Source: an uncultured Planctomycetales bacterium (GTDB lineage: Bacteria > Omnitrophota > Gorgyraeia > Zapsychrales > Fredricksoniimonadaceae). From it: a stretch of 64,000 bases of DNA. The stretch covers positions 138,224-202,223 of the forward strand of contig CAZNDZ010000003.1 of assembly GCA_964572155.1 (NCBI GenBank), in the 5' to 3' direction. This document shows positions 1 to 64,000 of this stretch, piece by piece. Made by a program: the position numbers and the translations under genes. How positions within the stretch are numbered: position 1 is the first letter of the stretch; the number at the start of each line of letters is the position of its first letter. Below the pieces are notes generated by a model. The model was not told the origin of the DNA. It worked only from the letters and a program-made list of their open reading frames with translations, and did no database searches.

Positions 1-51
1 ACATGAAAATGTCGATAATGATTTCCGCTTATGGCAATGATTTTAGACATC

Positions 52-1419
52 TTAAACCTTTTCTAATAACTGGTGCTGTTGTAAAAGACTTGCGACTTGA
101 AACAAATCTTTAACTTTAAATCCAGTTTCTTTGGCTATTTGAAGCAATGAATGTTTTCCATCCGCATAAAACATGAGCCACAACATCATATCGACTTGAT
201 TAGCCAAGACTGGCTCATCTGCAACTTTTTGTTTTAAACTACCACCCAATTGTGGATACAAACCCCGCTTGCCAAGCATTGGCTCGCAAAAAGGATGTCG
301 TGAAGTATATGTCCCATCCATCTCAAGCATGTCGATTGCTGATAAATAAAGCTGCAATGTTTTAACTAAATTCTCACCTGACACAAAATCTAAATTATCT
401 TTCGAGGTATGATAATAATCATACTCATAATACTTATCTTTAGCTATCGTACCCGTCGGTATACGAAAATATGGGGCTGAGAATTGGCGTTCATCACTAC
501 CCGCAATATCAAATGGATAGGTCACATATGCTTCCCCTGATTCTTTTAATACTTGATGCGCCACTTGATCCACTTGATGGTCGGACATAAATGAATGCTT
601 ATAACCAAATTTACCCGGACCCGCCACGGTTGTGATCACAAATCCACCAGCGCTATTCTTCATGGCTGCTTCATTTTTATTTAAATATACGATTGCCCCA
701 ATGGTTTCAGGAATGATAATGAAACGATATGAATGACGCAACGTGCGTTGGCTTATTGCCTTAAGGAGCAATGTCCAAAGGATGGGCCCTGATAAGTTAT
801 CATTCGCGAGCGACGGATGGCAACTGTAGGTTGAAATGATATATTCTTTATTCGAACTGCCCTTTAGAATTTTTTCCCCATAGCTCAATGACCCTGGTTT
901 TAACGTCGCATCAATGACCACCTTATAGGTGCCGTTGGTATCTAAGGTTTTAAATTGCTGATGCGTTAAACAAAAACCCCAATCCCTTTTGTAATAGCTC
1001 GTACGATAAGGAATAGCGTCAGGGAGATTTGGTAAATAATGCAAATGCTCTTTTAACTGATCAAAGTGCATGGTTGCATTAACGGGCACACTGTAATTGA
1101 CGACGTGAATATTGCTATCTTTGAATGAAACTATTTTTTTACCCGCAGCATCTTGAATATACGCATCATTAATATTCCATTCATCTGGAACTGTCCAATC
1201 ATAACAAACTGTACCCGAAGGCACTTCTTTCACGTCAAACGGAGCAATGTTTTGTAAATATTGATACGTCTGACGCACCCCATCTCCCGTTAAACTACGG
1301 CAGATTGGAAACAAGTCTTTAAACATCGTATTTGCTTGAGCGATTAAAGATTGCATCGTTTTACTTTCTATATTCATCTTTGGTGATAGCCATGATAATT
1401 TGATCTTCAAATTTACCAT
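52..1419 (-). CDS. Aminopeptidase-like (M28-fold) domain protein of the DUF4910 type seen in sugar/nonulosonic-acid clusters; true start may be an internal Met (1377 or 1356) because the track start overlaps the upstream gene by 58 nt
   Basis: 455-aa ORF; motif run CHPSLANDNLSG characteristic of DUF4910-like proteins; lies in the NeuB/PseB cluster. Confidence 0.5.
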   Translation of the reverse strand: MVNLKIKLSWLSPKMNIESKTMQSLIAQANTMFKDLFPICRSLTGDGVRQTYQYLQNIAPFDVKEVPSGTVCYDWTVPDEWNINDAYIQDAAGKKIVSFKDSNIHVVNYSVPVNATMHFDQLKEHLHYLPNLPDAIPYRTSYYKRDWGFCLTHQQFKTLDTNGTYKVVIDATLKPGSLSYGEKILKGSSNKEYIISTYSCHPSLANDNLSGPILWTLLLKAISQRTLRHSYRFIIIPETIGAIVYLNKNEAAMKNSAGGFVITTVAGPGKFGYKHSFMSDHQVDQVAHQVLKESGEAYVTYPFDIAGSDERQFSAPYFRIPTGTIAKDKYYEYDYYHTSKDNLDFVSGENLVKTLQLYLSAIDMLEMDGTYTSRHPFCEPMLGKRGLYPQLGGSLKQKVADEPVLANQVDMMLWLMFYADGKHSLLQIAKETGFKVKDLFQVASLLQQHQLLEKV

Positions 1420-1906
1420 TAGAAAACAACATGTTCTTTAAACGACCTTCCTCCTTAAAACCCACATTGGCATATGCTTTGATCGCTGCTGCATGATTGG
1501 CATAAACATCTAACAATACTTTATTCAAATTTAACTGGTTAAAAGCATAATTTAATAACAACCCTGTCGCCTCTTGCGCAAAACCTTTACCCCAACTATT
1601 CTTATCCCCAATCAATATCCCCATATACCCATGACGATGCACCCAGTTGATATTGCCCAATTTAATATTACCAATATGTTTTTTCGTATCTTGACGTATG
1701 ATCGCAAACATCACATCGTTTTTGGACACAGAAATATTCTTATAAAAATCGACCAACTGCTCCATATTGGACGGGAAAACCGTACTTATCAAATATTTAG
1801 AGACATCACGGTCATTGAGCCATTTAACATATTCTTTATTCAAGTCTGACTTTTGCAACGCACGCAATAAGACCTTCTTGGTCTTCAAGGTCATTTTATT
1901 TTCCAT
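1361..1906 (-). CDS. GNAT family N-acetyltransferase (RimL/RimJ-like)
   Basis: 181 aa; GNAT core with NWVHRHGYMGILIG...GKGFAQEA...LNYAF arrangement typical of the acetyl-CoA binding fold. Confidence 0.75.
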   Translation of the reverse strand: MENKMTLKTKKVLLRALQKSDLNKEYVKWLNDRDVSKYLISTVFPSNMEQLVDFYKNISVSKNDVMFAIIRQDTKKHIGNIKLGNINWVHRHGYMGILIGDKNSWGKGFAQEATGLLLNYAFNQLNLNKVLLDVYANHAAAIKAYANVGFKEEGRLKNMLFSNGKFEDQIIMAITKDEYRK

Positions 1907-2447
1907 GTGGTCTCCATTCTGACGCTAAGATAGAAAAAACATTCGAATCCCAATATTTTCCTTCATAAAAATAGTTTTGACGCAGCACGCCATCGATTGA
2001 CATGCCCAATCGTTGGTATAATTTTTTCTTTTTATCATCAAAGGAATAAATCTCCGTCCAGATTTTATTTAACCCTAAATCTTTAAAGGCATAGGTAAAT
2101 AGAAGCTCACAACTTTCTTTAGCGTACCCTTTGTCATCAATGTAGGCATCGTTATGCCCAATATATAACGACAAGTCTGCATGACGATATACCCAATGGG
2201 CATACACTAGACCACAACAACCTAATAATAAATTGTCCGACGCCCGCTTAATGCTAAACATGATCGACGTTGCGTCATTATTAACAGCTTTTTCAAACCA
2301 TTGTTCTTGCATGCGATCTGTCAAATACCGATATTCCCTAAAATGTTTTTTCAAATTTTCATTATTTCGCCACGTGCGTAATATTTCAATATCCGCGCGT
2401 TCTACCGCCGTCAAAATGACTTTCTTACCCACCAACATCTTAAACAT
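1896..2447 (-). CDS. GNAT family N-acetyltransferase, PseH-like by position next to the nonulosonic acid synthase
   Basis: 183 aa GNAT-like; overlaps downstream synthase gene by 8 nt; sits where pseH is found in pse clusters. Confidence 0.6.
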   Translation of the reverse strand: MFKMLVGKKVILTAVERADIEILRTWRNNENLKKHFREYRYLTDRMQEQWFEKAVNNDATSIMFSIKRASDNLLLGCCGLVYAHWVYRHADLSLYIGHNDAYIDDKGYAKESCELLFTYAFKDLGLNKIWTEIYSFDDKKKKLYQRLGMSIDGVLRQNYFYEGKYWDSNVFSILASEWRPHGK

Positions 2448-3504
2448 CCCCCTTATTCACACAATCTTGCGCTTTAACATCTTTAAGCAATGCTTTGCCA
2501 ACAATTAGATTTATTTCATACGGTGCCAATGCCCCTTGTGGGATTGGCCTTAAAGGAAAGACATGCGATGCCTCAATGATCGTCCCTTTCTTTAAATCAT
2601 GTGCATAACGCAACGCGCGTTTTTGTAAAACACTCGTCTGCTGTTCATTGTCTTCTATCTTTTTAACCCCATCCCCTAACGCCGCGAATGCTTCATTGGC
2701 ACGATTAACCATTTCTTGCCACTCTGATGGGATAACTGAAAATTTATGATCAGGACCTTCACGCCCACGGTCATCGGTAAAATGTTTTTCAAATACTCTA
2801 GCGCCTAAAGCAATGGCTGCAATCACCGTCGATGGACCATGTGTATGATCGGACAAGCCTAGGATAACATCGTTCCCGTAACGTTGGCTGTACGTCTTTA
2901 AGACATTTAAATTTATGTATTTAAAATTTTTAGGATCAGCAGTGTAATTGGTATTGCATTGCATGAGGACAATTTGATTGTTAACTTCACGTAACGCTGC
3001 CATGGCTTGATCTACTTCATCAAGTGTTGCTGCCCCTGTTGCAATCATGACTGGTTTACCTTTTTTACCGATATGACGGATGATATCAAGCCACGTGATG
3101 TCCCCTGATCCAATCTTATACGCACGCAGATAAGGATCAACATGGTCGACCGATTCCATATCATAAGGCGATGTCATATACTCGATGCCAAGTGCATCAC
3201 AATGTTGTTTTAACTTAAGTGTCCAATCAAAAGACAGGCTCGCATCTTGATATACTTCAAACACAGATTTTTTCCATGATGCCTGATGACTAAATTGCCC
3301 GCCTAATGATTCAAATCCTTTTTGACTGACTATCTTAGCAGCTTGGAAATTCTGGAATTTTGCTGCATGCGCCCCAGAAGCTTTGGCCAAATCAATTAGT
3401 TTCAACGCCCGCGATAGATCACCGTCGTGATTTGCAGCAATATCCGCAATAAAATATGGCGGATGATTTATTCCAATTGTATTTGTTCCAATCTTAATAT
3501 CCAT
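2440..3504 (-). CDS. NeuB/PseI/LegI-family nonulosonic acid (sialic-acid-like) synthase with C-terminal SAF domain
   Basis: 354 aa; N-terminal IADIAANHDGDL...AKFQ signature of NeuB family TIM barrel; C-terminal antifreeze-like SAF domain. Confidence 0.9.
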   Translation of the reverse strand: MDIKIGTNTIGINHPPYFIADIAANHDGDLSRALKLIDLAKASGAHAAKFQNFQAAKIVSQKGFESLGGQFSHQASWKKSVFEVYQDASLSFDWTLKLKQHCDALGIEYMTSPYDMESVDHVDPYLRAYKIGSGDITWLDIIRHIGKKGKPVMIATGAATLDEVDQAMAALREVNNQIVLMQCNTNYTADPKNFKYINLNVLKTYSQRYGNDVILGLSDHTHGPSTVIAAIALGARVFEKHFTDDRGREGPDHKFSVIPSEWQEMVNRANEAFAALGDGVKKIEDNEQQTSVLQKRALRYAHDLKKGTIIEASHVFPLRPIPQGALAPYEINLIVGKALLKDVKAQDCVNKGDV

Positions 3505-3511
3505 AAAATCC

Positions 3512-4645
3512 CTATTTGATAGGTTTTGGTAATGGCGCCGCAGCTAAGATAATGGTGTCCGATAAACGGCCGCGATCAAAAATGTATTGCGCCTCATTCA
3601 TCATGCCACTAAGCAATTTAACCGCACAATCATCTTTTAACCTGTACATTAAATGACTAATCGATTCATAAAAATCCATGCCGTAATACCACGCGCTGAC
3701 AGGTTTAAACCCACTTTGTTCATAGGTACTGATCAAAGAATTCTCTGTAAAGACATTGATATGCCCCATAGGGTCTAAATGCCTAACGACGATATGCGGA
3801 GAAGCTTTTTGCAGGACTGTGCTCATGCAATTCCAATGAGGAACCTCACATACAACCAATCCTTGCCTACCTTTTAGAATCCTATACGCTGAGCTTAATA
3901 ACTCAATAGGGCTGGTGACATGTTCAATCACACCCCAAAATGTGACAATATCAAAGTCACGGTAACGTGCCCAATCTTTGCTGACATCACAATTATCTAA
4001 TTCGAAACCAAAGATATCTTTACAAAATCCGCGACTCGCATCGGACACTTCAATGCCTTGGCTCTTAATGCCTAATTGTCGACACGCATACACAAAATGC
4101 CCTGCCCCTGCCCCAATATCTAAGATAGAGCGCGGTTCACGTCCATATTTTCTTTTATATTGTTCGACGACCCATTTAACTTTAGGGATCGCAATTTGCT
4201 TAATGCGTTCTTTTAGAATACGTTTATTAGTGTATGTCGTGTGGTAGGTTGTGCTGTGGGCGTAGAAATCTTCCACTTCTTCTTTGGAGGGACGATTAAT
4301 GATATAACAATGACCGCATGTGTCACATTGATGATATTTACCGCCGTAAATGGTTACTTGCCATTTGCTTTTCTTTGTCGACTCACGACAAATCGGGCAG
4401 TTAGCCATATGTGGTTTTGGTTTTGCAAAAAACTTCTCGCGCATGGTGCGCATTTTCTTCACAGATGCAATGTAATCTACCGCTTTTGCGGGTTTAAACG
4501 AAAAGATATCCGCATGCTTTCCGGTTTCTACATGCACGGGGTATGAACGTAGTGTTTTGCCTTGGGCATTGGTCAGTTCCCAATGTTCTGTGTCTTGCCC
4601 TGCTCCAAAACCATCGATCGACGTCTTACGGAACCATTTGTTCAT
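3512..4645 (-). CDS. Class I SAM-dependent methyltransferase with N-terminal extension and Cys4 zinc ribbon
   Basis: CPICRES...CDTCGHC zinc ribbon; motif I ILDIGAGAGHF; WGVIEH post-II motif; paralogous to 9347-10240 and 10237-11142. Confidence 0.75.
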   Translation of the reverse strand: MNKWFRKTSIDGFGAGQDTEHWELTNAQGKTLRSYPVHVETGKHADIFSFKPAKAVDYIASVKKMRTMREKFFAKPKPHMANCPICRESTKKSKWQVTIYGGKYHQCDTCGHCYIINRPSKEEVEDFYAHSTTYHTTYTNKRILKERIKQIAIPKVKWVVEQYKRKYGREPRSILDIGAGAGHFVYACRQLGIKSQGIEVSDASRGFCKDIFGFELDNCDVSKDWARYRDFDIVTFWGVIEHVTSPIELLSSAYRILKGRQGLVVCEVPHWNCMSTVLQKASPHIVVRHLDPMGHINVFTENSLISTYEQSGFKPVSAWYYGMDFYESISHLMYRLKDDCAVKLLSGMMNEAQYIFDRGRLSDTIILAAAPLPKPIK

Positions 4646-4647
4646 GC

Positions 4648-5574
4648 TTAATCCTTCCTTAAAATATTAATCATGGATAATCGCTCATTACTTTTATAAT
4701 CACGGATAAAATGCGCAACACTATCTTCTAAAGTAACAACAGACACATTCAAGTCTTTTGCCAACTTGGCCATATTTAATGACAAGTCCTTGCACCGTGG
4801 CGCACGCAGCGGCATTTGATCAACTAAAATGGGCGTAATCAATGTGGCATCTAAATTCATTTTTTTGGCAAGATTAACTAGGAATTCATATTTTGACACG
4901 CACGTGCTGCTTCCAAAATTATATACCCCACTTAGATCTTTAAAGATCATTTGATCAATCAAATCAGCCATATCTTTGGTATATATCGACGAGAAAATTG
5001 CGTCTTTGAATCCTTTTATTTGATTTCCTGCTTTTAATTGATCAATCCCCCACTCTGCAAAACTGCGTTTCTCAATGGTGTTCCAACCAAAAAAATTGGT
5101 TCGTAACGCCAAGGCCCTTGGCAAACCCATTGCCACGCGTTCGCCAGCAAGTTTTGTCTTACCGTACACATTAATGGGGTTAGGCGCATCTGCTTCACTA
5201 AAATTACCTTTTTTTCCGTCGTAAACCAAATCAGTTGAAATATAAATGAGTTTGGTGTTTAATCCGTGCAAGGCTGCCACCACATTTGTGGTCATTTGCA
5301 CATTCGATTGATACGCCATATCTGGATTTTCTTCACATTTATCCACATTGGCTTCTGCTGCCGCGTGAATGACAATGTCAGGCTTTACATCATCGACCAA
5401 AGCCTTTAAATTTTTTGCGTCACCCAAATCCAAAGAACAGATATGCACCCCAACAGCGACGACAGATTTTGAATACGTGATACCAACAATGTCATAACGA
5501 TCACGCAAGCAGAATAATAAATTACTCCCTAATAGACCACTCGCACCGGTTAATAACAGCTTTTTCTTAGACAT
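4648..5574 (-). CDS. RmlD-like NAD(P)-dependent sugar nucleotide reductase (dTDP-4-dehydrorhamnose reductase family)
   Basis: 308 aa; LLTGASGLLGS Rossmann motif; YGKTKLAGE catalytic YxxxK typical of RmlD family. Confidence 0.7.
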   Translation of the reverse strand: MSKKKLLLTGASGLLGSNLLFCLRDRYDIVGITYSKSVVAVGVHICSLDLGDAKNLKALVDDVKPDIVIHAAAEANVDKCEENPDMAYQSNVQMTTNVVAALHGLNTKLIYISTDLVYDGKKGNFSEADAPNPINVYGKTKLAGERVAMGLPRALALRTNFFGWNTIEKRSFAEWGIDQLKAGNQIKGFKDAIFSSIYTKDMADLIDQMIFKDLSGVYNFGSSTCVSKYEFLVNLAKKMNLDATLITPILVDQMPLRAPRCKDLSLNMAKLAKDLNVSVVTLEDSVAHFIRDYKSNERLSMINILRKD

Positions 5575-5580
5575 AAAAAT

Positions 5581-6609
5581 TTAAGGAATATCCCCCATGT
5601 ACCATGGTTCTTTTTCAACCTTATCATCCTCGCCAGCTTTCTCCGCTAGGACGCGCAATTGTTCGACGGTGAGCCATTCTTTATTATTACCGGAATCATA
5701 TCGGAATGAATCTGCACATTGTTTACCGCCAGCTTTAACCAATGCTTGGCGAGCCCCTTCATTAGCTTGCACGATAAAACAATCACGAAACTCCACAATA
5801 TTACGGGCCTCATCTTCGCTAATCAAACATTCGTGTATCTTTTCACCTGGACGAATACCAATGTCTTTTTGTTTACAACCTGGCGCAACGGCTGTTGCTA
5901 AATCGGTAATCTTCATGGATGGGATTTTAGGAACAAAGATTTCGCCGCCTTGTGTTTTTTCTAAAGATGCCAACACAAATTCAACAGCGCGACCAATGGT
6001 AATCCAAAACCGAGTCATTTTCATGTGGGTGATGGGTACTTCACCAGCTTGCGCTTTAGCTTTGAAGAAAGGGATAACGGAACCACGGCTACCAAGCACA
6101 TTGCCATAACGCACGACGGAGAATTTAGTTTTATGTTGGCCGCTGTATACATGCGCCGCTACAAATAACTTATCGGAACACAACTTGGTTGCCCCATATA
6201 AGTTGATGGGATTAACCGCTTTATCTGTTGAAAGCGCCACAACGGTTTTAACATTATTGGCAATGGCCGCTTCGGTGACATTGACAGCGCCCATGATATT
6301 GGTTTTAATGCATTCATATGGATTATATTCTGCGGCAGGGATTTGTTTTAAGGCCGCAGCGTGAATGACATAATCAACCCCATTAAAAGCATGATTCAAA
6401 CGATCGCGATCCCGCACATCCCCTAAGAAATAACGCATGAACGGATATTTTTCTTGGCTCCAATATTGCTGCATTTCAAATTGCTTTAACTCATCACGAC
6501 TAAAAATAATCAACTTCTCGGGTGTGTACTTTGCAATGATGGTCTTAACTAACATTTTCCCGAGGGACCCAGTTCCACCGGTGATTAAAATAACTTTACC
6601 GTTTAACAT
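5581..6609 (-). CDS. pseB: UDP-N-acetylglucosamine 4,6-dehydratase (inverting), PseB/FlaA1 family
   Basis: 342 aa; ILITGGTGSLGK, YGATKLCSDKLF, FSVVRYGNVLGSRGSVIPFF, near full-length colinear similarity to Helicobacter FlaA1/PseB recalled from memory. Confidence 0.88.
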   Translation of the reverse strand: MLNGKVILITGGTGSLGKMLVKTIIAKYTPEKLIIFSRDELKQFEMQQYWSQEKYPFMRYFLGDVRDRDRLNHAFNGVDYVIHAAALKQIPAAEYNPYECIKTNIMGAVNVTEAAIANNVKTVVALSTDKAVNPINLYGATKLCSDKLFVAAHVYSGQHKTKFSVVRYGNVLGSRGSVIPFFKAKAQAGEVPITHMKMTRFWITIGRAVEFVLASLEKTQGGEIFVPKIPSMKITDLATAVAPGCKQKDIGIRPGEKIHECLISEDEARNIVEFRDCFIVQANEGARQALVKAGGKQCADSFRYDSGNNKEWLTVEQLRVLAEKAGEDDKVEKEPWYMGDIP

Positions 6610-7162
6610 CTAATCCTCCTGTTTCATTTTTGGCCAATTCCATGATCAAATGGACATAACGGCCTTTTACATCCAATTCATTTTCCTTAATCTCTTTACA
6701 AATCAAGATTGTCCCTTGAACCTCACCCTTTGGAAAATCATCGACGTGATGCGCCTGAACATCAACGCAACTATTTTCCTTGAACACCACATCAATCAAA
6801 AAAGCCAAATCTGATTTTCCAACAACATAAAAAATCCGCTCTCCTTGGTTGTAGAGCGGCAATAAAATGCTTTTTAAGTTTTCTTTGATGAGTGAAATCG
6901 AGTTGATGGTTTTAAGCGTATAATTGACCGACTTACGCATCTTCTCCGCAAAGCCCTTGGGGGTCAAGATATACTGAATTTTACGCTTATTGAGCTGTTG
7001 AATACGAATATAACCCTTAGTGACCAAACGCTTTATCAACATATTGGTCATCCCAAGCGACATATCCATTTGATGCGATAAATCCCGCTGATTGTGCGCC
7101 AACTTGGCACCAACTATATTAACTAATTCAAACTCGCGCTCGTTTAGGATATCTTTTGGCAT
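6596..7162 (-). CDS. Winged-helix (MarR/ArsR-like) transcriptional regulator with C-terminal domain of unknown function
   Basis: 188 aa; N-terminal HTH-like segment LSHQMDMSLGMTNMLIKRLVTKGYI; a 15-bp perfect palindrome sits just upstream of its start. Confidence 0.55.
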   Translation of the reverse strand: MPKDILNEREFELVNIVGAKLAHNQRDLSHQMDMSLGMTNMLIKRLVTKGYIRIQQLNKRKIQYILTPKGFAEKMRKSVNYTLKTINSISLIKENLKSILLPLYNQGERIFYVVGKSDLAFLIDVVFKENSCVDVQAHHVDDFPKGEVQGTILICKEIKENELDVKGRYVHLIMELAKNETGGLDVKR

Positions 7163-7172
7163 AAGGGCTTGT

Positions 7173-7187
7173 GTTCAATTATTGAAC
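7173..7187. promoter_or_regulatory. Perfect 15-bp palindrome GTTCAATTATTGAAC, candidate operator immediately upstream of the wHTH regulator gene; a TATAAT hexamer lies just upstream on the minus strand
   Basis: Read directly; position 11-25 nt upstream of the minus-strand ATG at 7162. Confidence 0.45.
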
Positions 7188-7241
7188 GATAGATTATAAA
7201 TCGTTTGTGGCGCCTGTCAAGAATAACATTGAGATACCAAG

Positions 7242-9347
7242 CTAAAAGCTACGCAAGACAAATACAAACAATAAAGCAAAACCCAAAATAGAAAAAAATA
7301 TCATCAAAAACAACATATTATCAGAAAAACGTAGCTCATATTGATGCCACCCTTGCATCGGAGAAACCTGAAGCATTCCAAATGGACCTTCTTTTACAGA
7401 TTGTCCTATTTCTTGATGATCTATGTATAATCTCCAATCTTTATGATAATTCGAACTTATTAAAATTTCTTGTCCTTCAAAGTTGCCCTCCCATTTTAAC
7501 CGACTTGGCACATAGGATGAAAGCATCACATTCTTTAAGGGAACATCATTTAATGCATCAAACAACACTTGATCGGGATTGGTCTGTTGCTGAATATACT
7601 TTAATGCTGCCCTTGGAATGCTCATCACCCGAGAAGATGTGTTCTTCAAACGATACTGATACCACGTTTTTGTTAAAACCTTCTTATGAAGAATGCTGAA
7701 TTCTTCCGAATACTTCACTTGCTTCTCATCGACAGGGATAAAATCATCTAAATGCAGTGGTGTTTGGGAACGAATGAACTCAACATTATTAAATTTCAAC
7801 CACTTGATAACATTTGGACTCCCCATCTCATATGTCAACTCCATACGATTATTCCAGCTCCTAAATGAGCAGGGATCTTTATCCGTGAGGACATACTTAA
7901 TCCAATTTGCTGCGTCGTTACCATTATAAAAAACAGAAACGCCATCAAACGTCTCTTGATTCTTGATAGAAGCTTGAGCAGAAAAGAAGCGTAATGGGAA
8001 ACAGTTATCTGAAACAGTCACAACACGAGATGGAACAACGTGATGGTCATAGGTAAATGGATCTAAATGCAAATATCCATAAGGTGCTGTTTCTGAGATG
8101 TAATAAAAAATTTTAAAAGGTGCCAAGAAGATCAACGCCAACAAGACCAACTTTATGCCATTGGTTGCGTACTTTAGAAAATCAAATAAAATACAAAGAC
8201 TTGAAAAAATCCCTAAAAAAATCAAGTATTTACCGTCGATCAATGGTCGATCTGGCCATAATAGGCTAGCTGATAATACCGCACAAACAACGATTTTAAC
8301 CACCCCAATCATAATCTTAAGAGGCCGATTATCTAGCGGAACTCGCTCTATCAAATAGACCGCCAAGAGCATCCAGAGGAAATTAATGAAATAATACCCT
8401 CTGCCCCATGCAAACGAGAACTTACTTAAAAATGGAATACCTGATAAGAGCGTACTTTGCGAAACAATCACAGCAATCGATACAATCAAAGCCAATAAAA
8501 TGAGAGCTTTAATGTTTTTCCAAAAGTTAAATAAAATAATAATACATAAACAAGGCACAATGATCTGCGCATGTTTCAAATAACCCATCAATGATTTAAA
8601 GCTAAATACCGGCGGAAGCGCCTCCCATAATACCCTGTTAGAATGAGCCCACTGTGAAGCGAAAGCTAAAAGATTGGGTAGATATAAGACTGCAAAAACA
8701 CCCCAAAACATCATGGAGAAACTAATATTCTTAAATCTAGTGTTCTTGTCTGATAGAAAGAAAACAACGATGCCATGCATGAGTGGCAACATGGGGACTG
8801 TATAGGGAGGATACATGAGCAACAACGCAAGCATTAAGAAACTAATCCTAATTCTCCAGTCGATGGGATGCTTCCCATGCGTTGTTAATGCCACAACCAA
8901 CGGCAATAGTGGTACTAAGATGACAAATGGGTTCTCATTAAACCAATAGAACAACGATAAGCTAATCAAACTACCATATAGTGCGGTTAGATGCCTAAAC
9001 CCAAGAAAATTAAAACAAAACATGTACGTTCCCGTCAGGATAAACGCATCTAAAATGATTTGAAAAATCGTATAAGATAAAGACGCCGGTAAGAATGCTG
9101 ACAATAAACTACACAAATGCTGCGGATGAACTGTTTCTAAATATGCTGGCCACCCTCGCATGATCGAGGCATTCCATGCATTATCAAAAGGATGCCGCCA
9201 AAACTCTCCCCCATGTTGAAACTTTGCAATGAGGATATCTGCCACATCAATTAAACGTACAGAAGCTGCCTCGCCTAAAATCAATCGATCTAAATTAAGC
9301 GCAATGGCAACAACAATAAGACAAAAGAGGACTTTATGAAGTTTCAT
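7242..9347 (-). CDS. Large polytopic membrane protein with C-terminal soluble domain, GT-C-like (YfhO/PMT-like architecture), paralog A
   Basis: 701 aa; more than 10 hydrophobic helices followed by ~280-aa hydrophilic C-terminal domain; about 45 percent identical by eye to 11923-14025 over the full length. Confidence 0.55.
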   Translation of the reverse strand: MKLHKVLFCLIVVAIALNLDRLILGEAASVRLIDVADILIAKFQHGGEFWRHPFDNAWNASIMRGWPAYLETVHPQHLCSLLSAFLPASLSYTIFQIILDAFILTGTYMFCFNFLGFRHLTALYGSLISLSLFYWFNENPFVILVPLLPLVVALTTHGKHPIDWRIRISFLMLALLLMYPPYTVPMLPLMHGIVVFFLSDKNTRFKNISFSMMFWGVFAVLYLPNLLAFASQWAHSNRVLWEALPPVFSFKSLMGYLKHAQIIVPCLCIIILFNFWKNIKALILLALIVSIAVIVSQSTLLSGIPFLSKFSFAWGRGYYFINFLWMLLAVYLIERVPLDNRPLKIMIGVVKIVVCAVLSASLLWPDRPLIDGKYLIFLGIFSSLCILFDFLKYATNGIKLVLLALIFLAPFKIFYYISETAPYGYLHLDPFTYDHHVVPSRVVTVSDNCFPLRFFSAQASIKNQETFDGVSVFYNGNDAANWIKYVLTDKDPCSFRSWNNRMELTYEMGSPNVIKWLKFNNVEFIRSQTPLHLDDFIPVDEKQVKYSEEFSILHKKVLTKTWYQYRLKNTSSRVMSIPRAALKYIQQQTNPDQVLFDALNDVPLKNVMLSSYVPSRLKWEGNFEGQEILISSNYHKDWRLYIDHQEIGQSVKEGPFGMLQVSPMQGWHQYELRFSDNMLFLMIFFSILGFALLFVFVLRSF

Positions 9348-10240
9348 TAATTCAATGGTTTGCGATAAATGGCAAACAACTCGCCTGGCAAAGCCAGTGT
9401 CATCGAGAAATCAGGAGAAAAAAGTTTTTTAATGATAGGAAAAGTAAACTTACAAACCGCTGGATACCGCCCCATGGATAACATGATGGCATCGCGAGAC
9501 ATTTGAGCAGGATAAGTACCAATCCATGCTTTTTCATAACCAGCCTCGACAAAAAGCTTCGTTAACGATCGTTTGCTAAAATCTTGGATGTGCTGCCCTT
9601 GAATGTTCCACCATTTCTTACCTAAAATTTTCGAACACAAACCATCCACATCCCCTGTCCACATCGCAACAATACCACCTGGTTTAAGTAACCGGAACAT
9701 TTCACGCACTTCCAAACGAGGATTCTCAAAATGTTCAATGACCCCCCACAAGGTGATCACATCATATGTTGGGCCTTGATCAAATTGGGAAAGAAACTTG
9801 GAATGCACGGTAAAACCTTTTGAACGTGCTAAATCTGCAGACCATGTTGAAAGTTCTAAACCTTCTGGCTGATAAAACTCTTTGGCCACCGTCATAAAAT
9901 CACCTGTGGCACAACCAATGTCCAAGAGCTTGCCCTTAGGCACAAACGTTGTTAATGTTGCACATAACTTTTTTGAGGTGGCAAGACGAGACTTTTGATG
10001 GCGCAAATAAGCTTGATCTTCGACGGAAACATAATTCTTCCAAATATTGACTGGCAATGGTGTGCTATACACATGCGTACATCTAAGACAACGAACCGTT
10101 TGATAGCCTAACGAATGACTGGGAGTAAAGTTATAATCAAAATTTGGAGTTCTGCCATTCAATGTTTCTGGATATAGTACTTTATACTCCGTAGATTGAC
10201 ACACGCCACATGGAACATCTTTTAATTGATCAACGGTCAT
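9347..10240 (-). CDS. Class I SAM-dependent methyltransferase with N-terminal Cys4 zinc ribbon
   Basis: CGVCQS...CLRCTHV; LDIGCATGDF motif I; WGVIEH; LLKPGGIV. Confidence 0.75.
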   Translation of the reverse strand: MTVDQLKDVPCGVCQSTEYKVLYPETLNGRTPNFDYNFTPSHSLGYQTVRCLRCTHVYSTPLPVNIWKNYVSVEDQAYLRHQKSRLATSKKLCATLTTFVPKGKLLDIGCATGDFMTVAKEFYQPEGLELSTWSADLARSKGFTVHSKFLSQFDQGPTYDVITLWGVIEHFENPRLEVREMFRLLKPGGIVAMWTGDVDGLCSKILGKKWWNIQGQHIQDFSKRSLTKLFVEAGYEKAWIGTYPAQMSRDAIMLSMGRYPAVCKFTFPIIKKLFSPDFSMTLALPGELFAIYRKPLN

Positions 10241-11142
10241 ATGGCTTTCTTCCTTGCATAAACATCCCGAACTCCAACGGATAGACGCATGAAACGTTGT
10301 TGCAGCATGCTGTTTATTTTAGGGTGTTTGATCAATAACGATAACCCTGGAAATTTACCAAACAAATACGACAAGCTCACATAACGTTTATGACGTTGAT
10401 ACGCACAAATCTCAAAACCATGATTCTTTAAAATTCCCTCCAAGGTTTTGCGGGTAAAATATAACAAATGCATTTCCATCAAGAAAGGATATTTCTTGCG
10501 CATTAGTTTCGCAGACACGCTATCTAAAACCATGGTACTCACCCCAATCACCCCACCACTTTTAAGTAAATCCGCAGCTTTTTTGATCAGAGCATTTGGG
10601 TCGCTGACATGCTCGATCACATCCCACAACACAACTGCATCATACGTGCCATTTTTTTCTTTCGGTAATTCGTCAGTGGATGCCAACAATTTTAAACCAC
10701 GTTTTTGCAAAGCAATCTGTCTTGCCCACGCCGAGAATTCAGCACCTTCAACGTCCCAACCTTTTTTCTTTGCAATTTCTAAATAAACACCGGTATAACT
10801 GCCAATCTCAAAAAGCTTCCCTCTCTTTGGGCAAAATCGATTTAAGTCATCGATGGCCACGCCAAAGGTTTTAAGGCGCCCAGCCTCTTCCTGCAAATAT
10901 AGATTATCTTCAACTTGGGTATAAATATCTTGTAAGGCTTTTGGTGTGGGGCGTCGGCTGGAATACATCAAATGACAATCACTGCATTTTAAAATATCAG
11001 GGAATCGTCCATAGCCCGAGGAGGTGCATGCATAGACAGAAGCATCAACAGCTTTAGTAGTAACGGTACTAGTGCCCTTATAGTAAATGCTGCTTTTTTT
11101 TGAATGACACATCGGGCAATGATCAACCGTTACATAATCCAT
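10237..11142 (-). CDS. Class I SAM-dependent methyltransferase with N-terminal Cys4 zinc ribbon (tandem paralog)
   Basis: CPMCHS...CSDCHLM; FEIGSYTGVY motif I; WDVIEH; LLKSGGVIGVS. Confidence 0.75.
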   Translation of the reverse strand: MDYVTVDHCPMCHSKKSSIYYKGTSTVTTKAVDASVYACTSSGYGRFPDILKCSDCHLMYSSRRPTPKALQDIYTQVEDNLYLQEEAGRLKTFGVAIDDLNRFCPKRGKLFEIGSYTGVYLEIAKKKGWDVEGAEFSAWARQIALQKRGLKLLASTDELPKEKNGTYDAVVLWDVIEHVSDPNALIKKAADLLKSGGVIGVSTMVLDSVSAKLMRKKYPFLMEMHLLYFTRKTLEGILKNHGFEICAYQRHKRYVSLSYLFGKFPGLSLLIKHPKINSMLQQRFMRLSVGVRDVYARKKAI

Positions 11143-11150
11143 ACTTAAAC

Positions 11151-11939
11151 CTAAATGATGATTTTCTTTTTTAAGATTCTAACTTGATATGCCAAAACAA
11201 AAATACGCTCAAGGGCATGTAGAAATTCTTTAGGAGACACCTTAGTTTTCCCCATGGTGCGTTGATTAAAGATAATGGGAACCTCATCGATGCGACACTT
11301 ATTCATGGTTAACCACAATAAAAGCTCGACTAAGAAAATGTATTGTTTAGATTTGATATTCTTTTCAACATCTAAACTCTTTAAGACATTTGTTCGATAA
11401 CAACGAAATCCTGAGGTACAGTCCATGGCTTTAATGCCAAGCAATGTCTTGGCCAGCAAATTACCACCCTTGCTCATCCAACGACGCCATAATTCAAAAT
11501 TTGGGATTTCCCCACCTGGGCAATAGCGCGATCCAATGACCAAATCATTCACCGCGCTCTTCTTTATCATGTCATTGATCACAATGGGATCATGAGATAA
11601 ATCAGAGTCCATGGTGATCACAAAGGTAAAACCAGCCTCTAAAGCCAAAGAAAAACCGGCCAAATACGCAGAACCCAAACCTTGCTTGCCAGCACGTTCA
11701 AAAACAGTGATGCCTGAGATCTTGGTTGACTTTGCTGTGGCTGCCGCGGCAGTGCCGTCGGGAGAACCATCATCAATCACTAAAATCTGCATTTTATTCG
11801 AAACACGCGTGGTGATGCGATCAATCAATTCTGTAACATTCTCAACCTCATTGTAGGTTGGAATAATGACAAGATAATCGCTTCCAATGGCTTGTTTATG
11901 TGCTTTTAATTGAGTTAAAACATCAGACCGCTGCTTCAT
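11151..11939 (-). CDS. Polyprenyl-phosphate sugar synthase, GT2 Dpm1/GtrB/CsbB-like (dolichyl-phosphate mannose synthase family)
   Basis: 262 aa; IIPTYNEVEN, QILVIDDGSPDGT, MDSDLSHDP (DAD-like motif) all in the order seen in DPM1/Ppm1. Confidence 0.85.
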   Translation of the reverse strand: MKQRSDVLTQLKAHKQAIGSDYLVIIPTYNEVENVTELIDRITTRVSNKMQILVIDDGSPDGTAAAATAKSTKISGITVFERAGKQGLGSAYLAGFSLALEAGFTFVITMDSDLSHDPIVINDMIKKSAVNDLVIGSRYCPGGEIPNFELWRRWMSKGGNLLAKTLLGIKAMDCTSGFRCYRTNVLKSLDVEKNIKSKQYIFLVELLLWLTMNKCRIDEVPIIFNQRTMGKTKVSPKEFLHALERIFVLAYQVRILKKKIII

Positions 11940-14025
11940 GCAATGCCCCTTCTTTCTTACGCAATGTGTGAAGCAAAAATATTAGCACAAAAATTGCAAA
12001 AAACATACTGCAACATATATTTCGATAAATCTTCCCCAAAAAGACCAAATCATAGCGATGCACCCCTGCAACAGGCTTAATATGAATCATACCAAAAGGA
12101 CCCGACTTAAGCGCATCTTCCTTTAATACACCATCGACCTTAACCTTCCAATCTGGATGGTAATTGATGCTAGCCATCAAATCTTTACCCTCAAAATCCC
12201 CTTGCCATGACATATGACTTGGCGCATACGCATCAAGGCCAACGCGTTCGAACGCTAAAAACGTTTCTGGTTTTATGTCCTGACCTTGCGCCACGGCAAA
12301 AATGCGTGATGCGGGATCTTTGATCCTGTATAGAAAATGATCTGGTGTTTCTAAAAGATATGGGCTAAAAAATTTCGACGCTTTAGGAAAATCAACGCGC
12401 ACCTGCTCTTGCAAGATAAGGCTTGGATGTGTGATGGGCGCACTAGAACGGATAAAGGCTGTATTATTTAACCTAAGCCACCCTAGAATCGCATCTACAT
12501 TCTGATCCCACGTGGCCCGCACCAATTCGACGCGATTATTCCAACCTTTAAATGAACAATAATCTGCATCTTTGATCACATACGCATTCCAATTGGCGGC
12601 ATCGACCTTGTTGTAAAAAACGCTAACACCGTCGAAAGTCTCTTGCCCTCGCATTTGTGCTTGGGCGGGATAAAAGGCTGGATGCCAACATTCATCACTG
12701 AGTGTGACAACACGATAAGGATATAACGTGTGCTCATATTTGAATTGATCTTGATACAGATAGCCATACGGTACATCCTCATAATGCTTGACGCTATAAA
12801 TCTTGCAGGGCAATAAGAATATAAGGCATAAAATCAACATCTTCGTCGGTGTTTTTGCCTTCTCAAGAACATGAAAGGCAACATAACCTATGCTAAGCAA
12901 GCTAAAGACCACATACATCATGCCAACACTGCGGGAAATCCACTGGCTCTTTAATGCCAATACAGCGACGATTATCCAGCAGGCTACACCTGCTACAATT
13001 TTTTTGCTGATCTTTATTGGATGATGTTCAATTAAATAAATGATCAAAAACAGCATTAAGACAGAAGAATAAAAACTCAACCGCGACCATGCAAACGATG
13101 TGATATTAAATATTGGGATTGTTTTAAAGTAAGCACTTTGTGAAATAAAAATAAGGATGAGTACAAATATAAATAAAACCCAACGGGCAACGGGAATCTT
13201 ATAAAACTGAAATAATGCAACAACAGCAAGGCAGGGAAACCAAAAATTCATTTGCCGTATGCCATCCCACAAATTTTGCCATGATAGCACGCCACCCGCC
13301 GTAACCCATATAGTCCGATTTGAATGCCCCCATGTAAAGAAATATCCAATGAGATTGGGCCAATAAAAACAGGCATACACCGCCCAGAATCCACACCAAA
13401 ACATTATATTAATCCCACGTCGCTCTTTCGATGAAAGCAAGACAACAGCCAGCAAATGCACCATTGGCGCCATAGGTACAGTGTACGGCGGATACGAAAT
13501 AAACAGGCTTACCAATAACAATAAAAACCTAGTTATGCCCCCTATTGGTCGACGACCAATAGATGTTGCAGCTATAAATAACACGACTAGAAATGTTTGA
13601 GTAACAAATGGGTTCTCATTAAACCAATAAAACATGGATAAATGAAATAAACTCCCGTAAATCGCTGACAGATGCCTGTAACCTAGAAAATTAAAGAAAA
13701 ATACATACGTTCCAGCGAGGATTAAGAACTCAATTAAGATCTGGAAAATTGTAAATGCCAACGAGGCTGGCATAAAAACTGAAAGGATGGAACATAAATG
13801 CTGAGGCTGGACACTGCCAACATGGGCTGGGGCGCCCCGCAGGATTGAGGCATCCCACTGATTATCACTGGGGTTTTTCCAAAACTTGGCCCCTTGATCA
13901 AACTTTGGCACATACATATCAGCAACATCGGTGCGTTTTACTGGACCATGTTCTCCCAGCCATAATCGTGGCACATTAAGAAGCACCACGATTAAGAAAA
14001 ACATCACAAAAATCTTACGCATCAA
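11923..14025 (-). CDS. Large polytopic membrane protein with C-terminal soluble domain, GT-C-like, paralog B
   Basis: 700 aa; colinear with 7242-9347 (shared blocks HLCSxLSxFxPASLxxTIFQI, YWFNENPFV, ETFDGVSVFYN). Confidence 0.55.
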   Translation of the reverse strand: MMRKIFVMFFLIVVLLNVPRLWLGEHGPVKRTDVADMYVPKFDQGAKFWKNPSDNQWDASILRGAPAHVGSVQPQHLCSILSVFMPASLAFTIFQILIEFLILAGTYVFFFNFLGYRHLSAIYGSLFHLSMFYWFNENPFVTQTFLVVLFIAATSIGRRPIGGITRFLLLLVSLFISYPPYTVPMAPMVHLLAVVLLSSKERRGINIMFWCGFWAVYACFYWPNLIGYFFTWGHSNRTIWVTAGGVLSWQNLWDGIRQMNFWFPCLAVVALFQFYKIPVARWVLFIFVLILIFISQSAYFKTIPIFNITSFAWSRLSFYSSVLMLFLIIYLIEHHPIKISKKIVAGVACWIIVAVLALKSQWISRSVGMMYVVFSLLSIGYVAFHVLEKAKTPTKMLILCLIFLLPCKIYSVKHYEDVPYGYLYQDQFKYEHTLYPYRVVTLSDECWHPAFYPAQAQMRGQETFDGVSVFYNKVDAANWNAYVIKDADYCSFKGWNNRVELVRATWDQNVDAILGWLRLNNTAFIRSSAPITHPSLILQEQVRVDFPKASKFFSPYLLETPDHFLYRIKDPASRIFAVAQGQDIKPETFLAFERVGLDAYAPSHMSWQGDFEGKDLMASINYHPDWKVKVDGVLKEDALKSGPFGMIHIKPVAGVHRYDLVFLGKIYRNICCSMFFAIFVLIFLLHTLRKKEGALHEAAV

Positions 14026-14950
14026 GCACTTGCTCCCAATATGCGACCAAGTCCTCCAAAGAACGATCTAAATCATAGGACATTTGAAATCCTAGATTTC
14101 TTAATTTTTCATTATTACCAACGATAACAGGGCTGTCGATTGGACGCATTAAATTGGGATCTTGAACAAAATTATTACCAATCTTGGTCTTTTGACAGAT
14201 TTTTGCTAACACCTCTCGAAGTGCAATGCCTTTACCGCTGCACACATTATAAACTTCCGCGCGCTTACCCTTATCTAGAATACACAAATAGGCACGGACC
14301 ACATCGCGCACGTCCATCAAGTCACGGACAATATCAACATTACCACAGCTAATGTGTTTTGATTTACCACGTTTAACCTCGACAGCCTGACGGACAAAAG
14401 AACTGATAACAAAACGATCGCTTTGACCGGGTCCCAAATGATTAAACGAACGGGTGCATACAATATCTAACCCATAACCTGCAGCATAAACCTTGGATAA
14501 ATGTTCTTGTGCAACACGGGCAACAGCGTATGGGCTCAATGGACTTAAAACATGTGTTTCGCAAAGAGGCAGATCTTCTTTTTTAACAATCCCATATTCT
14601 TCAGAAGAACCAACAGATAAAATACGGCAGTTTAATTTCAGGCGACGAACAACCTCGACGAGATTTAAGAATATATTGGTATTATTAATAAAACACTCGA
14701 CCGGTTCTTGCCAACTAAAAGCCACCGAACTTGCAGAAGCCAAATGAATGATGCGTTCTGGCTTAACTTCAATAATGAGAGCTTCTAAGGCTTTTTGATC
14801 TATTAGAGAAAGCTGCCTAAAATCAACGCCCTGAATATTTTCCTTAACCGCAGTTGTGCCTACACTTACAATCTCATGGCCCTCTTTACGCAGCGCATCT
14901 ATCAAATGCCCCCCAACAAAACCCGAGCCTCCTGTGACCAAATATTTCAT
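14015..14950 (-). CDS. NAD-dependent epimerase/dehydratase family SDR, GDP-4-keto-6-deoxy-sugar reductase-like; start placed at internal Met preceding the Rossmann motif
   Basis: MKYLVTGGSGFVGGHL glycine-rich loop; SPYAVARVAQE YxxxK region; track ORF extends 22 codons upstream to 15016. Confidence 0.7.
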   Translation of the reverse strand: MKYLVTGGSGFVGGHLIDALRKEGHEIVSVGTTAVKENIQGVDFRQLSLIDQKALEALIIEVKPERIIHLASASSVAFSWQEPVECFINNTNIFLNLVEVVRRLKLNCRILSVGSSEEYGIVKKEDLPLCETHVLSPLSPYAVARVAQEHLSKVYAAGYGLDIVCTRSFNHLGPGQSDRFVISSFVRQAVEVKRGKSKHISCGNVDIVRDLMDVRDVVRAYLCILDKGKRAEVYNVCSGKGIALREVLAKICQKTKIGNNFVQDPNLMRPIDSPVIVGNNEKLRNLGFQMSYDLDRSLEDLVAYWEQVLDA

Positions 14951-15067
14951 GAATTTTATATCCTTGTGTTTAAATGAACACTTGATTATAAAACCACATC
15001 TGTCTCTGTCAAGCAAATGTGACTAGCTATTGAATTATCCAACATAAAACGTTACTATACGTGAAAT

Positions 15068-16603
15068 ATGCCACCCAAACGTAATCTAATCTTTCTATTT
15101 TGCTTAGGCCTTCTCATTCTCTGGCCTCATCACAACTACCAAGAAGCACTAGCCCAAGGTGATCACGGACGGGACCTATACGCTTTCCAAGCCGTATATG
15201 AAGGTCAATTACCTTATAAAGATTTTTGGTGGGTTTATGGTCCTATTGCTCCATATTATTATGGAATATTCTATAAAATTCTTGGGGTAAGTATCCATAG
15301 CATTTTAATTGGCCAGATGATCTTACAACTGTTAACAGGATTTGTTGTTTATTTGATCGCCCGCATGATGATATCCCCTCTAGCAGCTCTTTTATGTGCC
15401 TGTTGGAGTCTAGCGTTCTGGCAAGACTTTATCTTTACCTATAACCATACCTTAGGCATTCTATTTATCGCCCTGATGTTATTTTTCTTATGTCGATTTC
15501 TAAACCAAGTCAAAAAATCAGACATCACCTGGATATTCATCTGCATTTTTATCATTGGCCTAGTTAAGATTAATTTTGGGATTGTAAACTTAATTCTTTG
15601 CTCCCTTGTGCTCTTTCGTAAAAAATCATTATCTTGGATTCCCGTCATTGCTACATTCTTAGGATGGATATTTGCCTATTGGTTTTTCTTACGAGGCTTA
15701 TCAATTTCAGAAATTCGAGAATGCATGCCCTATTGGGGCGATTATCAACCGCATAATATCAGCCTCATTGAAGCTGTGCGCCTCTTTATTGAAAATACCT
15801 ATACCGATTTGCTCAAAACCCCAACAGCCATGGTTCTAGGCATTTTGACCATCATCGCTATGGCGCGTCTTATCATCACTCAAAACATTTTAGAAAAACA
15901 ATTTCTTACAACCTTGGTTCTCTTAGCTGCATTTTATATTCTAAATTTACACGAATTCATTAAAAGCGGAGTTTGGTATCGCATCGCATGGGGACAAGCC
16001 ATTTCATTCCTATTGCTTTTCTTTATCATTGATTATGCTTTCAAGATGCGAAGAAATATTTTCTACTGGATTATCTGGGGCATCGTCGCTATCACGTTAT
16101 GCATTCATGTCTATGATCAACATAAAAAAATCAATGCTTACAAAACCCCGTCACATTTTATTTCTTTGCCGCGTGGGCAAGTTTATACTACACAAATGAC
16201 GTCTCACTGGATCGGCTCGATTGAACAAGCGACAAATTTCTTAACTAAAACACTGAAACCATCAGACATGTTCTTTGCGCTCCCATACGATCCATTATAT
16301 TATTACCTAACCAATCAAAATAGCCCGACACGCCAGTTGATATTTTTTGAACATACCTATATTCCTCAAGCACAGGAAATCAAGATCATTCAAGAATTAG
16401 AATCACATCCCATCACCCATATTGTTCTATCAAACTTCTTCAAAACCGATGACCACTATCGGGGTACATTAGGAGCCACCTATTGTCCTTTAATTGCATC
16501 ATACATTTTTCAAAACTTTACACCGGTTGCACAATTAGGTGAATGGAATGATGCGCCAGGTTGGGCTGACCATCATGGGGTGACTGTTTTACAAAGAAAA
16601 TAA
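15068..16603 (+). CDS. Polytopic membrane protein, putative GT-C-like glycosyltransferase (loop motif GQLPYKDFWW)
   Basis: 511 aa, about 12 predicted helices; first-loop motif shared with 49948-51531. Confidence 0.45.
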   Translation: MPPKRNLIFLFCLGLLILWPHHNYQEALAQGDHGRDLYAFQAVYEGQLPYKDFWWVYGPIAPYYYGIFYKILGVSIHSILIGQMILQLLTGFVVYLIARMMISPLAALLCACWSLAFWQDFIFTYNHTLGILFIALMLFFLCRFLNQVKKSDITWIFICIFIIGLVKINFGIVNLILCSLVLFRKKSLSWIPVIATFLGWIFAYWFFLRGLSISEIRECMPYWGDYQPHNISLIEAVRLFIENTYTDLLKTPTAMVLGILTIIAMARLIITQNILEKQFLTTLVLLAAFYILNLHEFIKSGVWYRIAWGQAISFLLLFFIIDYAFKMRRNIFYWIIWGIVAITLCIHVYDQHKKINAYKTPSHFISLPRGQVYTTQMTSHWIGSIEQATNFLTKTLKPSDMFFALPYDPLYYYLTNQNSPTRQLIFFEHTYIPQAQEIKIIQELESHPITHIVLSNFFKTDDHYRGTLGATYCPLIASYIFQNFTPVAQLGEWNDAPGWADHHGVTVLQRK

Positions 16604-16605
16604 TC

Positions 16606-18441
16606 ATGCGACACAACTTTCTTTTCACATCTCTTATCGTCGGTGTATTGATCACCCTATCTACAGAAGCGCTTAGCTTATTTCACGCCATCAACTCATT
16701 ATGGATCACTTTGTTATGGGCTTGTATTTTAGTTGCCGTAATTTTTCAATTTCGCAAATCGCTATTTAGCTTCCCTAAGTTCCCCTCACTAGAAACTTTT
16801 GAATGGATCATGTTAGCTGGCATTGGCCTCTTCTTGCTTATCCTTGGGATCATTGCCTTCTTTGCGCCGCCCAATACGTGGGATTCCATGACCTATCACA
16901 TGCCGCGCGTCATGCATTGGATACAAAATCGCACCGTCGATTATTACCCAACGTATGACGAACGTCAGATTTGGAAAAGCACGTTTGCTGAATATGCCAT
17001 CTTGCATTTACAAATGCTATGCCATAGTGATAGATGTGCAAACTTTGTTCAATGGTTTTGCTACATAGGCAACATCATTGGTGTCACGTTGATTACAAAA
17101 ACACTAAATGGAGATCGTTTTACACAAATTTTTTCTGCTGTGATTGCTGCGACGATACCTATGAGCATTCTAGAGGCATCCGGCACACAAAATGACCTCG
17201 TTGCTTCATTCTGGATGGTTGCTTTTACCTACTTTATTTTGGCATGGCATAAAGTGCCCAACCTAAAAAATGCTCTCTGCATAGCTGCAAGTTTAAGTTT
17301 AAGCCTTGCGACCAAAGAAATTAATTTCATTTACGCCTTACCTATACTTTTAATGTTCCTTGTCTTAGGTGTTAAAGATCATCCCCGCAAGATCCTTCTA
17401 CCTCTATTTTGGATCGTTGTCCTCGTGCTTTTAATCAATGGTCCACATTGGTTGCGAAATTATCAGCTCTATGAAAACCCTCTATCAACATCATCGACAA
17501 CAGAGTCATTTATCTTAGAAGATCATCATCCCATGACGCTTTTGTCTAATATCATCCTTAATATTGGCAATCATCTAAAAACACCTTGGGAAGAATTAAA
17601 TACCGTCTTCCAGAATCTGATCGCCTTAATTCACCAATGGATGGGAACAAGCATCGAGACATCTAAAGCCAATCCAAATAATTTTCACTATGTGCAAAGC
17701 CCATTGCACGAAGATAATGCAGGCAATTTCTTACACGCCCTACTGATCATCATCTCATTTGGCCTTTGTCTTTTTATTCGTCGACTAAGATCACCCATGA
17801 TGTTAACGTTTTGCTTATCTGTTGCTTGCCTTTTCCTATGTTTTATTTGGTTTATGAAATGGTCTATTTTTCATAATCGTGTCCAACTGCCCATATTCAT
17901 CTTATTTAGCCCCATCATTGCGATCACGTTGTCAGAAATCTTTAAACGTAATGTGTCATTTGCCATAGCCTTGATTTTATTGACATCGGCTTTGCCATGG
18001 CTGATTTCTAATGTCTCGCGCCCTCTAATTGGCAAAAACAATATCTTTGTAACACCGCGAAACCAACAATACTTTGCAAACTTAAAAAGTGCAGCAGCAT
18101 CATATGCTGATGTTGCTTTAGAAATTCAAAATTACCAATGTCACAATGTTGGTTACGGCTTAGGAGACGATCGATTTGAGTATCCGTTATGGATAATTCT
18201 CAAAAAGAATAATTGGAAAGACCTACGCATTGAGCACATGTTAGGCAACACCCCCTCGTTCGCTAAACTTTCATATCCTCTTGGAAACTTCACACCGTGT
18301 GCTATTCTTCAACAAGGATTAGCCAAAGAGACTAGCTTTATGCATAATAATGAATATTACATCCTGACCTTACATAGGCCATTCTTAAATGTTTACATCA
18401 ATGTTAAATGGGGCATGATGATGCAAGGACGTCAACAATGA
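16606..18441 (+). CDS. Polytopic membrane protein, putative GT-C-like glycosyltransferase
   Basis: 611 aa; many TM helices; first periplasmic loop PPNTWDSMTYHMP with acidic residue in ArnT/PMT-like position. Confidence 0.45.
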   Translation: MRHNFLFTSLIVGVLITLSTEALSLFHAINSLWITLLWACILVAVIFQFRKSLFSFPKFPSLETFEWIMLAGIGLFLLILGIIAFFAPPNTWDSMTYHMPRVMHWIQNRTVDYYPTYDERQIWKSTFAEYAILHLQMLCHSDRCANFVQWFCYIGNIIGVTLITKTLNGDRFTQIFSAVIAATIPMSILEASGTQNDLVASFWMVAFTYFILAWHKVPNLKNALCIAASLSLSLATKEINFIYALPILLMFLVLGVKDHPRKILLPLFWIVVLVLLINGPHWLRNYQLYENPLSTSSTTESFILEDHHPMTLLSNIILNIGNHLKTPWEELNTVFQNLIALIHQWMGTSIETSKANPNNFHYVQSPLHEDNAGNFLHALLIIISFGLCLFIRRLRSPMMLTFCLSVACLFLCFIWFMKWSIFHNRVQLPIFILFSPIIAITLSEIFKRNVSFAIALILLTSALPWLISNVSRPLIGKNNIFVTPRNQQYFANLKSAAASYADVALEIQNYQCHNVGYGLGDDRFEYPLWIILKKNNWKDLRIEHMLGNTPSFAKLSYPLGNFTPCAILQQGLAKETSFMHNNEYYILTLHRPFLNVYINVKWGMMMQGRQQ

Positions 18442-20642
18442 TATTCGCTCTAGCAAGTTTTCTAGTCTTATGTTTTTCATGGACTTTTCTAACGGGAAAC
18501 TATATCCCGGCCCACGATACACTGCATAATTTTGACTTGTTTTACTTCTTTTATAATCAGTTCTACACAACAGGGCACATTGCTCAATGGATGCCCAATT
18601 ATACCTATGGGCTACCCGCGGGATATTGGCAGATATTTGCCGTCTCACCGACTGCCTACTTTTGCATGCTCATGGGCTTTATTTTCAAAATACCAAATGC
18701 CTTGTTTTTATTTAACCTATCATTTTTCTTAGAGAACATCATTTTTGTATATGGCATGTACTTACTTGCTAAAGAATTATTTCTGCTTAATTCAACCCGA
18801 CTCTTTGTCTGCCTGTCTGCAACCTCAATACATGCCATCATTGGTCAATCGTGTTTCGGCATACAAATTTTCTACATTTTTCCCCTTGCCGCATTTTGCC
18901 TACTGCGTTTTATGTCGACGAAAAACCCAACATTTTTTTGGCTGTGTGGATTAACGGTTATCTTTGGCGCGATTGGCAACACCCTATATTTCCCATTTAT
19001 TTGGATTGTAGCACTGTCCGTTTTATTCATCGGCTTTACACTTAAATCAACAAACCCTCTAAAACCTTTATTGTCATTAAAGGCAAATAATATTGCTTTA
19101 GGTGCCTTGTTCATTTTTATGGCTGCTTGTTTTTATCTAACCATCAGCGAATTGCCCCATTTTGCTCAAATGCCTTTTAGAGCCGATGGCAAAGCCTCCA
19201 ATTCACTTGGCATGTTCTTAACCTATGGAGATTATTTGGATTTAAAGAAACTCCTTACGTGGTCGATATTCGGAAACAATTGGAGTTTTTATATAGGCAT
19301 GATTCCTTGTTTATTTTTTATCTATGCCTTGATCAAAGAACGTTCTCGCAAATTCTTTGTTTTCCTAAGTGCCACCGTCGTGATAGCTTGTCTGACATTC
19401 GCAGGTATCGTTGCCGTGTTCCTTTATTTCTTCCCTGGCATGTCGTTGTATCGCCACCTAGGCATGTCTTACGATTTGCTAAAACCACTCCTATTAATTT
19501 GTGCTGGGTTTGGATGGGAATACTTCTTTAAACATCATGACTCCAAAAAATTCTTTCTGCTTTTGTGTTTACCTTTCATTCTGATTATTTTGACTGATGC
19601 CTTGGGTATATCCAGAGAATGGCTTGCCGAAATATCGACGAATAAAGCCCTTTTAAAATCAACGCTCTTTACATTTGATGTCTCCTCACCGTTAATGCGT
19701 CTGTGCATCAATGCGGCGGGTTTATTGCTTGTAACAACACTTGTCTTTAAGAAGACAAAGCGCATTGAACCATTGGCTAAATCAATCTTGATTGCCGTTG
19801 TATTATTAGACATTGCCTCATTTGAATATGCGATCTATCAAAATTCTCAAAGCTATTTATTACCCAAAAGCAGCCCCTACACATACACCCTCAATGCTGC
19901 GCCTTTAAAATACCAAGAACAACGGCTAATGGCTCCTTTAGAATCTCGCCCCAAAGATGCATGGAAATTGAAACATGGTGATGAAGCAGGATATATTTTC
20001 TATGCTTCTGCCTATAGTTTTATTGGGTACGAACCTTGTGAATCAAGTGCACGCCAAGATTTTGTACCATATAGAACGATTGACATCTTACCGATTAAAA
20101 AGCTATTTAACCCGAAAAATGGTTATGCCATTTTTGGTTGCAGCGCTCCCAAGATGCGCTTAGTTTCAAATGTAATCTACGCACCAAAATTAGGCGATAT
20201 GCTAGCAACTTTAACCAATACCGATATAACAAATGCCGTGATTTTATCTGACCTATCTTTTTCATCAGCCCCACAAAGCCTGACCAATCCTAAACCACCT
20301 TTAGATCAACATATCACTATCAATCACTTTGATAGCAATAAGGTTGAGTTAGATGTGAATGTGCCAAGCACGCATGATGCAATGCTGGTGTATGCGGATT
20401 CATATCATCATGGATGGAAAGCATTTGTCGACGATAGAGAAGTTAAAGTTAATGCGGCTTATGGAGCTTTTAAATCGATCCATGTTCCCGCAGGAAATCA
20501 TCATGTGCGTTTTGAATTTTCAAATGGCTTACGCACATGGTGCAGCTACTTTATTGCTTTCTTTGGCTTGATGGCATGTGTTGTTCTTATCTTCTTCATG
20601 ATCCAAGCATCGTTCCATAAACATAACCAACACAATAAATAA
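18438..20642 (+). CDS. Polytopic membrane protein with C-terminal soluble domain, YfhO/GT-C-like; start taken at ATG overlapping the upstream stop (ATGA)
   Basis: About 734 aa; about 13 TM helices then about 200-aa hydrophilic domain and terminal TM helix. Confidence 0.45.
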   Translation: MIFALASFLVLCFSWTFLTGNYIPAHDTLHNFDLFYFFYNQFYTTGHIAQWMPNYTYGLPAGYWQIFAVSPTAYFCMLMGFIFKIPNALFLFNLSFFLENIIFVYGMYLLAKELFLLNSTRLFVCLSATSIHAIIGQSCFGIQIFYIFPLAAFCLLRFMSTKNPTFFWLCGLTVIFGAIGNTLYFPFIWIVALSVLFIGFTLKSTNPLKPLLSLKANNIALGALFIFMAACFYLTISELPHFAQMPFRADGKASNSLGMFLTYGDYLDLKKLLTWSIFGNNWSFYIGMIPCLFFIYALIKERSRKFFVFLSATVVIACLTFAGIVAVFLYFFPGMSLYRHLGMSYDLLKPLLLICAGFGWEYFFKHHDSKKFFLLLCLPFILIILTDALGISREWLAEISTNKALLKSTLFTFDVSSPLMRLCINAAGLLLVTTLVFKKTKRIEPLAKSILIAVVLLDIASFEYAIYQNSQSYLLPKSSPYTYTLNAAPLKYQEQRLMAPLESRPKDAWKLKHGDEAGYIFYASAYSFIGYEPCESSARQDFVPYRTIDILPIKKLFNPKNGYAIFGCSAPKMRLVSNVIYAPKLGDMLATLTNTDITNAVILSDLSFSSAPQSLTNPKPPLDQHITINHFDSNKVELDVNVPSTHDAMLVYADSYHHGWKAFVDDREVKVNAAYGAFKSIHVPAGNHHVRFEFSNGLRTWCSYFIAFFGLMACVVLIFFMIQASFHKHNQHNK

Positions 20643-22288
20643 GCCAGCCAAGCAAATGCAGAAATAAAGATCATCACCTTCAGTCTCATGGAAACTGGCA
20701 CAACTTGTTTGAAATGGATATACCGATCAAATTCCTGTGCATCAGTCTTTGGCCATAAGGGCCAAGAGTTAGACAAATAATATCCACCTTTACCTTCTGC
20801 CCCAAACATTTTACGCACATCATGCATATTATAATATCCCAATGCTGCTTCTTGTGAGACATCGCCACCGCCTGTCCAAGAACTCTTAATTGATATCTCC
20901 TTTGGATATTCATTGCCATAACCAAAAATACATCCAAGGGCGCACGACGTATAATGCTCTTTAAGCGGTGTTGCCGGCTGTGGCAACTCTTGGGTGAATT
21001 CTTTAACTGCAGGAAATAACGGCCACGTAAAATAATTGCGGCCAGCATATGCAATTTCAAACATATTGGTCAACATTAGTAACACCGCTAGGACCTTAAT
21101 GAAGTGATGTTTACTCTTAAATAAAAACTCGTAGCCTTTAGCAATGAAAACACATAAAACAAAAACCAAAACAATGTTGCCCCGCCAATGCCATGTGATG
21201 GATTTTAAGACAGGGAAAATCATCCTCACAAGATCAGCCACATGCGTAGTGCGAATAAATAGTAAATGGCCAATTGCTGCTAACACTAGAGCTAAAAATA
21301 TTTTATTCTTCCATAAATCTTTTGATCTAAATATACCTATCAATAGTGCTGGAATCGCTGCTAATCCAATAAAGTTCGTATAATCTTGCATAAAACCCAA
21401 CATGCCATGCCCAGCTTTGGTCACAACAATATTGGCATTAAAAAATGACTGCACTAACATCTCTATCAAATACCGCGTATTTCCTATGATCTGATAATGG
21501 GGGGCAACACCTCCCCCTGCTCTTGGAAAATTCAACATCTGGTATTCATAGACAGCCCCTAATCGAAATAAACTTAAAAGAATGGCAATCGCCCCCAAAC
21601 CTATGATAATACTCATTTTTACAAACAACGCATTGGGGGTTTTCCACGAAGAAATACATTCGACAATCAACCGAAAAACAAAGACAGGCAAAAATACTTG
21701 AATCCAGATATAACCACTATTGATGATTAAAAAGAAAAGACCAATCAACCCTAACAACGTTAATCCATAAGACTTATTGTACTTAACAGGCAATTCTAAG
21801 ATCTTCTCCGTCAAGATCATGATCCACGGAATATAGGCAACGCCCTGCATCCATAATCCTCCCATGCTCATGTGATACGCCCATGAGCCGGAAAAGACTG
21901 TTAAAGCGCCTGCAATGATCCGTGCATTGATGTCTGTTATTCCCAACCGTTTAAACCAAACAAAAACACCAAAACCAAAAAGAATGGTCATAAAAAGATT
22001 CCCAACCTTACATGCCCAGACAGCATTAGGAATAACAAATGCAAAAAGAGAATAAATGCTTAAGACAATGCTTTGCGCATCTGCTAAAAATAACCAGCCT
22101 CCACAACGTGCTGGCGTTATATATGGCAAAGACAATTCACTAGCCAAATGCTTCTTTAATAAGGCAAACTGCCAAACAATTGACGTGGTATAATCGCCGC
22201 TTTGAATATTCCCACCAATAAAGAAAAATAGAAGCAAAACAATTGCAGATAACACTAACAAGAAAGTTATAACACGTTGTGATTTCAT
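20546..22288 (-). CDS. Polytopic membrane protein, putative GT-C-like glycosyltransferase
   Basis: 580 aa; TM-rich; 3-prime end overlaps convergent gene by 97 nt. Confidence 0.45.
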   Translation of the reverse strand: MKSQRVITFLLVLSAIVLLLFFFIGGNIQSGDYTTSIVWQFALLKKHLASELSLPYITPARCGGWLFLADAQSIVLSIYSLFAFVIPNAVWACKVGNLFMTILFGFGVFVWFKRLGITDINARIIAGALTVFSGSWAYHMSMGGLWMQGVAYIPWIMILTEKILELPVKYNKSYGLTLLGLIGLFFLIINSGYIWIQVFLPVFVFRLIVECISSWKTPNALFVKMSIIIGLGAIAILLSLFRLGAVYEYQMLNFPRAGGGVAPHYQIIGNTRYLIEMLVQSFFNANIVVTKAGHGMLGFMQDYTNFIGLAAIPALLIGIFRSKDLWKNKIFLALVLAAIGHLLFIRTTHVADLVRMIFPVLKSITWHWRGNIVLVFVLCVFIAKGYEFLFKSKHHFIKVLAVLLMLTNMFEIAYAGRNYFTWPLFPAVKEFTQELPQPATPLKEHYTSCALGCIFGYGNEYPKEISIKSSWTGGGDVSQEAALGYYNMHDVRKMFGAEGKGGYYLSNSWPLWPKTDAQEFDRYIHFKQVVPVSMRLKVMIFISAFAWLAYLLCWLCLWNDAWIMKKIRTTHAIKPKKAIK

Positions 22289-22295
22289 ATTCTCC

Positions 22296-23453
22296 TTACC
22301 GTGGAAGCAATACCCATAATTTAAGCACTCTAAAAATTAAAAGTGCCGTTATGAAAATCAAAATCCCTTGTTTTAGAACCTTGTGTTTAGCTAGAACAAC
22401 CATCAGATATGACGCAAAACACGTCATCATGATGCCAATGGGTGTGATGAGCATGAAATAGCGATTAGACACCTCAAAACCCTCACCATTTGACGATTGC
22501 CCAGTCTTTAATTTCATGTAAATCGCAGCACTACCCGCTAAAATAAGCGCACCAAAAGTGATCACGTTGACAAACAGCTTCTGATGTTGCGTAGATACTG
22601 GATGAAACCAACGTTTTAATGTTTTACTTCTCGCTGCCATGATCAATATTCCCGCGATGACTATCAATGCCATGCGATCGATCGCCAAATTAGCTCCAAA
22701 CAACTTCATCATCCCATTCTTAATAAAGAACGCATACTTTGGCGCATGCCAGAAATAAAAAATACTTATAAGCATCGGGATAACTAATAAGAGTAGATGA
22801 TCTTTGATTTTACGCGCGCCATGTTTCCAGAGAATGATGCTCGTCGCTACATTGGTGATGATGCTTAAGAAAACACTTAAAGATAACAAGGTTTGTGTGA
22901 TGATTAAGCCCAACATCAAACGCGCTTGGCGTTTTTGTTTTGCTTCTAGCCAAAAAAATAACAAGACCATTTGCATGGCGCTTAAAAAGAACCATAACGC
23001 GTATGGCCTTGCCGTGCAGGCATAGGACCAAACCATAAACGATGATAAACTAACAAGCAACGCATAAAACCCTGCGATGAACCCAAGGCGTAGCGTGACA
23101 TAAAAAAAGATGAGCGCAACACCGGCGGCCATACACAGCAATGGCAACATACGCAGAACCATCATTGAGGGTGGATGTTGATACGACCACTGACCTTTTT
23201 TCCAAGCTTCAGGTGTTTGATAGCCTATTACATCTTGATAAACTTTTTGTAAACTATAAAACAACGGCGCATTGTTACCTTCATCCACATGCCCTGCCCA
23301 AATCTTTTGCCATGTCATCCCTTGTACACTTGAAACTTGGCTATAAAATTCATCATTATCCAAAGGTAAGCTTTGAGCGCGCTTCATAAACGCAGAACTA
23401 ATCCCTAAAAAAATAAAGATGGCGCAAATAATGGCAATGACGTTTTTTGACAT
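22296..23453 (-). CDS. PMT_2/ArnT-like GT-C family membrane glycosyltransferase (DE-motif in first loop)
   Basis: 385 aa; LPLDNDEFYS first-loop motif resembling GT39/GT83 DE motif; tandem paralog of next gene. Confidence 0.6.
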   Translation of the reverse strand: MSKNVIAIICAIFIFLGISSAFMKRAQSLPLDNDEFYSQVSSVQGMTWQKIWAGHVDEGNNAPLFYSLQKVYQDVIGYQTPEAWKKGQWSYQHPPSMMVLRMLPLLCMAAGVALIFFYVTLRLGFIAGFYALLVSLSSFMVWSYACTARPYALWFFLSAMQMVLLFFWLEAKQKRQARLMLGLIITQTLLSLSVFLSIITNVATSIILWKHGARKIKDHLLLLVIPMLISIFYFWHAPKYAFFIKNGMMKLFGANLAIDRMALIVIAGILIMAARSKTLKRWFHPVSTQHQKLFVNVITFGALILAGSAAIYMKLKTGQSSNGEGFEVSNRYFMLITPIGIMMTCFASYLMVVLAKHKVLKQGILIFITALLIFRVLKLWVLLPR

Positions 23454-23457
23454 ACCG

Positions 23458-24582
23458 TTAACCTAAATGAGACCTGATTGCCGAGGGAACAATCTTAAAG
23501 AACCTCGGGATAAATAATGCAGCGACAAAGACCCATAAGGCATACTGAGCAAACCGCCAACGGGACAAAGAGTGATGCAATGTAACACACGCCCAGACAC
23601 TGGCTATCACACCAATGGGCATCAAATAAATAAAATACCGACTGCTTACAGGAAAACCTTCCTTGGTCTTAGCGCCCATCTTAAACATTGTGATTAATGC
23701 TGCTGTCATTAATAAAGCACCTAACAAATATTTAAAATATGGCAGCACATCTTTGATGGCACTTTGCTTTTTTTGCCACACAGATATAGTCCAGCAAACC
23801 AAAAACGCGATGAAAATATAGAATCGCTCCCTGCCTATATTATCTCGGATGAGTTGTTCCGGGGTTAAATCAAAATAAAAAGAATACCGAGGGGCTTGCG
23901 TATAATAATACAAAATGGCAATGACCGGCAAAACCATCGCCATGCAATATTGTTTAAAATGCTTCACCCGATACAACCCCATGATCACGGTGGTTGCAGC
24001 AATCAACCCCAAACTAAAAATTGCTGTCAGGCTTAAGAAAATGTTTGTAGCAATCAATCGCTTTAAACCCACTTGACCATTTGATTCAATGACCTTAACC
24101 AAACACAGCGACTGAGCTGTGGTTAAGAAAACCAACATCGCATACGGCCTTGCCTCAGCCCAAAATGGCCAAAGGATATAGGTCGACACATAAACAAACA
24201 CGCTTAAAAGTCCGACTGCCCAATGAAATCTTGCTGAAAAGAAATGAAAGATCAGTGCGATCGACAATGACATAAACAAAACAGGATTGATGCGCAATAC
24301 CAAGCGATTAGCCAAGTCTACATCATCCCATTTTCCGTTAATCCATGAGGAAGGGACATCATAAGGCGTGATATCAATCAATATCTTCTGAAAGGTATAA
24401 AATAATGGGGAATTATTCCCCTCGGGGATCTTGCCTGAAAACATTTTAGTATATGAAATATTTTCAATGCTAGAAACTGTAGAAAAATACTCATCATTAG
24501 CCATGGGTTTATGTGCTGCCAGCATGAATCCCACAGCAAGCATGACGAAAAACACAACAGATGCTAAGAAATATCTCTTCAT
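23458..24582 (-). CDS. PMT_2/ArnT-like GT-C family membrane glycosyltransferase (DE-motif in first loop)
   Basis: 374 aa; PMANDEYFS motif; colinear with 22296-23453 (shared PLFY, ARPYA blocks). Confidence 0.6.
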   Translation of the reverse strand: MKRYFLASVVFFVMLAVGFMLAAHKPMANDEYFSTVSSIENISYTKMFSGKIPEGNNSPLFYTFQKILIDITPYDVPSSWINGKWDDVDLANRLVLRINPVLFMSLSIALIFHFFSARFHWAVGLLSVFVYVSTYILWPFWAEARPYAMLVFLTTAQSLCLVKVIESNGQVGLKRLIATNIFLSLTAIFSLGLIAATTVIMGLYRVKHFKQYCMAMVLPVIAILYYYTQAPRYSFYFDLTPEQLIRDNIGRERFYIFIAFLVCWTISVWQKKQSAIKDVLPYFKYLLGALLMTAALITMFKMGAKTKEGFPVSSRYFIYLMPIGVIASVWACVTLHHSLSRWRFAQYALWVFVAALFIPRFFKIVPSAIRSHLG

Positions 24583-24585
24583 AAA

Positions 24586-25821
24586 TTAGATGAACTTGAT
24601 CTTCTTCATAGCAAAACCACACATCTTAAACAACAATAAACCATGACGAAAACGTTGGATCTGCGTGGTGCCATACATCCGACTTTTATAACGGATGGGC
24701 ACCTCAACAACTTTTAAATTCAATTTAACCGCACCAAAGATGAGGTCAAAATCACCGAATGGATCAAAATCACCAAAATAATGACGATTAGCAACAAGCT
24801 CTTGATAATGATGTTTCAAGATGACCTTGGTACCGCACAAGGTGTCTTTAAAACGTTGACCTAATAACCACGTAAAGAAAATCCCAAAGAATTTGTTGGC
24901 CAATAAATTGAGGAAACGCATGGCTTCATCTTCCATCGGGTAAATCAACCGGCAACCATTAATAAATTCACCCTTACCACTGACAATGGCCTCATAAAAC
25001 TTTGGCATATCTTCCGGCGGGGTTGTTAAATCTGCATCTAAGATCATCAAAACATCACAGGTGGCTCTACTAAAACCAGCTCTCACCGCATCGCCTTTCC
25101 CCACACCCTCTTGTTTAAATAACTTGATATCCCGATCAGGATAAGCCTTCATGACGCGCTCTACTTCTTCATAGGTGCCGTCTTTTGAATGTCCCTCGAC
25201 AAAAATAAATTCTTGATGTGTCCCAAATTTTGGTGTGCGGGTGATGGCTTGTTCAATATTACCGCGTTCATTACGGCAAGGTACTAATATCGTCACAGAC
25301 AACGCTTGTGGTTCTTTAAAGATGGGTCTTGCGATAATAAAATGATTAAGGGTTAACGCATTAAAGATGGGTAACTTTGCTATATATCGATTGATGAGAT
25401 AACTCAAACCCCAGATCTGAACAGGAAATAGAATAGCCCGCTCTTGATGGATAGGATCAAAATCTGCTAAATTTAAGAAATTATTAATATCCGCCCACGT
25501 TAGCCAATTTTGGGTTTTCTGCTTTGCTTTTAATCCTAAGTTCTCTCCCAATTTTAAAATATATTGCCATAAATAACTGTAATACTCAACGATTAGGCGA
25601 GTATCACGATGACAAAACGGACGCAATTGTTGTAAGTATTGTTGCACATCAGATTGGCCACCCAATGTTCCAGCGAGCACAATATAATCATATTTAACAC
25701 TTTGTGCTGTGCTCGGTAAAACCCCATCAGGCCCTATGTTCAAAACTTTTTTATTCTCAGGAATAAAATAACGATATTGTTTATCCCTTAAACCAAAATA
25801 ATATTTTTTCCAAGAACTCAT
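24586..25821 (-). CDS. Two-domain protein: N-terminal degenerate class-I methyltransferase-like domain fused to GT2 Dpm1/GtrB-like polyprenyl-phosphate glycosyltransferase domain
   Basis: 411 aa; N-part VLNIGPDG, YDYIVLAG; C-part ILVPCRNE, LDADLTTPPEDM, hydrophobic FFGIFFTWLLG. Confidence 0.7.
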   Translation of the reverse strand: MSSWKKYYFGLRDKQYRYFIPENKKVLNIGPDGVLPSTAQSVKYDYIVLAGTLGGQSDVQQYLQQLRPFCHRDTRLIVEYYSYLWQYILKLGENLGLKAKQKTQNWLTWADINNFLNLADFDPIHQERAILFPVQIWGLSYLINRYIAKLPIFNALTLNHFIIARPIFKEPQALSVTILVPCRNERGNIEQAITRTPKFGTHQEFIFVEGHSKDGTYEEVERVMKAYPDRDIKLFKQEGVGKGDAVRAGFSRATCDVLMILDADLTTPPEDMPKFYEAIVSGKGEFINGCRLIYPMEDEAMRFLNLLANKFFGIFFTWLLGQRFKDTLCGTKVILKHHYQELVANRHYFGDFDPFGDFDLIFGAVKLNLKVVEVPIRYKSRMYGTTQIQRFRHGLLLFKMCGFAMKKIKFI

Positions 25822-25825
25822 CGTG

Positions 25826-26845
25826 TCATTTCCTTGATCCTAAAAGCAGCATTGTTAATATTTTATTCTTTCGAATCAACACGTTCGAAAGCGCCATCAA
25901 ACCAACGATAAAAAGCACTGCCATAATCGTTACATAAAAATAGTTAAATGGGATCTGCCATTTGATGATCAAACGCCCATAAAGACCTTCGAGCAAGAAA
26001 CGTTGGATTAAATAAATATCCAATGAATACATGCCAACTTTTTCTAAAAAATTCAACGAACTCGCCTTGGAAAGCTGCCAAGATATGCCCATCACAACGA
26101 CGATGCCTAGAAATCCCATCAAATAACGGTACAACAAACGCACAACATCGCCAAAATTTGCAAACATCATCTTATTGACGTAAATATAGTCAGTCGTATT
26201 CCAAAACTGTTGCAAGACCACAAACAAGATAACGCATCCTACAAAACCAAACTTCACATATGGTGCTTCCCAATTCATCTTTAGACGATACACAAAGAAA
26301 CCACACGCAAAGAACACATAAAACCATTGAATATAATATAGCCCAACATATTGATTTATGGGAAAAAATAGGATGAAGAAACCTGCAAACACATTGCCCA
26401 ATGCAAGGGCTGCCACCCCAAAAAGCGTCCATAAAAACCATATGGCTGGATTAAGTATCAATTGATCCCAAAAAACCCAAGGCATTGTCCGCCAATCCCA
26501 TGCCTGATGGTCTAAACCATCTAACGCAATCGTGATCAAAACACCTAAAATCCCCCAACATAAAAATGGGATCATCAAACCTCTAGCGCGAGATTGAAAG
26601 ACCTTCCATTTAGAACTTCTAGAGAGGCTGCTTGCCAACAAATAACCACTGATAAACACAAACAGTGGCATATGAAACATGTAAATGATTCTAAATACTG
26701 GATTTAAGAAAAAATCTTGCCCCAAGGCTACCATGTGCCGTTGGATCAAATGGCCATAAATAACTAAAAATATGCCAATGCCTTTGGCAACGTTAAGCGT
26801 TCTATTTCTATTTTCCAAAGTTCTTTCTAATTCCGTTCTTGTCAT
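25826..26845 (-). CDS. Acyltransferase family 3 (OafA/YrhL-like) membrane O-acyltransferase
   Basis: 339 aa; about 10 TM helices; conserved His in IYGHLIQ and FFxxSG-type motif PLFVFISGYLL. Confidence 0.8.
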   Translation of the reverse strand: MTRTELERTLENRNRTLNVAKGIGIFLVIYGHLIQRHMVALGQDFFLNPVFRIIYMFHMPLFVFISGYLLASSLSRSSKWKVFQSRARGLMIPFLCWGILGVLITIALDGLDHQAWDWRTMPWVFWDQLILNPAIWFLWTLFGVAALALGNVFAGFFILFFPINQYVGLYYIQWFYVFFACGFFVYRLKMNWEAPYVKFGFVGCVILFVVLQQFWNTTDYIYVNKMMFANFGDVVRLLYRYLMGFLGIVVVMGISWQLSKASSLNFLEKVGMYSLDIYLIQRFLLEGLYGRLIIKWQIPFNYFYVTIMAVLFIVGLMALSNVLIRKNKILTMLLLGSRK

Positions 26846-26857
26846 GGCACATCAATA

Positions 26858-28294
26858 TTGATAAGCTGTACAATATTAATTTATATTCACCATAACTTCA
26901 AATTAAAAATTACCGCAATGAAGGATTCTTCTCGCATGATTTGGTTAAGCATTGCCCTCTCTTGGATCTGGTGGATATACTTAGGCACACATGTCCACAT
27001 GGTCTTGGCACAAGATGCCCTTGTATATGAAACGTTGGGTCGCAATATCGCTGATCAAGGATTTTTCCCAAATTTCTTTGTCCAAGGACCCAATCGAGAA
27101 CCCATTTACCCCTTGATGGTTGCTTTTGCCATGAAAATGGCATTTTGGTACCGCATCCCCTTTGAAAACATCATGATCACGTTTGGCATTGTGATTTTGG
27201 GACTTAATCAGCTCTGTCTTTTACGATTACTGCAAATTTTAAAAATTCGCACTTCGATTATAGCATTATCATTACTATATCTAGGCTTCTCACCGTCGAT
27301 CAATAATGCGGCATTAAGTTTATACTCAGAAATATCTGCCATCACCTTTATCTTACCCCTTTTACTCATCACGTATTACGTCTATGAAAACGTCCGAAAC
27401 GATGCAAAAATCCCTAGCATGATCTCTGCTTTAGGCATTGGGGTTGCGGTTAATTATTTAACATTGGTCAAAGCCCCATTTGAAATCATCACGCCTGTAT
27501 TCTTAAGCGCGCTTTATGTTTTGCTATGGCGTGCATACCCAACAAAAGTACGCTTGATTAGCATATGTGCTGCGATCAGTTTTTCTATTTTCATTGGCTT
27601 TATTCATCATTACAAAAGTTTGAATCAATATTACAACGGGCAATATGCCCTAACAAATCGTGCATCATGGGCTTTATACGGCAACACAGCCCGTCGGATG
27701 GAGCCGCTTAATGGCACCCGTTTATTAGGCGCCATGGCCTATGTGCCTGGGGATGGCGTTTGCAAACGTTTTATCGACGCTGATACCTGTGATTTCTGGT
27801 CTTTTCGCATGTCTGATGAAATAGGCATGACAAAGATCAGCGCCTTACAAAAATTCAACAAAGATGCCGATGCAACCAATCAAGCCTTAGTACGTGATGC
27901 CGCGCACATGGCACTATCTAATCCACTGCAATATGCGTTCCTTACATGCTTAGAAGGAACTAAGATGTTCTTCTGGGAGTCTACACAAATTGGTTTTGTG
28001 AACTATCCGACGTGGTTAAATCACATTTATAACAATGAGATGTTTAAAGATGCGTTGCGTCTAGTAGTAGCGCTTGTCACCATCTTTGCTGTTGGATTTG
28101 TTTGGGTACTTAGCTTTAGAAAAACTACTGAACCTGTTGTGCGCCTCATGGGCTTACTCATTTTTTTGTGGATAGGAACATATGCCTTCTTTTTTATCGT
28201 CACACGTTATGCTTTGCCAATTGCCTCTTTATTTATAATTGCCATCGCATATACGGCTAATATTTTGTATAATAACCGCCATGCCAAACATTAA
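26858..28294 (+). CDS. ArnT/PMT_2-like GT-C membrane glycosyltransferase; track start is TTG, likely true start at downstream Met (about 26918)
   Basis: Loop motif QDALVYETLGRNIADQG resembling ArnT DExRYAExxR motif; about 12 TM helices. Confidence 0.55.
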   Translation: MISCTILIYIHHNFKLKITAMKDSSRMIWLSIALSWIWWIYLGTHVHMVLAQDALVYETLGRNIADQGFFPNFFVQGPNREPIYPLMVAFAMKMAFWYRIPFENIMITFGIVILGLNQLCLLRLLQILKIRTSIIALSLLYLGFSPSINNAALSLYSEISAITFILPLLLITYYVYENVRNDAKIPSMISALGIGVAVNYLTLVKAPFEIITPVFLSALYVLLWRAYPTKVRLISICAAISFSIFIGFIHHYKSLNQYYNGQYALTNRASWALYGNTARRMEPLNGTRLLGAMAYVPGDGVCKRFIDADTCDFWSFRMSDEIGMTKISALQKFNKDADATNQALVRDAAHMALSNPLQYAFLTCLEGTKMFFWESTQIGFVNYPTWLNHIYNNEMFKDALRLVVALVTIFAVGFVWVLSFRKTTEPVVRLMGLLIFLWIGTYAFFFIVTRYALPIASLFIIAIAYTANILYNNRHAKH

Positions 28295-29153
28295 GAACAT
28301 TTTCAGAACAAAGCAACGCACAATTTCATTTGAATTGTTCCCCCCTAAAACACCTGAGGGTGAAACAAAACTCTTTACCACCATTGAAAAACTTGGTTGT
28401 CTCAAACCTGATTTCTTCTCGTGCACCTATGGTGCGGGTGGGTCAAGCCGTGGAAAAACTTTAGAAATTGTCAGCCACATCCAAGATAAATATAAGATCG
28501 CGGCCATGGCGCATTTGACATGTGTCATGCATACCAAGGATGACATTAAGAATATTCTCGAGGATATGAAACAGCGCCACATCAACAATATCTTGGCCTT
28601 GCGTGGTGATCCACCAAAAGATAATCCTAATTACCAATTAGAAAAAGAAAACTTTGCTTACTCTTCTGACTTGATTAAATTTATCCGCAATTATCTTGGT
28701 GAGACAGCGACGATTGCTGCCGCAGGATTTCCGGAAGGGCATATCTTAGCACCCAACAAAATTTTTGATGCGGGCATCCTAAAAAGCAAGATCGATCATG
28801 GCGCGGACTTCATCATCACCCAATTATTTTTCAACAATCAAGAATATTACGATTACATCGCACGCTTAAAACACTTGGGCGTAACTGCACGCGTGATCCC
28901 AGGAATATTACCAATCACCGACTATAACGCGCTGGTTCGTTTTTGTGCTCTTTGCGGCGCCACCATCCCCCAGAACGTGCACGCTATCTTTAAACCCCTA
29001 GCTGATAATCCAGTTGCCACGCTTGAGGCCGGTATCAAATTTGCAGTTGAACAATGCCAAGATCTTCTTGATCATGGTGCACCTGGATTACACTTCTACA
29101 CGCTAAACAAAGTTTCCCCGACGCAAGAAGTTCTAAGTAAGCTTAAAATTTAA
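28281..29153 (+). CDS. metF: 5,10-methylenetetrahydrofolate reductase
   Basis: ISFELFPPKT, FSCTYGAGGS, AHLTC, LALRGDPP, colinear with E. coli MetF; start chosen at ATG (MPNIKNIF) rather than upstream TTG. Confidence 0.85.
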   Translation: MPNIKNIFRTKQRTISFELFPPKTPEGETKLFTTIEKLGCLKPDFFSCTYGAGGSSRGKTLEIVSHIQDKYKIAAMAHLTCVMHTKDDIKNILEDMKQRHINNILALRGDPPKDNPNYQLEKENFAYSSDLIKFIRNYLGETATIAAAGFPEGHILAPNKIFDAGILKSKIDHGADFIITQLFFNNQEYYDYIARLKHLGVTARVIPGILPITDYNALVRFCALCGATIPQNVHAIFKPLADNPVATLEAGIKFAVEQCQDLLDHGAPGLHFYTLNKVSPTQEVLSKLKI

Positions 29154-31125
29154 GTTTCACACCAGCGTTATACGACCTGCCTTGGGCTGGAAAATGCGAC
29201 TTGATGTTGGATGTAACGGCTTTGCTAACGTAGATGTCATAATGTTCATCTAGGATATTATCTACTTCCCCAAAAACTTCCCATGTGTCTTTGCTGTAAC
29301 TTATTCGCGAATCCAAAACAAAATATGGGTCGGTTTGCGGCAATGCATTGCCGATATCATTGATAGCGAATTGATTGCCAACATAACGACCTTGGAGCAT
29401 CCAATCCAAATGATCGGTTAACCCCACCGCTAAACTCATTGCCCCCTGAAATTGTGGGGCCATGGGGACTTTATTACCTTTATAAACACCGTTACTAAAC
29501 GTAGCATGCTGATATGTATAATTTGTTTTCCATAATAATTTTTTTATCTGCTGCGCTTTAAGCATGGCTTTTAGATCCACCTCTTGTTCATACTCTACCC
29601 CAATGCGGCGGGTTCGATCATAATTACTCGTCGCACCAAAGCCACCACCGCCAGCGGGATCTAAGAAGATTTCATTGCGATTGTCCATGACATACGGCGT
29701 TAGACTAACTTTCAAGACATCATTGAAACGATGTTTGACCCCAGCTTGATATTGCACGCCTTTTTGTTGGTTTAAACTGGTATTTAAACCATTGAACGTA
29801 TCAAACCAATCATCCGTTGTTAAAAAACGAAACGTTTGGCTGACGTTGGCAAATATATTGCTTTGTGGAGCATATTCATATCTCATTCCGCCACTGGCGA
29901 TATGTTTATCGGGGTTTTGTTGTTGATACGTCTTTGTGCCGCTGACTTGATTGAACGTATAGTAGGCCTTATCAAAACGCGTACCTGCCTCCAGAAATAG
30001 ATTATCGACAACTTCATAACTGCCATTGGTATAAACCCCAATCTCATTTTTGGTTATCGTCAAATCATCACTGTTGCCAGCACTGCCATATATCCAATTG
30101 TCATCGGTATAATAATCAACACCTGTTGCTAAATTCAACAGCTTACCGTCGATCAAACGTTCCAGGACATAGCGACCATTGATGCCCCAACTATTAATGT
30201 TGCGCTTGGTGGCATATTCGCCAAAGGAATAAAACACCGCGTAACTATCTCGATTACGAAATGATGCATCGACGATAAAATGACCTAAATCTTCATCAGC
30301 CCACGGATTAAAATCGGTCGTGATCGCAAACATCCGATCCTTGGTCATGGCATAGTCCTCAGGATTGGCGGTACCTTTAGGTCCAAGCGTTGCCAAAGGC
30401 CCATCTTTTAAACCACCGGTTAAACCATATTTATCTTCATGCCAATTTAATTTAAAATCAATCTTAATGGGTTCAATAGGGTTTATACCAAGACGGCCCA
30501 CATAATCGCGGCTACGCAATTGGCTGTTTGCCCTATATCCGTCGGTATCAAACTGCTGTGCGCTAAAATAATAATCCACCTTCGATTGCGCGCCTGAAAA
30601 TTCCTGAGATGTTTTTAAGGTGTCATAACTACCATAGGTTGAGGATAAAACCGCATGATGCCCTGCCTTGCCCTTCTTGGTGATGATATTAATGACCCCG
30701 CCAACGGCATTGTCTCCATATAAAACAGAAGCCCCGCCGCGAATGATTTCAATGCGTTCAATAGAGTCGATGGGAATTTGCAGAAAATCAGGACCAGAAT
30801 TGTCAACAGGATTGATGCGTCGATGATTAACTAGAAGCAAGACATTACGCGTTGCGGTATCACCAAAGCCTCTCATATCTGCGACAACCGTCTTTGGAGA
30901 ACTGTTATCTACAATTGCAATACCCAACTGACCTTTTAACACATCCCCCACACTTTGCGCGTGGCTTTGGGCAATATCTTGACTAGAAATGACCGTTACT
31001 GACGATGGTAAATGAGCAACATCTTGATCGTAACGACTAGCAGTTAAAACAATTTTTTGTAAATCAATGGTTTCTGCAAAAACGGGGGTGGCAAACAACA
31101 ACAAAAAAAGGCATAGTACAGGCAT
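29143..31125 (-). CDS. btuB: TonB-dependent outer-membrane receptor, likely cobalamin transporter BtuB given the upstream B12 riboswitch
   Basis: Signal peptide MPVLCLFLLLFATPVFA; TonB box ETIDLQKIVLTAS; plug domain; C-terminal F; SD GGGAG 5 nt before ATG at 31125. Confidence 0.8.
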   Translation of the reverse strand: MPVLCLFLLLFATPVFAETIDLQKIVLTASRYDQDVAHLPSSVTVISSQDIAQSHAQSVGDVLKGQLGIAIVDNSSPKTVVADMRGFGDTATRNVLLLVNHRRINPVDNSGPDFLQIPIDSIERIEIIRGGASVLYGDNAVGGVINIITKKGKAGHHAVLSSTYGSYDTLKTSQEFSGAQSKVDYYFSAQQFDTDGYRANSQLRSRDYVGRLGINPIEPIKIDFKLNWHEDKYGLTGGLKDGPLATLGPKGTANPEDYAMTKDRMFAITTDFNPWADEDLGHFIVDASFRNRDSYAVFYSFGEYATKRNINSWGINGRYVLERLIDGKLLNLATGVDYYTDDNWIYGSAGNSDDLTITKNEIGVYTNGSYEVVDNLFLEAGTRFDKAYYTFNQVSGTKTYQQQNPDKHIASGGMRYEYAPQSNIFANVSQTFRFLTTDDWFDTFNGLNTSLNQQKGVQYQAGVKHRFNDVLKVSLTPYVMDNRNEIFLDPAGGGGFGATSNYDRTRRIGVEYEQEVDLKAMLKAQQIKKLLWKTNYTYQHATFSNGVYKGNKVPMAPQFQGAMSLAVGLTDHLDWMLQGRYVGNQFAINDIGNALPQTDPYFVLDSRISYSKDTWEVFGEVDNILDEHYDIYVSKAVTSNIKSHFPAQGRSYNAGVKLKF

Positions 31126-31144
31126 GTAAACTCCCATCTCTCGT

Positions 31145-31280
31145 AGGGTTAATTAAAACGACTGCATCAGCGGGCATTCGGACTTGTTCCCTAGAGGGAC
31201 TTACCGTAGCGGGACTGCTCCTGAGTTGCACAGGATTTCCCCATCTGATACTTCAACAACGCTTCATACCCTGCATACAA
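31145..31280 (-). promoter_or_regulatory. Cobalamin (adenosylcobalamin) riboswitch in 5-prime leader of the TonB-dependent receptor gene
   Basis: Minus-strand GGGAAAUCCUGUGCAACUCAGGAGCAGUCCCGCUACGGUAAG matches the conserved core (E. coli btuB leader AGGGAAUCCAGUGCGAAUCUGGAGCUGACGCGCAGCGGUAAGG); downstream AAGUCCGAAUGCCCGCUG resembles the B12 box. Confidence 0.7.
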
Positions 31281-31709
31281 CACCATGCTGTAGGCAACAG
31301 TACTTAGCAATGTACTTCTAAAAAATGGAATGGCTAAAATATAACAATCAGTTAAACCCGCCCACGTGCGCGGGTAAAGCGTTAGAAAAGCACCAAAATT
31401 TGTGACGATAAAAAATATGACAGCGCCCAAAATGCTGCCGCCTAAGACATTAGCCCAACTCTTACGTGACTTTAGAAATGAACCAATCGCGCTAATGGCA
31501 ATCATGCTGCCATAAGTAAAAACCATGGTGTCATGGAAGCCTAAGATTAAGTCAGTGACAAGCATCATACCGACTGGAACCATATATGCCATGCGGCCTT
31601 TTAAATACATGCCGGCAAATAAAGCGATTGCCAGCGTCGCCGTAAATTGCGGTGTATGCACGATGACGCGCGAAAAAATTCCAATGATAACTAAGAGGAT
31701 TGCAAACAT
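31191..31709 (-). CDS. Small polytopic membrane protein, ECF-transporter S-component-like (function uncertain); last about 18 codons overlap the riboswitch
   Basis: 172 aa, 5-6 hydrophobic helices; stop codon TAG lies inside the riboswitch core. Confidence 0.45.
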   Translation of the reverse strand: MFAILLVIIGIFSRVIVHTPQFTATLAIALFAGMYLKGRMAYMVPVGMMLVTDLILGFHDTMVFTYGSMIAISAIGSFLKSRKSWANVLGGSILGAVIFFIVTNFGAFLTLYPRTWAGLTDCYILAIPFFRSTLLSTVAYSMVLYAGYEALLKYQMGKSCATQEQSRYGKSL

Positions 31710-31750
31710 GAGGTTATTCTAATTGCCAACATAAATATGTCAACCGCTAA

Positions 31751-32119
31751 TTATTCTTGAATATAGTCCTGTTTGCCAGAAGCCATAGCAACATCGACCT
31801 TTTTAAGCTCTTTCCCAAGATATGCCGCATGCGCTTTATCAGAAAACCATAACTTGCGATGCCGCTTCTCATAACGAAAGATTTCTTCGAAAATATCAAC
31901 CGACCGCTTACCCCGAAACACTTTTACAATCACGTGACGCTTATCGCAGATAGCAACTTCGATTGTCTTATGCGCATAATCAGGTCGAATCAACACATAA
32001 AACCCTGTTCTATCCCGACGGAAATCCTTAATCGGATCATAAATAGAACAGTCGATGGTCTCACAATGAGGATCCATCGACTGTTTATGCCAAACATAGT
32101 TGACTTTCTTAGCGACCAT
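31751..32119 (-). CDS. Hypothetical protein, co-operonic third gene downstream of higBA
   Basis: 122-aa ORF starting 2 nt after higA stop; basic, no recognisable motif. Confidence 0.4.
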   Translation of the reverse strand: MVAKKVNYVWHKQSMDPHCETIDCSIYDPIKDFRRDRTGFYVLIRPDYAHKTIEVAICDKRHVIVKVFRGKRSVDIFEEIFRYEKRHRKLWFSDKAHAAYLGKELKKVDVAMASGKQDYIQE

Positions 32120-32121
32120 AA

Positions 32122-32469
32122 TTAATTCATGCTTAACTTTAAAGGTTTGATCGTCTTAAGTTCTTTACTAGGATTCTTATGTGCATGCCAAAGGTCATAG
32201 GCTACTTGTCCTTGTATCCAAAACTCAACAGAAGTTTCAAAAAGCCTGCCTAATCGCTGAGCTATTTCTAGGGACAGTGGTTTGCGGGTGTGCACGATAT
32301 CAATAAGATGCTTCCGAGAAATCTTTAGATGAGAAGCCATATCTTGTTGAGTGATGTTATATGGCAACATAAACTCCTCTACTAATATTTCTCCAGGATG
32401 TATTGGAGCTCTATTCTTTGGTAATCGGATGGTATTTCTTAAATTAGTTTTCATTATTCTTCCTTTCAA
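32122..32469 (-). CDS. higA: HigA antitoxin (XRE-family HTH)
   Basis: IHPGEILVEEFMLPYNITQQDMASHLKISRKHLIDIV...FWIQGQVAYDLW matches HigA consensus; ATGA overlap with higB. Confidence 0.8.
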   Translation of the reverse strand: MKGRIMKTNLRNTIRLPKNRAPIHPGEILVEEFMLPYNITQQDMASHLKISRKHLIDIVHTRKPLSLEIAQRLGRLFETSVEFWIQGQVAYDLWHAHKNPSKELKTIKPLKLSMN

Positions 32470-32759
32470 TGATAATCAATGATTTCGACTTCGCTTGGCC
32501 CCAAATCTGTCCAATAGAAACAAATCCTATATTGATCATTGATTCGAATACTATGTTGTCCTTTTCGATCCCCCTTAAGAGCTTCCAACTTGTTGTTTGG
32601 CGGCGATCTTAAATCATTTAGAGTAACAGCATGATCTAACGCATAAAATTTTCTGTACGCAACCCTCCATAAAGAAACAGGCAAACATTTCAAGGCAACT
32701 TTAGTTCGAATGCCGTCATATACAGATTCTGCTGCGCTATTCTTAAAACTTTGTATCAC
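32466..32759 (-). CDS. higB: HigB toxin (RelE/ParE superfamily plasmid maintenance system killer)
   Basis: LKGDRKGQHSIRINDQYRICFYW...VEIIDYH matches HigB consensus. Confidence 0.8.
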   Translation of the reverse strand: MIQSFKNSAAESVYDGIRTKVALKCLPVSLWRVAYRKFYALDHAVTLNDLRSPPNNKLEALKGDRKGQHSIRINDQYRICFYWTDLGPSEVEIIDYH

Positions 32760-32767
32760 AATGATAG

Positions 32768-32795
32768 TGTAACCTAAATGGTTACATTTGTCAAC
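32768..32795 (-). promoter_or_regulatory. higBA promoter with palindromic operator: -35 TTGACA, -10-like TACACT, and 19-bp inverted repeat TGTAACCTAAATGGTTACA overlapping spacer/-10
   Basis: Read directly on minus strand 9-35 nt upstream of higB ATG. Confidence 0.55.
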
Positions 32796-32826
32796 AAAAA
32801 AGCCAGTTATCTTGCGATAACTGGCT
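32792..32826 (-). terminator. Rho-independent terminator of gap (stem GCCAGTTATC/GATAACTGGC, loop TTGC, then T-run on minus strand)
   Basis: Perfect 10-bp stem followed by TTTTTTGTT on the transcribed (minus) strand about 25 nt after gap stop. Confidence 0.7.
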
Positions 32827-32850
32827 TTCTGAAGAACTATTTACGAACGA

Positions 32851-33945
<1,095 letters not shown>

Positions 33946-33986
33946 CTACAATGATATCCATCAACAGCGTTTTGTCAATAGATGAT

Positions 33987-34022
33987 GTTTTTAGACGTTT
34001 TTAGACGCCATTAATGGCGTCT
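33987..34022. repeat. Tandem direct repeat GTTTTTAGAC x2 fused to a 20-bp perfect palindrome AGACGCCATTAATGGCGTCT abutting the stop codon of the GalT-like gene
   Basis: Read directly; located between gap start and upstream operon end. Confidence 0.6.
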
Positions 34023-35021
34023 CTACGCTTCCCTTAAAAATTTCGCTGAGGTGTGCGGGTACGTTGGGGTTATATGTAACCCTGTTCCCCATTCAAAACC
34101 AATGCTGCGGGTTAATTTGGGGATAATTTCAATATGCCAATGATAACATTTTGGCTTGGAATACTTGACCGGCGCCGTATGGATAAAGAAATTATACGAC
34201 GGGTTCGATAATGCTTTGCGCATGCGCTTTAATACATCCAACAAATGCGCCGATAAATCTCCTAACATCTCAACTTGCATATCAGCAAATGATGCCATAT
34301 GGGATTTGGGCACAATCCACGTTTCAAAAGCATACCGTGGTGCATACGGACAAAAAGCTAAATATGAATTGTTCTCGGCCACAATGCGCTCGCGGTCCTT
34401 ATATTCTTGTTCTAAGACATCACAAAAGACGCAACGTTGATTAGCTTCATAATATTGATGACTGCCGCGCAATTCTTCATTAACAGCTTTTGGCACCATG
34501 GGCAGCGCAATGATTTGGCTATGCGCATGCTCGACGGTCGCACCAGCAGACGCCCCAAAATTTTTAAAGACACTCACATATTGCACACGCTCATCAAGAG
34601 ACAAGGCTTTGCTGCGGCTTAAGAATTGTTGCAACACAAAACCCATTTCCTCGACGCTTAAATCTGCTAAATTCTTTTGATGATCAGCTGTCTCAATGAC
34701 GACCTCATGCGCGCCAACACCCCCCATGACATCAAACATGCCATAAGCTTCCTTATCAACATCACCTTCTGTTGTAAGCGCTGGAAATTTATTTGGCACC
34801 GTGCGCACCAACCAACCCGAAGAATTAGGTTCACTTGCTTTCGGACGCAAGGCATCTACTTCTGGTGGCGTAAAATGTTCTTTACCTGGGCAAAATTGAC
34901 AGGTGTTCTTATGACCTGGGAGATTATTGGTTTCCTTAATAAAATCCCCTGGACCTTTTTGATGGTCGCTATCAATGATGACCCAACGGCCGACAATAGG
35001 ATCTCGACGTAATTCAGCCAT
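34023..35021 (-). CDS. Galactose-1-phosphate uridylyltransferase-family (GalT-type HIT) hexose-1-phosphate nucleotidyltransferase, catalytic motif intact
   Basis: 332 aa; Zn site CQFCPG; active-site HAHSQ (HxHxQ); C-terminal HWHIEIIP. Confidence 0.75.
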   Translation of the reverse strand: MAELRRDPIVGRWVIIDSDHQKGPGDFIKETNNLPGHKNTCQFCPGKEHFTPPEVDALRPKASEPNSSGWLVRTVPNKFPALTTEGDVDKEAYGMFDVMGGVGAHEVVIETADHQKNLADLSVEEMGFVLQQFLSRSKALSLDERVQYVSVFKNFGASAGATVEHAHSQIIALPMVPKAVNEELRGSHQYYEANQRCVFCDVLEQEYKDRERIVAENNSYLAFCPYAPRYAFETWIVPKSHMASFADMQVEMLGDLSAHLLDVLKRMRKALSNPSYNFFIHTAPVKYSKPKCYHWHIEIIPKLTRSIGFEWGTGLHITPTYPHTSAKFLREA

Positions 35022-35989
35022 TAAATGTTTACCTCCCGTAAGAACTTTGCTGTCATTTCTGGAGGGATAGGATTAATATAAAAACCTGTGCCTCGCTCAA
35101 AACCTGCAGTGCGGGTTAAGCGGGGCAATAATTCAATATGCCATGAATAACACTCAGGCATATCTAAATCAAATGGCGCACTTTGAATGACATAGTTATA
35201 TGCCGGGTCATTCAAACCGATTTTATATTTTAAGAATAAATTTTTCATCACGATCGCTAATTCCGTCTCCAACCCTTCTATCCCATGGACATAATCGTAA
35301 TATTGACGCTTTTCTTTAGGCATGATCCATACTTCAAAAGGAAAGCGTGCGGCAAAAGGACAAAAGGCAATGAAATTCTCCGTCTCTAAAACAATGCGCT
35401 CTTTTTCTTTAAGCTCCTGACGAACTAAGTCATAAAAAAGTGAGCGCTCATGAAAGTTAAAGTACAATTTAGCGCCATTGATCTTATCTTGCACACGCAT
35501 GGGCAAGACAGGAATGGCCATGATTTGAGAACGAGCATGTCCAATGTTGCGACTTCCTGCAGCAACGCCATAATTCTTATACGCTAAGACATACTTAATT
35601 GATTTATCTTGATGATGATGCCACATGCGTAGCGCATACGTCTTAAAAACAGCACGAATTTGTTCGACGGGTAAATCTGCTAAATTGGCAATATGCTCAG
35701 GAGTCTCAATGACCACCTCGTGGCTGCCATGCGAATGACATGATTGATATAAACCATCCTGTCTTACTGTTACTGATTGAGTCTCAGAAAAGATAGGCGT
35801 ACCGCTTTTGACAACGCGCACATTTTCATGTGCTAATAATAGTGTGGATTGGGTGTCGTGACAAAATGGGCACCCTTCTTTTTGAGTAACTGCTGGTGAT
35901 GGATCAACAAACGCCGCTGGACGACGAGCACGTTCTGTGGCAATGATGACCCATCGACTAACGATTGGATCTTTGCGTAATTGAGGCAT
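35021..35989 (-). CDS. GalT-type HIT family paralog with nucleophilic His replaced by Arg (GHARSQ), probably non-canonical or inactive
   Basis: 322 aa; CPFCHD Zn site; aligned motif HARSQ versus HAHSQ in downstream paralog; Arg codon ACG(rc CGT) at 35531-35533. Confidence 0.7.
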   Translation of the reverse strand: MPQLRKDPIVSRWVIIATERARRPAAFVDPSPAVTQKEGCPFCHDTQSTLLLAHENVRVVKSGTPIFSETQSVTVRQDGLYQSCHSHGSHEVVIETPEHIANLADLPVEQIRAVFKTYALRMWHHHQDKSIKYVLAYKNYGVAAGSRNIGHARSQIMAIPVLPMRVQDKINGAKLYFNFHERSLFYDLVRQELKEKERIVLETENFIAFCPFAARFPFEVWIMPKEKRQYYDYVHGIEGLETELAIVMKNLFLKYKIGLNDPAYNYVIQSAPFDLDMPECYSWHIELLPRLTRTAGFERGTGFYINPIPPEMTAKFLREVNI

Positions 35990-36044
35990 TTAAAAATTAT
36001 ATCAAAGGCTTCTTAATTATACAAGTTCTGTTAACATTAATTCA

Positions 36045-37553
36045 ATGCGTTTTTGGTTAAATAAACCCCATTTGCTTGAATATTTCATTATCATTGTTGC
36101 GCTGATCCTATCATTCTCGCCTGCCCTAACAATGATTTATATTTACCATGACGATGTACAATTCTGGCTATCCCCTCCCACACATGACTATTTCCCTAAC
36201 ATTTGTCATTACATCATCTATTTAGGCCGTTATCTAGGCGCACTCATACTATACTTAAACTTTTTCCTGGTTGATACACCTGCTGATTTAAATAGAATAC
36301 ATCTCATAAGCATTGCATTGATCATCACCTGTGCTTTATGTAGTTATAAAATTCTCTTGGACTATTTTAAGAAACCTCTCAATGCCACCCTCGTGGCGTT
36401 GATCATTTTCTCTCTCCCTGCTTTTCAAGCAATAAGTTGCCTCACAATATTATGCTATGTACCCTATGCTATCTTGTGTGCAATTGGCGCTCTCTATGTT
36501 GCCCCAAAAAATTTCTACATAGCTTCTCTTTTAATGTTCATGTCTCATTTGATTTACCCACCCGCCGCGACATTCTATTGGGCCATGGCTACATTCATCC
36601 TTTTCAGAGAAGTAGAACCAAAGGATTTTAGTAAAAAACTACGTGAAATTCTTCTGCCTGGCATCATGGGAATCATGATGTATGCAATAACTTTTAAAAT
36701 TGTTGGTAGTTTCTTACATTATAAATTTGTATCTCATTATCAACCTCAGAACATGACGACAGATGTTTTTTCAAAATTCTCCTGGTTTCTATCGACCATT
36801 CTTCCCCAAGTACTCAATTTATGGAATATCAAAGGAGACAACTTTATTCCTTTGATTCTTGGCATCCTGATCATGGGAGCGGGTACAATGTGGTTAATTC
36901 AACATCGCTCTTGGACTCGTCCTGCGATTATCATATTATTTTTATTCTTATCCTACTTACCTAACTTTTTATCCGCATTAAATATTAATGTGTACCGTTG
37001 CCAAATCGGCTTAACGACATTGTTCGTCTTTATTTTGATATCTAGCTTAAAACAATATTTGCGTTTTATCCCCCCCATAGCCCAATCACATTTCTTTTCG
37101 GTCATACTCTGCGTTGCTTGTGCATGGGGACTTTGGCAAAGTTACAATAATATTGCCCACGCACGCGTTATCCCAAGCCATCAAGAATACATGACCGTAA
37201 GGAATGCCATCAAAGATTCGCTTGGAAAAATGAAAAGCATATACGTGATTATTCCAAGCGCATCATCACAATCTACACCTCACGACGAATTTGTTGGATT
37301 AACATCAAATTATTATGCAGACATGGTTGTATTTGTTAACGCCATTCTCTATGACATTGCTTCAAAAGAAGGATTAAAATGGGTATATATGGATTTTAAC
37401 GAGCAAAATAGTGCGGAAAAAATTGTATTTCAAGATATCAAAGACCCCAAAAAGAACTTTACAGTAAGTTTAGATGTTGTCATTTCCGATGCGCCTCCAA
37501 GGATACAATTGCCAGAAACAGTTATACTGATCGATCTAAGAAAAGAGAAATGA
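36045..37553 (+). CDS. Polytopic membrane protein, possible GT-C-like (YHDD loop motif)
   Basis: 502 aa; about 11 TM helices; hydrophilic C-terminal about 130 aa. Confidence 0.4.
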   Translation: MRFWLNKPHLLEYFIIIVALILSFSPALTMIYIYHDDVQFWLSPPTHDYFPNICHYIIYLGRYLGALILYLNFFLVDTPADLNRIHLISIALIITCALCSYKILLDYFKKPLNATLVALIIFSLPAFQAISCLTILCYVPYAILCAIGALYVAPKNFYIASLLMFMSHLIYPPAATFYWAMATFILFREVEPKDFSKKLREILLPGIMGIMMYAITFKIVGSFLHYKFVSHYQPQNMTTDVFSKFSWFLSTILPQVLNLWNIKGDNFIPLILGILIMGAGTMWLIQHRSWTRPAIIILFLFLSYLPNFLSALNINVYRCQIGLTTLFVFILISSLKQYLRFIPPIAQSHFFSVILCVACAWGLWQSYNNIAHARVIPSHQEYMTVRNAIKDSLGKMKSIYVIIPSASSQSTPHDEFVGLTSNYYADMVVFVNAILYDIASKEGLKWVYMDFNEQNSAEKIVFQDIKDPKKNFTVSLDVVISDAPPRIQLPETVILIDLRKEK

Positions 37554-38486
37554 TCAACGATTAAGTATATCTTTGACTCTCAAGTGATGCCCCGCTACAA
37601 AACTTACCGCAGACATGATTTTTGATGCTTCTAGATGGACTTGTTTAATTAATAATGCGCCTTTGCCACATGCAACAGTAAATCCATTCTTATCAATTTG
37701 CAATACTTCACCTGGTCTACCAGAAGTCAGATCTTCTAGAATAACAGCTTTTAAAATCTTTAAGGTTTTACCATTAAATGAAGTATATGCCCCTGGCCAT
37801 GGTTGAAGGCCCCGCACTTGATTGAAAATGAAACAGGCATCATTCGACCAGTCAATCTTACCCATGCTTTTCGTTAGTTTAGAAGCATAACTACTTTGTG
37901 ATTCAACTTGCGGCGTTAAAGAGTGTTTATTTGCGGTAATATCATTAAGCGTCTGAACCAAAAGCTTTGCTCCTACCTCTGCCATATCATTGCGTAAGAC
38001 CTGAGCATTGGTATCGTCTGTGATACTCATGTGTTCTTGAGAAATGATATCGCCCGCATCCAATGCCAAGGCCATTTTCTGAATGGTGACACCTGTTTTT
38101 TTATCCCCATTTAGAATGGCCCAATTGATTGGCGCTGCCCCACGGTATTTAGGCAAGAGTGAGCCGTGCACATTGATACAAAATATTCTAGGAATATCTA
38201 AAACCTCTTGGGGTAACAATTTTCCATAGGCCACAACAACAAAGATATCTGCCCCCAAAGATTTTAACTGTTCAACAATCAACGGATCTTTTAATGTCGC
38301 TGGCTGTAAACATAAAAGCCCATGAACATCGGCCATGGTCTTAATGGGTGACATGACAATGTTCATGCCCCTGCCTTGACGTGTATCTGGCTGGGTCACA
38401 CACGCCACCACCTGATGCTTGGCATCGAGCAAAAACTTTAAATGTGTTGCAGCAAAATCATCGCTGCCAAAGAATACAATTTTCAT
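37554..38486 (-). CDS. fmt: Methionyl-tRNA formyltransferase
   Basis: MKIVFFGSDDFA, HGSLLPKYRGAAPINWAI signature (formyl transferase SLLP motif). Confidence 0.9.
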   Translation of the reverse strand: MKIVFFGSDDFAATHLKFLLDAKHQVVACVTQPDTRQGRGMNIVMSPIKTMADVHGLLCLQPATLKDPLIVEQLKSLGADIFVVVAYGKLLPQEVLDIPRIFCINVHGSLLPKYRGAAPINWAILNGDKKTGVTIQKMALALDAGDIISQEHMSITDDTNAQVLRNDMAEVGAKLLVQTLNDITANKHSLTPQVESQSSYASKLTKSMGKIDWSNDACFIFNQVRGLQPWPGAYTSFNGKTLKILKAVILEDLTSGRPGEVLQIDKNGFTVACGKGALLIKQVHLEASKIMSAVSFVAGHHLRVKDILNR

Positions 38487-40168
38487 GGGTCGATATTAAG
38501 CGTACAAATTACGCCGGAGATACGTTTGACGGTTTGCATGCTTGTTTTAATATGCTTGATAATATCAGGAACGTGTTGCCCTCCTACCATCAAGCGAAAA
38601 CGGTATTGATCCCTTAGCTTAGCCGGTGTATCGGGCATCACCTCGGTGATCTTTAACAGAGCTCCTTGGGATTGCTTTAAACAATTATACACATCTTGCG
38701 CCATCCTTAAGGCATTTTTTTCCTTCTTGGAACGCATCACCAACGCCACCCAGTGATAAAACGGTGCAAAATTTAATTCTTGCCGCATTGATAATTCTTC
38801 TCGATAAAAGCGATCCTCGTCGTTGGACGTAAACGCTTTTAGCATCGGGTGATCCAAATTACGGGTCTGTACTAAAATCTTTTTTCCCATGGTTTGAAGC
38901 CGTCGCAACATGCGCCACACTTTAAAGGACGACTGCATTTCTAAACGATTTAGCGCCGTGTCAATTTCAATAACGGCCACTGTTTCTACAGATATTTCCT
39001 GCTGAAAATTTAAAATAGCAACCGTTGCAATCATGACATCCCATTTTGCAGTAATGCGCTCAGAGGCCGTCTCATAGGTTGACACGTGCGCCGTCGGAAA
39101 AAGATTCGCTATTTCTTTTTGAGCTTTTTCTAAACCCATGCCAAATGATTTCCATGATGCTACCTTACACGTGGGGCATTGCCCTGCATCCTTCATCTGA
39201 TGCAAGCATTGATGGCAGTTAAAAACATGTTTGGCCGCACTATAAGCCATGGCACTCGCACAACGCGGGCATTTTAAAACATAATGACACGTGGCGCATC
39301 GAGTCACGCTAAATGTTCCTCGACGATTAAATAGCAGCAACGTTGGTTTTTGAGCTTTGATGTTTGCCTCTAAGGCATTGCGCACAGGCACAGATAAAAT
39401 GCCTTTATCTAAATATTTATAATTAGTTGTATCGATCACTGTCGGGGAAACGTCCATATGACCTTGGCGCGTGTATTCAATGGCTTTGGTGTTAACCAAC
39501 TGCATGAGTTCAACCGACGGCGTTTGGCTGATAAACACCACATCAAAACCATAAACGCGTTGTGCCATTAAAACCACGTGGCGTGTTTCATACATGGGCG
39601 ATTGCTCTTGCTTAAACGAATCATCATCCTCATCGATGACAATGATCCGTGATTTTTGTGCAAAAGCCTCAAACATGGAAGAACGCATCCCATGGGGATG
39701 TTCTTTGCCTAGCATTTTTGCCCTGTGCATATCTGCAACCAAAACAAAATAATGCCCCCCTGTTGCACAAGCCGCCTTCAAAGCTTCTTGAAAATACCCA
39801 TCCACACAGTGAAACAAACTTGTTCTTGGGTTTGGATTCGGTTTCAAGGCAAATGGCGGTTGTTTACGATGACGCATCATGACAGCCAACGCTTCTCCGA
39901 CGCTGCAACCATAGTATCCCGCAAATATCTTCGCGAAATTTAGATCACGCTGATCAAAAATCGGGGTTTGGTCAATCAAGGACTTGATCGGCTTTATTTT
40001 TTCAATGCTGCTTTCATTATTTAAAGCCACAACAAAACCTGTCACTATGCGCGCGCCAAAAGAAACCCTGACACGCACGCCTCTAACCACTTTATTTTCT
40101 AATGCCGGTGGGATTAAATAATCAAACGGTTCTTCTAGGGGAAGATCAACAACGACTTTCGCAATCAT
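38483..40168 (-). CDS. priA: Primosomal protein N-prime (PriA) homolog with degenerate helicase motifs (no Walker A GSGKT; DEDD instead of DEEH), Cys-rich zinc region intact
   Basis: N-terminal 3-prime-DNA-binding and winged-helix regions, CxxC x4 zinc region CATCHY...CPRC...CHQC...CPTC, but Walker A position reads CVDGYFQE. Confidence 0.75.
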   Translation of the reverse strand: MIAKVVVDLPLEEPFDYLIPPALENKVVRGVRVRVSFGARIVTGFVVALNNESSIEKIKPIKSLIDQTPIFDQRDLNFAKIFAGYYGCSVGEALAVMMRHRKQPPFALKPNPNPRTSLFHCVDGYFQEALKAACATGGHYFVLVADMHRAKMLGKEHPHGMRSSMFEAFAQKSRIIVIDEDDDSFKQEQSPMYETRHVVLMAQRVYGFDVVFISQTPSVELMQLVNTKAIEYTRQGHMDVSPTVIDTTNYKYLDKGILSVPVRNALEANIKAQKPTLLLFNRRGTFSVTRCATCHYVLKCPRCASAMAYSAAKHVFNCHQCLHQMKDAGQCPTCKVASWKSFGMGLEKAQKEIANLFPTAHVSTYETASERITAKWDVMIATVAILNFQQEISVETVAVIEIDTALNRLEMQSSFKVWRMLRRLQTMGKKILVQTRNLDHPMLKAFTSNDEDRFYREELSMRQELNFAPFYHWVALVMRSKKEKNALRMAQDVYNCLKQSQGALLKITEVMPDTPAKLRDQYRFRLMVGGQHVPDIIKHIKTSMQTVKRISGVICTLNIDP

Positions 40169-41244
40169 ATGAGGCTAATAATGTCTTTCACCGCCGTTGG
40201 TTTGGCCAAGACAGCAATCGCAGTACGTAATTTCTCTAGATTTCCTGGGGAGGCATTTAAATCATCGATGGTTGAAATGATTTGAGGCACGGTCATTTGA
40301 TCTTGAGCCACACCATACTTCTTTAAAACAAAAATATTTTGCATCTCTTGGCCTGGTATCGCAGAGAAGAATAACATCGGTAATCGTTTAACCAAGGCCT
40401 CAGCAATGGATAATCCACCTGGCTTTGTGACCATCACATCAGCGACGGACATCAACTCATCCATGTTATTGACAAGCCCAAAAATATGCACATAAGCACT
40501 CGCCTTTGGTAAAAGCTTTTCGTATAAAGCCTTGTTATGACCACAGACAACCAAGACATGATACCCTTTAAGACCATCAATCAACTCTTCGATTGGCCCC
40601 ATCCCAAATGATCCTGTTGCAATCAACACATTGATGGCTGGCGGATACAGTTTAAATTGCGCTTTTAATTGTGCTACATCCACATCTTTAGAAAATTGTG
40701 ATAATGTTGGAATGCCCGTCACAAAAGCACGATCTGGATGAACGCCTAGGGCAATCAATTTATCTTTGGTGAATAACGAAGCCCCTGTATAAATATCAAT
40801 GCCTTGATTAACCCAAATACGATGCACATCAAAATCAGTAACCACACAAACAACCTTAGATTTGATCTGCCCCGTACGTTTTAAATAGGCGCTGACCTCG
40901 GCAGATAAAAACTGAGTGGTGATGATGCAATCAAATTTCTCGTCGATAAGAAACTTTTGTAACGCTTGAGCGTTTAAACCATTATAAATGCGACGCACCA
41001 CCCGAACCGCAGGTTGTAACCAAGCAATATTCAACACCCCAAAAAAGAATGCCCACAAAAATGGAAACTTGGTGACCATGAGCGCATAAGTTTCTGGGTA
41101 GGTGACTTTGAAAAACGGATTGGTATAATCAAGCGCATCGACGAGCTTCGCATTATGTCCGTCAGCAATTAAACCTTGATAAACGGCTTCTGCGGCTTTC
41201 TTATGACCTGCTCCGGCTGTGGCGTGTATGACGAGGATTTTCAT
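40165..41244 (-). CDS. GT28-family glycosyltransferase (MGDG synthase / UgtP / MurG-like fold)
   Basis: MKILVIHATAGAGHKKAAEAV N-terminal G-rich loop typical of MGDG_synth; C-terminal GT28 domain. Confidence 0.65.
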   Translation of the reverse strand: MKILVIHATAGAGHKKAAEAVYQGLIADGHNAKLVDALDYTNPFFKVTYPETYALMVTKFPFLWAFFFGVLNIAWLQPAVRVVRRIYNGLNAQALQKFLIDEKFDCIITTQFLSAEVSAYLKRTGQIKSKVVCVVTDFDVHRIWVNQGIDIYTGASLFTKDKLIALGVHPDRAFVTGIPTLSQFSKDVDVAQLKAQFKLYPPAINVLIATGSFGMGPIEELIDGLKGYHVLVVCGHNKALYEKLLPKASAYVHIFGLVNNMDELMSVADVMVTKPGGLSIAEALVKRLPMLFFSAIPGQEMQNIFVLKKYGVAQDQMTVPQIISTIDDLNASPGNLEKLRTAIAVLAKPTAVKDIISLI

Positions 41245-41788
41245 CTAAAACTATTCTAACGGCATCGTGCAAATTGGCAACCACATAATCAGGTTTTGCA
41301 CCTTCCTTCAAAGCGAGCGCTTTGGTGCCCTTCCCTGATAAAACCAAGATGGTCCGAAATCCAGATGCCTGTCCTGTTTTAATATCAATGGGTGAATCTC
41401 CAATAAAGAAACTCCCCTTTAAATCTAAAAGGCGTTTCCCCAAACTTGCCGCGGCTTTTTGCACATTGGCAATCCCTGGTTTACGACAAGCACATTTGTC
41501 GTCGGGGTGATGTGTGCAATAAAAGCTTTTATGGATACGTCCGCCCGCTTTTACAACACCACGATGCAAATGTGCGTCAATTTGGTTGAGTTTTGCTTGG
41601 GTAAAACGACCACGGCCAACCCCAGCTTGGTTAGAGATAACAAAGACTTTATATTGATGTTGGGTTAAATCTGCAATGGCTTGTAATGAGCCAGGTATGA
41701 AATGAAAATCTTTGACCCGCGTGACGTAATCGCCATGTCCGGGGAATTGGTTGATCACCCCATCACGGTCAAGAAAAACTACATTCAC
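41201..41788 (-). CDS. gmhB: D-glycero-D-manno-heptose 1,7-bisphosphate phosphatase (HAD family)
   Basis: VFLDRDGVIN motif I; zinc-binding CTHHPDDKCACRKP; 195 aa. Confidence 0.8.
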   Translation of the reverse strand: MNVVFLDRDGVINQFPGHGDYVTRVKDFHFIPGSLQAIADLTQHQYKVFVISNQAGVGRGRFTQAKLNQIDAHLHRGVVKAGGRIHKSFYCTHHPDDKCACRKPGIANVQKAAASLGKRLLDLKGSFFIGDSPIDIKTGQASGFRTILVLSGKGTKALALKEGAKPDYVVANLHDAVRIVLDENPRHTRHSRSRS

Positions 41789-42546
41789 TCTCTAACCCCA
41801 TTCTTACGTTCCCAATACTTGGCGTAAGAAATGACTTGGTATAATGAAGCGTAATAGGCAATCATAAAACCAACAAACCCATCACGGTAACCTTGTTTGA
41901 CGATAAAACTGCGGAAAAAACGATCCACGGTGCGCCATACAGCAATATGCAAGGGCATCTTACGGCCCGTCTGAATCCACTTTTCAGCTTCCAAGGTGGT
42001 TTGACGATTTAAACTTTGCAAGAAATGTTCAAAATCAGGGTATCCCTTGTGGATTAAATCCTTGGTCAAATGCCCTGTTTTACCGTCGAGGAAAACGCGT
42101 GGATGAACGCCCACTTCTTCATATTTAAAACGGCTCTTTTGAAACATGCGCAACTTTCCAGCTGGATACCAACCAGAATGCTGCACCCAATATTTACCAA
42201 TGTAATTGCGCATCGGCATATCAAAGGCATTAAATGTTGTATTTGGAATTGTGGCAACAATCTCTGCGGCTAAATCACTGCTGACCATCTCATCAGCGTC
42301 TAAACTTAAAACCCATTCATTCTTAGCTTGTGCATACGCCCAATTGCGGTGAATACCCTCATTATCCATCTTGCGATGAAAAATTTTAGCCCCATAACCT
42401 TTGGAGATCTCAACCGTCTTATCGGTGCTCTCATCGTCGACAATGACGATTTCATCGGCGAAGTCCACAACGCTTTTTAAGCAATCGTGCATGTTGCGCT
42501 CTTCATTTTTTGTGATAATGACAACCGAAAGTGGTATTTTAGCCAT
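41785..42546 (-). CDS. GT2 glycosyltransferase, WaaE/KdtX-like (LPS core)
   Basis: SVVIITKNEE, ADEIVIVDDESTD, LSLDADE. Confidence 0.75.
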   Translation of the reverse strand: MAKIPLSVVIITKNEERNMHDCLKSVVDFADEIVIVDDESTDKTVEISKGYGAKIFHRKMDNEGIHRNWAYAQAKNEWVLSLDADEMVSSDLAAEIVATIPNTTFNAFDMPMRNYIGKYWVQHSGWYPAGKLRMFQKSRFKYEEVGVHPRVFLDGKTGHLTKDLIHKGYPDFEHFLQSLNRQTTLEAEKWIQTGRKMPLHIAVWRTVDRFFRSFIVKQGYRDGFVGFMIAYYASLYQVISYAKYWERKNGVRE

Positions 42547-42548
42547 AA

Positions 42549-43649
42549 CTATAAGGATTCCTTTAGCGCTTGGACAACTGTTTGAACCTGTTCCTTGGTC
42601 ATATGTGGGAACATGGGCAAGCTCATGATCTGACTTGCAACTTTCTCAGCAACGGGAAAATCACCTTGCTTATAACCTAATTCAGCATATGCTTCTTGCA
42701 TATGCAAAGGAATTGGATAATGAATCAAAACACCGATGCCCTTGGCTTTCATGGATTCCATGACTTTATCGCGATTCGGCACCGTCACTGCAAATGTTTG
42801 ATACACATGTGTACGATCAGATTTAACAAACGGCGCTGTCACACCTTTAAGATCCTTTAACAATGCTCCATAATGCGCTGCAGCTTGTGCGCGCATCGCA
42901 TTCCATTGATCCAAATGCTTTAACTTTGCATTGAGCACCACCGCTTGGATGGTATCTAGACGGGAATTTGTCCCTTTGATTTTATGTTCATAGCGTCCTT
43001 GACGACCATAATCACGCAACATCAACGCTTTTTCATAGATATCTTTATTATTGGTAACAATCATACCTGCGTCGCCACATGCACCTAAACTCTTTGTTGG
43101 GTAAAACGAAAAACACGCTAAATCACCCAATGAACCAACACGGCGGCTATGATAGCGAGCACCATGGGCTTGAGCGGCATCTTCGACAACTTTAATATTA
43201 TGCTTCTTAGCAATGGCTTGAATTTCATCCATGTCCGCTGGCTGACCATACAAATGCACGACGATGATGGCCTTTGTTTTCTTGGTAATGGCCTTTTCAA
43301 TCGCCTTTGGATCCATGTTGTACGTATCAGGTTGAATATCTACAAAAACAGGTTTCGCACGGCAGAAAGAAACACACAATGCCGTTGCAATGAAGGTATG
43401 TGTTGGAACAATGACCTCATCACCTTCTTGTAATTCTAAGGTGGATAAACCTAAATGCAATGCATCAGTTCCAGAATTAACACCGACGGCATATTTTGCT
43501 TCGCAATAATTGGCAAAAGCTTTTTCAAAAATCTGAGCCTGTTCACCTAAGATATAATCGCCTTTTTCAAAAACCTTCTTGAAACCCACGTCAACTTCAT
43601 CTTGGATCAACTTATTTTGCTCTTTGAAATCAATGAACGGAATGCTCAT
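42549..43649 (-). CDS. DegT/DnrJ/EryC1/StrS-family PLP-dependent sugar aminotransferase (catalytic Lys present)
   Basis: ACFSFYPTKSLGACGDAGMIVTN with Lys in the PLP Schiff-base position. Confidence 0.85.
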   Translation of the reverse strand: MSIPFIDFKEQNKLIQDEVDVGFKKVFEKGDYILGEQAQIFEKAFANYCEAKYAVGVNSGTDALHLGLSTLELQEGDEVIVPTHTFIATALCVSFCRAKPVFVDIQPDTYNMDPKAIEKAITKKTKAIIVVHLYGQPADMDEIQAIAKKHNIKVVEDAAQAHGARYHSRRVGSLGDLACFSFYPTKSLGACGDAGMIVTNNKDIYEKALMLRDYGRQGRYEHKIKGTNSRLDTIQAVVLNAKLKHLDQWNAMRAQAAAHYGALLKDLKGVTAPFVKSDRTHVYQTFAVTVPNRDKVMESMKAKGIGVLIHYPIPLHMQEAYAELGYKQGDFPVAEKVASQIMSLPMFPHMTKEQVQTVVQALKESL

Positions 43650-44712
43650 ATACGAAACTCACCTTTCTATATACGTCCTCTACAGACAAGTCTTTTAAAC
43701 AACTAAAGTGTTCACACTGAGCTACAAAAAATCGCTTATAACACGGCTGACATGCTAAATTTTTCTTAACAACCTCATGACCAGCCGACGGATAGGGGCC
43801 GTAAACTTTTTCATCAACTGGACCAAAAATACTGATCGTCTTGACACCGCTGGCAACGGCCACATGTAAGGGGCCACCATCGTTAAGCACAGCTAAACTA
43901 CAATATTTCAATAAAGCTGCCATTTGCAAGATCGATGTTTGACCAACCGCGGAATAAACTGGTGAGGCTGCCAGAGAGGTGATCTCTGTTGCTAACCCTT
44001 GTTCCTTGGCATCACCGAATAGTATAACAGTGACACCTAGATCCGCAATCATTTTATCAATTAACTGTGCATATTTTGCCGCAGGCCAACGTTTTCGTTC
44101 TGCACGACCTCCCCAACTAGCACCGCCACCTGGCACAACCGCAACCAACTTAGAAACTTGGCTTATGTCATTGTTAACCAACCATTGCCCTGCCCAAATT
44201 TCCTCATCTTTACCCACATTCAGACGCATTGCCTTAACAACAGCAGGCACGTCAATAAACTTTAATAAATCAAGGTAATATTCAACAACATGTTTATTTT
44301 CATAGCCTTTAAGCTCTATTTTATGGGTTAACATGATCCCTCGACCCTTAAAATCATAGCCGATGCGCATCTTGATCCCTGCAATCCATGCTAAACAACC
44401 AAACATACGGTTTAAGGAAAAATCAACGGCAACATCGCAACGTTCTTGCCGTATGGCGTCGATAAAAGCAAACCATCTTTTTGCGTAGGCAAAAAAATTC
44501 TTTTTCCGCGCTTTAACAAACTCGTCGCGTTCATAAGATATAACATTGTCTACATTTGGATTTGATTTGATAAGAACAGCGGTGCGGTCATTGGCGATGT
44601 AGGAAATCCGCGCAAGTGGATATTTTTTCTTGATGTTGGCGATAACAGGATCTGCAAATAAACAATCACCGACACCAAAAGGATTGATAATTAGAATACG
44701 ATTGAATGTCAT
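43630..44712 (-). CDS. GT9 ADP-heptose:LPS heptosyltransferase family
   Basis: ILIINPFGVGDCLFADPVI N-terminus and C-terminal GGGASW...NDGGPLHVA motifs typical of RfaC/RfaF/RfaQ. Confidence 0.85.
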   Translation of the reverse strand: MTFNRILIINPFGVGDCLFADPVIANIKKKYPLARISYIANDRTAVLIKSNPNVDNVISYERDEFVKARKKNFFAYAKRWFAFIDAIRQERCDVAVDFSLNRMFGCLAWIAGIKMRIGYDFKGRGIMLTHKIELKGYENKHVVEYYLDLLKFIDVPAVVKAMRLNVGKDEEIWAGQWLVNNDISQVSKLVAVVPGGGASWGGRAERKRWPAAKYAQLIDKMIADLGVTVILFGDAKEQGLATEITSLAASPVYSAVGQTSILQMAALLKYCSLAVLNDGGPLHVAVASGVKTISIFGPVDEKVYGPYPSAGHEVVKKNLACQPCYKRFFVAQCEHFSCLKDLSVEDVYRKVSFVYEHSVH

Positions 44713-45539
44713 TGGATAGATTCTTTAACCCTTTTGCCTGTTTTATAACGTATTCTATACCAAAGTGCCGGATGCCACCAATATTTCTTTTGAATGTCCC
44801 GCCAATCTTGCCCACTTAATACGTGCGCATCAACCATTGACTGCATGACAGACGGATGTGTGCCAAAATAGGTCGCAAAGCGATTTAAATCCCCAAAACC
44901 GCTGATTTCCTTTGAACTATCCGCATAACCAATGGCCGCAGCATTTTGAGATCGTTTTTGAATGTCTTCCGCCGAATTTACCCAACCATAATGATATAAA
45001 TAACAATGGGTCGGCGCATTTTGTAGGGGCTTGCCATCTTTGCGGGCAAAACCAAAGGCATCTCCAACAGAGATAATTTCACCATTATTGCGCACAATAC
45101 GGTCTTGCTTTTGATACCATCCTTTGTCGATGCGATAACGCCAAAATGAGCCATAAAAATGCAACCACTTAAAACGCAGGGCATCAATCGAAGGGTTATT
45201 TAAATGCTGCTGCATGCATTGTTTGATCTTAGGCAAGTCCGCCTCGTGAATCACTTCATCTGACTGAACGTAAAACGCCCAATCACCACTACACGCCTTT
45301 AACGCAATATTGGTCTGCTCAGACAAAACTGTTGAGCCTTGCCCCATATTCCACGTTGTTTGGATAATGCGCAGCTTAGAGCTTTTGATGGATTGGATTA
45401 ATGCTAGAGTGTCATCGTCGCTGTTTCCGACATTAACAATAAATTCATCGCAAATGGGCAATATGGATTCTATGGCCGCCTTAACAGGGTAGTTAAACTT
45501 GATAGCATTGCGAACAATGGTAAAACCGCTTATTTTCAT
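44709..45539 (-). CDS. Putative GT-A-fold nucleotide-sugar transferase (family uncertain)
   Basis: 276 aa; MKISGFTIVRNAIKF N-terminus, QSDE acidic motif; ATGA overlap with GT9 gene. Confidence 0.35.
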   Translation of the reverse strand: MKISGFTIVRNAIKFNYPVKAAIESILPICDEFIVNVGNSDDDTLALIQSIKSSKLRIIQTTWNMGQGSTVLSEQTNIALKACSGDWAFYVQSDEVIHEADLPKIKQCMQQHLNNPSIDALRFKWLHFYGSFWRYRIDKGWYQKQDRIVRNNGEIISVGDAFGFARKDGKPLQNAPTHCYLYHYGWVNSAEDIQKRSQNAAAIGYADSSKEISGFGDLNRFATYFGTHPSVMQSMVDAHVLSGQDWRDIQKKYWWHPALWYRIRYKTGKRVKESIQ

Positions 45540-45547
45540 TGAATGAA

Positions 45548-46267
45548 TTATGCTTTCTTAGCCTCAACATATACTGTTTCTAATTCACGACCAGCTGGTT
45601 CCAATAATGCTTTGTCTGGCGTATGCCCTTCAAGACGTGAAACCCTTTTAATATCCACAAATCCCGTCCGCTTGAGTATATCAGCCAAGGATTCAAAATC
45701 ATAAAACCACTTATGAGCTCCACCGCTATCATAGGCTTTGGCAATGAAAATCTGCCCTGGAGTTTGTGCTGCCTTAAACGCACACCATTCCCGAATTAAT
45801 GGATTGTTAAAAAATGCCTTATCTTTATTCACATAAGCTTTAGCATATTTCTCTAAATCAGGGCAACTTAAACGAATAACACCGCCTGGTTTCAAGGCTT
45901 TATGCGCACATTTCAAAAGTTGTAACCCACAATTAAGATCCAAATGCTCTATGACATGACTTCCGGCGACAAACGATAAACTGTTGTCCATCACAGGCCA
46001 TGGCTTTAGTAAATTGTAATTTAAGAACCACCCGTTATGCTTACGTGTAAGTTTTCCATATTTCTGACGGCGTTCATACAACACATTAATCCAATGATCT
46101 AAGATGACATGGCCGCAACCTATCTGCAAACGGTCACAACCAATCAAAGACAATTGCCGCTTTAATATCCCAAATTGAAAGCCACTATAACGCAACAACA
46201 ATAATGATTGCGCATAATTTAGAAACCCTTGAAACTTATATACACGCTTCTCCCATTTTTTATTCAT
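45548..46267 (-). CDS. Class I SAM-dependent methyltransferase (Methyltransf_11-like); start placed at internal Met MNKKWEK
   Basis: IGCGHVIL motif I, HVIEHL, LKPGGVIRLS; track ORF extends into upstream gene. Confidence 0.65.
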   Translation of the reverse strand: MNKKWEKRVYKFQGFLNYAQSLLLLRYSGFQFGILKRQLSLIGCDRLQIGCGHVILDHWINVLYERRQKYGKLTRKHNGWFLNYNLLKPWPVMDNSLSFVAGSHVIEHLDLNCGLQLLKCAHKALKPGGVIRLSCPDLEKYAKAYVNKDKAFFNNPLIREWCAFKAAQTPGQIFIAKAYDSGGAHKWFYDFESLADILKRTGFVDIKRVSRLEGHTPDKALLEPAGRELETVYVEAKKA

Positions 46268-46275
46268 CGATAACC

Positions 46276-47856
46276 TCAAATCTGATTTGATAATAATATA
46301 TGTCGTGCGATATTGTCCGCCAAAATACCCGCACCTTTCGGCGTGCAATGACCAAAATCCCCAGCAAACGCATCTGTGAAATATGTTTCATATTTTCCCT
46401 GTGTTAATGCTTGCTTAAAGATGATGCCATTATCAATAAATAAAACCCCCTTAGTAACATCAAGCATTTTCTCTAGACCATGTGTATGGCGCGTCGCATA
46501 CGAGGACACCACCATGTCAATATGGTGGCCTTGAACGATCTTTATAATCTGTCGATAATTAGAAATCGTTGCATTTAATGGCTTCTTTTCACTGAGAGCA
46601 TCAGCCATATTAATATAAACCAAAGCCTTATCTTTCATATCCGTTTGATTATAAATATTAGCTAAACCACGAATAATTTCTACACTCTGGGGATACTTGA
46701 CTAGCGCATTTTTTAAGACCACCTCTGCCCTTGAGAATTGATTGCGTTTCATATACCAATCAACCAAATCTAAAATCACATGCAGACGATCACCTTTTTG
46801 AACATTTTTACTATCAATCTCTGCTGCTGTATCGATCATCGCTTCCATATCATCGTATCGCCCTTGGGCCCCATAACAAAACCCTAGTTGTGCATAGATT
46901 TTTGAATTTTGCGGTGCTTTAAGCTTTGCTTTTGCATATAAATCCTCTGCATCAGAAAAACGTGCTTGTTTGGTATAAAAAGACCCAAGCTCTATAAAAA
47001 TATCCATGTCATCAGGATTTTTATCAAGGCCATCTTTTAATGCTCGCTCAGCCAAAACCTCTTTTTTCTGGTCAGCATAAAATCGGCTTAAGAGTGCATA
47101 ACTCCAAGATTTCTTGGGGTTCTTTGACACCGCCAATAAATATAGCTTTTCAACTTCATCAACTCGCCCTTGTAACAGATAAACCTTTGCCAACTGCTCG
47201 TAGCCCCAATCTTTCTTTGGATTGATTGAAATGCCCTTCTTAAACAATGCCTCGGCCAGCTTAAATTCTCTTTGTTCAATATAATATTGTCCTAACTCGA
47301 TATATGCCCCAGAACCTTTGGGATGAATTTTAATTTCTTTTTTCAATCGATCTATTGCTGATAACGGTTTAGCATCTTGACCCAATTCTTGCATGATGTG
47401 TGCCCACAAAAATTTTCCAACCCTAATAATACGAATATCGCCTATCGCCACTTTAAATTTATCCGACGAAGAATCTGTATAAGCAACCGTGTTATCGCTA
47501 TCATTAATGCCCACCATAGCGATCACCATATTCGGCTTGTAGAGTTCGATGTCTTTCTTTAAATTTGCTACAATATCTGCAGAATCACTCCCAGGTATGC
47601 CTCGATTAATCACCTCAAAACGTTTTCCTTTTGCTCGATCATTTAAGATGCGCTCTAACTGAGATGGATACGATTCTTTGCCACCAGCAAATGTCGTCGA
47701 CTCTCCAATACACATGATCCGATAAGCATGCGCGTCTTTTAAATGCGCCTTATTCTGATAATCTTGAATAGAAATCGATGCTGCGCCACCTAGACGTAAA
47801 AATAGCTCTAGGCAAAATAAAAATAGCAGTGGTCTTATGATTAATCGTATTGTCAT
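46276..47856 (-). CDS. Secreted SGNH/GDSL hydrolase whose catalytic domain is split by an about 250-aa TPR-repeat insertion; PatB/AlgJ-like partner of the adjacent MBOAT
   Basis: Signal peptide; block I CIGESTT, block III GINDSDN, then TPR repeats, then block V GDFGHCTPKG (DxxH) at C-terminus. Confidence 0.65.
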   Translation of the reverse strand: MTIRLIIRPLLFLFCLELFLRLGGAASISIQDYQNKAHLKDAHAYRIMCIGESTTFAGGKESYPSQLERILNDRAKGKRFEVINRGIPGSDSADIVANLKKDIELYKPNMVIAMVGINDSDNTVAYTDSSSDKFKVAIGDIRIIRVGKFLWAHIMQELGQDAKPLSAIDRLKKEIKIHPKGSGAYIELGQYYIEQREFKLAEALFKKGISINPKKDWGYEQLAKVYLLQGRVDEVEKLYLLAVSKNPKKSWSYALLSRFYADQKKEVLAERALKDGLDKNPDDMDIFIELGSFYTKQARFSDAEDLYAKAKLKAPQNSKIYAQLGFCYGAQGRYDDMEAMIDTAAEIDSKNVQKGDRLHVILDLVDWYMKRNQFSRAEVVLKNALVKYPQSVEIIRGLANIYNQTDMKDKALVYINMADALSEKKPLNATISNYRQIIKIVQGHHIDMVVSSYATRHTHGLEKMLDVTKGVLFIDNGIIFKQALTQGKYETYFTDAFAGDFGHCTPKGAGILADNIARHILLSNQI

Positions 47857-47859
47857 AAT

Positions 47860-49260
47860 CTAAAATTGAAAATAAATAAACTCTTGGGCATTCATCACTC
47901 CCCAGCCTATTAATAAATATGTCATCCCTGCGTAAATCACCGTCTTAAGCACCCAGTGTTGTTTAAAAATCACCATTAAATCGTTTGTCTTAGCTTGCCA
48001 AATCTGAACCATTAACAAAGGCCCAATAAATGATATTAACTTTAACCACAAGACGCCTTGCTGACTAAGCTTGAAATTAAAAAATATCGCCTTTAACATC
48101 TCAATAACTTGCCCCATGGATTGAGCTCTAAACAATAACCATCCTAAAACCACAAAATGAAAAAATATGATGACCTTAAAAAATGATCCACCGTGCGCTT
48201 GTGCTTTATCCTTGGTTATAAACCTGTGCGCAATCAATAACAATGCTTGATACGCACCCCAAGCAACAAATGTCCACGCTGCACCGTGCCAAATACCTCC
48301 GAGCAACATGGTCAACAATAAAGCGATGTACATGGTGCGCTTGCCGTTTTGATTCCCACCTAAAGGAATATATACATAATCTCTTAACCACGTCGACAAA
48401 CTAATGTGCCAACGTTTCCAGAATTCTTTTGGATTTGAGGCAAAATAAGGCAAATTAAAGTTAATTGCGATCTCAAAACCCATGCATTTACCCAAACCAC
48501 GCGCCATATTGGAATATCCATCAAAATCACAAAAAATTTGAAAAGCAAACGCATATAATGCCACCATCACAACACCCCCTTCATAAGGACCAGGCGATGC
48601 AAATACAGGATTAACAATTTTAGCTAGATTATCAGCCACAAACATCTTCTCGAACAATCCCCAAAAAAAAAGAAAACATCCTTCATAGACACCGTTTATT
48701 GTAATTGTCCTTGGGGTGACAATCTGGGGCAAGAAGCTCTTGGCACGCATGATGGGTCCCGCCACCAAATGTGGGAAGTAAATGACAAATAATAAGTAAT
48801 CGCCATACTTTTTAGCTGGTTTAATCAAACCGCGGTAAACATCGACGGTGTAACTGATGGCCTCAAATGTATAAAAAGAAATACCTACGGGAAGGATAAT
48901 ATTTAAAACAAAGGTACTTGCCGGAGAGACTAGATGCAAACTTTCAAGTACAAGCGTAACATTCTCAATAAAGAAATTAAAATATTTAAAGAAGCCCAAA
49001 ATCGACAAATTGACAACGATGCTAATAATTAAATACTTTTTCTTATCTTTTAACAATGAGCTTAGCGCAATGCGTTTAGCACAAAAATAATCCACGCTAA
49101 TTGAAATCAACATCAAAGCCAAAAACTTCCAATTCCATGACGCATAAAAGAAACAGCTAGCAACAATTAACAAACGATTCTGCCAGCGATGCTTGAGCAA
49201 CAAATACAGCCCATACACGATTGTGAAAAAAACCAAAAATTTAAAGGAATTGAATATCAT
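47860..49260 (-). CDS. MBOAT family membrane-bound O-acyltransferase (AlgI/DltB/PatA-like); likely start at MIFNSFKF (track start is GTG at 49278)
   Basis: WHISLSTWLRDYVYIPLGGN and GGIWHGAAW hallmark MBOAT motifs with catalytic His. Confidence 0.9.
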   Translation of the reverse strand: MIFNSFKFLVFFTIVYGLYLLLKHRWQNRLLIVASCFFYASWNWKFLALMLISISVDYFCAKRIALSSLLKDKKKYLIISIVVNLSILGFFKYFNFFIENVTLVLESLHLVSPASTFVLNIILPVGISFYTFEAISYTVDVYRGLIKPAKKYGDYLLFVIYFPHLVAGPIMRAKSFLPQIVTPRTITINGVYEGCFLFFWGLFEKMFVADNLAKIVNPVFASPGPYEGGVVMVALYAFAFQIFCDFDGYSNMARGLGKCMGFEIAINFNLPYFASNPKEFWKRWHISLSTWLRDYVYIPLGGNQNGKRTMYIALLLTMLLGGIWHGAAWTFVAWGAYQALLLIAHRFITKDKAQAHGGSFFKVIIFFHFVVLGWLLFRAQSMGQVIEMLKAIFFNFKLSQQGVLWLKLISFIGPLLMVQIWQAKTNDLMVIFKQHWVLKTVIYAGMTYLLIGWGVMNAQEFIYFQF

Positions 49261-49280
49261 ATTTAAAATATAATGCACAC

Positions 49281-49955
49281 ATGCTACAACGCAAAAAGAT
49301 CATCTTTATATGCATATTGTTATGTATCAGCTTAATAACATTATTTTACCTTTCTCCTGAGCAAACATCGCCAATACGCGTTGCATGCGTTGGCGACAGC
49401 ATTACATCGGGTTCCGGAACGCAGGATAGATCACAAGATAGTTACCCTGCCCAGCTCGCACGCATGCTTGGCAAAGACTGGGATGTAAAAAACTTTGGAG
49501 CAAATGATACAAGTATTCTTTCTAAAGCAATAAAACCCTACACAAAAAAACGAGCTTTCAAATTAGCCAAAAGTTTTAAACCACACATTGTAATTATTTG
49601 CCTTGGCACCAATGATTCAAAACCAGAAAATTGGGCACATCATTCAGACTTTACAAATGATTACATAGCATTGATCAAGAAGTTCCAACGCCTACGTTCT
49701 CATCCGCGCATCTTTCTTTGCTTACCGCCCCCAGCTTTTACATCAGCATATGGCATCAATGACTCAATTATTAAAGAACAGATCATCCCTATGATCATAG
49801 ATATTGCCAAAAACACCAATGTCGAAACCTTAGACCTCTATAATGCCTTACAGGACAAACAAGACTTATATTTTGACAAGATTCATCCCAACACGCAAGG
49901 TTACACCATCATTGCCGAAAAAATCCACGATTTGCTCACCAAAAAACTCAATTAA
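49281..49955 (+). CDS. Secreted SGNH/GDSL hydrolase (O-acetyl esterase, Ape-like)
   Basis: Signal peptide; ACVGDSITSG block I, GTNDS block III, DKIHP block V. Confidence 0.8.
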   Translation: MLQRKKIIFICILLCISLITLFYLSPEQTSPIRVACVGDSITSGSGTQDRSQDSYPAQLARMLGKDWDVKNFGANDTSILSKAIKPYTKKRAFKLAKSFKPHIVIICLGTNDSKPENWAHHSDFTNDYIALIKKFQRLRSHPRIFLCLPPPAFTSAYGINDSIIKEQIIPMIIDIAKNTNVETLDLYNALQDKQDLYFDKIHPNTQGYTIIAEKIHDLLTKKLN

Positions 49956-51531
49956 CATTTAACTTCATGATGTTGTACGACGGGGTTTGCGCAACCACAT
50001 GATAATGTTCTTGGATAAACTGCATGGCATCCTGATAATATTTCCGATTAGATTCAACTTTAAAATGAACTGTATGAAAATAATCTGGCACTTGTTTTAA
50101 ACAAACCGTATATTGTGGCGGCTTTTCCTTCAAAGCTTTCATCCAGCCATTGTGCCAATCAGGGCTAAACCACGACGATGTTACAAGCGCAAAACGCCCC
50201 ACCCATGGGCGATTTACAATAAAATGCATGGCTCCCATTTCAGGATACATCAACATTGGTTCATGAGGCGCTACATGTTGATTTACAAAATCATTAATCC
50301 CGTGAATGTCTTCCGCTTGATCTTTTGGAACAACTAAACCCTTTAATCTGGGAATATCTAAGACAACCGTTTCTTGTCCTTTAAGTGGGCTTTTTCTAAA
50401 GAATAAAAATCTTTTATTAATCCGTTCTACACTAAAGATTAATGAAGAAATCACAATGATCGCTAGAAAAACCACAGCAATCTTTTTACGATAGATCATT
50501 AACGATTCAACCGCTCGTGCCAACAAATAAAATAGAAGAACTTTCTGAGGCTGTAAGGACATTTCAAAGACGCTTGCCCACAAATTTCGAAAGCCTGTCA
50601 CATAGACCATAAAACCATACACAGCAACGGCGGCTGCAGCTTGATCTACCCAATCTAATTGTTTCTTACGCCAACGCCATATCAAATACCCAACAAAAAT
50701 CAAATAACAATATACCGGCGTCATCTGACGAAAGTTTTTATTAATCGGTACAAATAACGCATGCAAAACTTGTCCTATACTAGAAGGAACAGGCTCAGTC
50801 TGAGGAAAAGTATGGAGCATTTCACGGGCAACAACAAGCTGGGTATTCATATATTCAAACCATGCACCATTCATGCCAAGGTAATAATTATATGGCAATA
50901 AGAACGCAAATAACATGATCCAAAATACCATCAATGCCCGACGATTGGCCCACGCTAAAACCACAGTGATCGCAACCCCTAAACAGACGCCAATCTCGAT
51001 GCTGGTTAACCCTGCAATGACGGTTAATGCTGTCATTGCGATCAACCATCCGCGATGCTTAGACTTTAAGAATCGAATTAAACACCACACGGCCAATAAA
51101 CCCCACCCGTAACGCATGCCTCCCCAATACGTGAAAACCACTCTGGGAAATGTTCGAGTGACTAAGACGGGAACAAAAGTATAAAATAACAATCGTGAAG
51201 GGATGATTTCACGCGCAATTAAAACACATGCACATAACGTTATGACTGTTCCGACGTAGAAATACGCGCTTAACACTGCCGCATTTGTTCCAAATACTTT
51301 CATTAACAAGGCAGGTAAATATAAATCCATTGGGGCGCGTAGATAAAAGAAATCCCGATACGGGATTTGACCATCTAAGATGGCGTTTATGCCGGGTAAA
51401 TACAAACCAAGCTCAAATAAATTTATACGTTGATGTAAAAAATACGGATGAAATGTTATCAAACACACAATAAAACAGGCTATCCATGCGTCTGTGCGTG
51501 TTAGAGGCGTCTTAATTAAGTTTTTTACCAT
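49948..51531 (-). CDS. Polytopic membrane protein with C-terminal soluble domain, putative GT-C-like (loop motif GQIPYRDFFY shared with 15068-16603)
   Basis: 527 aa; about 11 TM helices then about 150-aa hydrophilic domain. Confidence 0.45.
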   Translation of the reverse strand: MVKNLIKTPLTRTDAWIACFIVCLITFHPYFLHQRINLFELGLYLPGINAILDGQIPYRDFFYLRAPMDLYLPALLMKVFGTNAAVLSAYFYVGTVITLCACVLIAREIIPSRLLFYTFVPVLVTRTFPRVVFTYWGGMRYGWGLLAVWCLIRFLKSKHRGWLIAMTALTVIAGLTSIEIGVCLGVAITVVLAWANRRALMVFWIMLFAFLLPYNYYLGMNGAWFEYMNTQLVVAREMLHTFPQTEPVPSSIGQVLHALFVPINKNFRQMTPVYCYLIFVGYLIWRWRKKQLDWVDQAAAAVAVYGFMVYVTGFRNLWASVFEMSLQPQKVLLFYLLARAVESLMIYRKKIAVVFLAIIVISSLIFSVERINKRFLFFRKSPLKGQETVVLDIPRLKGLVVPKDQAEDIHGINDFVNQHVAPHEPMLMYPEMGAMHFIVNRPWVGRFALVTSSWFSPDWHNGWMKALKEKPPQYTVCLKQVPDYFHTVHFKVESNRKYYQDAMQFIQEHYHVVAQTPSYNIMKLNVN

Positions 51532-52318
51532 AAACCGCGAATCGTGTGTTGGGGACAGAATAAATTGTGTGCTGCTTAGACAGATCCCTTAAGTAATTAA
51601 AAACTTCTTTATGGATAATGTAATCAAAATCATGCCAGACGATTAAGCCGTTTTCGGAAACCATCTTAAAGGCATTTTCCGAATCCTTCTTTACAAATTC
51701 ATGGGAATGATTTCCGTCGATAAAAACCAAGTCGATCTTCCCATAATACGGACTAAAATCAAACGTGGATGAATCCCCAAACAATTCAACGATCTTATTA
51801 CACAATGGATGATTTTTATAAAATCGCTTGGCTATATTTGCCTGACTTAACTGCATCACCAACATATCATCATAAGAATTCCCCTTGGCTTGTGCTAAAT
51901 CATACCCTGGTGGCAAATCTAATGTATATATTTTACAATCAGACGGGCTATTGACCGCCATGTGAAGCGTTGTAAAACCATTATAGGTGCCAATCTCAAA
52001 AATTGTTTTTGGTGCATATCCGTCGACTATCGTGGCCAAAAAATGAGTCTCCATTGAACGGGTTACTTGCGCTTCTTGATTAAATAAATTACTTTTGGCA
52101 AACAATGTCTTGCTACTTAATTTCTTAAAGAAATCCGTTTCTTCAAAATTCTTCAATCCCCCATGCGATGACTGAAAGAATTCATTTACCGATGAGAAAA
52201 TTGGAAAAAGAAACTGCTTCATCTTCTTAGGATGAACGATCAAATAAAAGAACAAATTGATCAAAACCCATAAAAGATTAACAATCTTTTCAAAATACCA
52301 TCCCAGTTTATTCAACAT
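51512..52318 (-). CDS. Class I SAM-dependent O-methyltransferase (TylF/CmcI, Methyltransf_24-like) with N-terminal TM helix
   Basis: FEIGTYNGFTTL motif I, IDGNHSHE. Confidence 0.65.
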   Translation of the reverse strand: MLNKLGWYFEKIVNLLWVLINLFFYLIVHPKKMKQFLFPIFSSVNEFFQSSHGGLKNFEETDFFKKLSSKTLFAKSNLFNQEAQVTRSMETHFLATIVDGYAPKTIFEIGTYNGFTTLHMAVNSPSDCKIYTLDLPPGYDLAQAKGNSYDDMLVMQLSQANIAKRFYKNHPLCNKIVELFGDSSTFDFSPYYGKIDLVFIDGNHSHEFVKKDSENAFKMVSENGLIVWHDFDYIIHKEVFNYLRDLSKQHTIYSVPNTRFAVYGKKLN

Positions 52319-52321
52319 AAC

Positions 52322-53401
52322 TTACGTAACAACTTTCTTATAAACTTCATGTGTTTCTCGTGCAGTTTTCTCAAATGAAAAATCTAAAGCCCTTTTTAAA
52401 GCTTTTGATTTATAAGAGGCGCGCAAATCCGAATCTCCTAAAATACGCTGTAACATGCTAGCTATAGTCGATGGATCATTAGGATCAATTAATAATGCCG
52501 CATCTTTGGCAATCTCCCCACAACTCGAAAGTGAAGAACTCACCACACATGCCCCTGCGGCAAATGCCTCTATAATCGGAAAACCAAACCCTTCATAAAA
52601 AGACGGAAATACAAATGCTGTGCAGGTATTATAAAGGAAATTAAGCTCTTGATCACTGATAAATCCCGTAAAGATCACCTGAGACTCGAGCCCCATCTCT
52701 TTAATTTTCGCCGCAACATCGTCACTCTTCCATCCTTGCATCCCAACTACAACCAAAGGCACCTTAGTTTTTGACTCCGCCATAGCATGAACCAATCCTA
52801 ATAAATTCTTGCGTGGTTCAATAGTGCCAACAAATAATAAAAAGTCACCCTGTATGTTTTTTGTCTTTAAGAAATTCTTTGCCTGAGATAAATCTTTAAG
52901 GGCATGAAAAATATCATGATCAACACCATTATGCACAACACAAGAACGTTCTTTTGGAAATTCAAAGAAGCGATGCAGATCACTGCGTGTACTCTCTGAA
53001 ACGCAAATGATCCGATCAGCACGTGCCACAATCCCCTGCATATACTTTTCGGTTAGATCTATGGTTTCTTGAGTATGACTTTGCGGATATGTCCGATAAA
53101 TCATATCGTGGATGGTCACCACAACTTTACCGTTGAAGCTTTCTATGTCGGCAGGACTGGGCAAGTGATACAAATCACCCCAAGGCAGAGGCCTTGAAGA
53201 ATGATGAATGACACGATGAAAATTGGGATAATTAAAACGTGGGAGCTTACGTTTAAAATCAAAACGCTTCTTTTGCGCATAAAGCATGTAATCATTGCTG
53301 GCGTCCATCTTGCCTAATTGATCGATCAAATTGTACGTATAGCGTCCAATGCCCGTACGGTTACTTAAAAGAATCGATCGGCAGTTAACAACAATGCGCA
53401 T
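52322..53401 (-). CDS. GT4 family (GT-B fold) glycosyltransferase
   Basis: FVGTIEPRKN and EGFGFPIIEAFAAG EX7E motif. Confidence 0.85.
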   Translation of the reverse strand: MRIVVNCRSILLSNRTGIGRYTYNLIDQLGKMDASNDYMLYAQKKRFDFKRKLPRFNYPNFHRVIHHSSRPLPWGDLYHLPSPADIESFNGKVVVTIHDMIYRTYPQSHTQETIDLTEKYMQGIVARADRIICVSESTRSDLHRFFEFPKERSCVVHNGVDHDIFHALKDLSQAKNFLKTKNIQGDFLLFVGTIEPRKNLLGLVHAMAESKTKVPLVVVGMQGWKSDDVAAKIKEMGLESQVIFTGFISDQELNFLYNTCTAFVFPSFYEGFGFPIIEAFAAGACVVSSSLSSCGEIAKDAALLIDPNDPSTIASMLQRILGDSDLRASYKSKALKRALDFSFEKTARETHEVYKKVVT

Positions 53402-53406
53402 GCGCT

Positions 53407-54600
53407 TTAAACTGAATACCCTTTGCTTTTTAAGAATTTACCAACCACGTCGATCACATGGTCCATCTGTGAAATTTCAATGTCTTGATGGCAGCCGATG
53501 TGGGTTCCGTTGTCAGAACAGAATTCTGTTTCTGGGAAATCACCTAACTTATGACCCATGAATGCATAGCTTGGGGTTTGTGTGGGGATGGAATAGAACA
53601 AATTACGGGAATCAACACCTTCTTTCTCAAGATAGGTGACAAATTCATCTTTGGTAAATTTCATCCCTGGGCGCACGATCATGGAGAATGCATGAGGGCC
53701 TAATTTTTCATGGGCATCTTCTTGAACATAGATAAAATATTTCTCAAATTGCTTAAAGTGCTTGATCAAATATAAGATATTGCGACGACGTTTTTCTAAG
53801 ATGTCATGAAAAATTTCAATATTACCTAAACCCACCGCAGCTTCAATCTCATTCATCTTGGCAGAGAATCCAATACGCTCAAAACGGAATTTACCGTCGA
53901 TGCCATGATTACGCAAACTAGCAGCTGCCTTCGCCATTTGTTCATTGTTGGTGATGATCATGCCACCTTCGATCGTTGTAACAATGTGTGCAGCATATAA
54001 TGAGAAACATGCCATATCACCGATGGCACCAATTTTTTTGCCATTATATTCAGCACCATGTGCTTCGGCGGCATCTTCAATCACATACAATTTATGTTTT
54101 TTAGCGATGGCCATGATTTGATCCATCGCCGCAGGTTTTCCCATCAAATGTACGGGCATGATCGCGCGCGTGCGTGGGGTGATCGCGGCTTCTATCTTAT
54201 CGGGATCAATATTTAGCGTATTGCGATTCACGTCGACAAACACTGGTTTGAAACCTGCTTGCAACACCGCATTGCCTGTTGCCACAAAGGTTAATGCAGG
54301 GATGATAATCTCATCACCACGCTTGGCGCCAAAATCATATAAGACCGCACAGGCAATAGCATCAGCATCTGTTCCAGATGATACAGCAATCCCATATTTC
54401 ACGCCAAAGGTCGCGGCAAATCTTTCTTCAAACTCTTTTACATATTTACCCTTGGTTAACCATTTTTCGGCAATGGCCACATCGATTAACTTCTTGGCTT
54501 TTTCAGTGATCGACACTGTTCCAAATGGAACCTTATAATTGGCCTTCTTCGCTTCTTGTCCGTCGGAAATCGCGGTTGCTTTATTAAAATCTGTTTTCAT
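53407..54600 (-). CDS. DegT-fold PLP/PMP enzyme with His replacing the Schiff-base Lys: NDP-4-keto-6-deoxy-sugar 3-dehydratase (ColD/E1-like) rather than aminotransferase
   Basis: ACFSLYAAHIVTTIEGG, His205 (codon at 53986-53988) aligned to Lys of 42549-43649 and to the active-site His of ColD/E1. Confidence 0.65.
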   Translation of the reverse strand: MKTDFNKATAISDGQEAKKANYKVPFGTVSITEKAKKLIDVAIAEKWLTKGKYVKEFEERFAATFGVKYGIAVSSGTDADAIACAVLYDFGAKRGDEIIIPALTFVATGNAVLQAGFKPVFVDVNRNTLNIDPDKIEAAITPRTRAIMPVHLMGKPAAMDQIMAIAKKHKLYVIEDAAEAHGAEYNGKKIGAIGDMACFSLYAAHIVTTIEGGMIITNNEQMAKAAASLRNHGIDGKFRFERIGFSAKMNEIEAAVGLGNIEIFHDILEKRRRNILYLIKHFKQFEKYFIYVQEDAHEKLGPHAFSMIVRPGMKFTKDEFVTYLEKEGVDSRNLFYSIPTQTPSYAFMGHKLGDFPETEFCSDNGTHIGCHQDIEISQMDHVIDVVGKFLKSKGYSV

Positions 54601-55310
54601 TTAAGCTCCTTCAAGTGTTCTTGGGCCCACGCATAACGTTCTGGGGTGCCGATATCAATAAACTTATTTTGAACTTCAAACCCATAAAATCCTTGTTCTA
54701 CCAAGTGTGGGAAAAAGTCATATTCAATTGAGAACTTCTCAGGGGTTTTAACCAAATCAAAAACATTGCGGTTAAAACAATACGTACCTGTATTAATCAA
54801 AGCAGATTTCACCTCGGGTTGTTTTTCTTTAAAAGCGGTGATCTTGCTTTTACCGTCTACTTCGATCGTACCATAATCCCGCGCATCATCTAAACGTGTA
54901 ACGGCAATCGTTGCTTGTGCATGATTGTCATCATGAAACATGACAAGCTGATTATAATCGATCACGCAAAAACAGTCACCGTTCATCGCCAGAAATTTGT
55001 CTGTTTTAACTAACCCAGATCCCTTCTTAATAGCACCACCGGTACCAAGTGGCGTCTCTTCTCGGGAAAAAACCAACTCTAAATTTTTATGTGCTCCCTG
55101 CAAATGACGCTCAACAGCTTCTGCGCCATGGCCTGTGCATAAAATAAAACGGCGGCCACCAAAGGACGCCAAATATTCAATCAAAATAGAAATAAAGGGC
55201 TTATCACCAACTTGAACCAACACTTTCTGCTGGCCCCCTGTGACTGACGCTAATCGCTTGCCTAAACCACCGGCTAAAATGACTATATCAACATTAGATA
55301 AACGCGACAT
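54597..55310 (-). CDS. Sugar-1-phosphate nucleotidyltransferase, HddC-like (D-glycero-alpha-D-manno-heptose-1-phosphate guanylyltransferase)
   Basis: 237 aa; IVILAGGLGKRL N-terminal NTP-transferase motif; size and context with HddA. Confidence 0.7.
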   Translation of the reverse strand: MSRLSNVDIVILAGGLGKRLASVTGGQQKVLVQVGDKPFISILIEYLASFGGRRFILCTGHGAEAVERHLQGAHKNLELVFSREETPLGTGGAIKKGSGLVKTDKFLAMNGDCFCVIDYNQLVMFHDDNHAQATIAVTRLDDARDYGTIEVDGKSKITAFKEKQPEVKSALINTGTYCFNRNVFDLVKTPEKFSIEYDFFPHLVEQGFYGFEVQNKFIDIGTPERYAWAQEHLKELK

Positions 55311-55312
55311 GA

Positions 55313-56311
55313 TTATTTAACAACGCCTGTATCTGGCTGGAAGAAAATAATTTGACTGCCTAAATTCTCAAACTTGATCGGGACTTCTAATAATTTCTTT
55401 AACGCACTACGCACTTTATCTTGTTTATGTGGTTGCACGAAAAGCAGCACAAAGCCACCACCGCCAGCACCTAAAAGTTTACCGCCAATAGCTCCTGCGC
55501 GGATGGCTGTGGCGTACATGTCATCGATATTATCCGTTGATATTTTATCTGACAATGTGCGTTTTAATTTCCAACTCTCATCTAACAATTTGCCGAATTT
55601 TAAAATGTTTTTACCATTTAAGATCTCAAGCGCTTCGCCTGCCATTTCATACATACGGCCAAGCTCTTGTTTTTTATTTGGAATGTTCTTAATTTGATGT
55701 TGTGCGATTTGAGACGCTGTTCTCGAAAATCCGGTAAAGAACAACATCAGATGATCTTGCAATAAATTTAATTTCTCAATGGGCAACGTCACCGGTTGAA
55801 CGCGCAAATGATTCTGCCCACCAAACTCAATGTAATTAAAACCACCGTATGCCGCCAACATTTGATCTTGGCATCCGACATTTTCTTTAATCATATCTTG
55901 TTCAATGTGAATCGCTTCTTTGGCCAATTGTTCTTTGGTTGTCATGCGACCTTTAAGCGCATAGAGCGAATTTAACAATCCGACGGTAAATGACGAACTG
56001 GAGCCTAAACCGGTACGCGCTGGTAAATCCCCATCATGATGAATTTCAACGCCTTCTTTAATTTTAAGGTAACGTAAGACTTCGCGAACAGAAGGGTGAT
56101 CAATGTCATTGATGCCGTGCACATGTTCCATCTTGGAATAGATGATGCGGCTCTTATGTTCAAAGAATGGTGGCAAATAACGGCAGCTGATATAACAATA
56201 CTTATCAATGGTGGTGGCCAAGACAGCGCCTTTATGTTCATTAAACCAACCATTGTAATCAGTTCCGCCGCCAAAGAAAGACATGCGAAACGGTGTGCGT
56301 GAAATAATCAT
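55313..56311 (-). CDS. hddA: GHMP kinase, D-glycero-alpha-D-manno-heptose 7-phosphate kinase HddA-like
   Basis: MIISRTPFRMSFFGGGTD N-terminus nearly identical to HddA consensus MIISRTPLRISFAGGGTD; GHMP motif PARTGLGSSSS. Confidence 0.75.
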   Translation of the reverse strand: MIISRTPFRMSFFGGGTDYNGWFNEHKGAVLATTIDKYCYISCRYLPPFFEHKSRIIYSKMEHVHGINDIDHPSVREVLRYLKIKEGVEIHHDGDLPARTGLGSSSSFTVGLLNSLYALKGRMTTKEQLAKEAIHIEQDMIKENVGCQDQMLAAYGGFNYIEFGGQNHLRVQPVTLPIEKLNLLQDHLMLFFTGFSRTASQIAQHQIKNIPNKKQELGRMYEMAGEALEILNGKNILKFGKLLDESWKLKRTLSDKISTDNIDDMYATAIRAGAIGGKLLGAGGGGFVLLFVQPHKQDKVRSALKKLLEVPIKFENLGSQIIFFQPDTGVVK

Positions 56312-56320
56312 AAGATATAA

Positions 56321-57829
56321 TTAAACAGTAGAGGTTTCCAAAATCTTGCGTTTTAATTTAATTTGCGTCGACTTCAATGTTTCATCGACAGCAATTTGAC
56401 CGAACTTTGTCTTTAATAAATCTAAGAATTTAGGATTCGTGTGATACTTCATCCATGCTTCATCACGGAATGCCAAAACTTGGTTTGCACTTAAATATTT
56501 TGTCGGCAAAGGTTGGCATTCATAGGAATGCTGTGAAAACCCTGCATAACTCGACGGGAGTTTCCAACCTTCTTTCTTGGCAATCCCATACAAAGGGCTA
56601 CCTGGATAAGCCATGGCTGAATAAAAATTAGCTTCTTCGGTATTCATTTCAATCGCCAAATCAAGCGTCATCTTCATGCTGTCAATATCATCTTCAGGAA
56701 GACCAAAGATATAATTACCAATGACATTGATGCCATGATCGCGAATTTTCTTAACGACGGCATGAATATCCACATCATCAAATCGACCCTTGGTCACATC
56801 TTTACGCACACGGGTATTGCCGCTTTCAATCCCTAAAGCCAACCAATTAACCCCTGCCTTCTTTAATGTGGCTAAATATTGGTCTTTAACGGTATCGACA
56901 CGTGAATAACACCAGATATTAAATTTATAACCGCGCTCAATGATCATTTCGCAAATGCGCATGAAGTGATCCGCACGTAAAACGAAAAGCTCGTCGGCAA
57001 TTTTAATATTCGTAATGCCCTGAGAAGCAAAGAAATCAAATTCTTTAATGATATGCTCTGGATCCCAATAACGGAAAACTGCCGAACCGTCGGAGAATTC
57101 ATTCTCTTGACGATTGATGATATTAATCATACAGAAAGAACATTTCATCGGGCAACCAAGCGACGTGTATAACGCGGCAAACGGTTGACGCTGTGAATTA
57201 TTCGGATACGAATGCCACAATGCGGTGCGATAATTCTTTATCGGTAATAAATCCCAAGCAATGCCTGGCATTTCACGCGGCAAATCTGCTTTTGCGACAA
57301 TGGGCGATGGTTTATTTAAAACAATTTGACCATCTTTTCTCCAACCTAACCCATCGACTAAATCCAACTTATCTTTCAAATTGGTTTTAAGTAAATTTGA
57401 TAACGTGTAAACCCCTTCGTTTTGACAAACGAAATCAATGGCAGGATGATTTTCTAATACTTCACGCGATAATGCTGATATATGACCACCGACAAATGCA
57501 ATTTTAATCGATGACGCATTAGCTTTAACCAATTCAGCTAAACCAATCGCGCCGGCCATATTTTGAGAACTGGCTGATGGTTGTTGACCGTAAACAACAA
57601 AACAAACAACCTTAGGGTTAGCTTCTTTGATCTTACTGGCAGCTTGCTCATCGCTTAAATGCAAGGCTTCCGCATCTAAAATATCGACGGAGAAACCTTT
57701 AACACGGCAATGACTGGCCAACATGCCCGCCCAAATAGGAGGCTCTATCGCCGAATAATCTTTCGCTAAATCTTGGTAGATTTTGCGTGAAGCGTTGGGA
57801 TGAACAAAGAGGATATCGAGTTGGCTCAT
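56321..57829 (-). CDS. Cobalamin-binding (class B) radical SAM enzyme, candidate sugar C-methyltransferase
   Basis: 502 aa; N-terminal B12-binding-like Rossmann domain; CPMKCSFC (CxxxCxxC) radical SAM cluster motif. Confidence 0.8.
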   Translation of the reverse strand: MSQLDILFVHPNASRKIYQDLAKDYSAIEPPIWAGMLASHCRVKGFSVDILDAEALHLSDEQAASKIKEANPKVVCFVVYGQQPSASSQNMAGAIGLAELVKANASSIKIAFVGGHISALSREVLENHPAIDFVCQNEGVYTLSNLLKTNLKDKLDLVDGLGWRKDGQIVLNKPSPIVAKADLPREMPGIAWDLLPIKNYRTALWHSYPNNSQRQPFAALYTSLGCPMKCSFCMINIINRQENEFSDGSAVFRYWDPEHIIKEFDFFASQGITNIKIADELFVLRADHFMRICEMIIERGYKFNIWCYSRVDTVKDQYLATLKKAGVNWLALGIESGNTRVRKDVTKGRFDDVDIHAVVKKIRDHGINVIGNYIFGLPEDDIDSMKMTLDLAIEMNTEEANFYSAMAYPGSPLYGIAKKEGWKLPSSYAGFSQHSYECQPLPTKYLSANQVLAFRDEAWMKYHTNPKFLDLLKTKFGQIAVDETLKSTQIKLKRKILETSTV

Positions 57830-57831
57830 AT

Positions 57832-58761
57832 TTAGATATTCGCGTACTGGTTGCGTTTAATGACTTGGTAGCCTTTGATGAGTTCAGCGATGCCAGCTTG
57901 CAAGCTTACACTTGTTCTAAAGCCTGTTTTTTCAATCTTTTCATTGCTGACAATGTAATCGCGCTTATCTGGATCTTCGCCGATGGTTGCTTCCACAAAA
58001 TAAAAATCAGGAACTAACTTTTTAATCTCTTGGCACAACTGCAATTTTGTTAAATTTGCATCACTAAGTCCAACATTATAGGGTTGCTTTTTCATCTTGT
58101 CAAAATTATTCAACCCATGAACGAAAGCGCGGGAAATATCGCGCACGTGAATGTAGTTACGGTTAAAATGCGCTTCAAATAAAACCACAAAACGATCATA
58201 CACCGCACGATAGGTAAAATCATTAACCAACAAATCTAATCGCATGCGAGGTGAAACGCCAAACGCAGTGGCTAAACGCAACGTGATGCCGCCTGCATCT
58301 AAGATAGCATTTTCAGCGTCCACTTTAAGTTTTCCGTACAAAGAAATTGGACGCAATGGTGTCTCCTCGGTGCAATGCTTGCCCTTTTCACCCACCCCAT
58401 AACCGCTATTGGTGGTTGGGAAAATCATCATTTGCTCTTTAGACTTCAAATCAATGATCATGTTAATGGAATCTAACAAGATGGTCGTCGCACCCACAGG
58501 ATCTTTGGCACATAATGGCGCGCCGGTTAAACAAGCCAGTGGAAAGATCGCATCAACGCTCTTCATCAGTTTAGTGATTAAGACTTTATCGCGCGTATCC
58601 CCACGAATGATCGTCAATTTTGGATGATGGCAGCAATCAAGCAGCGAAGATTGATTGTACATAAAGTTATCTAAGGCAATGACCTCGTGCCCTTCGTTTA
58701 ACAAAATTGGCGTTAAAACCGACCCAATATACCCTGCCGCACCCGTAACTAAAATTTTCAT
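57832..58761 (-). CDS. NAD-dependent epimerase/dehydratase family SDR
   Basis: MKILVTGAAGYIGS, YGKLK catalytic YxxxK. Confidence 0.8.
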   Translation of the reverse strand: MKILVTGAAGYIGSVLTPILLNEGHEVIALDNFMYNQSSLLDCCHHPKLTIIRGDTRDKVLITKLMKSVDAIFPLACLTGAPLCAKDPVGATTILLDSINMIIDLKSKEQMMIFPTTNSGYGVGEKGKHCTEETPLRPISLYGKLKVDAENAILDAGGITLRLATAFGVSPRMRLDLLVNDFTYRAVYDRFVVLFEAHFNRNYIHVRDISRAFVHGLNNFDKMKKQPYNVGLSDANLTKLQLCQEIKKLVPDFYFVEATIGEDPDKRDYIVSNEKIEKTGFRTSVSLQAGIAELIKGYQVIKRNQYANI

Positions 58762-59687
58762 ATACTACCCTTTCTATACCATTGAATTGTTTGGCTAATA
58801 CCTTGCTCTAAATTGATTTTGGGCGACCATCCCAAATTCTTTATACGCTCATTATCCATCAATTTACGTAAAGTTCCGTCAGGCTTTGTTGTATCAAAAA
58901 CAATCTTACCTTTAAACCCAGCGATTTGTGCGATCATTTTTGCTAAATCTTTGATGCTAATATCGTCCCCGCTGCCCATGTTGATTAATTGAGCATCGTT
59001 ATATTTATTCATGAGCAATATACAGGCATCGACAAAATCATCGACATATAAAAACTCACGGCGGGCTTTGCCTGTGCCCCAAACTTCGACGGTTGGGCTA
59101 TTTTTCTCAACAGCTTGAGTAAACTTTGCCATCAACGAGCCCATGACATGCGCATTAGCTAAATCATCGTCACTACCTGGGCCATAAAGCGTTGCAGGAA
59201 CTGCAACAATGGCATTAAATCCATATTGAGCACGATACGCTTGCGCCATTATGGTGCCAGCAATTTTAGCGACGGAATAAGGAGCGCTGCTTGATTCAAG
59301 CGATCCCGTTAACAAGGATTCTTCTTTAATCGGCTGTTTAGCCAAGGCAGGATACGCGCAAGAACCTGTGAAATATAATAATTTCTTAACCTTATGAGTA
59401 TAGGCCGCATGCATGACATGACTTTGGGCCATGCAATTTTCATAGATGAATTCGGCAGGCATCTTTAGATTTGCACCAATTCCGCCGGAACGGATCGAAC
59501 CTAAAAATACATATTCTGGTTGCTCGGCTTTAAAGAACTTTGCAACCTTGGACGCATCTAAGACATCTATTTTATTAAAGTTGTTAGAATACACATGATC
59601 AAACCCACGCGAACGTAAACCTGATACCAAAGAATTTTCGATGGCTTCCTTATGTCCGACGATAAAAATGCGTGAATTTTTCTGCAT
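58758..59687 (-). CDS. GDP-L-fucose synthase-like (GDP-4-keto-6-deoxy-sugar 3,5-epimerase/4-reductase, Fcl/WcaG family)
   Basis: RIFIVGHKEAIENSL, PYSVAKIAG, TLYGPGSDD motifs match Fcl family. Confidence 0.8.
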   Translation of the reverse strand: MQKNSRIFIVGHKEAIENSLVSGLRSRGFDHVYSNNFNKIDVLDASKVAKFFKAEQPEYVFLGSIRSGGIGANLKMPAEFIYENCMAQSHVMHAAYTHKVKKLLYFTGSCAYPALAKQPIKEESLLTGSLESSSAPYSVAKIAGTIMAQAYRAQYGFNAIVAVPATLYGPGSDDDLANAHVMGSLMAKFTQAVEKNSPTVEVWGTGKARREFLYVDDFVDACILLMNKYNDAQLINMGSGDDISIKDLAKMIAQIAGFKGKIVFDTTKPDGTLRKLMDNERIKNLGWSPKINLEQGISQTIQWYRKGSI

Positions 59688-59691
59688 GCAA

Positions 59692-60276
59692 TTACTGGCT
59701 GGTTTTCATACCTTTGGCATAATACTCTTCGTTATAGTAGTTGCCGTGTTCAATGATGAGCGTCGACTTTCCGTCGGTGCGCGTTAATGCTTTCTGATAT
59801 GCTGGGAAAATTTGATCCGCTGTATCAAGTTCAATGACTTCGATCCAATGAAATAATGCACGAAATGCTTGTGCGTAATTCCCAATATGTTGATGCCCTG
59901 GGTGCACTGGCGCATCAGGACCTGTTGCCACTCTAATGATAACTTTAATCGGCCATTTACCTTCGCTGACATCTGGCATCTTATCAATCATATTAGCCAT
60001 ATCCGCCGCCGCTAACATCAAAAAGTTTTGTCTAGGATAAACCGAAACAGGTATATATCCTGCCAATGCCATCCCTAAGGTAAACTGCATTTGAAAGCTT
60101 TCATTGATGGGCATTTCAAGCGTGCGGTCTTTAGGGCAATCCCTCAAGGTTTGAAACATGAATGTGCCAGGCCCTGCAACGGTTTGACCAACAAACTGCA
60201 CCTTATCTTGAGTGGCAAGCCACTCCATGGTGCGTTTTAATTCATCAAAATATTTGAGTTGTGTGGATGTTTCCAT
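59692..60276 (-). CDS. Transketolase-like TPP enzyme, pyrimidine-binding (Pyr) domain subunit
   Basis: INESFQMQFTLGMALAG (catalytic Glu region like TK VREFGM) and GPDAPVHPGHQ. Confidence 0.55.
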   Translation of the reverse strand: METSTQLKYFDELKRTMEWLATQDKVQFVGQTVAGPGTFMFQTLRDCPKDRTLEMPINESFQMQFTLGMALAGYIPVSVYPRQNFLMLAAADMANMIDKMPDVSEGKWPIKVIIRVATGPDAPVHPGHQHIGNYAQAFRALFHWIEVIELDTADQIFPAYQKALTRTDGKSTLIIEHGNYYNEEYYAKGMKTSQ

Positions 60277-60278
60277 AA

Positions 60279-60890
60279 TTAGAACTTAATGAGCTTACCC
60301 AAACCTGAATGTGGATAGCCGTTGGTGTATTTGAAATATATGATCTTCTTTTCGTATTTTGTCCCCTTAAACCAAGGATCAGGTGAGCCCCATGTTTCGC
60401 GGGTATTGGTCATGACGGACACACCATTATCTCCGACGATAAAGACCGCTGGTAAATCAAAATTACAAGCATATTTAACCGCTTCATGGAAAATGCCTGT
60501 TTCAGCTGACATATCACCACAAAAAAGAAAAGCCCGACCTTTTTTACCTTGATTCTTAAGCGACCATGCGACCCCTGTAGCCGTACCCATTAAGGAACCG
60601 ACAATACCTGAGCATAAAACTTTCTTTTCAGGGAAACATAAAGAAATGCTGCGACCTCTAAGAATCGCATCTTTGACATCTTTGGCAGGAACACCTTTAA
60701 GTAACGCTAATTCATGCGAATCCCAGAATCCAAAAATATAATCATCATCATTGATATCATAATCTTTGAATATTTGAATTAACGCATCTTCACGGCCAGA
60801 ACGCAAATGCACAGGTGCACGGATAACGCCTGTTGCAAAAACGTCAGCAATATCTTTTTCAAAAGCAATGATTTCTTCTTTAGTTAACAT
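60279..60890 (-). CDS. Transketolase-like TPP enzyme, diphosphate-binding (PP) domain subunit
   Basis: APVHLRSGREDAL and FLFCGDMSAETGIFHEAVKYA...VFIVGDNG TPP-binding GDG-X-N motif. Confidence 0.65.
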   Translation of the reverse strand: MLTKEEIIAFEKDIADVFATGVIRAPVHLRSGREDALIQIFKDYDINDDDYIFGFWDSHELALLKGVPAKDVKDAILRGRSISLCFPEKKVLCSGIVGSLMGTATGVAWSLKNQGKKGRAFLFCGDMSAETGIFHEAVKYACNFDLPAVFIVGDNGVSVMTNTRETWGSPDPWFKGTKYEKKIIYFKYTNGYPHSGLGKLIKF

Positions 60891-60925
60891 AAACGTTGGT
60901 TAGTATAACAAAGTCACTATTTTGG

Positions 60926-61558
60926 TCAAGCCAAAATAGGCAATATTAGTCTCCTTAAGAATAATCCAATACTCCCCCACATAGTGATAAACCATAACGG
61001 CAAGCCTATGACATGAACTCCTGGGTATCCCCAAATCCCAAAACCAACCCCGACATATTCAATAACAGCGCCCATCAAAACAAAATATCCTACATAGATT
61101 AAATCATATCGCTCATGAAAGAAAATTAGACTTAAACCCATTAAAGCAAAGGTCACATACGTCAATAATGATTGATCTGCAATGCATGAAAAACTTAATG
61201 CAAACCCCACGGCAAACATCCCAGCTACTATTTTATTGGTTTTAGGTTGTGGCCCACCCAATAATCGCAATCCATGTAATACATAAAAACCATACATCAA
61301 ACATTCCCATACAGGAATACCAAGAAAGTCTGGGTTTTTAAAATAAAACACACCTTGTTTCACCGCCATGACATCTAAGACAGAGAATACTGAACAAACA
61401 CTAAAAAATAAGATGATCTCCTGAAAGACTAGCGGATTAAATGTGATCAGCCACAGAACACAAAAAGCGACCGCTTTAACATAATTCCCAGGAACCACAA
61501 CCAAAATGGCGATGGTTAGTATCAGTTGGGTTATGTATTTTAACTGTTGAGAGTTCAA
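60926..61558 (-). CDS. Small polytopic membrane protein of unknown function, translationally coupled (ATGA) to the FAD oxidase gene
   Basis: 210 aa; about 6 TM helices. Confidence 0.45.
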   Translation of the reverse strand: MNSQQLKYITQLILTIAILVVVPGNYVKAVAFCVLWLITFNPLVFQEIILFFSVCSVFSVLDVMAVKQGVFYFKNPDFLGIPVWECLMYGFYVLHGLRLLGGPQPKTNKIVAGMFAVGFALSFSCIADQSLLTYVTFALMGLSLIFFHERYDLIYVGYFVLMGAVIEYVGVGFGIWGYPGVHVIGLPLWFITMWGSIGLFLRRLILPILA

Positions 61559-63192
61559 TTGGCAGAATAGCGACGAGGCGCAATGATCCCTTGAGGGTCA
61601 ATCGCATCTTTAATTGTTTTTTGCATCGCCCAAAATGTTTTATCCACGTTAACCAAATCCCCCATCATGTCAATATTGGCACGATATGGAAAGAACCCAA
61701 GTTTACGACCCTCTTCTAAAAGCTCAGCAAAACACGCCTTGGCTTGAGCGACTTCCGTTGGATTTTGTGGATTAAATAAAATCGGCACCGTGCTATCAAA
61801 ACATCGGTCTGATAACGTCGTCAAGGTAATGAGCGGCTCTATGCGATGCTTCACGCAAACTTGATTCACAAAATCAACATACGTACGCACGGTTTCTGGC
61901 TTCATGGGCACTAAGGGTGCATACCATATCAAACCACAACCATCTCGTGCGGGATTAAGTTCTGAAGTATCAGGCAATCCCAACGGCATCTTGCGATAAC
62001 ACAACGGCAAGGCGATTTGATTGGGCCTTCCCTCTAAGATATCAAAAGATAATTTCATTTTTTGAATACGGTTTAATGATGTCTTTGTCCATTGCGCTGG
62101 TAAACATGATAAAATCTTCTCTAGGAAATTTAATTGTCCTCGAGAAAGAAAAATCAATCGCTTGGTGTGTGGATAAACTTTATTGCGCAACACCCGCTTG
62201 GCAACATCCACCATTTCTTTCTTACCATAAAATGATCCCAAACATGTCCATGGTGCAAAATCCATATCTGTTGCCATCTTCTTTAGGATGTTGACATAAT
62301 TAGCTGGGTCTTTATCAATTTCTTCAAACGGATAATATGCGCTCATCGATAAAAGGCGCAAAGAATTCATAATATTGATAGATCCCGTCACCCCGCCAAT
62401 CTCGCGCAATGTCTCACGCACCAAAGCCACGGCTTTCTCAAGGTTCTTTTCATCACGCATCTCAAAGATAAATGCCCCGACCGACTCCGGACGCGCAGCT
62501 AATTGAATGGTGATCTTGGTGACTATGCCAAAGTTACTTTGGGTAAATAATCCATCTAAATAAGGGCCAATGCCCCACTTAAATATCTGGTCAACATTAA
62601 TGCAGTCTTGTTCATAGATGGCTGAATGATAGATGCTCCCATCGGGAAGCACGGCCTCTAAACTCATGAGCGATAAGAAATGATCTGAAATAGGCGTTAA
62701 TCCATAGCCGCGTTCTAAGGCATTCCCTAAAATACTTGCATGAGGACCAGCACCTGTGACGGGCGTTAAATATGCATCATCATGTTCTTTAAGGAACTTA
62801 GACAACAATTCTTGCGTTACCCCAGGCTCAACGGAAACAGTACCGAGATCCGCATCAAACTCTACGATGCGATCCATCCCTGAAAGATCTAAGATAACAC
62901 AGCCATTGGTCACTGGGTTGGCTGAACCATATCCCCAATTATTCCCCTTGCTTATTGGATACAGCGGCACTTGATATGTCGATGCCACTTTAACGATGGC
63001 CACAATCTCGTCAGTTGTCTTTGCTTGTAACGTACAGAAAATTTGGCGCGGCGCACATGCGGTTGTATCTTGAGTGTATTTAACCAAAGCCTCTTGATTC
63101 ATTAAGACGCGAGCATCACCTAAAATTTTTTGCCAGCTAACAATCGCTTGATTAATCTGTGTCATGTCGGTCATTGGACAATCCTTCTCCAC
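61555..63192 (-). CDS. FAD-linked oxidase (PCMH/vanillyl-alcohol-oxidase superfamily, FAD_binding_4 domain)
   Basis: 545 aa; N-terminal FAD-binding region TTDEIVAIVKVASTYQVPLYPISKGNNWGYGSANP. Confidence 0.8.
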   Translation of the reverse strand: MEKDCPMTDMTQINQAIVSWQKILGDARVLMNQEALVKYTQDTTACAPRQIFCTLQAKTTDEIVAIVKVASTYQVPLYPISKGNNWGYGSANPVTNGCVILDLSGMDRIVEFDADLGTVSVEPGVTQELLSKFLKEHDDAYLTPVTGAGPHASILGNALERGYGLTPISDHFLSLMSLEAVLPDGSIYHSAIYEQDCINVDQIFKWGIGPYLDGLFTQSNFGIVTKITIQLAARPESVGAFIFEMRDEKNLEKAVALVRETLREIGGVTGSINIMNSLRLLSMSAYYPFEEIDKDPANYVNILKKMATDMDFAPWTCLGSFYGKKEMVDVAKRVLRNKVYPHTKRLIFLSRGQLNFLEKILSCLPAQWTKTSLNRIQKMKLSFDILEGRPNQIALPLCYRKMPLGLPDTSELNPARDGCGLIWYAPLVPMKPETVRTYVDFVNQVCVKHRIEPLITLTTLSDRCFDSTVPILFNPQNPTEVAQAKACFAELLEEGRKLGFFPYRANIDMMGDLVNVDKTFWAMQKTIKDAIDPQGIIAPRRYSAN

Positions 63193-63854
63193 ATCGAAAA
63201 GAAGTCGTAGAATTTAATGATAAACCAATTGATAAAAAACCATGCATAAACAAACAAGAAACCTAATGGAAAAACTGCGTGGCCATAATCAGGCAAGAAA
63301 TCAATGACACTTAAATAACAAATCACATACCCCAATAACATGAGCCGTATTTTATTTCGCTCAACACGATCTTGCGCTCTACCTAAATGCACAACCAAAT
63401 TAACAAGTGCCATCAAACCAAAAATACCAAAGTATACTAAGAATATTGGATGCAATACCCCTGCATTAAACCAGAAACCCCAAGGATATACACGCGCCTG
63501 ATCAACCAACAAGTTTGTTGCTAACAACGGGATAAAAAGAACTGCTCCGACGTAATATCCCATCTTAATAAACTTACGTTGTGCCTCTATCTGAAGAAAA
63601 CTAACCACCAATTGATAGGAAGCCACGGATAAAAAAACGCAACCGATGTACGCAATGCGCGAAAAGAATGTTGCCGCAACCACGTCATGTGCCGTTAGCA
63701 CAAAAAAACTACCCATCTGCCAAACAAATCCACAGAACACCTGAACCAAAAAAGCATCTCGGGTCAATGACTTCTCATGCCTGCCTAAAACAAAGGCTGC
63801 CATCACCAAACAAAGGCATGAACAAAACAAATACCCTAATGCTAAACCACTCAT
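63171..63854 (-). CDS. Polytopic membrane protein of unknown function (7-TM)
   Basis: 227 aa; 7 hydrophobic helices; ATGA overlap with upstream partial gene. Confidence 0.45.
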
Positions 63855-64000
63855 AATATTTCCTTAAAATAATTCATCGTGCGTTGAATGCCGTCTTCAA
63901 GTGGAACCTTAGGTTCCCACTTTAATGCCTTACGTGCCAAGGTGATATCTGGTTTGCGTTGCTTTGGATCATCTTTTGGTAAAGGCTCAAAAACAATTTT
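63851..64000 (-). CDS. Partial (3-prime end) SDR gene, UDP-glucuronate decarboxylase (UXS/ArnA-C-terminal)-like
   Basis: C-terminal peptide [45 protein letters not shown] matches UXS C-terminal consensus. Confidence 0.65.

Follow-up and report, generated by a model that had tools for sequence, protein, structure and literature searches.

A probable multi-component polyprenyl-phosphate-sugar transmembrane glycosylation system in DNA most likely from an uncultured Omnitrophota bacterium

Gene content and membrane topology

The window analysed was the whole 64-kb stretch of DNA. Its region 7242-28294 (~21 kb) encodes nine polytopic membrane proteins (A to I). Interleaved with them are genes for one SDR, one AT3 protein and two each of GT2 enzymes and Cys4 methyltransferases. 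These and the adjoining features are as follows.

52-6609, minus strand: flanking sugar genes, nonulosonic-acid/6-deoxy-hexosamine synthesis
6596-7162, minus strand: MarR_EPS-like regulator, weak profile matches; recurs beside the modules
7242-9347, minus strand: A, 701 aa, polytopic GT-C, DUF6044/YfhO-related by sequence
9347-10240, minus strand: MT1, second Cys4 zinc-ribbon methyltransferase
10237-11142, minus strand: MT2, Cys4 zinc-ribbon and class I SAM methyltransferase
11151-11939, minus strand: GT2a, 262 aa, TM-less Dpm1/DPMS-type GT2
11923-14025, minus strand: B, 700 aa, predicted GT-C, A paralog, DUF6044/YfhO-related
14015-14950, minus strand: SDR, predicted Rmd-like extended SDR; the mechanical ORF reaches 15016
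14985-15012, minus strand: promoter match TTGACA-16-TATAAT, lying in the divergent SDR-C gap
15068-16603, plus strand: C, 511 aa, polytopic, probable PMT_2-type GT-C
16606-18441, plus strand: D, 611 aa, predicted PMT_2-family GT-C
18408-20642, plus strand: E, 744 aa, predicted YfhO/DUF6044-like GT-C
20546-22288, minus strand: F, 580 aa, polytopic, probable distant YfhO/DUF6044 relative
22296-23453, minus strand: G, 385 aa, minimal GT-C, uncatalogued family
23458-24582, minus strand: H, 374 aa, GT-C, G paralog
24586-25821, minus strand: GT2b, 411 aa, degenerate methyltransferase domain fused to a Dpm1/AglJ-type GT2
25826-26845, minus strand: AT3, AT3-only membrane O-acyltransferase
26918-28294, plus strand: I, polytopic, uncatalogued family (probable start; longer ORF from 26858)

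The earlier note had described nine large multi-TM proteins of 374-744 aa. Every ORF was found, and all nine were polytopic by hydropathy, with 8-12 predicted TM helices each. The acidic motifs that it had quoted were present as NDEFYS in G, NDEYFS in H and QDALVYETLGRN in I. A short N-terminal tail with Lys/Arg precedes TM1 in 9/9 proteins, so that the positive-inside rule predicts a periplasmic acidic loop, the orientation that the note had wished to see checked. In D, three TM helices precede the motif, which places it on the same side as the others. Across the 64-kb window, searches turned up neither a GtrA-like nor a Wzx-like protein; the absence of a GtrA-like flippase had been remarked on before, and it counts against the reading preferred below. 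Cytoplasmic GT2, GT4 and GT9 enzymes are encoded elsewhere within the window.

GT2 enzymes and accompanying modification genes

Both GT2 proteins matched Glycos_transf_2 (Pfam) and were nearest to Dol-P-mannose synthase and ArnC, in line with the original call of two such genes. Against the PDB, GT2a matched PfDPMS best (5mlz; E 1.1e-28, residues 23-249), followed by ArnC. Its top NCBIfam matches were AglJ, Dol-P-hexose transferase, PpgS, ArnC and PgfS, all under cut-offs. The PfDPMS residues E12, D39, D89, D91, H94, R117, G122, R131, S135, R202 and K208 are retained, and with them both the Dol-P-phosphate triad of DPMS and the guanine-binding Asp. The donor is probably a GDP-sugar. The sugar is probably not mannose, since Q93 is replaced by S and K178 by I, and the neighbouring SDR is Rmd-like.

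GT2b scored 99.5 bits against AglJ (NCBIfam, under cut-off), with PDB matches to PfDPMS (3e-17), ArnC (4e-10) and GtrB (4e-4), and is 61-87% identical across Omnitrophota loci. Compared with 465-aa homologs, its N-terminal methyltransferase-derived domain has lost SAM motif I through a deletion of 37 aa. In the pairwise alignment, GT2b has no equivalents of R131 and S135, and hydropathy revealed no TM helices in either GT2. Both observations count against the preferred reading, as do the NCBIfam scores of the system components, all far under equivalog cut-offs. The previous description as Dpm1/GtrB/CsbB-like was correct for the Dpm1-type homology but not for the C-terminal TM helices found in GtrB, CsbB and ArnC. 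The catalytic domain of mycobacterial Ppm1 and human DPM1 are TM-less too.

The SDR, first gene of the module 1 minus-strand operon, matched GDP_Man_Dehyd/Epimerase (Pfam), which agrees with its annotation as GDP-sugar reductase-like. The nearest PDB entries were 2pk3, a GDP-6-deoxy-D-lyxo-4-hexulose reductase (E 3.9e-64), and 6x3b, a GDP-6-deoxy-D-mannose reductase (7e-41), and by homology the enzyme is Rmd-like, resembling GDP-4-keto-6-deoxyhexose reductases. The start is most likely ATG 14950 (311 aa), because TTGACA-16-TATAAT (15012-14985) falls inside the longer ORF; on the identical contig L001 the protein is also called as 311 aa. This element is a perfect sigma-70-type consensus match only, and the total number of such sites in the region was not above that in the shuffles. 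No GDP-mannose 4,6-dehydratase feeding the SDR was identified in the window, a further point against the preferred reading.

The two tandem Zn-ribbon methyltransferases were confirmed, both being Methyltransf_23 proteins with two CxxC pairs (C11/C14/C51/C54 in MT1; C9/C12/C53/C56 in MT2). MT2 (91.6 bits) is the conserved methyltransferase of module 1, 52-82% identical to those of loci L002, L003 and L008, with a weak PDB match to the sugar 3-C-methyltransferase 4rv9. A second methyltransferase at the MT1 position is absent from the same three loci; MT1 (81.4 bits, 29% identical to MT2) is an extra paralog in the present genome. MT1-like genes come after F-like genes in L076 and L077. The supposed OafA acyltransferase matched Acyl_transf_3 (79.4 bits) but is AT3-only, without the SGNH domain of OafA. 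Its best NCBIfam match was the fucose acetyltransferase NolL (67 bits, cut-off 425), and in L003, L006, L007, L011 and L012 the gene keeps its place between I and GT2b.

The polytopic membrane proteins

The GT-C assignment, initially extended to all nine proteins, held for A and G by fold and for B, D, E and H; C and F are probable members, whereas I has no detectable GT-C relative. In Pfam, D exceeded the PMT_2 cut-off and E that of YfhO, but A, B, C, F and I fell under cut-off or had no match. In the structure comparison proposed at the outset, both A and G showed the GT-C fold.

A and B are paralogs (40% identity over full length). The A-family proteins of L002 and L003 are nearer to B (66% and 58%) than to A (40% and 42%), and that of L008 is nearer to A (47%) than to B (40%). 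The best structural match of A was the mycobacterial arabinofuranosyltransferase AftD, soluble domain included (491 residues aligned), and its invariant first-loop Asp is D34. B consists of a TM bundle, a periplasmic beta-rich domain and a C-terminal TM anchor, and its Pfam search gave no match; A and B themselves lie under the Pfam YfhO/DUF6044 thresholds. E matched Pfam YfhO at 37.8 bits (cut-off 28.5), confined to the C-terminal 70 residues, and aligned with the DUF6044/YfhO profile over 651 columns (hhalign, 99.3%, E 4e-20). Homology to YfhO/DUF6044 holds for A, B and E. E is conserved divergently beside module 1, with relatives in L002 (59%) and L008 (41%).

F resembles YfhO in architecture, with a TM bundle followed by a soluble domain and a C-terminal TM; it had no match in the Pfam search and only 5 relatives among 5.8e9 clusters. 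Its family profile aligned with DUF6044/YfhO at 87% (hhalign, E 4e-6, 325 columns) and with the A family at 72.6%, which suggests a probable GT-C distantly related to YfhO/DUF6044. That these comparisons reached only 87% and 73% was counted against the preferred reading. F-like genes adjoin a methyltransferase and a GT2 in L076.

C scored 26.0 bits against PMT_2 (cut-off 26.1; E 1.2e-5, residues 59-194), consistent with a probable PMT_2-type GT-C. A PDB sequence search gave no match, and the single homolog (L042, 32%) is itself without a Pfam match; the latter and the score under cut-off were likewise counted against the preferred reading. D, at 26.2 bits, can be placed in the PMT_2 family. 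D-like proteins scored 32.0 (L058) and 20.4 bits (L017) over the same region, and that of L058 also matched PMT at 20.5 bits.

G and H are paralogs (29% identity over 377 residues, E 9e-54) with common invariant motifs D-E, E-G, RPY and RYF. D34/E35 is invariant across 16 sequences of their family, and the H+G tandem is kept in L006, L007, L008, L009, L011 and L016. They constitute a minimal GT-C type from an uncatalogued family. The fold of G resembles Pmt4, ALG12 and ALG9. PMT/Pgf-like GT-Cs could be envisaged to attach lipid-linked monosaccharides to secreted or surface proteins, such as pili or the giant surface proteins that characterise Omnitrophota. The Pgf system of Streptococcus mutans (PgfS, PgfM1, PgfE, PgfM2) similarly combines a GT2, a YfhO-like GT-C, an SDR and a second membrane GT, although the present SDR resembles a reductase and not an epimerase. 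Protein O-glycosylation is nevertheless very unlikely. PgfS and PgfM1 were matched with tiny scores (43 and 27.5 bits; cut-offs 500 and 1400), ALG12, ALG9, ArnT and AftB match G nearly as well as Pmt4, leaving the fold silent on the acceptor, G and H have no luminal MIR-like domain, and the modules are embedded in clusters of polysaccharide type that also carry nonulosonic-acid genes and a MarR_EPS-like regulator.

I, transcribed divergently from module 2, has its probable start at ATG 26918 (458 aa, versus 478 aa from 26858). It is possibly a GT-C, as suggested by motif and synteny. No Pfam match was obtained for any of 48 family members, and I had no PDB match and no hhalign link to any GT-C, which counts against the preferred reading. 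The family could instead represent a flippase, a Wzy/WaaL-like polymerase/ligase or a transporter, possibly along with C and F, giving a true count of six to seven GT-Cs; this is doubtful but a real contender. The missing links to GT-C would fit, as would the lack of another flippase in the window and the constant position of I beside GT2b (GT2b-like genes in at least 15 loci). However, D53 just after TM1 is invariant across 48-49 sequences, and S157-E158 and, before TM2, R80-E81-P82 are invariant too. There is also a loop of 150 aa in which two Cys are invariant, along with numerous invariant polar residues. Such features look more like a periplasmic active site than like a flippase. One member also carries a C-terminal TPR fusion, as do many PMT_2-type GT-Cs, F aligns with the YfhO TM core, and the PMT_2 match of C argues in the same direction.

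Recurring modules and the proposed system

Two modules are found repeatedly across Omnitrophota MAGs and metagenomes. M1 comprises the SDR, A/B, GT2a and MT together with E, and M2 comprises I, AT3, MT-GT2b, H and G. Their usual neighbours are the MarR_EPS-like regulator and nonulosonic-acid genes. The regulator scored 50.8 bits against TIGR04176 MarR_EPS (cut-off 88), with weak MarR/HTH Pfam matches. Small genes (186-191 aa) at its position in L002, L005 and L006, likened by position and size, gave no Pfam match, a faint HTH_24, and a faint MarR plus weak HTH_24, respectively. The genes at 52-6609 encode PseB (491.9 bits, over the 407.75 equivalog cut-off), an RmlD-like reductase, a methyltransferase, a NeuB/PseI-like synthase (NeuB, 266 bits), two GNATs and a DUF4910 protein.

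What the analysis establishes is the gene content and its synteny, the homology links, the GT-C fold in A and G and the active-site residues shared with DPMS; these uphold the earlier reading of periplasmic-face lipid-linked-sugar glycosylation. The identity of the donor, the target of methylation, flipping, the acceptor and the role of the GT-Cs in decorating or building the glycan are inferred. The locus probably encodes an expanded multi-component polyprenyl-phosphate-monosaccharide transmembrane glycosylation system of the GtrB/CsbB-YfhO/ArnC-ArnT kind. On the cytoplasmic face, the two Dpm1-type GT2 enzymes, soluble or peripherally bound, would charge the lipid carrier. GT2a would use a GDP-6-deoxy-sugar that the Rmd-like 4-ketoreductase completes and MT2/MT1 probably methylate, and GT2b would supply the second of the lipid-linked sugars. 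Once a flippase encoded outside the window had translocated them, eight or nine GT-Cs would pass the sugars to periplasmic acceptors via the invariant first-periplasmic-loop Asp: A, B, E and probably F (YfhO/DUF6044), D and probably C (PMT_2), the new minimal G and H, and possibly I. The product would be O-acetylated by the AT3 protein. As acceptor, a surface polysaccharide of O-antigen or capsule type is most likely; its nonulosonic-acid/6-deoxy-hexosamine genes and MarR_EPS-like regulator would be those that flank the modules.

Alternatively, the nine GT-Cs, each with its own linkage, might assemble an entire glycan polymer in the periplasm out of only two lipid-linked monosaccharide donors, as in mycobacterial arabinan/mannan synthesis by DPA/PPM donors and the Emb, Aft and Mpt GT-Cs. 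The ratio of nine GT-Cs to two donor synthases, the AftD match of A, the TM-less GT2a and the failure to detect Wzx, Wzy or an ABC exporter in the window are consistent with this, yet it appears unlikely. Related loci contain only 2-5 GT-Cs, some with Wzx (L004, L005), which fits a decorated Wzx-dependent repeat unit; the window also holds the cytoplasmic GTs, and there was no sign of a primer or acceptor lipid.

The preferred transmembrane glycosylation system was compared with known ones. CsbB/GtcA/YfhO and GtlA/GtcA/GtlB are Firmicutes multi-component transmembrane systems for teichoic acid glycosylation (PMC8035078). As in these, a predicted GT-A/GT2 polyprenyl-P-monosaccharide synthase lies beside YfhO-type or PMT_2-type GT-Cs, A, B and E being the YfhO/DUF6044 homologs; in contrast, the present gene set is diderm-type (GT9 heptosyltransferase, TonB-dependent receptor), with no nearby GtrA/GtcA, TM-less GT2s and nine GT-C candidates rather than one.

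GtrA/GtrB/GtrX of Shigella/Salmonella phages, ArnC/ArnT, RgtE/RgtA-D and FlmF/FlmK also pair a Dpm1/ArnC-class Und-P-sugar synthase with a periplasmic GT-C that acts on LPS, the first for O-antigen glucosylation and the others for lipid A/core modification. Of the relatives with solved structures, ArnC and GtrB ranked among the best for the GT2s, and ArnT was one of the fold matches. Identity is low, however, the GT-C families differ, GtrA is missing, methyltransferases and AT3 are integrated, and in place of UDP-Glc or UDP-Ara4FN a GDP-6-deoxy-sugar is the probable donor.

With DPMS (PfDPMS, human DPM1, Ppm1), GT2a shares catalytic and Dol-P-binding residues and, with human DPM1, the lack of TM helices. 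As with the PMT/ALG/Aft/Emb GT-Cs, which G (Pmt4, ALG12, ALG9) and A (AftD, AftA) resemble, one lipid-monosaccharide donor would feed several GT-Cs; the present system is bacterial and non-actinobacterial, however, without the eukaryotic/mycobacterial MIR or carbohydrate-binding modules. The Haloferax volcanii Agl pathway comprises the Dol-P-hexose synthases AglJ/AglD, AglP, a SAM methyltransferase acting on the lipid-linked sugar, and the GT-C AglS, which adds a Dol-P-borne sugar outside the cell. AglJ was the best NCBIfam match of both GT2s (58 and 99.5 bits, cut-off 325), but Agl performs archaeal N-glycosylation of the S-layer protein, and no oligosaccharyltransferase (AglB/PglB) was found here. 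Surface glycosylation from the outer side of the inner membrane is a known principle; what is new here is the dense array and its partly uncatalogued GT-C families.

Organization of the locus and its surroundings

All of the ORFs listed in the earlier note were present. The genes of the locus fall into four apparent transcription blocks:

Block 1, minus strand
14015-14950 (-), Rmd-like reductase (SDR)
11923-14025 (-), polytopic membrane protein B
11151-11939 (-), Dpm1-like GT2 enzyme (GT2a)
10237-11142 (-), Cys4 methyltransferase (MT2)
9347-10240 (-), Cys4 methyltransferase (MT1)
7242-9347 (-), polytopic membrane protein A, a paralog of B

Block 2, plus strand
15068-16603 (+), polytopic membrane protein C
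16606-18441 (+), polytopic membrane protein D
18408-20642 (+), polytopic membrane protein E

Block 3, minus strand
25826-26845 (-), O-acyltransferase (AT3)
24586-25821 (-), Dpm1-like GT2 enzyme (GT2b)
23458-24582 (-), polytopic membrane protein H
22296-23453 (-), polytopic membrane protein G, a paralog of H
20546-22288 (-), polytopic membrane protein F

Block 4, plus strand
26858-28294 (+), polytopic membrane protein I, followed by metF

A perfect sigma-70 consensus (TTGACA-16-TATAAT) was found at 15012-14985 (-), in the divergent gap between SDR and C. This match and the gene call on L001, an identical contig, both point to 14950 as the start of the SDR (311 aa). A 10/12 promoter-like site at 26858-26887 (+) covers the annotated TTG start of I, for which ATG 26918, giving 458 aa, is the likely start. 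Both promoter-like sites argue for the shorter gene models. E and F are convergent with 3' ends overlapping by 97 bp (20546-20642), and the C-terminal tail of F is longer than those of its homologs.

Block 1 is followed by an 80-bp gap and then by a MarR_EPS-like gene (6596-7162, minus strand) and PseB/NeuB-type sugar genes that continue to base 52:

52-6609 (-), PseB equivalog (491.9 bits), RmlD-like reductase, 377-aa methyltransferase, NeuB/PseI-like synthase, two GNATs and a DUF4910/DUF2172 protein

Since PseC, PseF and NeuA were not detected within 52-6609, the nonulosonic-acid pathway looks incomplete or unusual there; two DegT-family aminotransferases are encoded elsewhere in the window. 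The window has a second envelope-sugar region:

40165-63854, MGDG-synthase-like GT28, HAD phosphatase, two GT2, two DegT aminotransferases and a GT9 heptosyltransferase
same region, MBOAT with GDSL and TPR-GDSL proteins (AlgI/J-like O-acetylation set), and a GT4
same region, NTP-transferase with GHMP kinase (GDP-heptose-like activation), and a B12-radical SAM enzyme
same region, two epimerases and a split TPP enzyme
same region, 545-aa FAD_binding_4 protein between 6-TM and 7-TM proteins

The sole Rfam match in the window, an AdoCbl-II (cobalamin) riboswitch at 31164-31251 (-), scored 40.4 bits (gathering score 36.5) and is outside the locus. It lies directly upstream of a TonB-dependent receptor gene (29143-31137, minus strand) and shares bases with the 3' end of an ORF that encodes a DUF6580 membrane protein (31191-31709). 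A mobile or phage origin of the locus was rejected, because GC content is flat across the window, no tRNA is present in it and the housekeeping genes MTHFR, GAPDH, PriA and Fmt flank the locus.

Fold and family of the nine membrane proteins

Hydropathy analysis predicted 8-12 TM segments in each of the nine large proteins. A common architecture was seen in A, B, E and F, in which the first ~420 residues form a TM bundle that is followed by a soluble domain and then by one TM helix at the C terminus. In A and G, structural similarity to solved GT-Cs was found over the conserved N-terminal TM module, and for the G/H family a confident structural model gave strong fold matches to GT-C. Conserved acidic residues were present in the first extracytoplasmic loop, the side of the loop being predicted; the invariant residues were D34 in the A family, D34-E35 in G/H, D53 in I and G31-D32 in F. 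The basic N-terminal tails predict an N-in topology for the nine proteins, in line with the periplasmic placement of these motifs that the earlier note had proposed, with the membrane side inferred from those tails. From their genomic association with Dpm1-type GT2 genes, the GT-Cs may use polyprenyl-phosphate-sugar donors.

Pfam and NCBIfam were nearly silent on these proteins, and only D (PMT_2) and E (YfhO) passed a Pfam cut-off. D scored 26.2 bits against PMT_2 (PF13231; GT39/GT83-like), 0.1 bit above the gathering score of 26.1 bits. Its assignment is supported by D-like proteins that match PMT_2 over the same region, at 32.0 bits in the related locus L058 and 20.4 bits in L017; the L058 protein matches PMT too. 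C fell 0.1 bit short of the PMT_2 cut-off (26.0 bits), and its only homolog found, in L042, matched neither PMT_2 nor any other Pfam family. E passed the Pfam YfhO model (37.8 against 28.5) across its last 70 residues only, and hhalign aligned it to the DUF6044/YfhO profile at 99.3% (E 4e-20, 651 columns). No Pfam match was obtained for A, B, F, G, H or I, and A, B and F did not reach the gathering score of YfhO (PF09586) or DUF6044 (PF19510).

In profile comparisons, the A family matched DUF6044/YfhO proteins at 100%, a value that is partly due to the construction of the profiles. The profile of the F family, which has five known members, matched DUF6044/YfhO at 87% (E 4e-6) across the TM core and the A family at 72.6%; from these profile scores F is probably a YfhO/DUF6044 relative. 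Single C, D and F sequences gave nothing against the other families by hhalign. Searches of PDB sequences with A, G/H, I, YfhO/DUF6044, C and D, as profiles or single sequences, returned no meaningful match, which means that neither a close relative nor any YfhO has a solved structure. A/B link YfhO/DUF6044 with an AftD-like architecture.

The top fold matches of A and G included no transporter, Wzy/WaaL or SEDS protein, and an identity of this kind was rejected for both. Of the nine or so GT-Cs originally counted, six (A, B, E, G, H and D) are well supported, two (C and F) are probable and I is a possible member.

The I family was assembled from genome and metagenome loci, with 9 and then 48 members. 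It has an invariant Asp directly after TM1, R-E-P ahead of TM2, S-E, and a 150-residue loop carrying two invariant Cys. Neither the 9-member nor the 48-member family matched Pfam, I had no PDB sequence match, and in hhalign comparisons with C, with D and with the profiles of A, F, G/H and YfhO the value was at most 9%. One member, L058:7956-9983, is a 675-aa protein with a C-terminal TPR-repeat extension, and beside it are a second I-like gene and a D-like PMT_2 gene.

Probable lipid-linked-sugar synthases and Rmd-like reductase

The closest solved relative of GT2a is the Pyrococcus Dol-P-mannose synthase (PfDPMS), which matched over residues 23-249 at E 1.1e-28; three ArnC structures came next. 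Roles have been assigned in PfDPMS to the DXD, to the triad for the Dol-P acceptor phosphate R117/R131/S135 and to the A-loop residues R202/K208 (PMC5526996). GT2a keeps E12 as E31, the guanine-binding D39 as D57, the DXD D89/D91 as D111/D113, H94 as H116, G122 as G143, the triad as R138/R152/S156 and the A-loop pair as R227/K233, so that the DXD, phosphate triad and A-loop of a DPMS are all present; Q93 is replaced by S and K178 by I. The conservation of these site residues suggests a GDP-sugar as the donor of GT2a.

GT2b matched DPMS at 3e-17, then ArnC and GtrB. Among the PfDPMS residues tested, it conserves only E185 (E12), D262/D264 (DXD) and R291 (R117), with N in place of both R131 and S135 in a lower-confidence stretch of the alignment. 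The polyprenyl-phosphate acceptor features raised in the earlier note were seen in GT2a. For both, the best NCBIfam named-member match was AglJ (58 bits for GT2a and 99.5 bits for GT2b, against a cut-off of 325), and neither reached an equivalog score for AglJ, ArnC, PpgS, PgfS or Dol-P-hexose transferase. The two enzymes fall in the Dpm1/DPMS class, and neither is an ortholog of a named enzyme. Hydropathy predicted no TM helix in either GT2, and the locus has no small gene for a membrane partner. Neither form of DPMS-type membrane attachment was seen, be it C-terminal TM helices as in GtrB, ArnC and PfDPMS or a membrane partner as for human DPM1.

The first 170 residues of GT2b are a methyltransferase domain. 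In the window (24586-25821, minus strand) this domain has a 37-residue deletion that includes SAM motif I; the deletion is common to the closest MAG locus (L007:2549-3775), and the domain is intact in L003, L005 and L006. The window has two stand-alone Cys4 methyltransferases, MT1 being extra, compared with one in related loci. That one of these compensates for the loss of the GT2b domain is speculation.

For the SDR, the closest solved relative was Rmd (2pk3), a GDP-6-deoxy-D-lyxo-4-hexulose reductase, aligned over essentially the full length (E 3.9e-64, residues 16-328 of 333). The next PDB match was a GDP-6-deoxy-D-mannose reductase (6x3b), GalE-type enzymes followed at ~1e-31, and no NCBIfam equivalog was reached. 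The AT3 protein consists of the AT3 domain only, and its best named match, a weak one, was the fucose acetyltransferase NolL.

Conservation and proposed glycosylation route

Species-representative genome loci with G/H relatives were all (20/20) from Candidatus Omnitrophota MAGs or TPA MAGs named 'uncultured Planctomycetales', which suggests that the window itself is from Omnitrophota. A tblastn comparison of the window's proteins with all retrieved related loci defined two modules. The first (M1: divergently transcribed E, SDR, A/B, GT2a and MT) is present in L002, L003 and L008, the A-like gene of L008 having been found by a G/H scan. The second (M2: divergently transcribed I, AT3, MT-GT2b, H and G) is present in L006, L007, L011 and L012, and some twelve further loci have part of it. 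The GT2 genes are the most conserved (GT2b 61-87%, GT2a 66-84%). The GT-Cs diverge fast (G/H 28-48%, I 26-45%), with values of up to 66% for the A/B-like proteins of M1. Both modules adjoin a small regulator-sized gene in the MarR_EPS-like position and nonulosonic-acid genes, and in two loci they are near a Wzx. No other locus was as expanded as the window, in which A and B form a duplicated pair, a second MT is present and C, D and F are additional.

In other loci, an MT1-like methyltransferase and a GT2 come after the F-like genes. In contexts that are not Omnitrophota-like, two F-family genes stand in tandem (L074:8355-12211; P0153), and one of them has an Imm_superinfect (superinfection immunity) domain fused at its N terminus; the pair adjoins two-component and TonB-receptor genes. 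A Y1_Tnp (IS200-like) transposase fragment lies between the A-like gene and GT2a in L003 (L003:4478-4837), and IS110 and Y1 transposase genes flank the F-like genes of L076 and L077. Together these hint at module mobility.

The scheme of multi-component transmembrane glycosylation has three parts: a GT-A that makes a C55-P-sugar, a flippase for its translocation and a GT-C for transfer of the sugar on the outside (PMC8035078). The parts of the locus, as observed in their folds, homology, active-site conservation and synteny, fit this scheme. In the reading that we favor, the Rmd-like SDR, with or without the methyltransferases, would provide a GDP-6-deoxy-sugar, which GT2a would load onto polyprenyl phosphate while GT2b would make a second lipid-linked sugar. 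A flippase would translocate both, the GT-Cs would transfer the two sugars onto a surface polymer, and AT3 would acetylate the product. In this route we infer the identity of the sugar, the site of methylation, the acceptor and the choice between decoration and polymerization.

The route has points against it, namely that no flippase was detected in the window, that GT2a and GT2b lack a membrane anchor, that no GDP-mannose 4,6-dehydratase (GMD) was identified in the window and that the acceptor site of GT2b appears not to be conserved. The lack of a GtrA-like flippase, already remarked in the earlier note, extends to the whole 64-kb window, and in or near the locus no GtrA, Wzx or small 3-4-TM ORF was found. 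The sole small multi-TM ORF in the window is the DUF6580 gene, and a three-component Gtr-type cassette, with a GtrA-family flippase beside GT2 and GT-C, was not found in the window. Two other unassigned polytopic proteins are encoded in the window, and each may be the flippase that is otherwise missing, a polymerase or one more GT-C:

36045-37553 (+), 502-aa polytopic protein, ~9 TM, weak DUF2062 match
49948-51531 (-), 527-aa polytopic protein, no family

A more far-reaching reading, which we consider unlikely, is that the ultra-small, possibly predatory Omnitrophota go beyond decoration and construct a whole surface glycan of 6-deoxy-sugar, methylated and acetylated, on the periplasmic face alone. 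The two TM-less Dpm1-type synthases would feed as many as nine GT-Cs, a set that resembles those of actinobacteria. At least three GT-C families (A/B, G/H, I and perhaps F) would be lineage-restricted inventions with no Pfam model or solved relative, and translocation would be by an as-yet-unknown flippase or by the GT-Cs or I themselves.

The mechanism proposed here is the known lipid-linked monosaccharide route, and no principle is overturned. The locus shares its working logic with GtrB/GtrX, CsbB/YfhO, ArnC/ArnT, Ppm1/PMT, Pgf and the archaeal AglJ/AglS, but with all equivalog scores far below the cut-offs it is orthologous to none of these. What is new is the density of GT-C genes, the lack of TM helices in DPMS-like synthases of a bacterium whose gene set is of diderm type, their coupling to a GDP-6-deoxy-sugar reductase and methyltransferases, and GT-C families that are invisible to Pfam. 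In the literature, no description of such a system in Omnitrophota and no mention of DUF6044 were found, and the main genomic surveys of Omnitrophota consulted were silent on surface glycosylation.

The locus adds G/H and A/B to the GT-C families, both missed by sequence libraries. It also contains a bacterial homolog of Dpm1 that has no TM helix, keeps the DPMS active site intact and is coupled genetically to the reductase and methyltransferases. The cell envelope of Omnitrophota is essentially undescribed, and the locus provides for it a set of genes that is concrete, conserved and open to testing. A host, a prey cell or a phage meets the surface glycans of a bacterium first. Where an attached or predatory way of life is suspected, as it is here, the surface glycan is a plausible determinant of partner recognition.

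What the first reader, a model, noticed from the sequence alone, without database searches (positions are those of the whole stretch)
31145..31280. Cobalamin riboswitch upstream of a TonB-dependent receptor, overlapping the 3-prime end of the preceding membrane-protein ORF
The minus-strand leader contains GGGAAAUCCUGUGCAACUCAGGAGCAGUCCCGCUACGGUAAG. This closely matches the conserved P4-P6 core of the E. coli btuB leader, followed by a B12-box-like AAGUCCGAAUGCCCGCUG. The strong SD (GGGAG) for the receptor sits 25 nt further on, inside a possible sequestering hairpin. This marks the receptor as a B12 importer. It is functionally coherent with the cobalamin-dependent radical SAM enzyme at 56321-57829 and with metF next door. 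The upstream 172-aa ORF reads through the riboswitch core for about 18 codons.
Basis: partly seen in the sequence, partly recalled or inferred. Interest (0 to 1): 0.6.

Follow-up and report, generated by a model that had tools for sequence, protein, structure and literature searches.

The report
B12 riboswitch overlapping an upstream gene
This is a genuine vitamin-B12-sensing RNA switch in front of an outer-membrane receptor gene, an ordinary kind of element, but its first two-thirds are also the last 20 codons of the neighbouring membrane-protein gene.

Summary
Rfam places one cobalamin riboswitch aptamer at window 31251..31164 (minus strand): RF01689 AdoCbl-II, 40.4 bits against a gathering score of 36.5, E 3.4e-6. 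It is the only RNA-family hit in the 64 kb window.

The aptamer has the short class-II architecture, with only a 4-bp mini-hairpin in P6. Its helices covary in 29 homologues.

The downstream gene is a 660-aa TonB-dependent receptor. Its Shine-Dalgarno GGGAG (31135-31131) forms the 3' strand of a small P13 hairpin. The loop of that hairpin (CGAGAGA) can kiss L5 (UCCCG). The most likely mechanism is B12-dependent translational repression of the receptor.

The upstream 172-aa ORF is a DUF6580 protein. It reads 61 nt into the aptamer and stops at a UAG in the P6 mini-hairpin. All seven sequence-distinct members of the window's clade share this arrangement, so their C-terminal tails are dictated by the RNA.

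More distant relatives, mostly labelled Omnitrophota, keep the same order: DUF6580, riboswitch, receptor. Their stop codon lies within about 10 nt of the aptamer, and they use a terminator-type platform.

No internal promoter was found. DUF6580 has a conserved promoter exactly 6 nt before its ATG, which suggests a leaderless bicistronic mRNA.

Verdict: a new member of a known kind in an unusual, compact setting.

The parts
31164..31251 (-). Cobalamin riboswitch aptamer, class-II-like. P1 is G31251-A31246(G31245) with (C31170)U31169-C31164. P3 is G31242-G31240 with C31174-C31172. J3/4 is GAAA, 31239-31236. P4 is 31235-31231 with 31223-31219, and its loop is UGCAACU. P6 is C31206-G31204 with C31181-G31179.
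   Evidence: Rfam RF01689, 40.4 bits against GA 36.5. My own covariance model gives 72 bits. Across 29 homologues the core helices are 99.5% paired, 8 of 14 pairs show changes on both sides, and 0 of 500 shuffles reach this. Within the clade, P1 and P3 show compensatory changes in L166.
31208..31216 (-). P5 (A31216-U31208, G31215-C31209, U31214.G31210) with loop L5, CCC at 31213-31211. This is the aptamer's partner in the kissing loop.
   Evidence: It aligns to the <<<____>>> element of RF01689. The P5 pairs are 100% paired in 29 homologues. The L5 assignment follows the env8 numbering in PMC5028336.
31188..31199 (-). P6 mini-hairpin UCCC-UCUA-GGGA. It holds the UAG stop codon (31193-31191) of the upstream ORF in its loop and first 3' stem base.
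   Evidence: This is the 19-nt insertion at the P6 loop in the Rfam alignment. All 7 clade members have a hairpin here, with stem changes that keep the pairing, and all place the stop (UAG or UAA) in the loop.
31170..31184 (-). B12 box, AGUCCGAAUGCCCGC. It covers the P6 3' strand, J6/3 and the P3 3' strand.
   Evidence: It aligns to the RF01689 consensus CcGAGcGCCaC. The columns are invariant in alignment A2.
31191..31251 (-). The 61-nt overlap, where aptamer bases are also codons 153-172 plus the stop of the DUF6580 ORF (tail YQMGKSCATQEQSRYGKSL).
   Evidence: The Pfam DUF6580 match ends at residue 152. Other homologues end ...KRSQGTALARL[FVIL] at 164-165 aa. Tail residues vary only where the RNA varies. 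The tail has pLDDT 51 and 41 in the structure model.
31191..31709 (-). DUF6580 (PF20221) membrane-protein gene, 172 aa. It is a candidate inner-membrane B12 permease with an ECF S-component-like fold.
   Evidence: Pfam E 5.1e-42. AF2 model pLDDT 83.5. The structurally consistent Foldseek hits are FolT, BioY, RibU and ThiT S-components, with probability up to 1.0 but E 0.18 or worse. It lies next to B12 riboswitches and B12-uptake genes in several phyla.
31716..31743 (-). Sigma-70-type promoter-like site TTGACA-16-TAGAAT. It ends exactly 6 nt before the DUF6580 ATG, which implies a leaderless mRNA.
   Evidence: It matches 11 of 12 positions. Both hexamers and the 6-nt distance to the ATG are conserved in all 7 clade members while the spacer varies, and there is no SD.
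31151..31163 (-). J1/13 linker AGUCGUUUUAAUU. It is U/A-rich and single-stranded.
   Evidence: Read from the sequence. Relatives have a J1/13 of 10-17 nt.
31129..31150 (-). P13 hairpin. The inner stem is C31147-G31133, C31146-G31134, U31145.G31135 and A31144-U31136. The loop L13 is CGAGAGA (31143-31137). The outer pairs are A31150-U31129, A31149-U31130 and C31148-G31131, with A31132 bulged.
   Evidence: RNAfold gives -4.1 kcal/mol. In the clade U31145 pairs with G or A, and C31148 changes to U while keeping a G.U pair. About 30 relatives have a homologous hairpin with loop CG..GA(A) and a covarying stem.
31131..31135 (-). Shine-Dalgarno GGGAG of the receptor gene. It lies in the 3' strand of P13.
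   Evidence: Its first two G residues are paired in more than 95% of the predicted ensemble.
29143..31125 (-). TonB-dependent receptor gene, 660 aa from the ATG at 31125, with a signal peptide. This is the regulated gene.
   Evidence: Plug E 7.9e-23 and barrel E 1.2e-28. The public gene calls give 660 aa. The only full-length NCBIfam alignment is to TonB-B12 TIGR01779, but it is below the cutoff. A receptor of this size follows the riboswitch in all relatives examined.

Best explanation
The element is a functional cobalamin riboswitch of the short class-II type. It sits between two genes of one probable mRNA.

Transcription most likely starts at a conserved promoter whose -10 box ends 6 nt before the DUF6580 ATG, giving a leaderless message. 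It then runs through DUF6580, the aptamer and the TonB-dependent receptor gene.

When B12 is bound, the four-way-junction aptamer is closed. Its loop L5 (UCCCG) docks on the loop of the downstream P13 hairpin (CG...GA). This stabilises an otherwise weak hairpin whose 3' strand is the receptor's Shine-Dalgarno sequence, so 30S binding is blocked and less receptor is made. Without B12, P13 breathes and the receptor is translated.

The last 20 codons of DUF6580 are the 5' two-thirds of the aptamer. Every ribosome finishing DUF6580 must therefore melt P1 through P6, and it terminates inside the P6 mini-hairpin. B12 sensing can only act on messages, or in intervals, free of ribosomes on that stretch.

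Shown: the identity of the aptamer, its structure and covariation, the overlap and its conservation, the SD lying inside P13, and the conserved gene order.
Inferred: co-transcription, the L5-L13 contact, the OFF sign of regulation, B12 as the receptor's substrate, and any effect of upstream translation.
For: - Rfam hit above the gathering score, unique in the window.
- Core helices are 99.5% paired, with 8 of 14 pairs changed on both sides across 29 homologues and 0 of 500 shuffles reaching that.
- Within the 7-member clade, L166 changes P3 G-C to A-U and U.G to U-A. The P6 mini-hairpin changes length while keeping its pairing.
- P13 with a CG..GA loop recurs in about 30 relatives at a J1/13 of 10-17 nt, and its stem covaries.
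- L5 UCCCG can pair with L13 as G-C, C-G ... C-G, U-A with unpaired bases in the middle. This is the pattern described for env8 and the clan (PMC5028336).
- In the two relatives with L5 UCGCG, L13 is CGCGUCA or CGCGUAA, which gives four contiguous pairs.
- The SD forms the 3' strand of P13 in all clade members, and its G/A variation keeps pairing with U.
- A receptor gene follows the riboswitch in every relative examined.
- No promoter-like site lies between the DUF6580 start and the aptamer apart from a weak 9/12 match at 31592.
- In relatives the aptamer starts within -11 to +6 nt of the DUF6580 stop, leaving no intergenic room for a promoter.
- The DUF6580 promoter is conserved.
Against: - No ligand-binding or expression data exist.
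- The L5-L13 contact rests on conserved complementarity plus one covarying lineage, which is not statistically strong.
- Nearest-neighbour folding predicts the SD to be largely paired whether or not the aptamer helices are enforced. The model therefore shows no switch without the unmodelled tertiary contact.
- SD GGGA is also perfectly complementary to L5 UCCC, so a direct L5-SD contact is an alternative geometry.
- Relatives use a different, terminator-based platform whose regulatory sign I could not resolve.
- An internal promoter that does not resemble the sigma-70 consensus cannot be excluded.
- The receptor is not closer to BtuB than to YncD, PqqU or Cir.
Confidence: 0.75

Rival explanations
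1. The aptamer is genuine but works as a dual or translation-coupled device. Either the B12-bound aptamer hinders ribosomes finishing DUF6580, lowering output of the inner-membrane protein as well. Or translation of the upstream ORF resets the aptamer and de-represses the receptor, possibly feeding it by termination-reinitiation. In both versions the overlap is functional rather than incidental.
For: - The overlap is fixed in 7 lineages whose DUF6580 proteins share 77-84% identity with the window's. The stop codon is always in the loop of the P6 mini-hairpin.
- A second, independent overlap exists in L171.
- Even in non-overlapping relatives the stop codon abuts or enters P1, at -11 to +6 nt. 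A terminating ribosome would cover P1 there too.
- DUF6580 looks leaderless.
- There is a precedent in M. tuberculosis. A translated uORF inside the metE B12 aptamer changes MetE expression more than 10-fold, and PPE2 is made by termination-reinitiation (PMC11260477).
Against: - Ribosomes normally unwind such structures.
- The stop codon lies 66 nt from the receptor AUG, which is long for reinitiation.
- Genome compaction alone explains tight packing.
- The riboswitch-encoded tail is predicted disordered and shows no sign of selection as a peptide.
- There is no direct evidence.
Confidence: 0.12
2. The riboswitch is a decaying relic. In this clade, deletions removed the ancestral C-terminal tail of DUF6580 and the terminator platform. 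The aptamer is now just translated sequence, and the receptor is expressed constitutively.
For: - Compared with relatives, the clade has lost about 12 codons plus the spacer upstream of the aptamer. Downstream it has lost the whole X:Y/terminator module.
- P13 is weak, -0.8 to -4 kcal/mol.
Against: - The aptamer still passes Rfam's curated threshold.
- All core positions are kept across the 7 sequence-distinct clade members, while flanking coding sequence diverges.
- Changes in P1, P3 and P6 are compensatory.
- Tail amino acids vary only at RNA-variable positions, so the constraint acts on the RNA.
Confidence: 0.06
3. The riboswitch activates the receptor in response to B12, or it acts on transcription or Rho-dependent termination rather than on ribosome binding.
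For: - In 21 of 32 relatives scanned, a hairpin with a conserved GGG loop, complementary to L5 UCCC, shares its 3' strand with the 5' strand of an intrinsic terminator.
- By the published rules, a P13 that shares sequence with the terminator gives an activating switch (PMC10327014).
- The window's SD GGGAG resembles that GGG loop.
Against: - The window clade has no terminator hairpin or U-run platform.
- In the window, GGG lies in a stem 3' strand and is the SD, so contact with L5 or P13 formation would occlude it rather than expose it.
- The hairpin directly after the aptamer, with loop CG..GA, is the better P13 candidate, including in relatives L014 and L047, which show a classical repressing layout.
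- B12 import genes are normally repressed by B12 (established knowledge).
Confidence: 0.07

Closest known systems
Class-II cobalamin riboswitch (Rfam RF01689; env8HyCbl, Johnson 2012 / Polaski 2016, PMC5028336)
   Same: It has a four-way-junction core without the large P6 peripheral extension. It passes this family's gathering score. A single-stranded J1/13 is followed by a short P13 hairpin that carries the ribosome-binding site. An L5-L13 loop-loop contact with unpaired purines in L13 is possible. The control logic is translational.
   Different: - The SD is in the 3' strand of P13, not in the loop.
- J1/13 is 13 nt, against 7 in env8.
- P6 carries a 4-bp mini-hairpin.
- L5 is CCC, as in class I, rather than UACU.
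- The 5' 61 nt are coding sequence of an upstream gene.
- Ligand preference (AdoCbl versus MeCbl or HyCbl) was not determined.
E. coli btuB leader riboswitch (RF00174, class I)
   Same: It is a B12 riboswitch in front of a TonB-dependent outer-membrane receptor. It shares the conserved GGGAA...GUCCCGC..ACGGUAA core and the B12 box, and it represses translation.
   Different: The btuB element has the long P6 extension and lies in the 5' UTR of a monocistronic gene. Here RF00174 scores below RF01689.
M. tuberculosis metE and ppe2 B12 riboswitches with translated uORFs (Kipkorir 2024, PMC11260477)
   Same: Ribosomes translate through part of a B12 aptamer or leader. Translation and riboswitch folding are expected to interact.
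   Different: In M. tuberculosis these are short uORFs that start inside the leader. Here it is the 3' end of a full-length, conserved 172-aa membrane-protein gene, and no experiment exists.
BtuM, solitary S-component-type B12 transporter of Proteobacteria (Rempel 2018, PMC6072759)
   Same: This comparison concerns the upstream gene. DUF6580 is a small membrane protein, 172 aa here against ~22 kDa for BtuM, and it co-localises with a btuB-like receptor. Its predicted fold is ECF S-component-like, and it has an invariant Cys and His.
   Different: No sequence similarity to BtuM is detectable. A profile search of the PDB finds only 6fnp_A at E 0.67. DUF6580 is a different Pfam family with no functional data.

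Membership tests
Cobalamin riboswitch clan CL00101 / RF01689 AdoCbl-II | Covariance-model score at or above the curated gathering score | tested here: met
   40.4 bits against 36.5, full model 1-81, E 3.4e-6 on 64 kb. A second clan family also passed its own threshold.
Cobalamin riboswitch clan CL00101 / RF01689 AdoCbl-II | Conserved core sequences: J3/4 GGGAAA, L5 region GUCCCGC, ACGGUAA, and the B12 box AGUCCGAAUGCC | tested here: met
   All are present at 31241-31170. They are invariant columns in alignment A2.
Cobalamin riboswitch clan CL00101 / RF01689 AdoCbl-II | Helices P3, P4, P5 and P6 (and P1) form and are kept by compensatory change in homologues | tested here: met
   99.5% of cells are paired. 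8 of 14 pairs have changes on both sides, 0 of 500 shuffles reach this, and slid controls give at most 49% paired. The alignment was fitted to the model, which favours the structure. P1 and P3 compensation in L166 comes from an independent MAFFT alignment.
Cobalamin riboswitch clan CL00101 / RF01689 AdoCbl-II | Class II: no large P6 peripheral extension | tested here: met
   The P6 loop holds only 19 nt, forming a 4-bp hairpin. RF01689 outscores RF00174 in the window. The close relative L004 is scored best by RF00174 at 45.3 bits, so the element sits near the boundary between the two models.
Cobalamin riboswitch clan CL00101 / RF01689 AdoCbl-II | Regulatory L5-L13 kissing loop with a P13 hairpin that holds or controls the RBS | tested here: inconclusive
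   A P13 hairpin with the SD in its 3' strand is present and conserved. L5 UCCCG and L13 CG..GA are complementary. L014 and L047 covary (UCGCG with CGCG..). Most positions never vary, so there is no statistical support.
Cobalamin riboswitch clan CL00101 / RF01689 AdoCbl-II | Binds a cobalamin and changes expression of the downstream gene | not testable with these tools
   This needs in-line probing or ITC, and reporter assays.
BtuB (TonB-dependent vitamin B12 receptor, TIGR01779 / PRK10641) | Score above the equivalog cutoff | tested here: not met
   TIGR01779 scores 126.7 bits against a cutoff of 599.7, and PRK10641 scores 80.6 against 836. In the PDB, YncD, PqqU and Cir score above BtuB. The protein is a TonB-dependent receptor (Plug and barrel). 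B12 as its substrate is inferred from the riboswitch only.
DUF6580 (PF20221) | Pfam score above the gathering threshold over the whole domain | tested here: met
   144.3 bits against 27, residues 3-152 on profile positions 10-156 of 162.
ECF-transporter S-component fold (for DUF6580) | Predicted structure superposes on solved S-components | tested here: inconclusive
   The AF2 model has pLDDT 83.5. The Foldseek PDB hits with low rmsd (3.3-5.2 A) are all S-components: 4huq_S, FolT, BioY, RibU and ThiT. Their TM-scores are 0.45-0.64 and probability reaches 1.0, but E is 0.18 or worse. The PDB sequence profile gives only 6fnp_A at E 0.67.

The most novel reading that the evidence does not exclude
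The overlap may be a working part of the switch. One leaderless bicistronic mRNA would carry a B12 aptamer that is both the end of the inner-membrane transporter's coding sequence and the sensor for the outer-membrane receptor. Translation of the first gene and B12 sensing for the second would then gate each other. Ribosomes finishing DUF6580 would erase the bound state, or the bound aptamer would impede completion of DUF6580. The same stop-codon-on-P1 geometry in relatives from Omnitrophota-labelled and neighbouring lineages would make this a general design for that operon.
Probability: 0.12. Interest if true: 0.7.

Novelty: new member of a known kind. Interest (0 to 1): 0.38.

Why it matters
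As a riboswitch it is routine: it adds an unannotated instance from an uncultured lineage and marks the receptor as a B12-regulon gene.

Two things around it are worth more.
1. It is a clean, conserved natural case of a metabolite-sensing aptamer that is also protein-coding sequence. The peptide tail is visibly dictated by RNA constraints. This makes the interplay of translation and riboswitch folding testable with simple stop-codon mutants.
2. The survey it prompted ties the uncharacterised family DUF6580 to B12 uptake in Omnitrophota-labelled MAGs, Bacteroidota, Ignavibacteriota and other lineages. That nominates DUF6580 as a missing inner-membrane B12 permease, analogous to BtuM. The library search found no paper that mentions it.

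Tried and rejected
1. I first took the UGCAACU loop for L5 and looked for covariation with the P13 loop. There was none, and the env8 numbering in PMC5028336 showed that this loop is L4.

2. An env8-like P13 with GGGAG in the loop would need flanking pairs A-U, G.U and N-N. Only two are kept in the clade, so I rejected it.

3. I considered a long-range 'P0' helix between a UGUUCU motif at the end of the relatives' DUF6580 ORF and the AGAACA in P13. The motif is mostly explained by the conserved peptide ...ARLF-stop. The pairing fails in L009, L011, L088 and L091, so this is not supported.

4. I considered an anti-sequestor pairing between the P3 5' strand UGGGG and the P13 5' strand CCCUA. L167 shows G-to-A with C-to-U, which is suggestive. 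The change is confounded with P3 and P13 pairing, and the helix is only 5 bp. I keep it as a possibility only.

5. Internal promoter: the consensus scan found none near the aptamer.

6. Nearest-neighbour folding of seven clade leaders, with and without P1 and P3 enforced, shows no change in SD accessibility. This is uninformative without the tertiary contact. The z-score of the 171-nt fold is -0.05, also uninformative.

7. The metagenome scan with the window protein returned no further member of the 172-aa clade. Those came from exact-protein look-ups instead.

8. I could not work out the ON/OFF logic of the relatives' terminator platform.

Full report
**What is there**

On the minus strand, window 31251..31164 is a cobalamin riboswitch aptamer. 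A gathering-threshold scan of the whole 64-kb window against Rfam 15 returns exactly one hit. It is RF01689 (AdoCbl-II), over the full model, at 40.4 bits against a curated threshold of 36.5 and E 3.4e-6. A second family of the same clan also passed its threshold on the same bases and was hidden by clan competition. Restricted to 901 nt, E is 4.8e-8.

**Anatomy, read**

- P1: G31251-A31246(G31245) with (C31170)U31169-C31164.
- P3: G31242-G31240 with C31174-C31172 of the B12 box.
- J3/4: GAAA.
- P4: 31235-31231 with 31223-31219, loop UGCAACU.
- P5: A31216-U31208, G31215-C31209, U31214.G31210, with loop L5 = CCC.
- P6: C31206-G31204 with C31181-G31179.
- P6 encloses only 19 nt, which form a 4-bp mini-hairpin UCCC-UCUA-GGGA.
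- B12 box: AGUCCGAAUGCCCGC, 31184-31170.

There is no large P6 extension, so the architecture is class II. This is why RF01689 outscores the btuB-type model RF00174. The 80%-identical relative L004 is scored best by RF00174, so the element lies near the boundary between the two models.

**Is the structure under selection?**

I collected loci encoding relatives of the upstream protein: 80 from species-representative genomes, 80 from metagenomes, and the contigs of the closest proteins. I built a covariance model of the core and aligned 29 homologous aptamers. On that alignment:

- 99.5% of cells form standard pairs.
- 8 of 14 pairs show changes on both sides.
- No shuffle of 500 reaches these values.
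- Sliding the 3' partners drops pairing to 26-49%.

The alignment is fitted to the model, which favours it. An independent MAFFT alignment of the window's own clade also shows compensation. In L166, P3 changes G-C to A-U and the adjacent U.G to U-A. The P6 mini-hairpin changes length in L004 and L170 while keeping its stem.

**Flanking genes**

Downstream is a TonB-dependent receptor (Plug E 7.9e-23, barrel E 1.2e-28). Public gene calls start it at the ATG at 31125, giving 660 aa. GGGAG at 31135-31131 lies 5 nt upstream of that ATG.

Its sequence does not identify it as BtuB. The B12-receptor equivalog TIGR01779 is the only model that aligns full length, but it scores 126.7 against a cutoff of 599.7. 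Among solved structures, YncD, PqqU and Cir score above BtuB. B12 as substrate is an inference from the riboswitch and synteny.

Upstream is ORF 31709..31191, a DUF6580 protein (PF20221, E 5.1e-42). The Pfam match ends at residue 152, exactly where P1 begins.

**The overlap**

The ORF continues for 20 more codons through P1, P3, P4, P5 and half of P6. It stops at UAG 31193-31191, in the loop of the P6 mini-hairpin.

Most homologues are 164-165 aa and end with a conserved ...KRSQGTALARL[FVIL]. The window's clade comprises seven distinct sequences: the window plus six relatives (L004, L164, L166, L167, L169, L170), whose DUF6580 proteins are 77-84% identical to the window's. All are 172 aa and end in YQ[ML]GKSC..QEQSR.GKS. 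instead.

The invariant tail residues map to invariant RNA positions. The variable ones map to the L4 loop, the P5/P6 junction and the P6 loop. The tail is predicted disordered, with pLDDT 51 and 41. The tail is therefore a by-product of the RNA.

The stop is in the mini-hairpin loop in all seven. A more distant lineage (L171, 51% identity) reads into its aptamer independently and in another frame, stopping at the UGA of ACGGUGA.

**Conserved gene order**

- In 16 of the 20 closest species-level loci, Rfam finds a cobalamin riboswitch on the same strand immediately after DUF6580.
- In 12 of those 16, the stop codon lies between 11 nt before and 6 nt inside the Rfam-defined aptamer.
- In 15 of the 16 the next gene is a receptor-sized ORF of roughly 660-690 aa; L014's contig was too short to call one.
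- With my model, about 34 of the 80 genome loci have this arrangement.
- About 30 more, mostly Bacteroidota, Ignavibacteriota and Chlorobi-like, have a riboswitch upstream on the same strand.
- In several of those I checked (L034, L036, L042, L059, L065), a receptor-sized ORF lies between the riboswitch and DUF6580.
- Some loci have riboswitches on both sides of DUF6580.
- Pfam checks of neighbouring genes found Plug-domain receptors, a DUF5074/NHL propeller, cobalamin adenosyltransferase and a Peripla_BP_2 protein.

DUF6580 is thus a B12-locus gene in several phyla. Its AF2 model has pLDDT 83.5. It superposes at low rmsd only on ECF S-components such as FolT, BioY, RibU and ThiT, with TM-scores of 0.45-0.64 and probability up to 1.0 but weak E-values. 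This makes it analogous to the solitary B12 transporter BtuM, which was also found through co-localisation with btuB (PMC6072759). No sequence similarity to BtuM is detectable. No paper in the library mentions DUF6580.

**Transcription**

A TTGACA-16-TAGAAT site at 31743-31716 matches 11 of 12 positions. Both hexamers are conserved in all seven clade members while the spacer diverges. The site always ends exactly 6 nt before the ATG, and there is no Shine-Dalgarno. This points to a leaderless DUF6580 mRNA.

The scan finds no promoter-like site just upstream of the aptamer. In relatives there is no intergenic room for one. I therefore infer a bicistronic transcript with the riboswitch between the cistrons. 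This inference was not tested.

**Expression platform**

After P1 comes a 13-nt U/A-rich linker and then a hairpin at 31150-31129. Its inner stem is CCUA/UGGG and its loop is CGAGAGA. Its 3' strand is the SD (about -4 kcal/mol). In the clade the U pairs with G or A, and the outer C changes to U while keeping a wobble pair.

About 30 relatives carry the homologous hairpin 10-17 nt after the aptamer. Their loop is CG..GA(A) and their stems covary, for example CCUG/CAGG, CUUG/CAAG, UCG/CGA and GUUG/CAAC. I take this hairpin to be P13.

Its conserved loop ends can pair with L5 UCCCG as G-C, C-G ... C-G, U-A, with unpaired bases between. This is the irregular kissing loop described for env8 and for the clan (PMC5028336). 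In the two relatives whose L5 is UCGCG, the loop is CGCGUCA or CGCGUAA, giving four contiguous pairs. This is supportive but thin.

That criterion is not met.

The most likely mechanism is the standard one. B12 locks L5 onto L13, P13 is stabilised, the SD is hidden, and receptor translation falls. Secondary-structure thermodynamics alone show no switch, as expected when the tertiary contact is not modelled.

**What differs from relatives**

Relatives carry, after P13, a second hairpin with a conserved GGG loop. Its 3' strand is also the 5' strand of a strong intrinsic terminator (10-14 bp plus a U-run). This was found in 21 of 32 loci scanned. The window clade has lost this module, along with the ancestral DUF6580 tail. 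What remains is a compact translational platform.

By the published rules (PMC10327014), a P13 that shares sequence with the terminator would give an activating switch. I think the GGG hairpin is not P13. It may compete with P13 for L5, but I could not settle this. It leaves a small doubt about the regulatory sign.

**Consequences of the overlap**

Any ribosome completing DUF6580 must unwind P1 to P6, and it terminates inside the aptamer. Sensing and upstream translation therefore cannot be independent on one molecule. Whether this is exploited or merely tolerated is unknown.

The nearest precedent is M. tuberculosis, where a translated uORF inside the metE B12 aptamer changes MetE expression (PMC11260477).

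**Verdict**

The riboswitch is a new member of a known kind. Its setting is unusual: the aptamer is partly coding, it lies between two cistrons, and it follows a probably leaderless gene of a B12-linked DUF family. That setting is cheap to test.

Noticed in passing
window 31191-31709 (-); loci L004-L163: DUF6580 (PF20221) is linked to B12 riboswitches and B12-uptake genes in Omnitrophota-labelled MAGs, Elusimicrobia, Bacteroidota, Ignavibacteriota and other lineages. About 64 of 80 genome loci have a riboswitch on the same strand within 4 kb. Its predicted fold is ECF S-component-like, and H18, D53 and C122 are invariant. It is a candidate inner-membrane B12 permease, and the paper library does not mention it.
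   Followed up: partly
window 31709-31743 (-): The DUF6580 gene appears leaderless. A conserved TTGAC(A/T)-16/17-TA(G/C/A)AAT ends exactly 6 nt before the ATG in all 7 clade members, and there is no Shine-Dalgarno.
   Followed up: partly
L005-L030, L084-L091, L171 (60-150 nt after each aptamer): Relatives have a three-part platform: P13 (loop CG..GA), a hairpin with a conserved GGG loop that is perfectly complementary to L5 UCCC, and an intrinsic terminator. The terminator's 5' strand is the 3' strand of the GGG hairpin. This was seen in 21 of 32 loci. Either these are B12-activated switches, or L5 swaps between two partner loops. This is unresolved.
   Followed up: partly
same relatives, between P13 and the GGG hairpin: A conserved motif GCGCAUA(U/G)AU, often the palindrome AUGCGCAU, has no assigned role. 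It is also present in L014 and L047, which lack the GGG hairpin.
   Followed up: no
window 31751-32119 (-): A 122-aa PterinBD-DUF4346 ORF lies directly upstream of DUF6580 here and in the five clade contigs that extend that far. It has weak similarity to the C-terminus of MtrA-like and dihydropteroate-synthase-like proteins. It may belong to the same B12 or folate-related unit.
   Followed up: no
L171 3460-3553: This is a second, independent case of the DUF6580 ORF reading about 66 nt into its aptamer, in another frame. It ends at the UGA of the conserved ACGGUGA. It could be a real variant or an assembly frameshift.
   Followed up: partly
window 32122-32759 (-): A HigB-like toxin (97 aa) and an antitoxin-like ORF (115 aa here, 110-111 aa in the public gene calls) lie between GAPDH and the DUF4346-DUF6580 unit. 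The close relative L166 has an extra MazE/PIN pair at the same spot, so this is a variable insertion site.
   Followed up: no
window 56321-57829 (-) and 28239-29153 (+): A B12-binding-domain radical SAM enzyme and MTHFR (metF) are confirmed. metF converges on the receptor gene with an 11-nt overlap of the two 3' ends.
   Followed up: partly

Follow-up and report, generated by a model that had tools for sequence, protein, structure and literature searches.

The window analysed here, a stretch of 64,000 nucleotides from an Omnitrophota genome, carries two adjacent genes on its minus strand. The first to be transcribed, designated U (35,021-35,989), encodes 322 amino acids and contains the sequence GHARSQ, and the second, designated D (34,023-35,021), encodes 332 amino acids and contains EHAHSQ; in the reading developed below, D is the proposed catalytic subunit and U a proposed non-catalytic subunit that complements it in trans. 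An earlier note on this DNA described the two as tandem paralogs of the galactose-1-phosphate uridylyltransferase (GalT) type, and the family searches bore this out. In BLASTP they are 36% identical over 339 columns (E = 6e-78). Both matched the Pfam families GalP_UDP_transf (PF01087) and GalP_UDP_tr_C (PF02744) above the gathering cut-offs of 22.1 and 29.2 bits, respectively, D with 47 and 37.7 bits and U with 34.9 and 47 bits, and both passed TIGR00209 (cut-off 102.1; D 120.8, U 108.1); a Pfam HIT match was also found on the C-terminal half of D. The equivalog cut-off of NCBIfam PRK11720 (448 bits) was missed by both, and since their scores (145.4 for D, 117.1 for U) lie far under it, the public ‘GalT’ label is unjustified at the equivalog level. 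The nearest characterised relative of both is the Arabidopsis ADP-glucose phosphorylase At5g18200 (PDB 1Z84; E = 1.2e-64 for D and 3e-56 for U). In the HMMER alignment to this protein, H167 of D and R153 of U both fall on the nucleophile, His186, in agreement with the earlier claim that Arg has replaced the catalytic His in U. Because U lacks the HxHxQ motif, it belongs, on present sequence grounds, to the family through its descent and fold, though not to the catalytic members.

The junction of the two genes (35,019-35,037, minus strand) has the features that translational coupling, also suggested earlier, would need. The stop codon of U (TAA, 35,021-35,023) and the start codon of D (ATG, 35,019-35,021) have one base in common in the sequence TAATG, and a Shine-Dalgarno sequence for D, GGGAGG, lies at 35,032-35,037 within the 3' end of U. 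Just 5' of U is a sigma-70-like match, TTGAAT-18-TATAAT (36,016-36,045, minus strand; 10/12 matches); promoter and terminator counts in a scan of the region were not above those of shuffled sequences, and it is the position alone that is suggestive for this site. Downstream of the pair, on the same strand, is the conserved neighbour gap (GAPDH; 32,851-33,912), and a strong promoter-like site is present between D and gap.

Residues lost and kept in U and D

For a residue table, 74 species-level Omnitrophota U-D pairs were compared with 45 single-copy representatives, referred to here as canonical. The upstream copies of distant clades were typed by tree and residue tables, BLAST scores being unreliable for this purpose as many of these copies scored nearer to D. 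The single-copy relatives retain R28 in 43/45, R31 in 39/45, N77 in 43/45, F79 in 42/45 and H166 in 45/45 (E. coli GalT numbering), which provided the standard against which the two paralogs were read.

In U, the pseudo-HIT motif H151-A-R153-S-Q155 (35,525-35,539, minus strand, as are all features below) aligns with the motif around H186 of At5g18200 and H166 of E. coli GalT, and R153, encoded by CGT at 35,531-35,533, takes the place of the nucleophile. Arg occupies this position in all 117 close orthologs (52-100% identity), and across the 74 species-level pairs the U residue is Arg in 68, His in three, Cys in two and Lys in one; elsewhere, certain U lineages have Ser here, and the fusions described below have Tyr. 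Immediately ahead of the motif, between it and a KN dipeptide, the loop Y140-G150 (YGVAAGSRNIG, 35,540-35,572) is longer by one inserted residue and has gained a second arginine, R147 (35,549-35,551). The loop is 11 residues long in 73/74 U, and 10 in 72/73 matched D and in 41/44 matched sequences of a comparison set consisting of the canonical representatives, E. coli GalT and At5g18200; an Arg is found within five residues ahead of the motif in 85% of U and in 0% of D. The nucleotide-binding N-K-F (E. coli N77-D78-F79) is also gone, with S62-G63-T64 in its stead (35,798-35,806): N77 is retained in only 6/74 U, and the canonical Phe/Tyr at F79 is missing among the tallied residues.

A second group of residues is kept in U. 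The RxxR pair (E. coli R28/R31, human R48/R51) is present in E19-R20-A-R-R23-P24 (35,918-35,935), with Arg at R28 in 74/74 orthologs and, at R31, Arg in 72 and Lys in two. The trans-acting hexose-phosphate loop, G296-F-E-R-G-T-G...Y304-I-N306 (35,072-35,104), is canonical in form, its G, F, E and Y each being found in 74/74, although the Asn equivalent to N334 of At5g18200 is Cys in 65/74 U. Equivalents of N153, H164 and Q168 are likewise still present. The N-terminal CxxC, which the earlier note had assigned to both proteins, is indeed C40/C43 in U (35,861-35,872) and C41/C44 in D. Together with a His (H99 in U) and the first His of the motif (H151 in U), it makes up the first zinc site (E. 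coli C52, C55, H115, H164), which is complete in 74/74 orthologs of U and of D. The same note had given both proteins a C-terminal HxH block, but this holds for D only, as the sequence is HWH in D and SWH in U. In keeping with this, the second C-C-H-H tetrad (At5g18200 C216, C219, H255, H310) is entirely replaced in the window's U (S, Y, Q, S), while 69/74 U orthologs keep it and D keeps both metal sites.

D presents the opposite picture. Its motif H165-A-H167-S-Q169 (34,515-34,529) has the nucleophile, with equivalents of H164, H166 and Q168 in 74/74 orthologs, and the nucleotide-binding N77-K78-F79 (34,785-34,793) is intact (N 74/74, K 71/74, F 74/74); all cis residues of D are conserved in 74/74. 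It is the RxxR pair that has been lost, its site being D19-H20-Q-K-G23-P24 (34,950-34,967). Of the 74 D copies, one has Arg at R28 and none at R31 (Fisher p = 9e-29 and 2e-25 versus canonical), with Lys at the R31 position in 32/74. The loop G308-F-E-W-G-T-G...H316-I-T318 (34,068-34,100) retains GFE in 74/74, but its Y-x-N has become H-x-T, and the Asn equivalent to At5g18200 N334 is found in 0/74 D compared with 44/45 canonical sequences. An unbiased column scan returned R28, R31 and one Asn as lost in D, and N77, A81, A160, H166 and the same Asn as lost in U, with nothing else in either list; it also showed conserved basic residues that D has of its own (R6, K116, K178, K302). With Fisher p values of 1e-23 to 1e-29, the loss is, as judged by these alignments, reciprocal: U is without the cis nucleophile and N-K-F and keeps the trans set, whereas D is without RxxR and keeps the cis set.

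Both genes have been maintained together. The order is always U then D, and all 74 complete loci are paired; in 65 of 78 orthologous pairs the junction is an overlap or a gap of at most 15 nt. The pair, its order and its close spacing are conserved through Omnitrophota. Orthologs of U and D average 59.5% and 58.1% pairwise identity, respectively (r = 0.94), and by this measure U is under purifying selection. In a neighbor-joining tree U was monophyletic in 33/40 bootstraps and D in 38/40, and such separate clades point to a single old duplication. The AF2 monomer model of U had a pLDDT of 89.7, its best fold match being At5g18200 (1Z84; TM 0.83-0.87). The only segment with pLDDT under 50 was the GFE loop, residues 294-302, and the RxxR block had a pLDDT of 67. 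In this model, the poorly placed parts are only the two elements that would be expected to need a partner.

Natural fusions and odd copies

Three natural U-D fusions were found (P0121, P0392 and P0393), which have diverged to a mutual identity of 52-56%; two of them, checked in independent samples, have identical synteny. Unit 1 of the fusions has invariant ERAKRP and GFEWGTGxYINP sequences, but is without the zinc ligands, the nucleophile and about 35 residues, whereas unit 2 has every cis residue and has lost the entire N-terminal arm that would bear RxxR. By these residues, the fusions show the same division of labour as the separate U and D. It is to be noted that when unfused U and D were aligned with the fusions by MAFFT, all single-unit sequences landed on unit 2, and that the AF2 model of P0121, built from an alignment of only the three fusions, had a pLDDT of 32 and a pTM of 0.23, values too low to carry meaning.

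Among the other copies, P0125 is without the zinc ligands, and for the U-like gene P0155 (locus L009), no D was found in the 850-nt downstream stretch. P0179 and P0241, non-His genes of other lineages, were considered as independent cases and rejected, being solitary genes in which cis and trans residues are both lost.

A proposed heterodimer and its alternatives

The roles of the residues of U and D were assigned from the structure paper on human GALT (PMC5081055). In that enzyme the Glc-1-P site is formed by K334-Q346 of one chain, to which the hexose-phosphate loop of U corresponds, and Q188 and N173 of the other; Arg48 is described as coming ‘from the opposite chain’, and the Q188-Asn97 contact as lying ‘within the same chain’ (PMC5081055). 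In E. coli GalT, UDP-Glc contacts R28, R31, G159 and S161 (PMC5081055). At5g18200 and the class I GalTs are both homodimeric, their active sites lying at the boundary of the subunits, and in class I GalT the cis set comprises N77, N153, S161, H164, H166 and Q168 and the trans set R28, R31 and K311-Q323.

From these considerations, the reading that we regard as probable is that U and D pair as an obligate heterodimer in which D in cis and U in trans build a single composite active site, the other site being a pseudo-site lined with arginines. In the known homodimers of this family, each active site draws on both chains: the HxHxQ nucleophile, held by zinc, and the nucleotide pocket come from one, and from the other come the N-terminal RxxR and the C-terminal GFE loop, by which phosphate and hexose are held. 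In Omnitrophota, an ancient duplication may have been followed by complementary degeneration, with cis function kept in D and trans function in U, so that each U:D dimer would have a single working site, a D:D dimer being without the arginines and a U:U dimer without the nucleophile. The two proteins would be co-translated, through the one-base overlap and the internal Shine-Dalgarno sequence, directly upstream of gap. The reaction would run from NDP-hexose and Pi (or hexose-1-P) to NDP (or NDP-hexose) and hexose-1-P, through a nucleotidyl-His167 of D. In the other pocket, made of U in cis and D in trans, two arginines have been gained from U where D lost two, and this swap may preserve the charge balance of the pocket and steer the subunits towards heterodimers; binding of phosphate or sugar phosphate there is perhaps still possible. 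One of the explanations offered in the earlier note was that a catalytic and a non-catalytic subunit make up a heteromer, and the conserved pairing, the loss of RxxR from D and the U-D fusions lend support to it. From the observed sequence features, conservation, synteny, fusions and phylogeny we infer physical pairing, the single active site and the substrate. U appears to be more than a regulatory subunit, since it would supply essential active-site residues to D in trans.

Of the alternatives, the one that survives best, though we consider it improbable, is that D is a self-sufficient homodimer and U a separate non-catalytic neighbour, serving as a sugar-phosphate-binding regulator or in an unrelated role. 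D keeps its full set of cis residues, its GFE loop and its two metal sites, the Lys at R31 in part of the D orthologs together with lineage-specific basic residues might substitute for the missing pair, and P0155 is a U-like gene without an adjacent D. Moreover, Arg48 and Arg51 make no ligand contact in the human ternary complex (PMC5081055), so that the necessity of RxxR would rest on conservation and on the E. coli complex. Nonetheless, R28 and R31 are present in most single-copy relatives, nearly absent from D and kept in U, and the fusions drop the arm from the catalytic unit while keeping it invariant on the degenerate one, a pattern difficult to account for if the arm does not come from U. 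The overlap of the genes also suggests equal production of the two proteins.

Still less probable is that U is an enzyme with altered chemistry of its own, for example a direct phosphorolysis or hydrolysis without a covalent intermediate, the transition state being stabilised by Arg153 in place of a His nucleophile; the earlier note had raised a paralog with phosphorylase-type chemistry as an option. The strictness of the Arg, in close orthologs and across species, would suit such a role, as would the conserved second Arg and loop insertion, the remaining N153, H164 and Q168 equivalents and the fact that U is as conserved as D. Against it, the nucleotide-binding N77, F79 and A81 have been lost, and Arg is not universal at the nucleophile position, where certain U lineages have Cys, Lys, Ser or His and the fusions have Tyr. 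The zinc ligands, too, are gone in P0125 and in the fusion unit, which has also shed its 35 or so residues. To our knowledge, no member of the GalT branch of the HIT superfamily works without the nucleophile His. Finally, the view that faulty sequencing or assembly produced the Arg, or that U is a pseudogene, to which the loss of the second tetrad from the window's copy might seem to point, is refuted by the Arg counts among orthologs, encoded by CGN or AGR in hundreds of independent assemblies, and by an intact frame, a confident AF2 model and a U sequence slightly more conserved than D; the CGT codon itself was confirmed by reading.

Returning to the proposed heterodimer, its dead pocket deserves separate mention. 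Phosphate and hexose contacts are kept there, namely N139 and Q155 of U and the invariant GFEWGTG loop of D; the nucleoside pocket alone is lost, and the one-residue loop insertion, R147 and R153 are gained. A further proposal, which we put forward as doubtful, is that this pocket is a purpose-built ligand site for Pi or sugar phosphate that controls the single catalytic site. If so, U/D would be an allosterically regulated NDP-sugar phosphorylase heading the gap operon. No published heteromeric, pseudo-site-regulated enzyme was found for the HIT superfamily.

In a family that is a textbook case of the homodimer, a whole phylum seems to have made the symmetric dimer an obligate heterodimer. 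If true, this would be a clean natural case of a duplicated homomer locked into a heteromer by composite-site subfunctionalisation, with later fusion as confirmation, and would allow the need for individual trans residues (R28/R31) to be tested directly in a clinically important family. That need bears on dominant-negative galactosemia alleles such as Q188R; the His-to-Arg change of U lies two residues ahead of this site, and for human Q188R, repulsion between its charge and that of the trans Arg48 has been proposed (PMC5081055). It would also correct hundreds of database entries in which both genes are named ‘galactose-1-phosphate uridylyltransferase’, and reveal an uncharacterised sugar-nucleotide step tied to glycolysis in Omnitrophota, which are known here from MAGs only.

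Comparison with known systems and candidate substrate

At5g18200 (PDB 1Z84, 2H39; GalT branch of the HIT superfamily) has the two-half architecture, the CxxC/H/H zinc site and the GFExGTG-YxN loop in common with U and D, and its HxHxQ motif is the same as that of D. It consists, however, of identical chains with two active sites, whereas U and D are two diverged chains whose residue pattern speaks against a pair of equivalent sites; unlike At5g18200, U has Arg for the nucleophile and is without N-K-F, and D is without RxxR. Class I GalT (E. coli 1HXP/1HXQ/1GUP, human GALT 5IN3) has the same fold and an active site that is composite across the dimer interface, but the identity of U and D to it is only 21-23%, and UDP-hexose specificity is putative for U/D. 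The GalT chain itself is made of two HIT-like halves (HIT1/HIT2), with the motif kept in the first only, and U/D repeats this duplication and site loss one level up. The internal pseudo-dimer is an ancient intragenic fusion found family-wide, whereas U/D arose later, by duplication of the gene, and in Omnitrophota only.

Heteromers of catalytic and non-catalytic paralogs are known from other enzymes, such as the small and large subunits of ADP-glucose pyrophosphorylase, GlgC/GlgD, and the trypanosomatid AdoMetDC-prozyme. A passage of PMC2761253 describes the archaeal alpha/beta tRNA-splicing endonuclease in similar terms, with a catalytic and a structural subunit and activity that needs both. 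The logic would be the same in U/D, i.e., a duplicated subunit without catalysis is kept because its partner needs it, and the likeness, drawn here from sequence, extends to several points. U and D are a co-inherited, co-located pair of paralogs of which the non-catalytic copy appears to be under purifying selection; they also show complementary loss, in the split of cis and RxxR residues, and gene fusion, from which we infer dependence. The prozyme-type folds are unrelated to that of U/D, and in U/D both partners lost something, leaving complementary half-sites. In the literature searched, on the families DUF4921 and DUF4931, on HIT pseudoenzyme heterodimers and on Omnitrophota galT, no heteromeric GalT-type enzyme was found.

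As regards the reaction, U-D probably acts on an NDP-hexose of the ADP-glucose type, as a phosphorylase or a transferase. The order U-D-gap is found in four loci (L001, L002, L004 and L007) and fusion-gap-pgk-tpi in two (L006 and L094), and PGM lies near the gap-linked pair or fusion; that gap is linked to them need not reflect function and may be synteny that was inherited. Relatives of the family are fused to GlgA and GH57, and Omnitrophota MAGs encode glycogen synthesis (PMC8542988); a review of glycogen metabolism (PMC11046441) has nothing on this GalT-like family. Taking together the closest characterised homolog, these fusions, the glycogen genes and the gap(-pgk-tpi) and PGM neighbours, the most likely substrate would be ADP-glucose, with an activity of the EC 2.7.7.36 type as in At5g18200, in which ADP-glucose and Pi give ADP and Glc-1-P. 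The Asn of the trans loop is Cys in most U, however, so that the functional site departs in part from the canonical one; for this reason, and with ADP-heptose-type LPS genes in the vicinity, the substrate may be another than ADP-glucose.

The paired genes and the replaced nucleophile

Both genes lie on the minus strand, and the upstream GalT-like paralog (U; 35021-35989, 322 aa), which is transcribed first, adjoins the downstream one (D; 34023-35021, 332 aa), such that U's stop codon and D's start codon have one base in common (TAATG); a GGGAGG Shine-Dalgarno sequence lies within U, ten bases upstream of the junction. The two proteins are 36% identical (E = 6e-78) and each matched both GalT Pfam domains and TIGR00209, all above the curated cut-offs; public annotation names them GalT, DUF4921 or DUF4931. 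For both proteins the nearest solved relative is At5g18200, the Arabidopsis ADP-glucose phosphorylase (1Z84; D, E = 1.2e-64; U, E = 3e-56), with human and E. coli GalT more remote. In HMMER alignments the At5g18200 nucleophile His186 matches H167 of D and R153 of U (codon CGT, 35531-35533), confirming the His-to-Arg replacement described in the earlier note. The C-terminal HxH block which that note ascribed to both proteins did not hold for the window's U, which reads SWH and not HWH. The second C-C-H-H tetrad (At5g18200 C216, C219, H255, H310), intact in 69/74 U and 74/74 D sequences, is replaced by S, Y/L, Q and S/C in the window's U as well as in the four relatives nearest to it (loci L010, L011, L012 and L030), which looks like a coordinated loss of the second metal site in one sub-lineage. 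The AF2 model of U was confident (pLDDT 89.7, pTM 0.90) and superposed on At5g18200 with a TM of 0.83-0.87.

With U as query, 3964 relatives were found, and H-x-R-S-Q was present in all 117 full-length relatives at 52-100% identity. Matching stretches numbered more than 580 in a scan with one genome per species. The 80 best ones, examined for labels, were MAGs labelled Omnitrophota or Omnitrophica; the exceptions were a third-party assembly series under the name 'uncultured Planctomycetales' and a single 'uncultured bacterium'. At the 74 loci with two complete genes, the nucleophile position held Arg in 68 upstream copies, His in three, Cys in two and Lys in one, and His in every downstream copy; retention of the Arg in orthologs, a check proposed earlier, is thus borne out. 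More diverged syntenic U orthologs carry Ser (P0125) or Arg (P0142). The U-then-D order was invariant, and 65 of 78 junctions overlapped or were at most 15 nt apart. A neighbor-joining tree separated a U clade (33/40 bootstraps) from a D clade (38/40), making a single old duplication the simplest history. Mean pairwise identity was 59.5% for U vs 58.1% for D (r = 0.94); being no less conserved than D, U is not decaying.

Reciprocal loss of active-site residues

U and D orthologs were aligned with 45-122 single-copy representatives, At5g18200 and E. coli GalT (sequence identical to 1HXQ), the numbering of which is used here. R28 is present in 74/74 U, 1/74 D and 43/45 single-copy sequences, and R31 in 72/74 U (plus two Lys), 0/74 D and 39/45. 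Conversely, N77 is found in 6/74 U, 74/74 D and 43/45 single-copy sequences, Phe or Tyr at F79 in none of the U residues tallied, 74/74 D and 42/45, and H166 in 3/74 U, 74/74 D and 45/45 (Fisher p = 1e-23 to 1e-29). In a blind scan of the 83 columns with 80% or higher conservation in the single-copy family, complete losses were confined in D to R28, R31 and an Asn (At5g18200 N334), and in U to N77, A81, A160, H166 and that same Asn.

Like the class I GalTs, At5g18200 forms a homodimer in which the active sites lie between subunits. In human GALT, both chains contribute to the hexose-1-phosphate site, one with K334-Q346 and its partner with Q188 and N173. Q188 touches Asn97 (E. coli N77) of its own chain, and Arg48 (E. 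coli R28) is supplied by the opposite one; UDP-glucose bound to the E. coli enzyme contacts R28, R31, G159 and S161 (PMC5081055). As read from the alignment, U has lost the elements acting in its own active site (cis) and kept those reaching the partner's (trans), and D the reverse. Together with the human chain assignments, this reciprocal loss implies that the full active site would be rebuilt in the U:D dimer alone, from D cis and U trans elements. In the AF2 model of U, only the C-terminal hexose-phosphate (GFE) loop (residues 294-302, pLDDT <50) and the RxxR block comprising R28 and R31 (67) were poorly placed, and these are the elements that should need a partner.

It is alternatively possible, though improbable, that D is self-sufficient and U a separate protein, as 32/74 D sequences have Lys at the R31 position and the human ternary complex has no R48/R51 contacts. 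Even less credible is an Arg-based chemistry in U, since the nucleotide pocket is lost, making such catalysis unlikely, and the nucleophile position also admits Cys, Lys, Ser and Tyr. Sequencing error or a pseudogene as the source of the Arg was refuted.

Three Omnitrophota upstream copies retain the nucleophile His (HSHSQ in L036, HTHSQ in L047, HAHSQ in L048); all three have lost F79, N77 remains in L036, and their D partners already lack R28. They may represent intermediate states of the reciprocal loss. Two solitary GalT-like genes of other lineages, P0179 (L090, 4001-5026) and P0241 (L092, 4001-4999), lack an adjacent partner, and in both the nucleophile, N-K-F motif (E. coli N77-D78-F79) and RxxR pair are lost together; their sequences mark them as a different, fully non-catalytic offshoot.

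Fusion proteins and the arginine balance

Three natural fusion proteins (P0121, P0392 and P0393; 52-56% mutual identity) were found. Two of them, P0121 and P0392, were looked up; they stem from independent samples and share the PGM...TyrRS-fusion-gap-pgk-tpi context. In unit 1, V-E-R-A-K-R-P-N-D-F and GFEWGTGxYINP are invariant, and the zinc ligands, nucleophile (now Tyr) and some 35 residues have been lost; unit 2 retains every cis residue and begins at CxxC, without the entire arm that would bear RxxR. By these motifs, the fusions carry the same U/D division further. A different kind is P0123 (871 aa), in which two complete GalT-like units, predicted to be catalytic with HxHxQ in both, follow a long low-complexity N-terminus.

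U retains N139, Q155 and the Zn ligand H151; the loop before its motif has a one-residue insertion in 73/74 species, and a second Arg lies within five residues of the motif in 85% of U and 0% of D. The Arg losses in D and gains in U suggest that the dead pocket swapped two trans for two cis arginines. A U:U dimer would then pack three to four arginines in one pocket and D:D none, U:D being balanced, by which the heterodimer would be favoured. For human Q188R, which affects the position neighbouring the one changed in U, charge repulsion was proposed between the Arg and trans Arg48 (PMC5081055).

Heteromers of catalytic and non-catalytic paralogs are well known in other folds; a literature search did not find one reported in the GalT/HIT family.

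Likely reaction and surrounding genes

By analogy with the family, we infer nucleotidyl transfer via D His167. ADP-glucose is the best guess for the substrate, considering that the nearest characterised homolog is an ADP-glucose phosphorylase, that relatives include fusions to GlgA and GH57, that glycogen synthesis is encoded in Omnitrophota MAGs, and that gap(-pgk-tpi) directly follows the pair or fusion, with PGM in the vicinity; a caveat is that most U copies carry Cys in place of the trans-loop Asn. Inherited synteny may account for the gap linkage, as D and gap are separated by a good promoter-like site. Three canonical His-bearing members are fused to glycogen synthase GlgA (P0154, 814 aa) or to GH57-type alpha-glucan enzymes (P0249, P0261), tying the family to glycogen metabolism.

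An envelope-glycan run upstream of priA-fmt (40165-45539, minus strand) encodes an MGDG-synthase-like GT28, a GmhB-like HAD phosphatase, a GT2, a DegT aminotransferase, a GT9 heptosyltransferase and another GT2, and the same block precedes the pair at locus L003. That ADP-heptose is a further ADP-sugar on which a GalT-type enzyme could act is speculation.

Just downstream of gap, a HigB-like toxin gene (32466-32759, minus; PF05015, E = 3e-15) overlaps by 4 bases the 115-aa ORF that comes next (32122-32469, minus), which has no Pfam match and looks like a HigA-type HTH antitoxin. The 3' end of a DUF6580 ORF (31191-31709) overlaps an AdoCbl-II (cobalamin) riboswitch (31164-31251, minus; 40.4 bits, gathering score 36.5), and the TonB-dependent receptor gene (Plug and beta-barrel) immediately downstream of the riboswitch (29143-31137, minus) probably serves BtuB-like uptake under B12 regulation. 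Divergent from U, a 502-aa multi-pass membrane protein (36045-37553, plus) had no Pfam match; its positional counterpart in L004/L005 showed a weak match to PMT_2 (glycosyltransferase 39-like).
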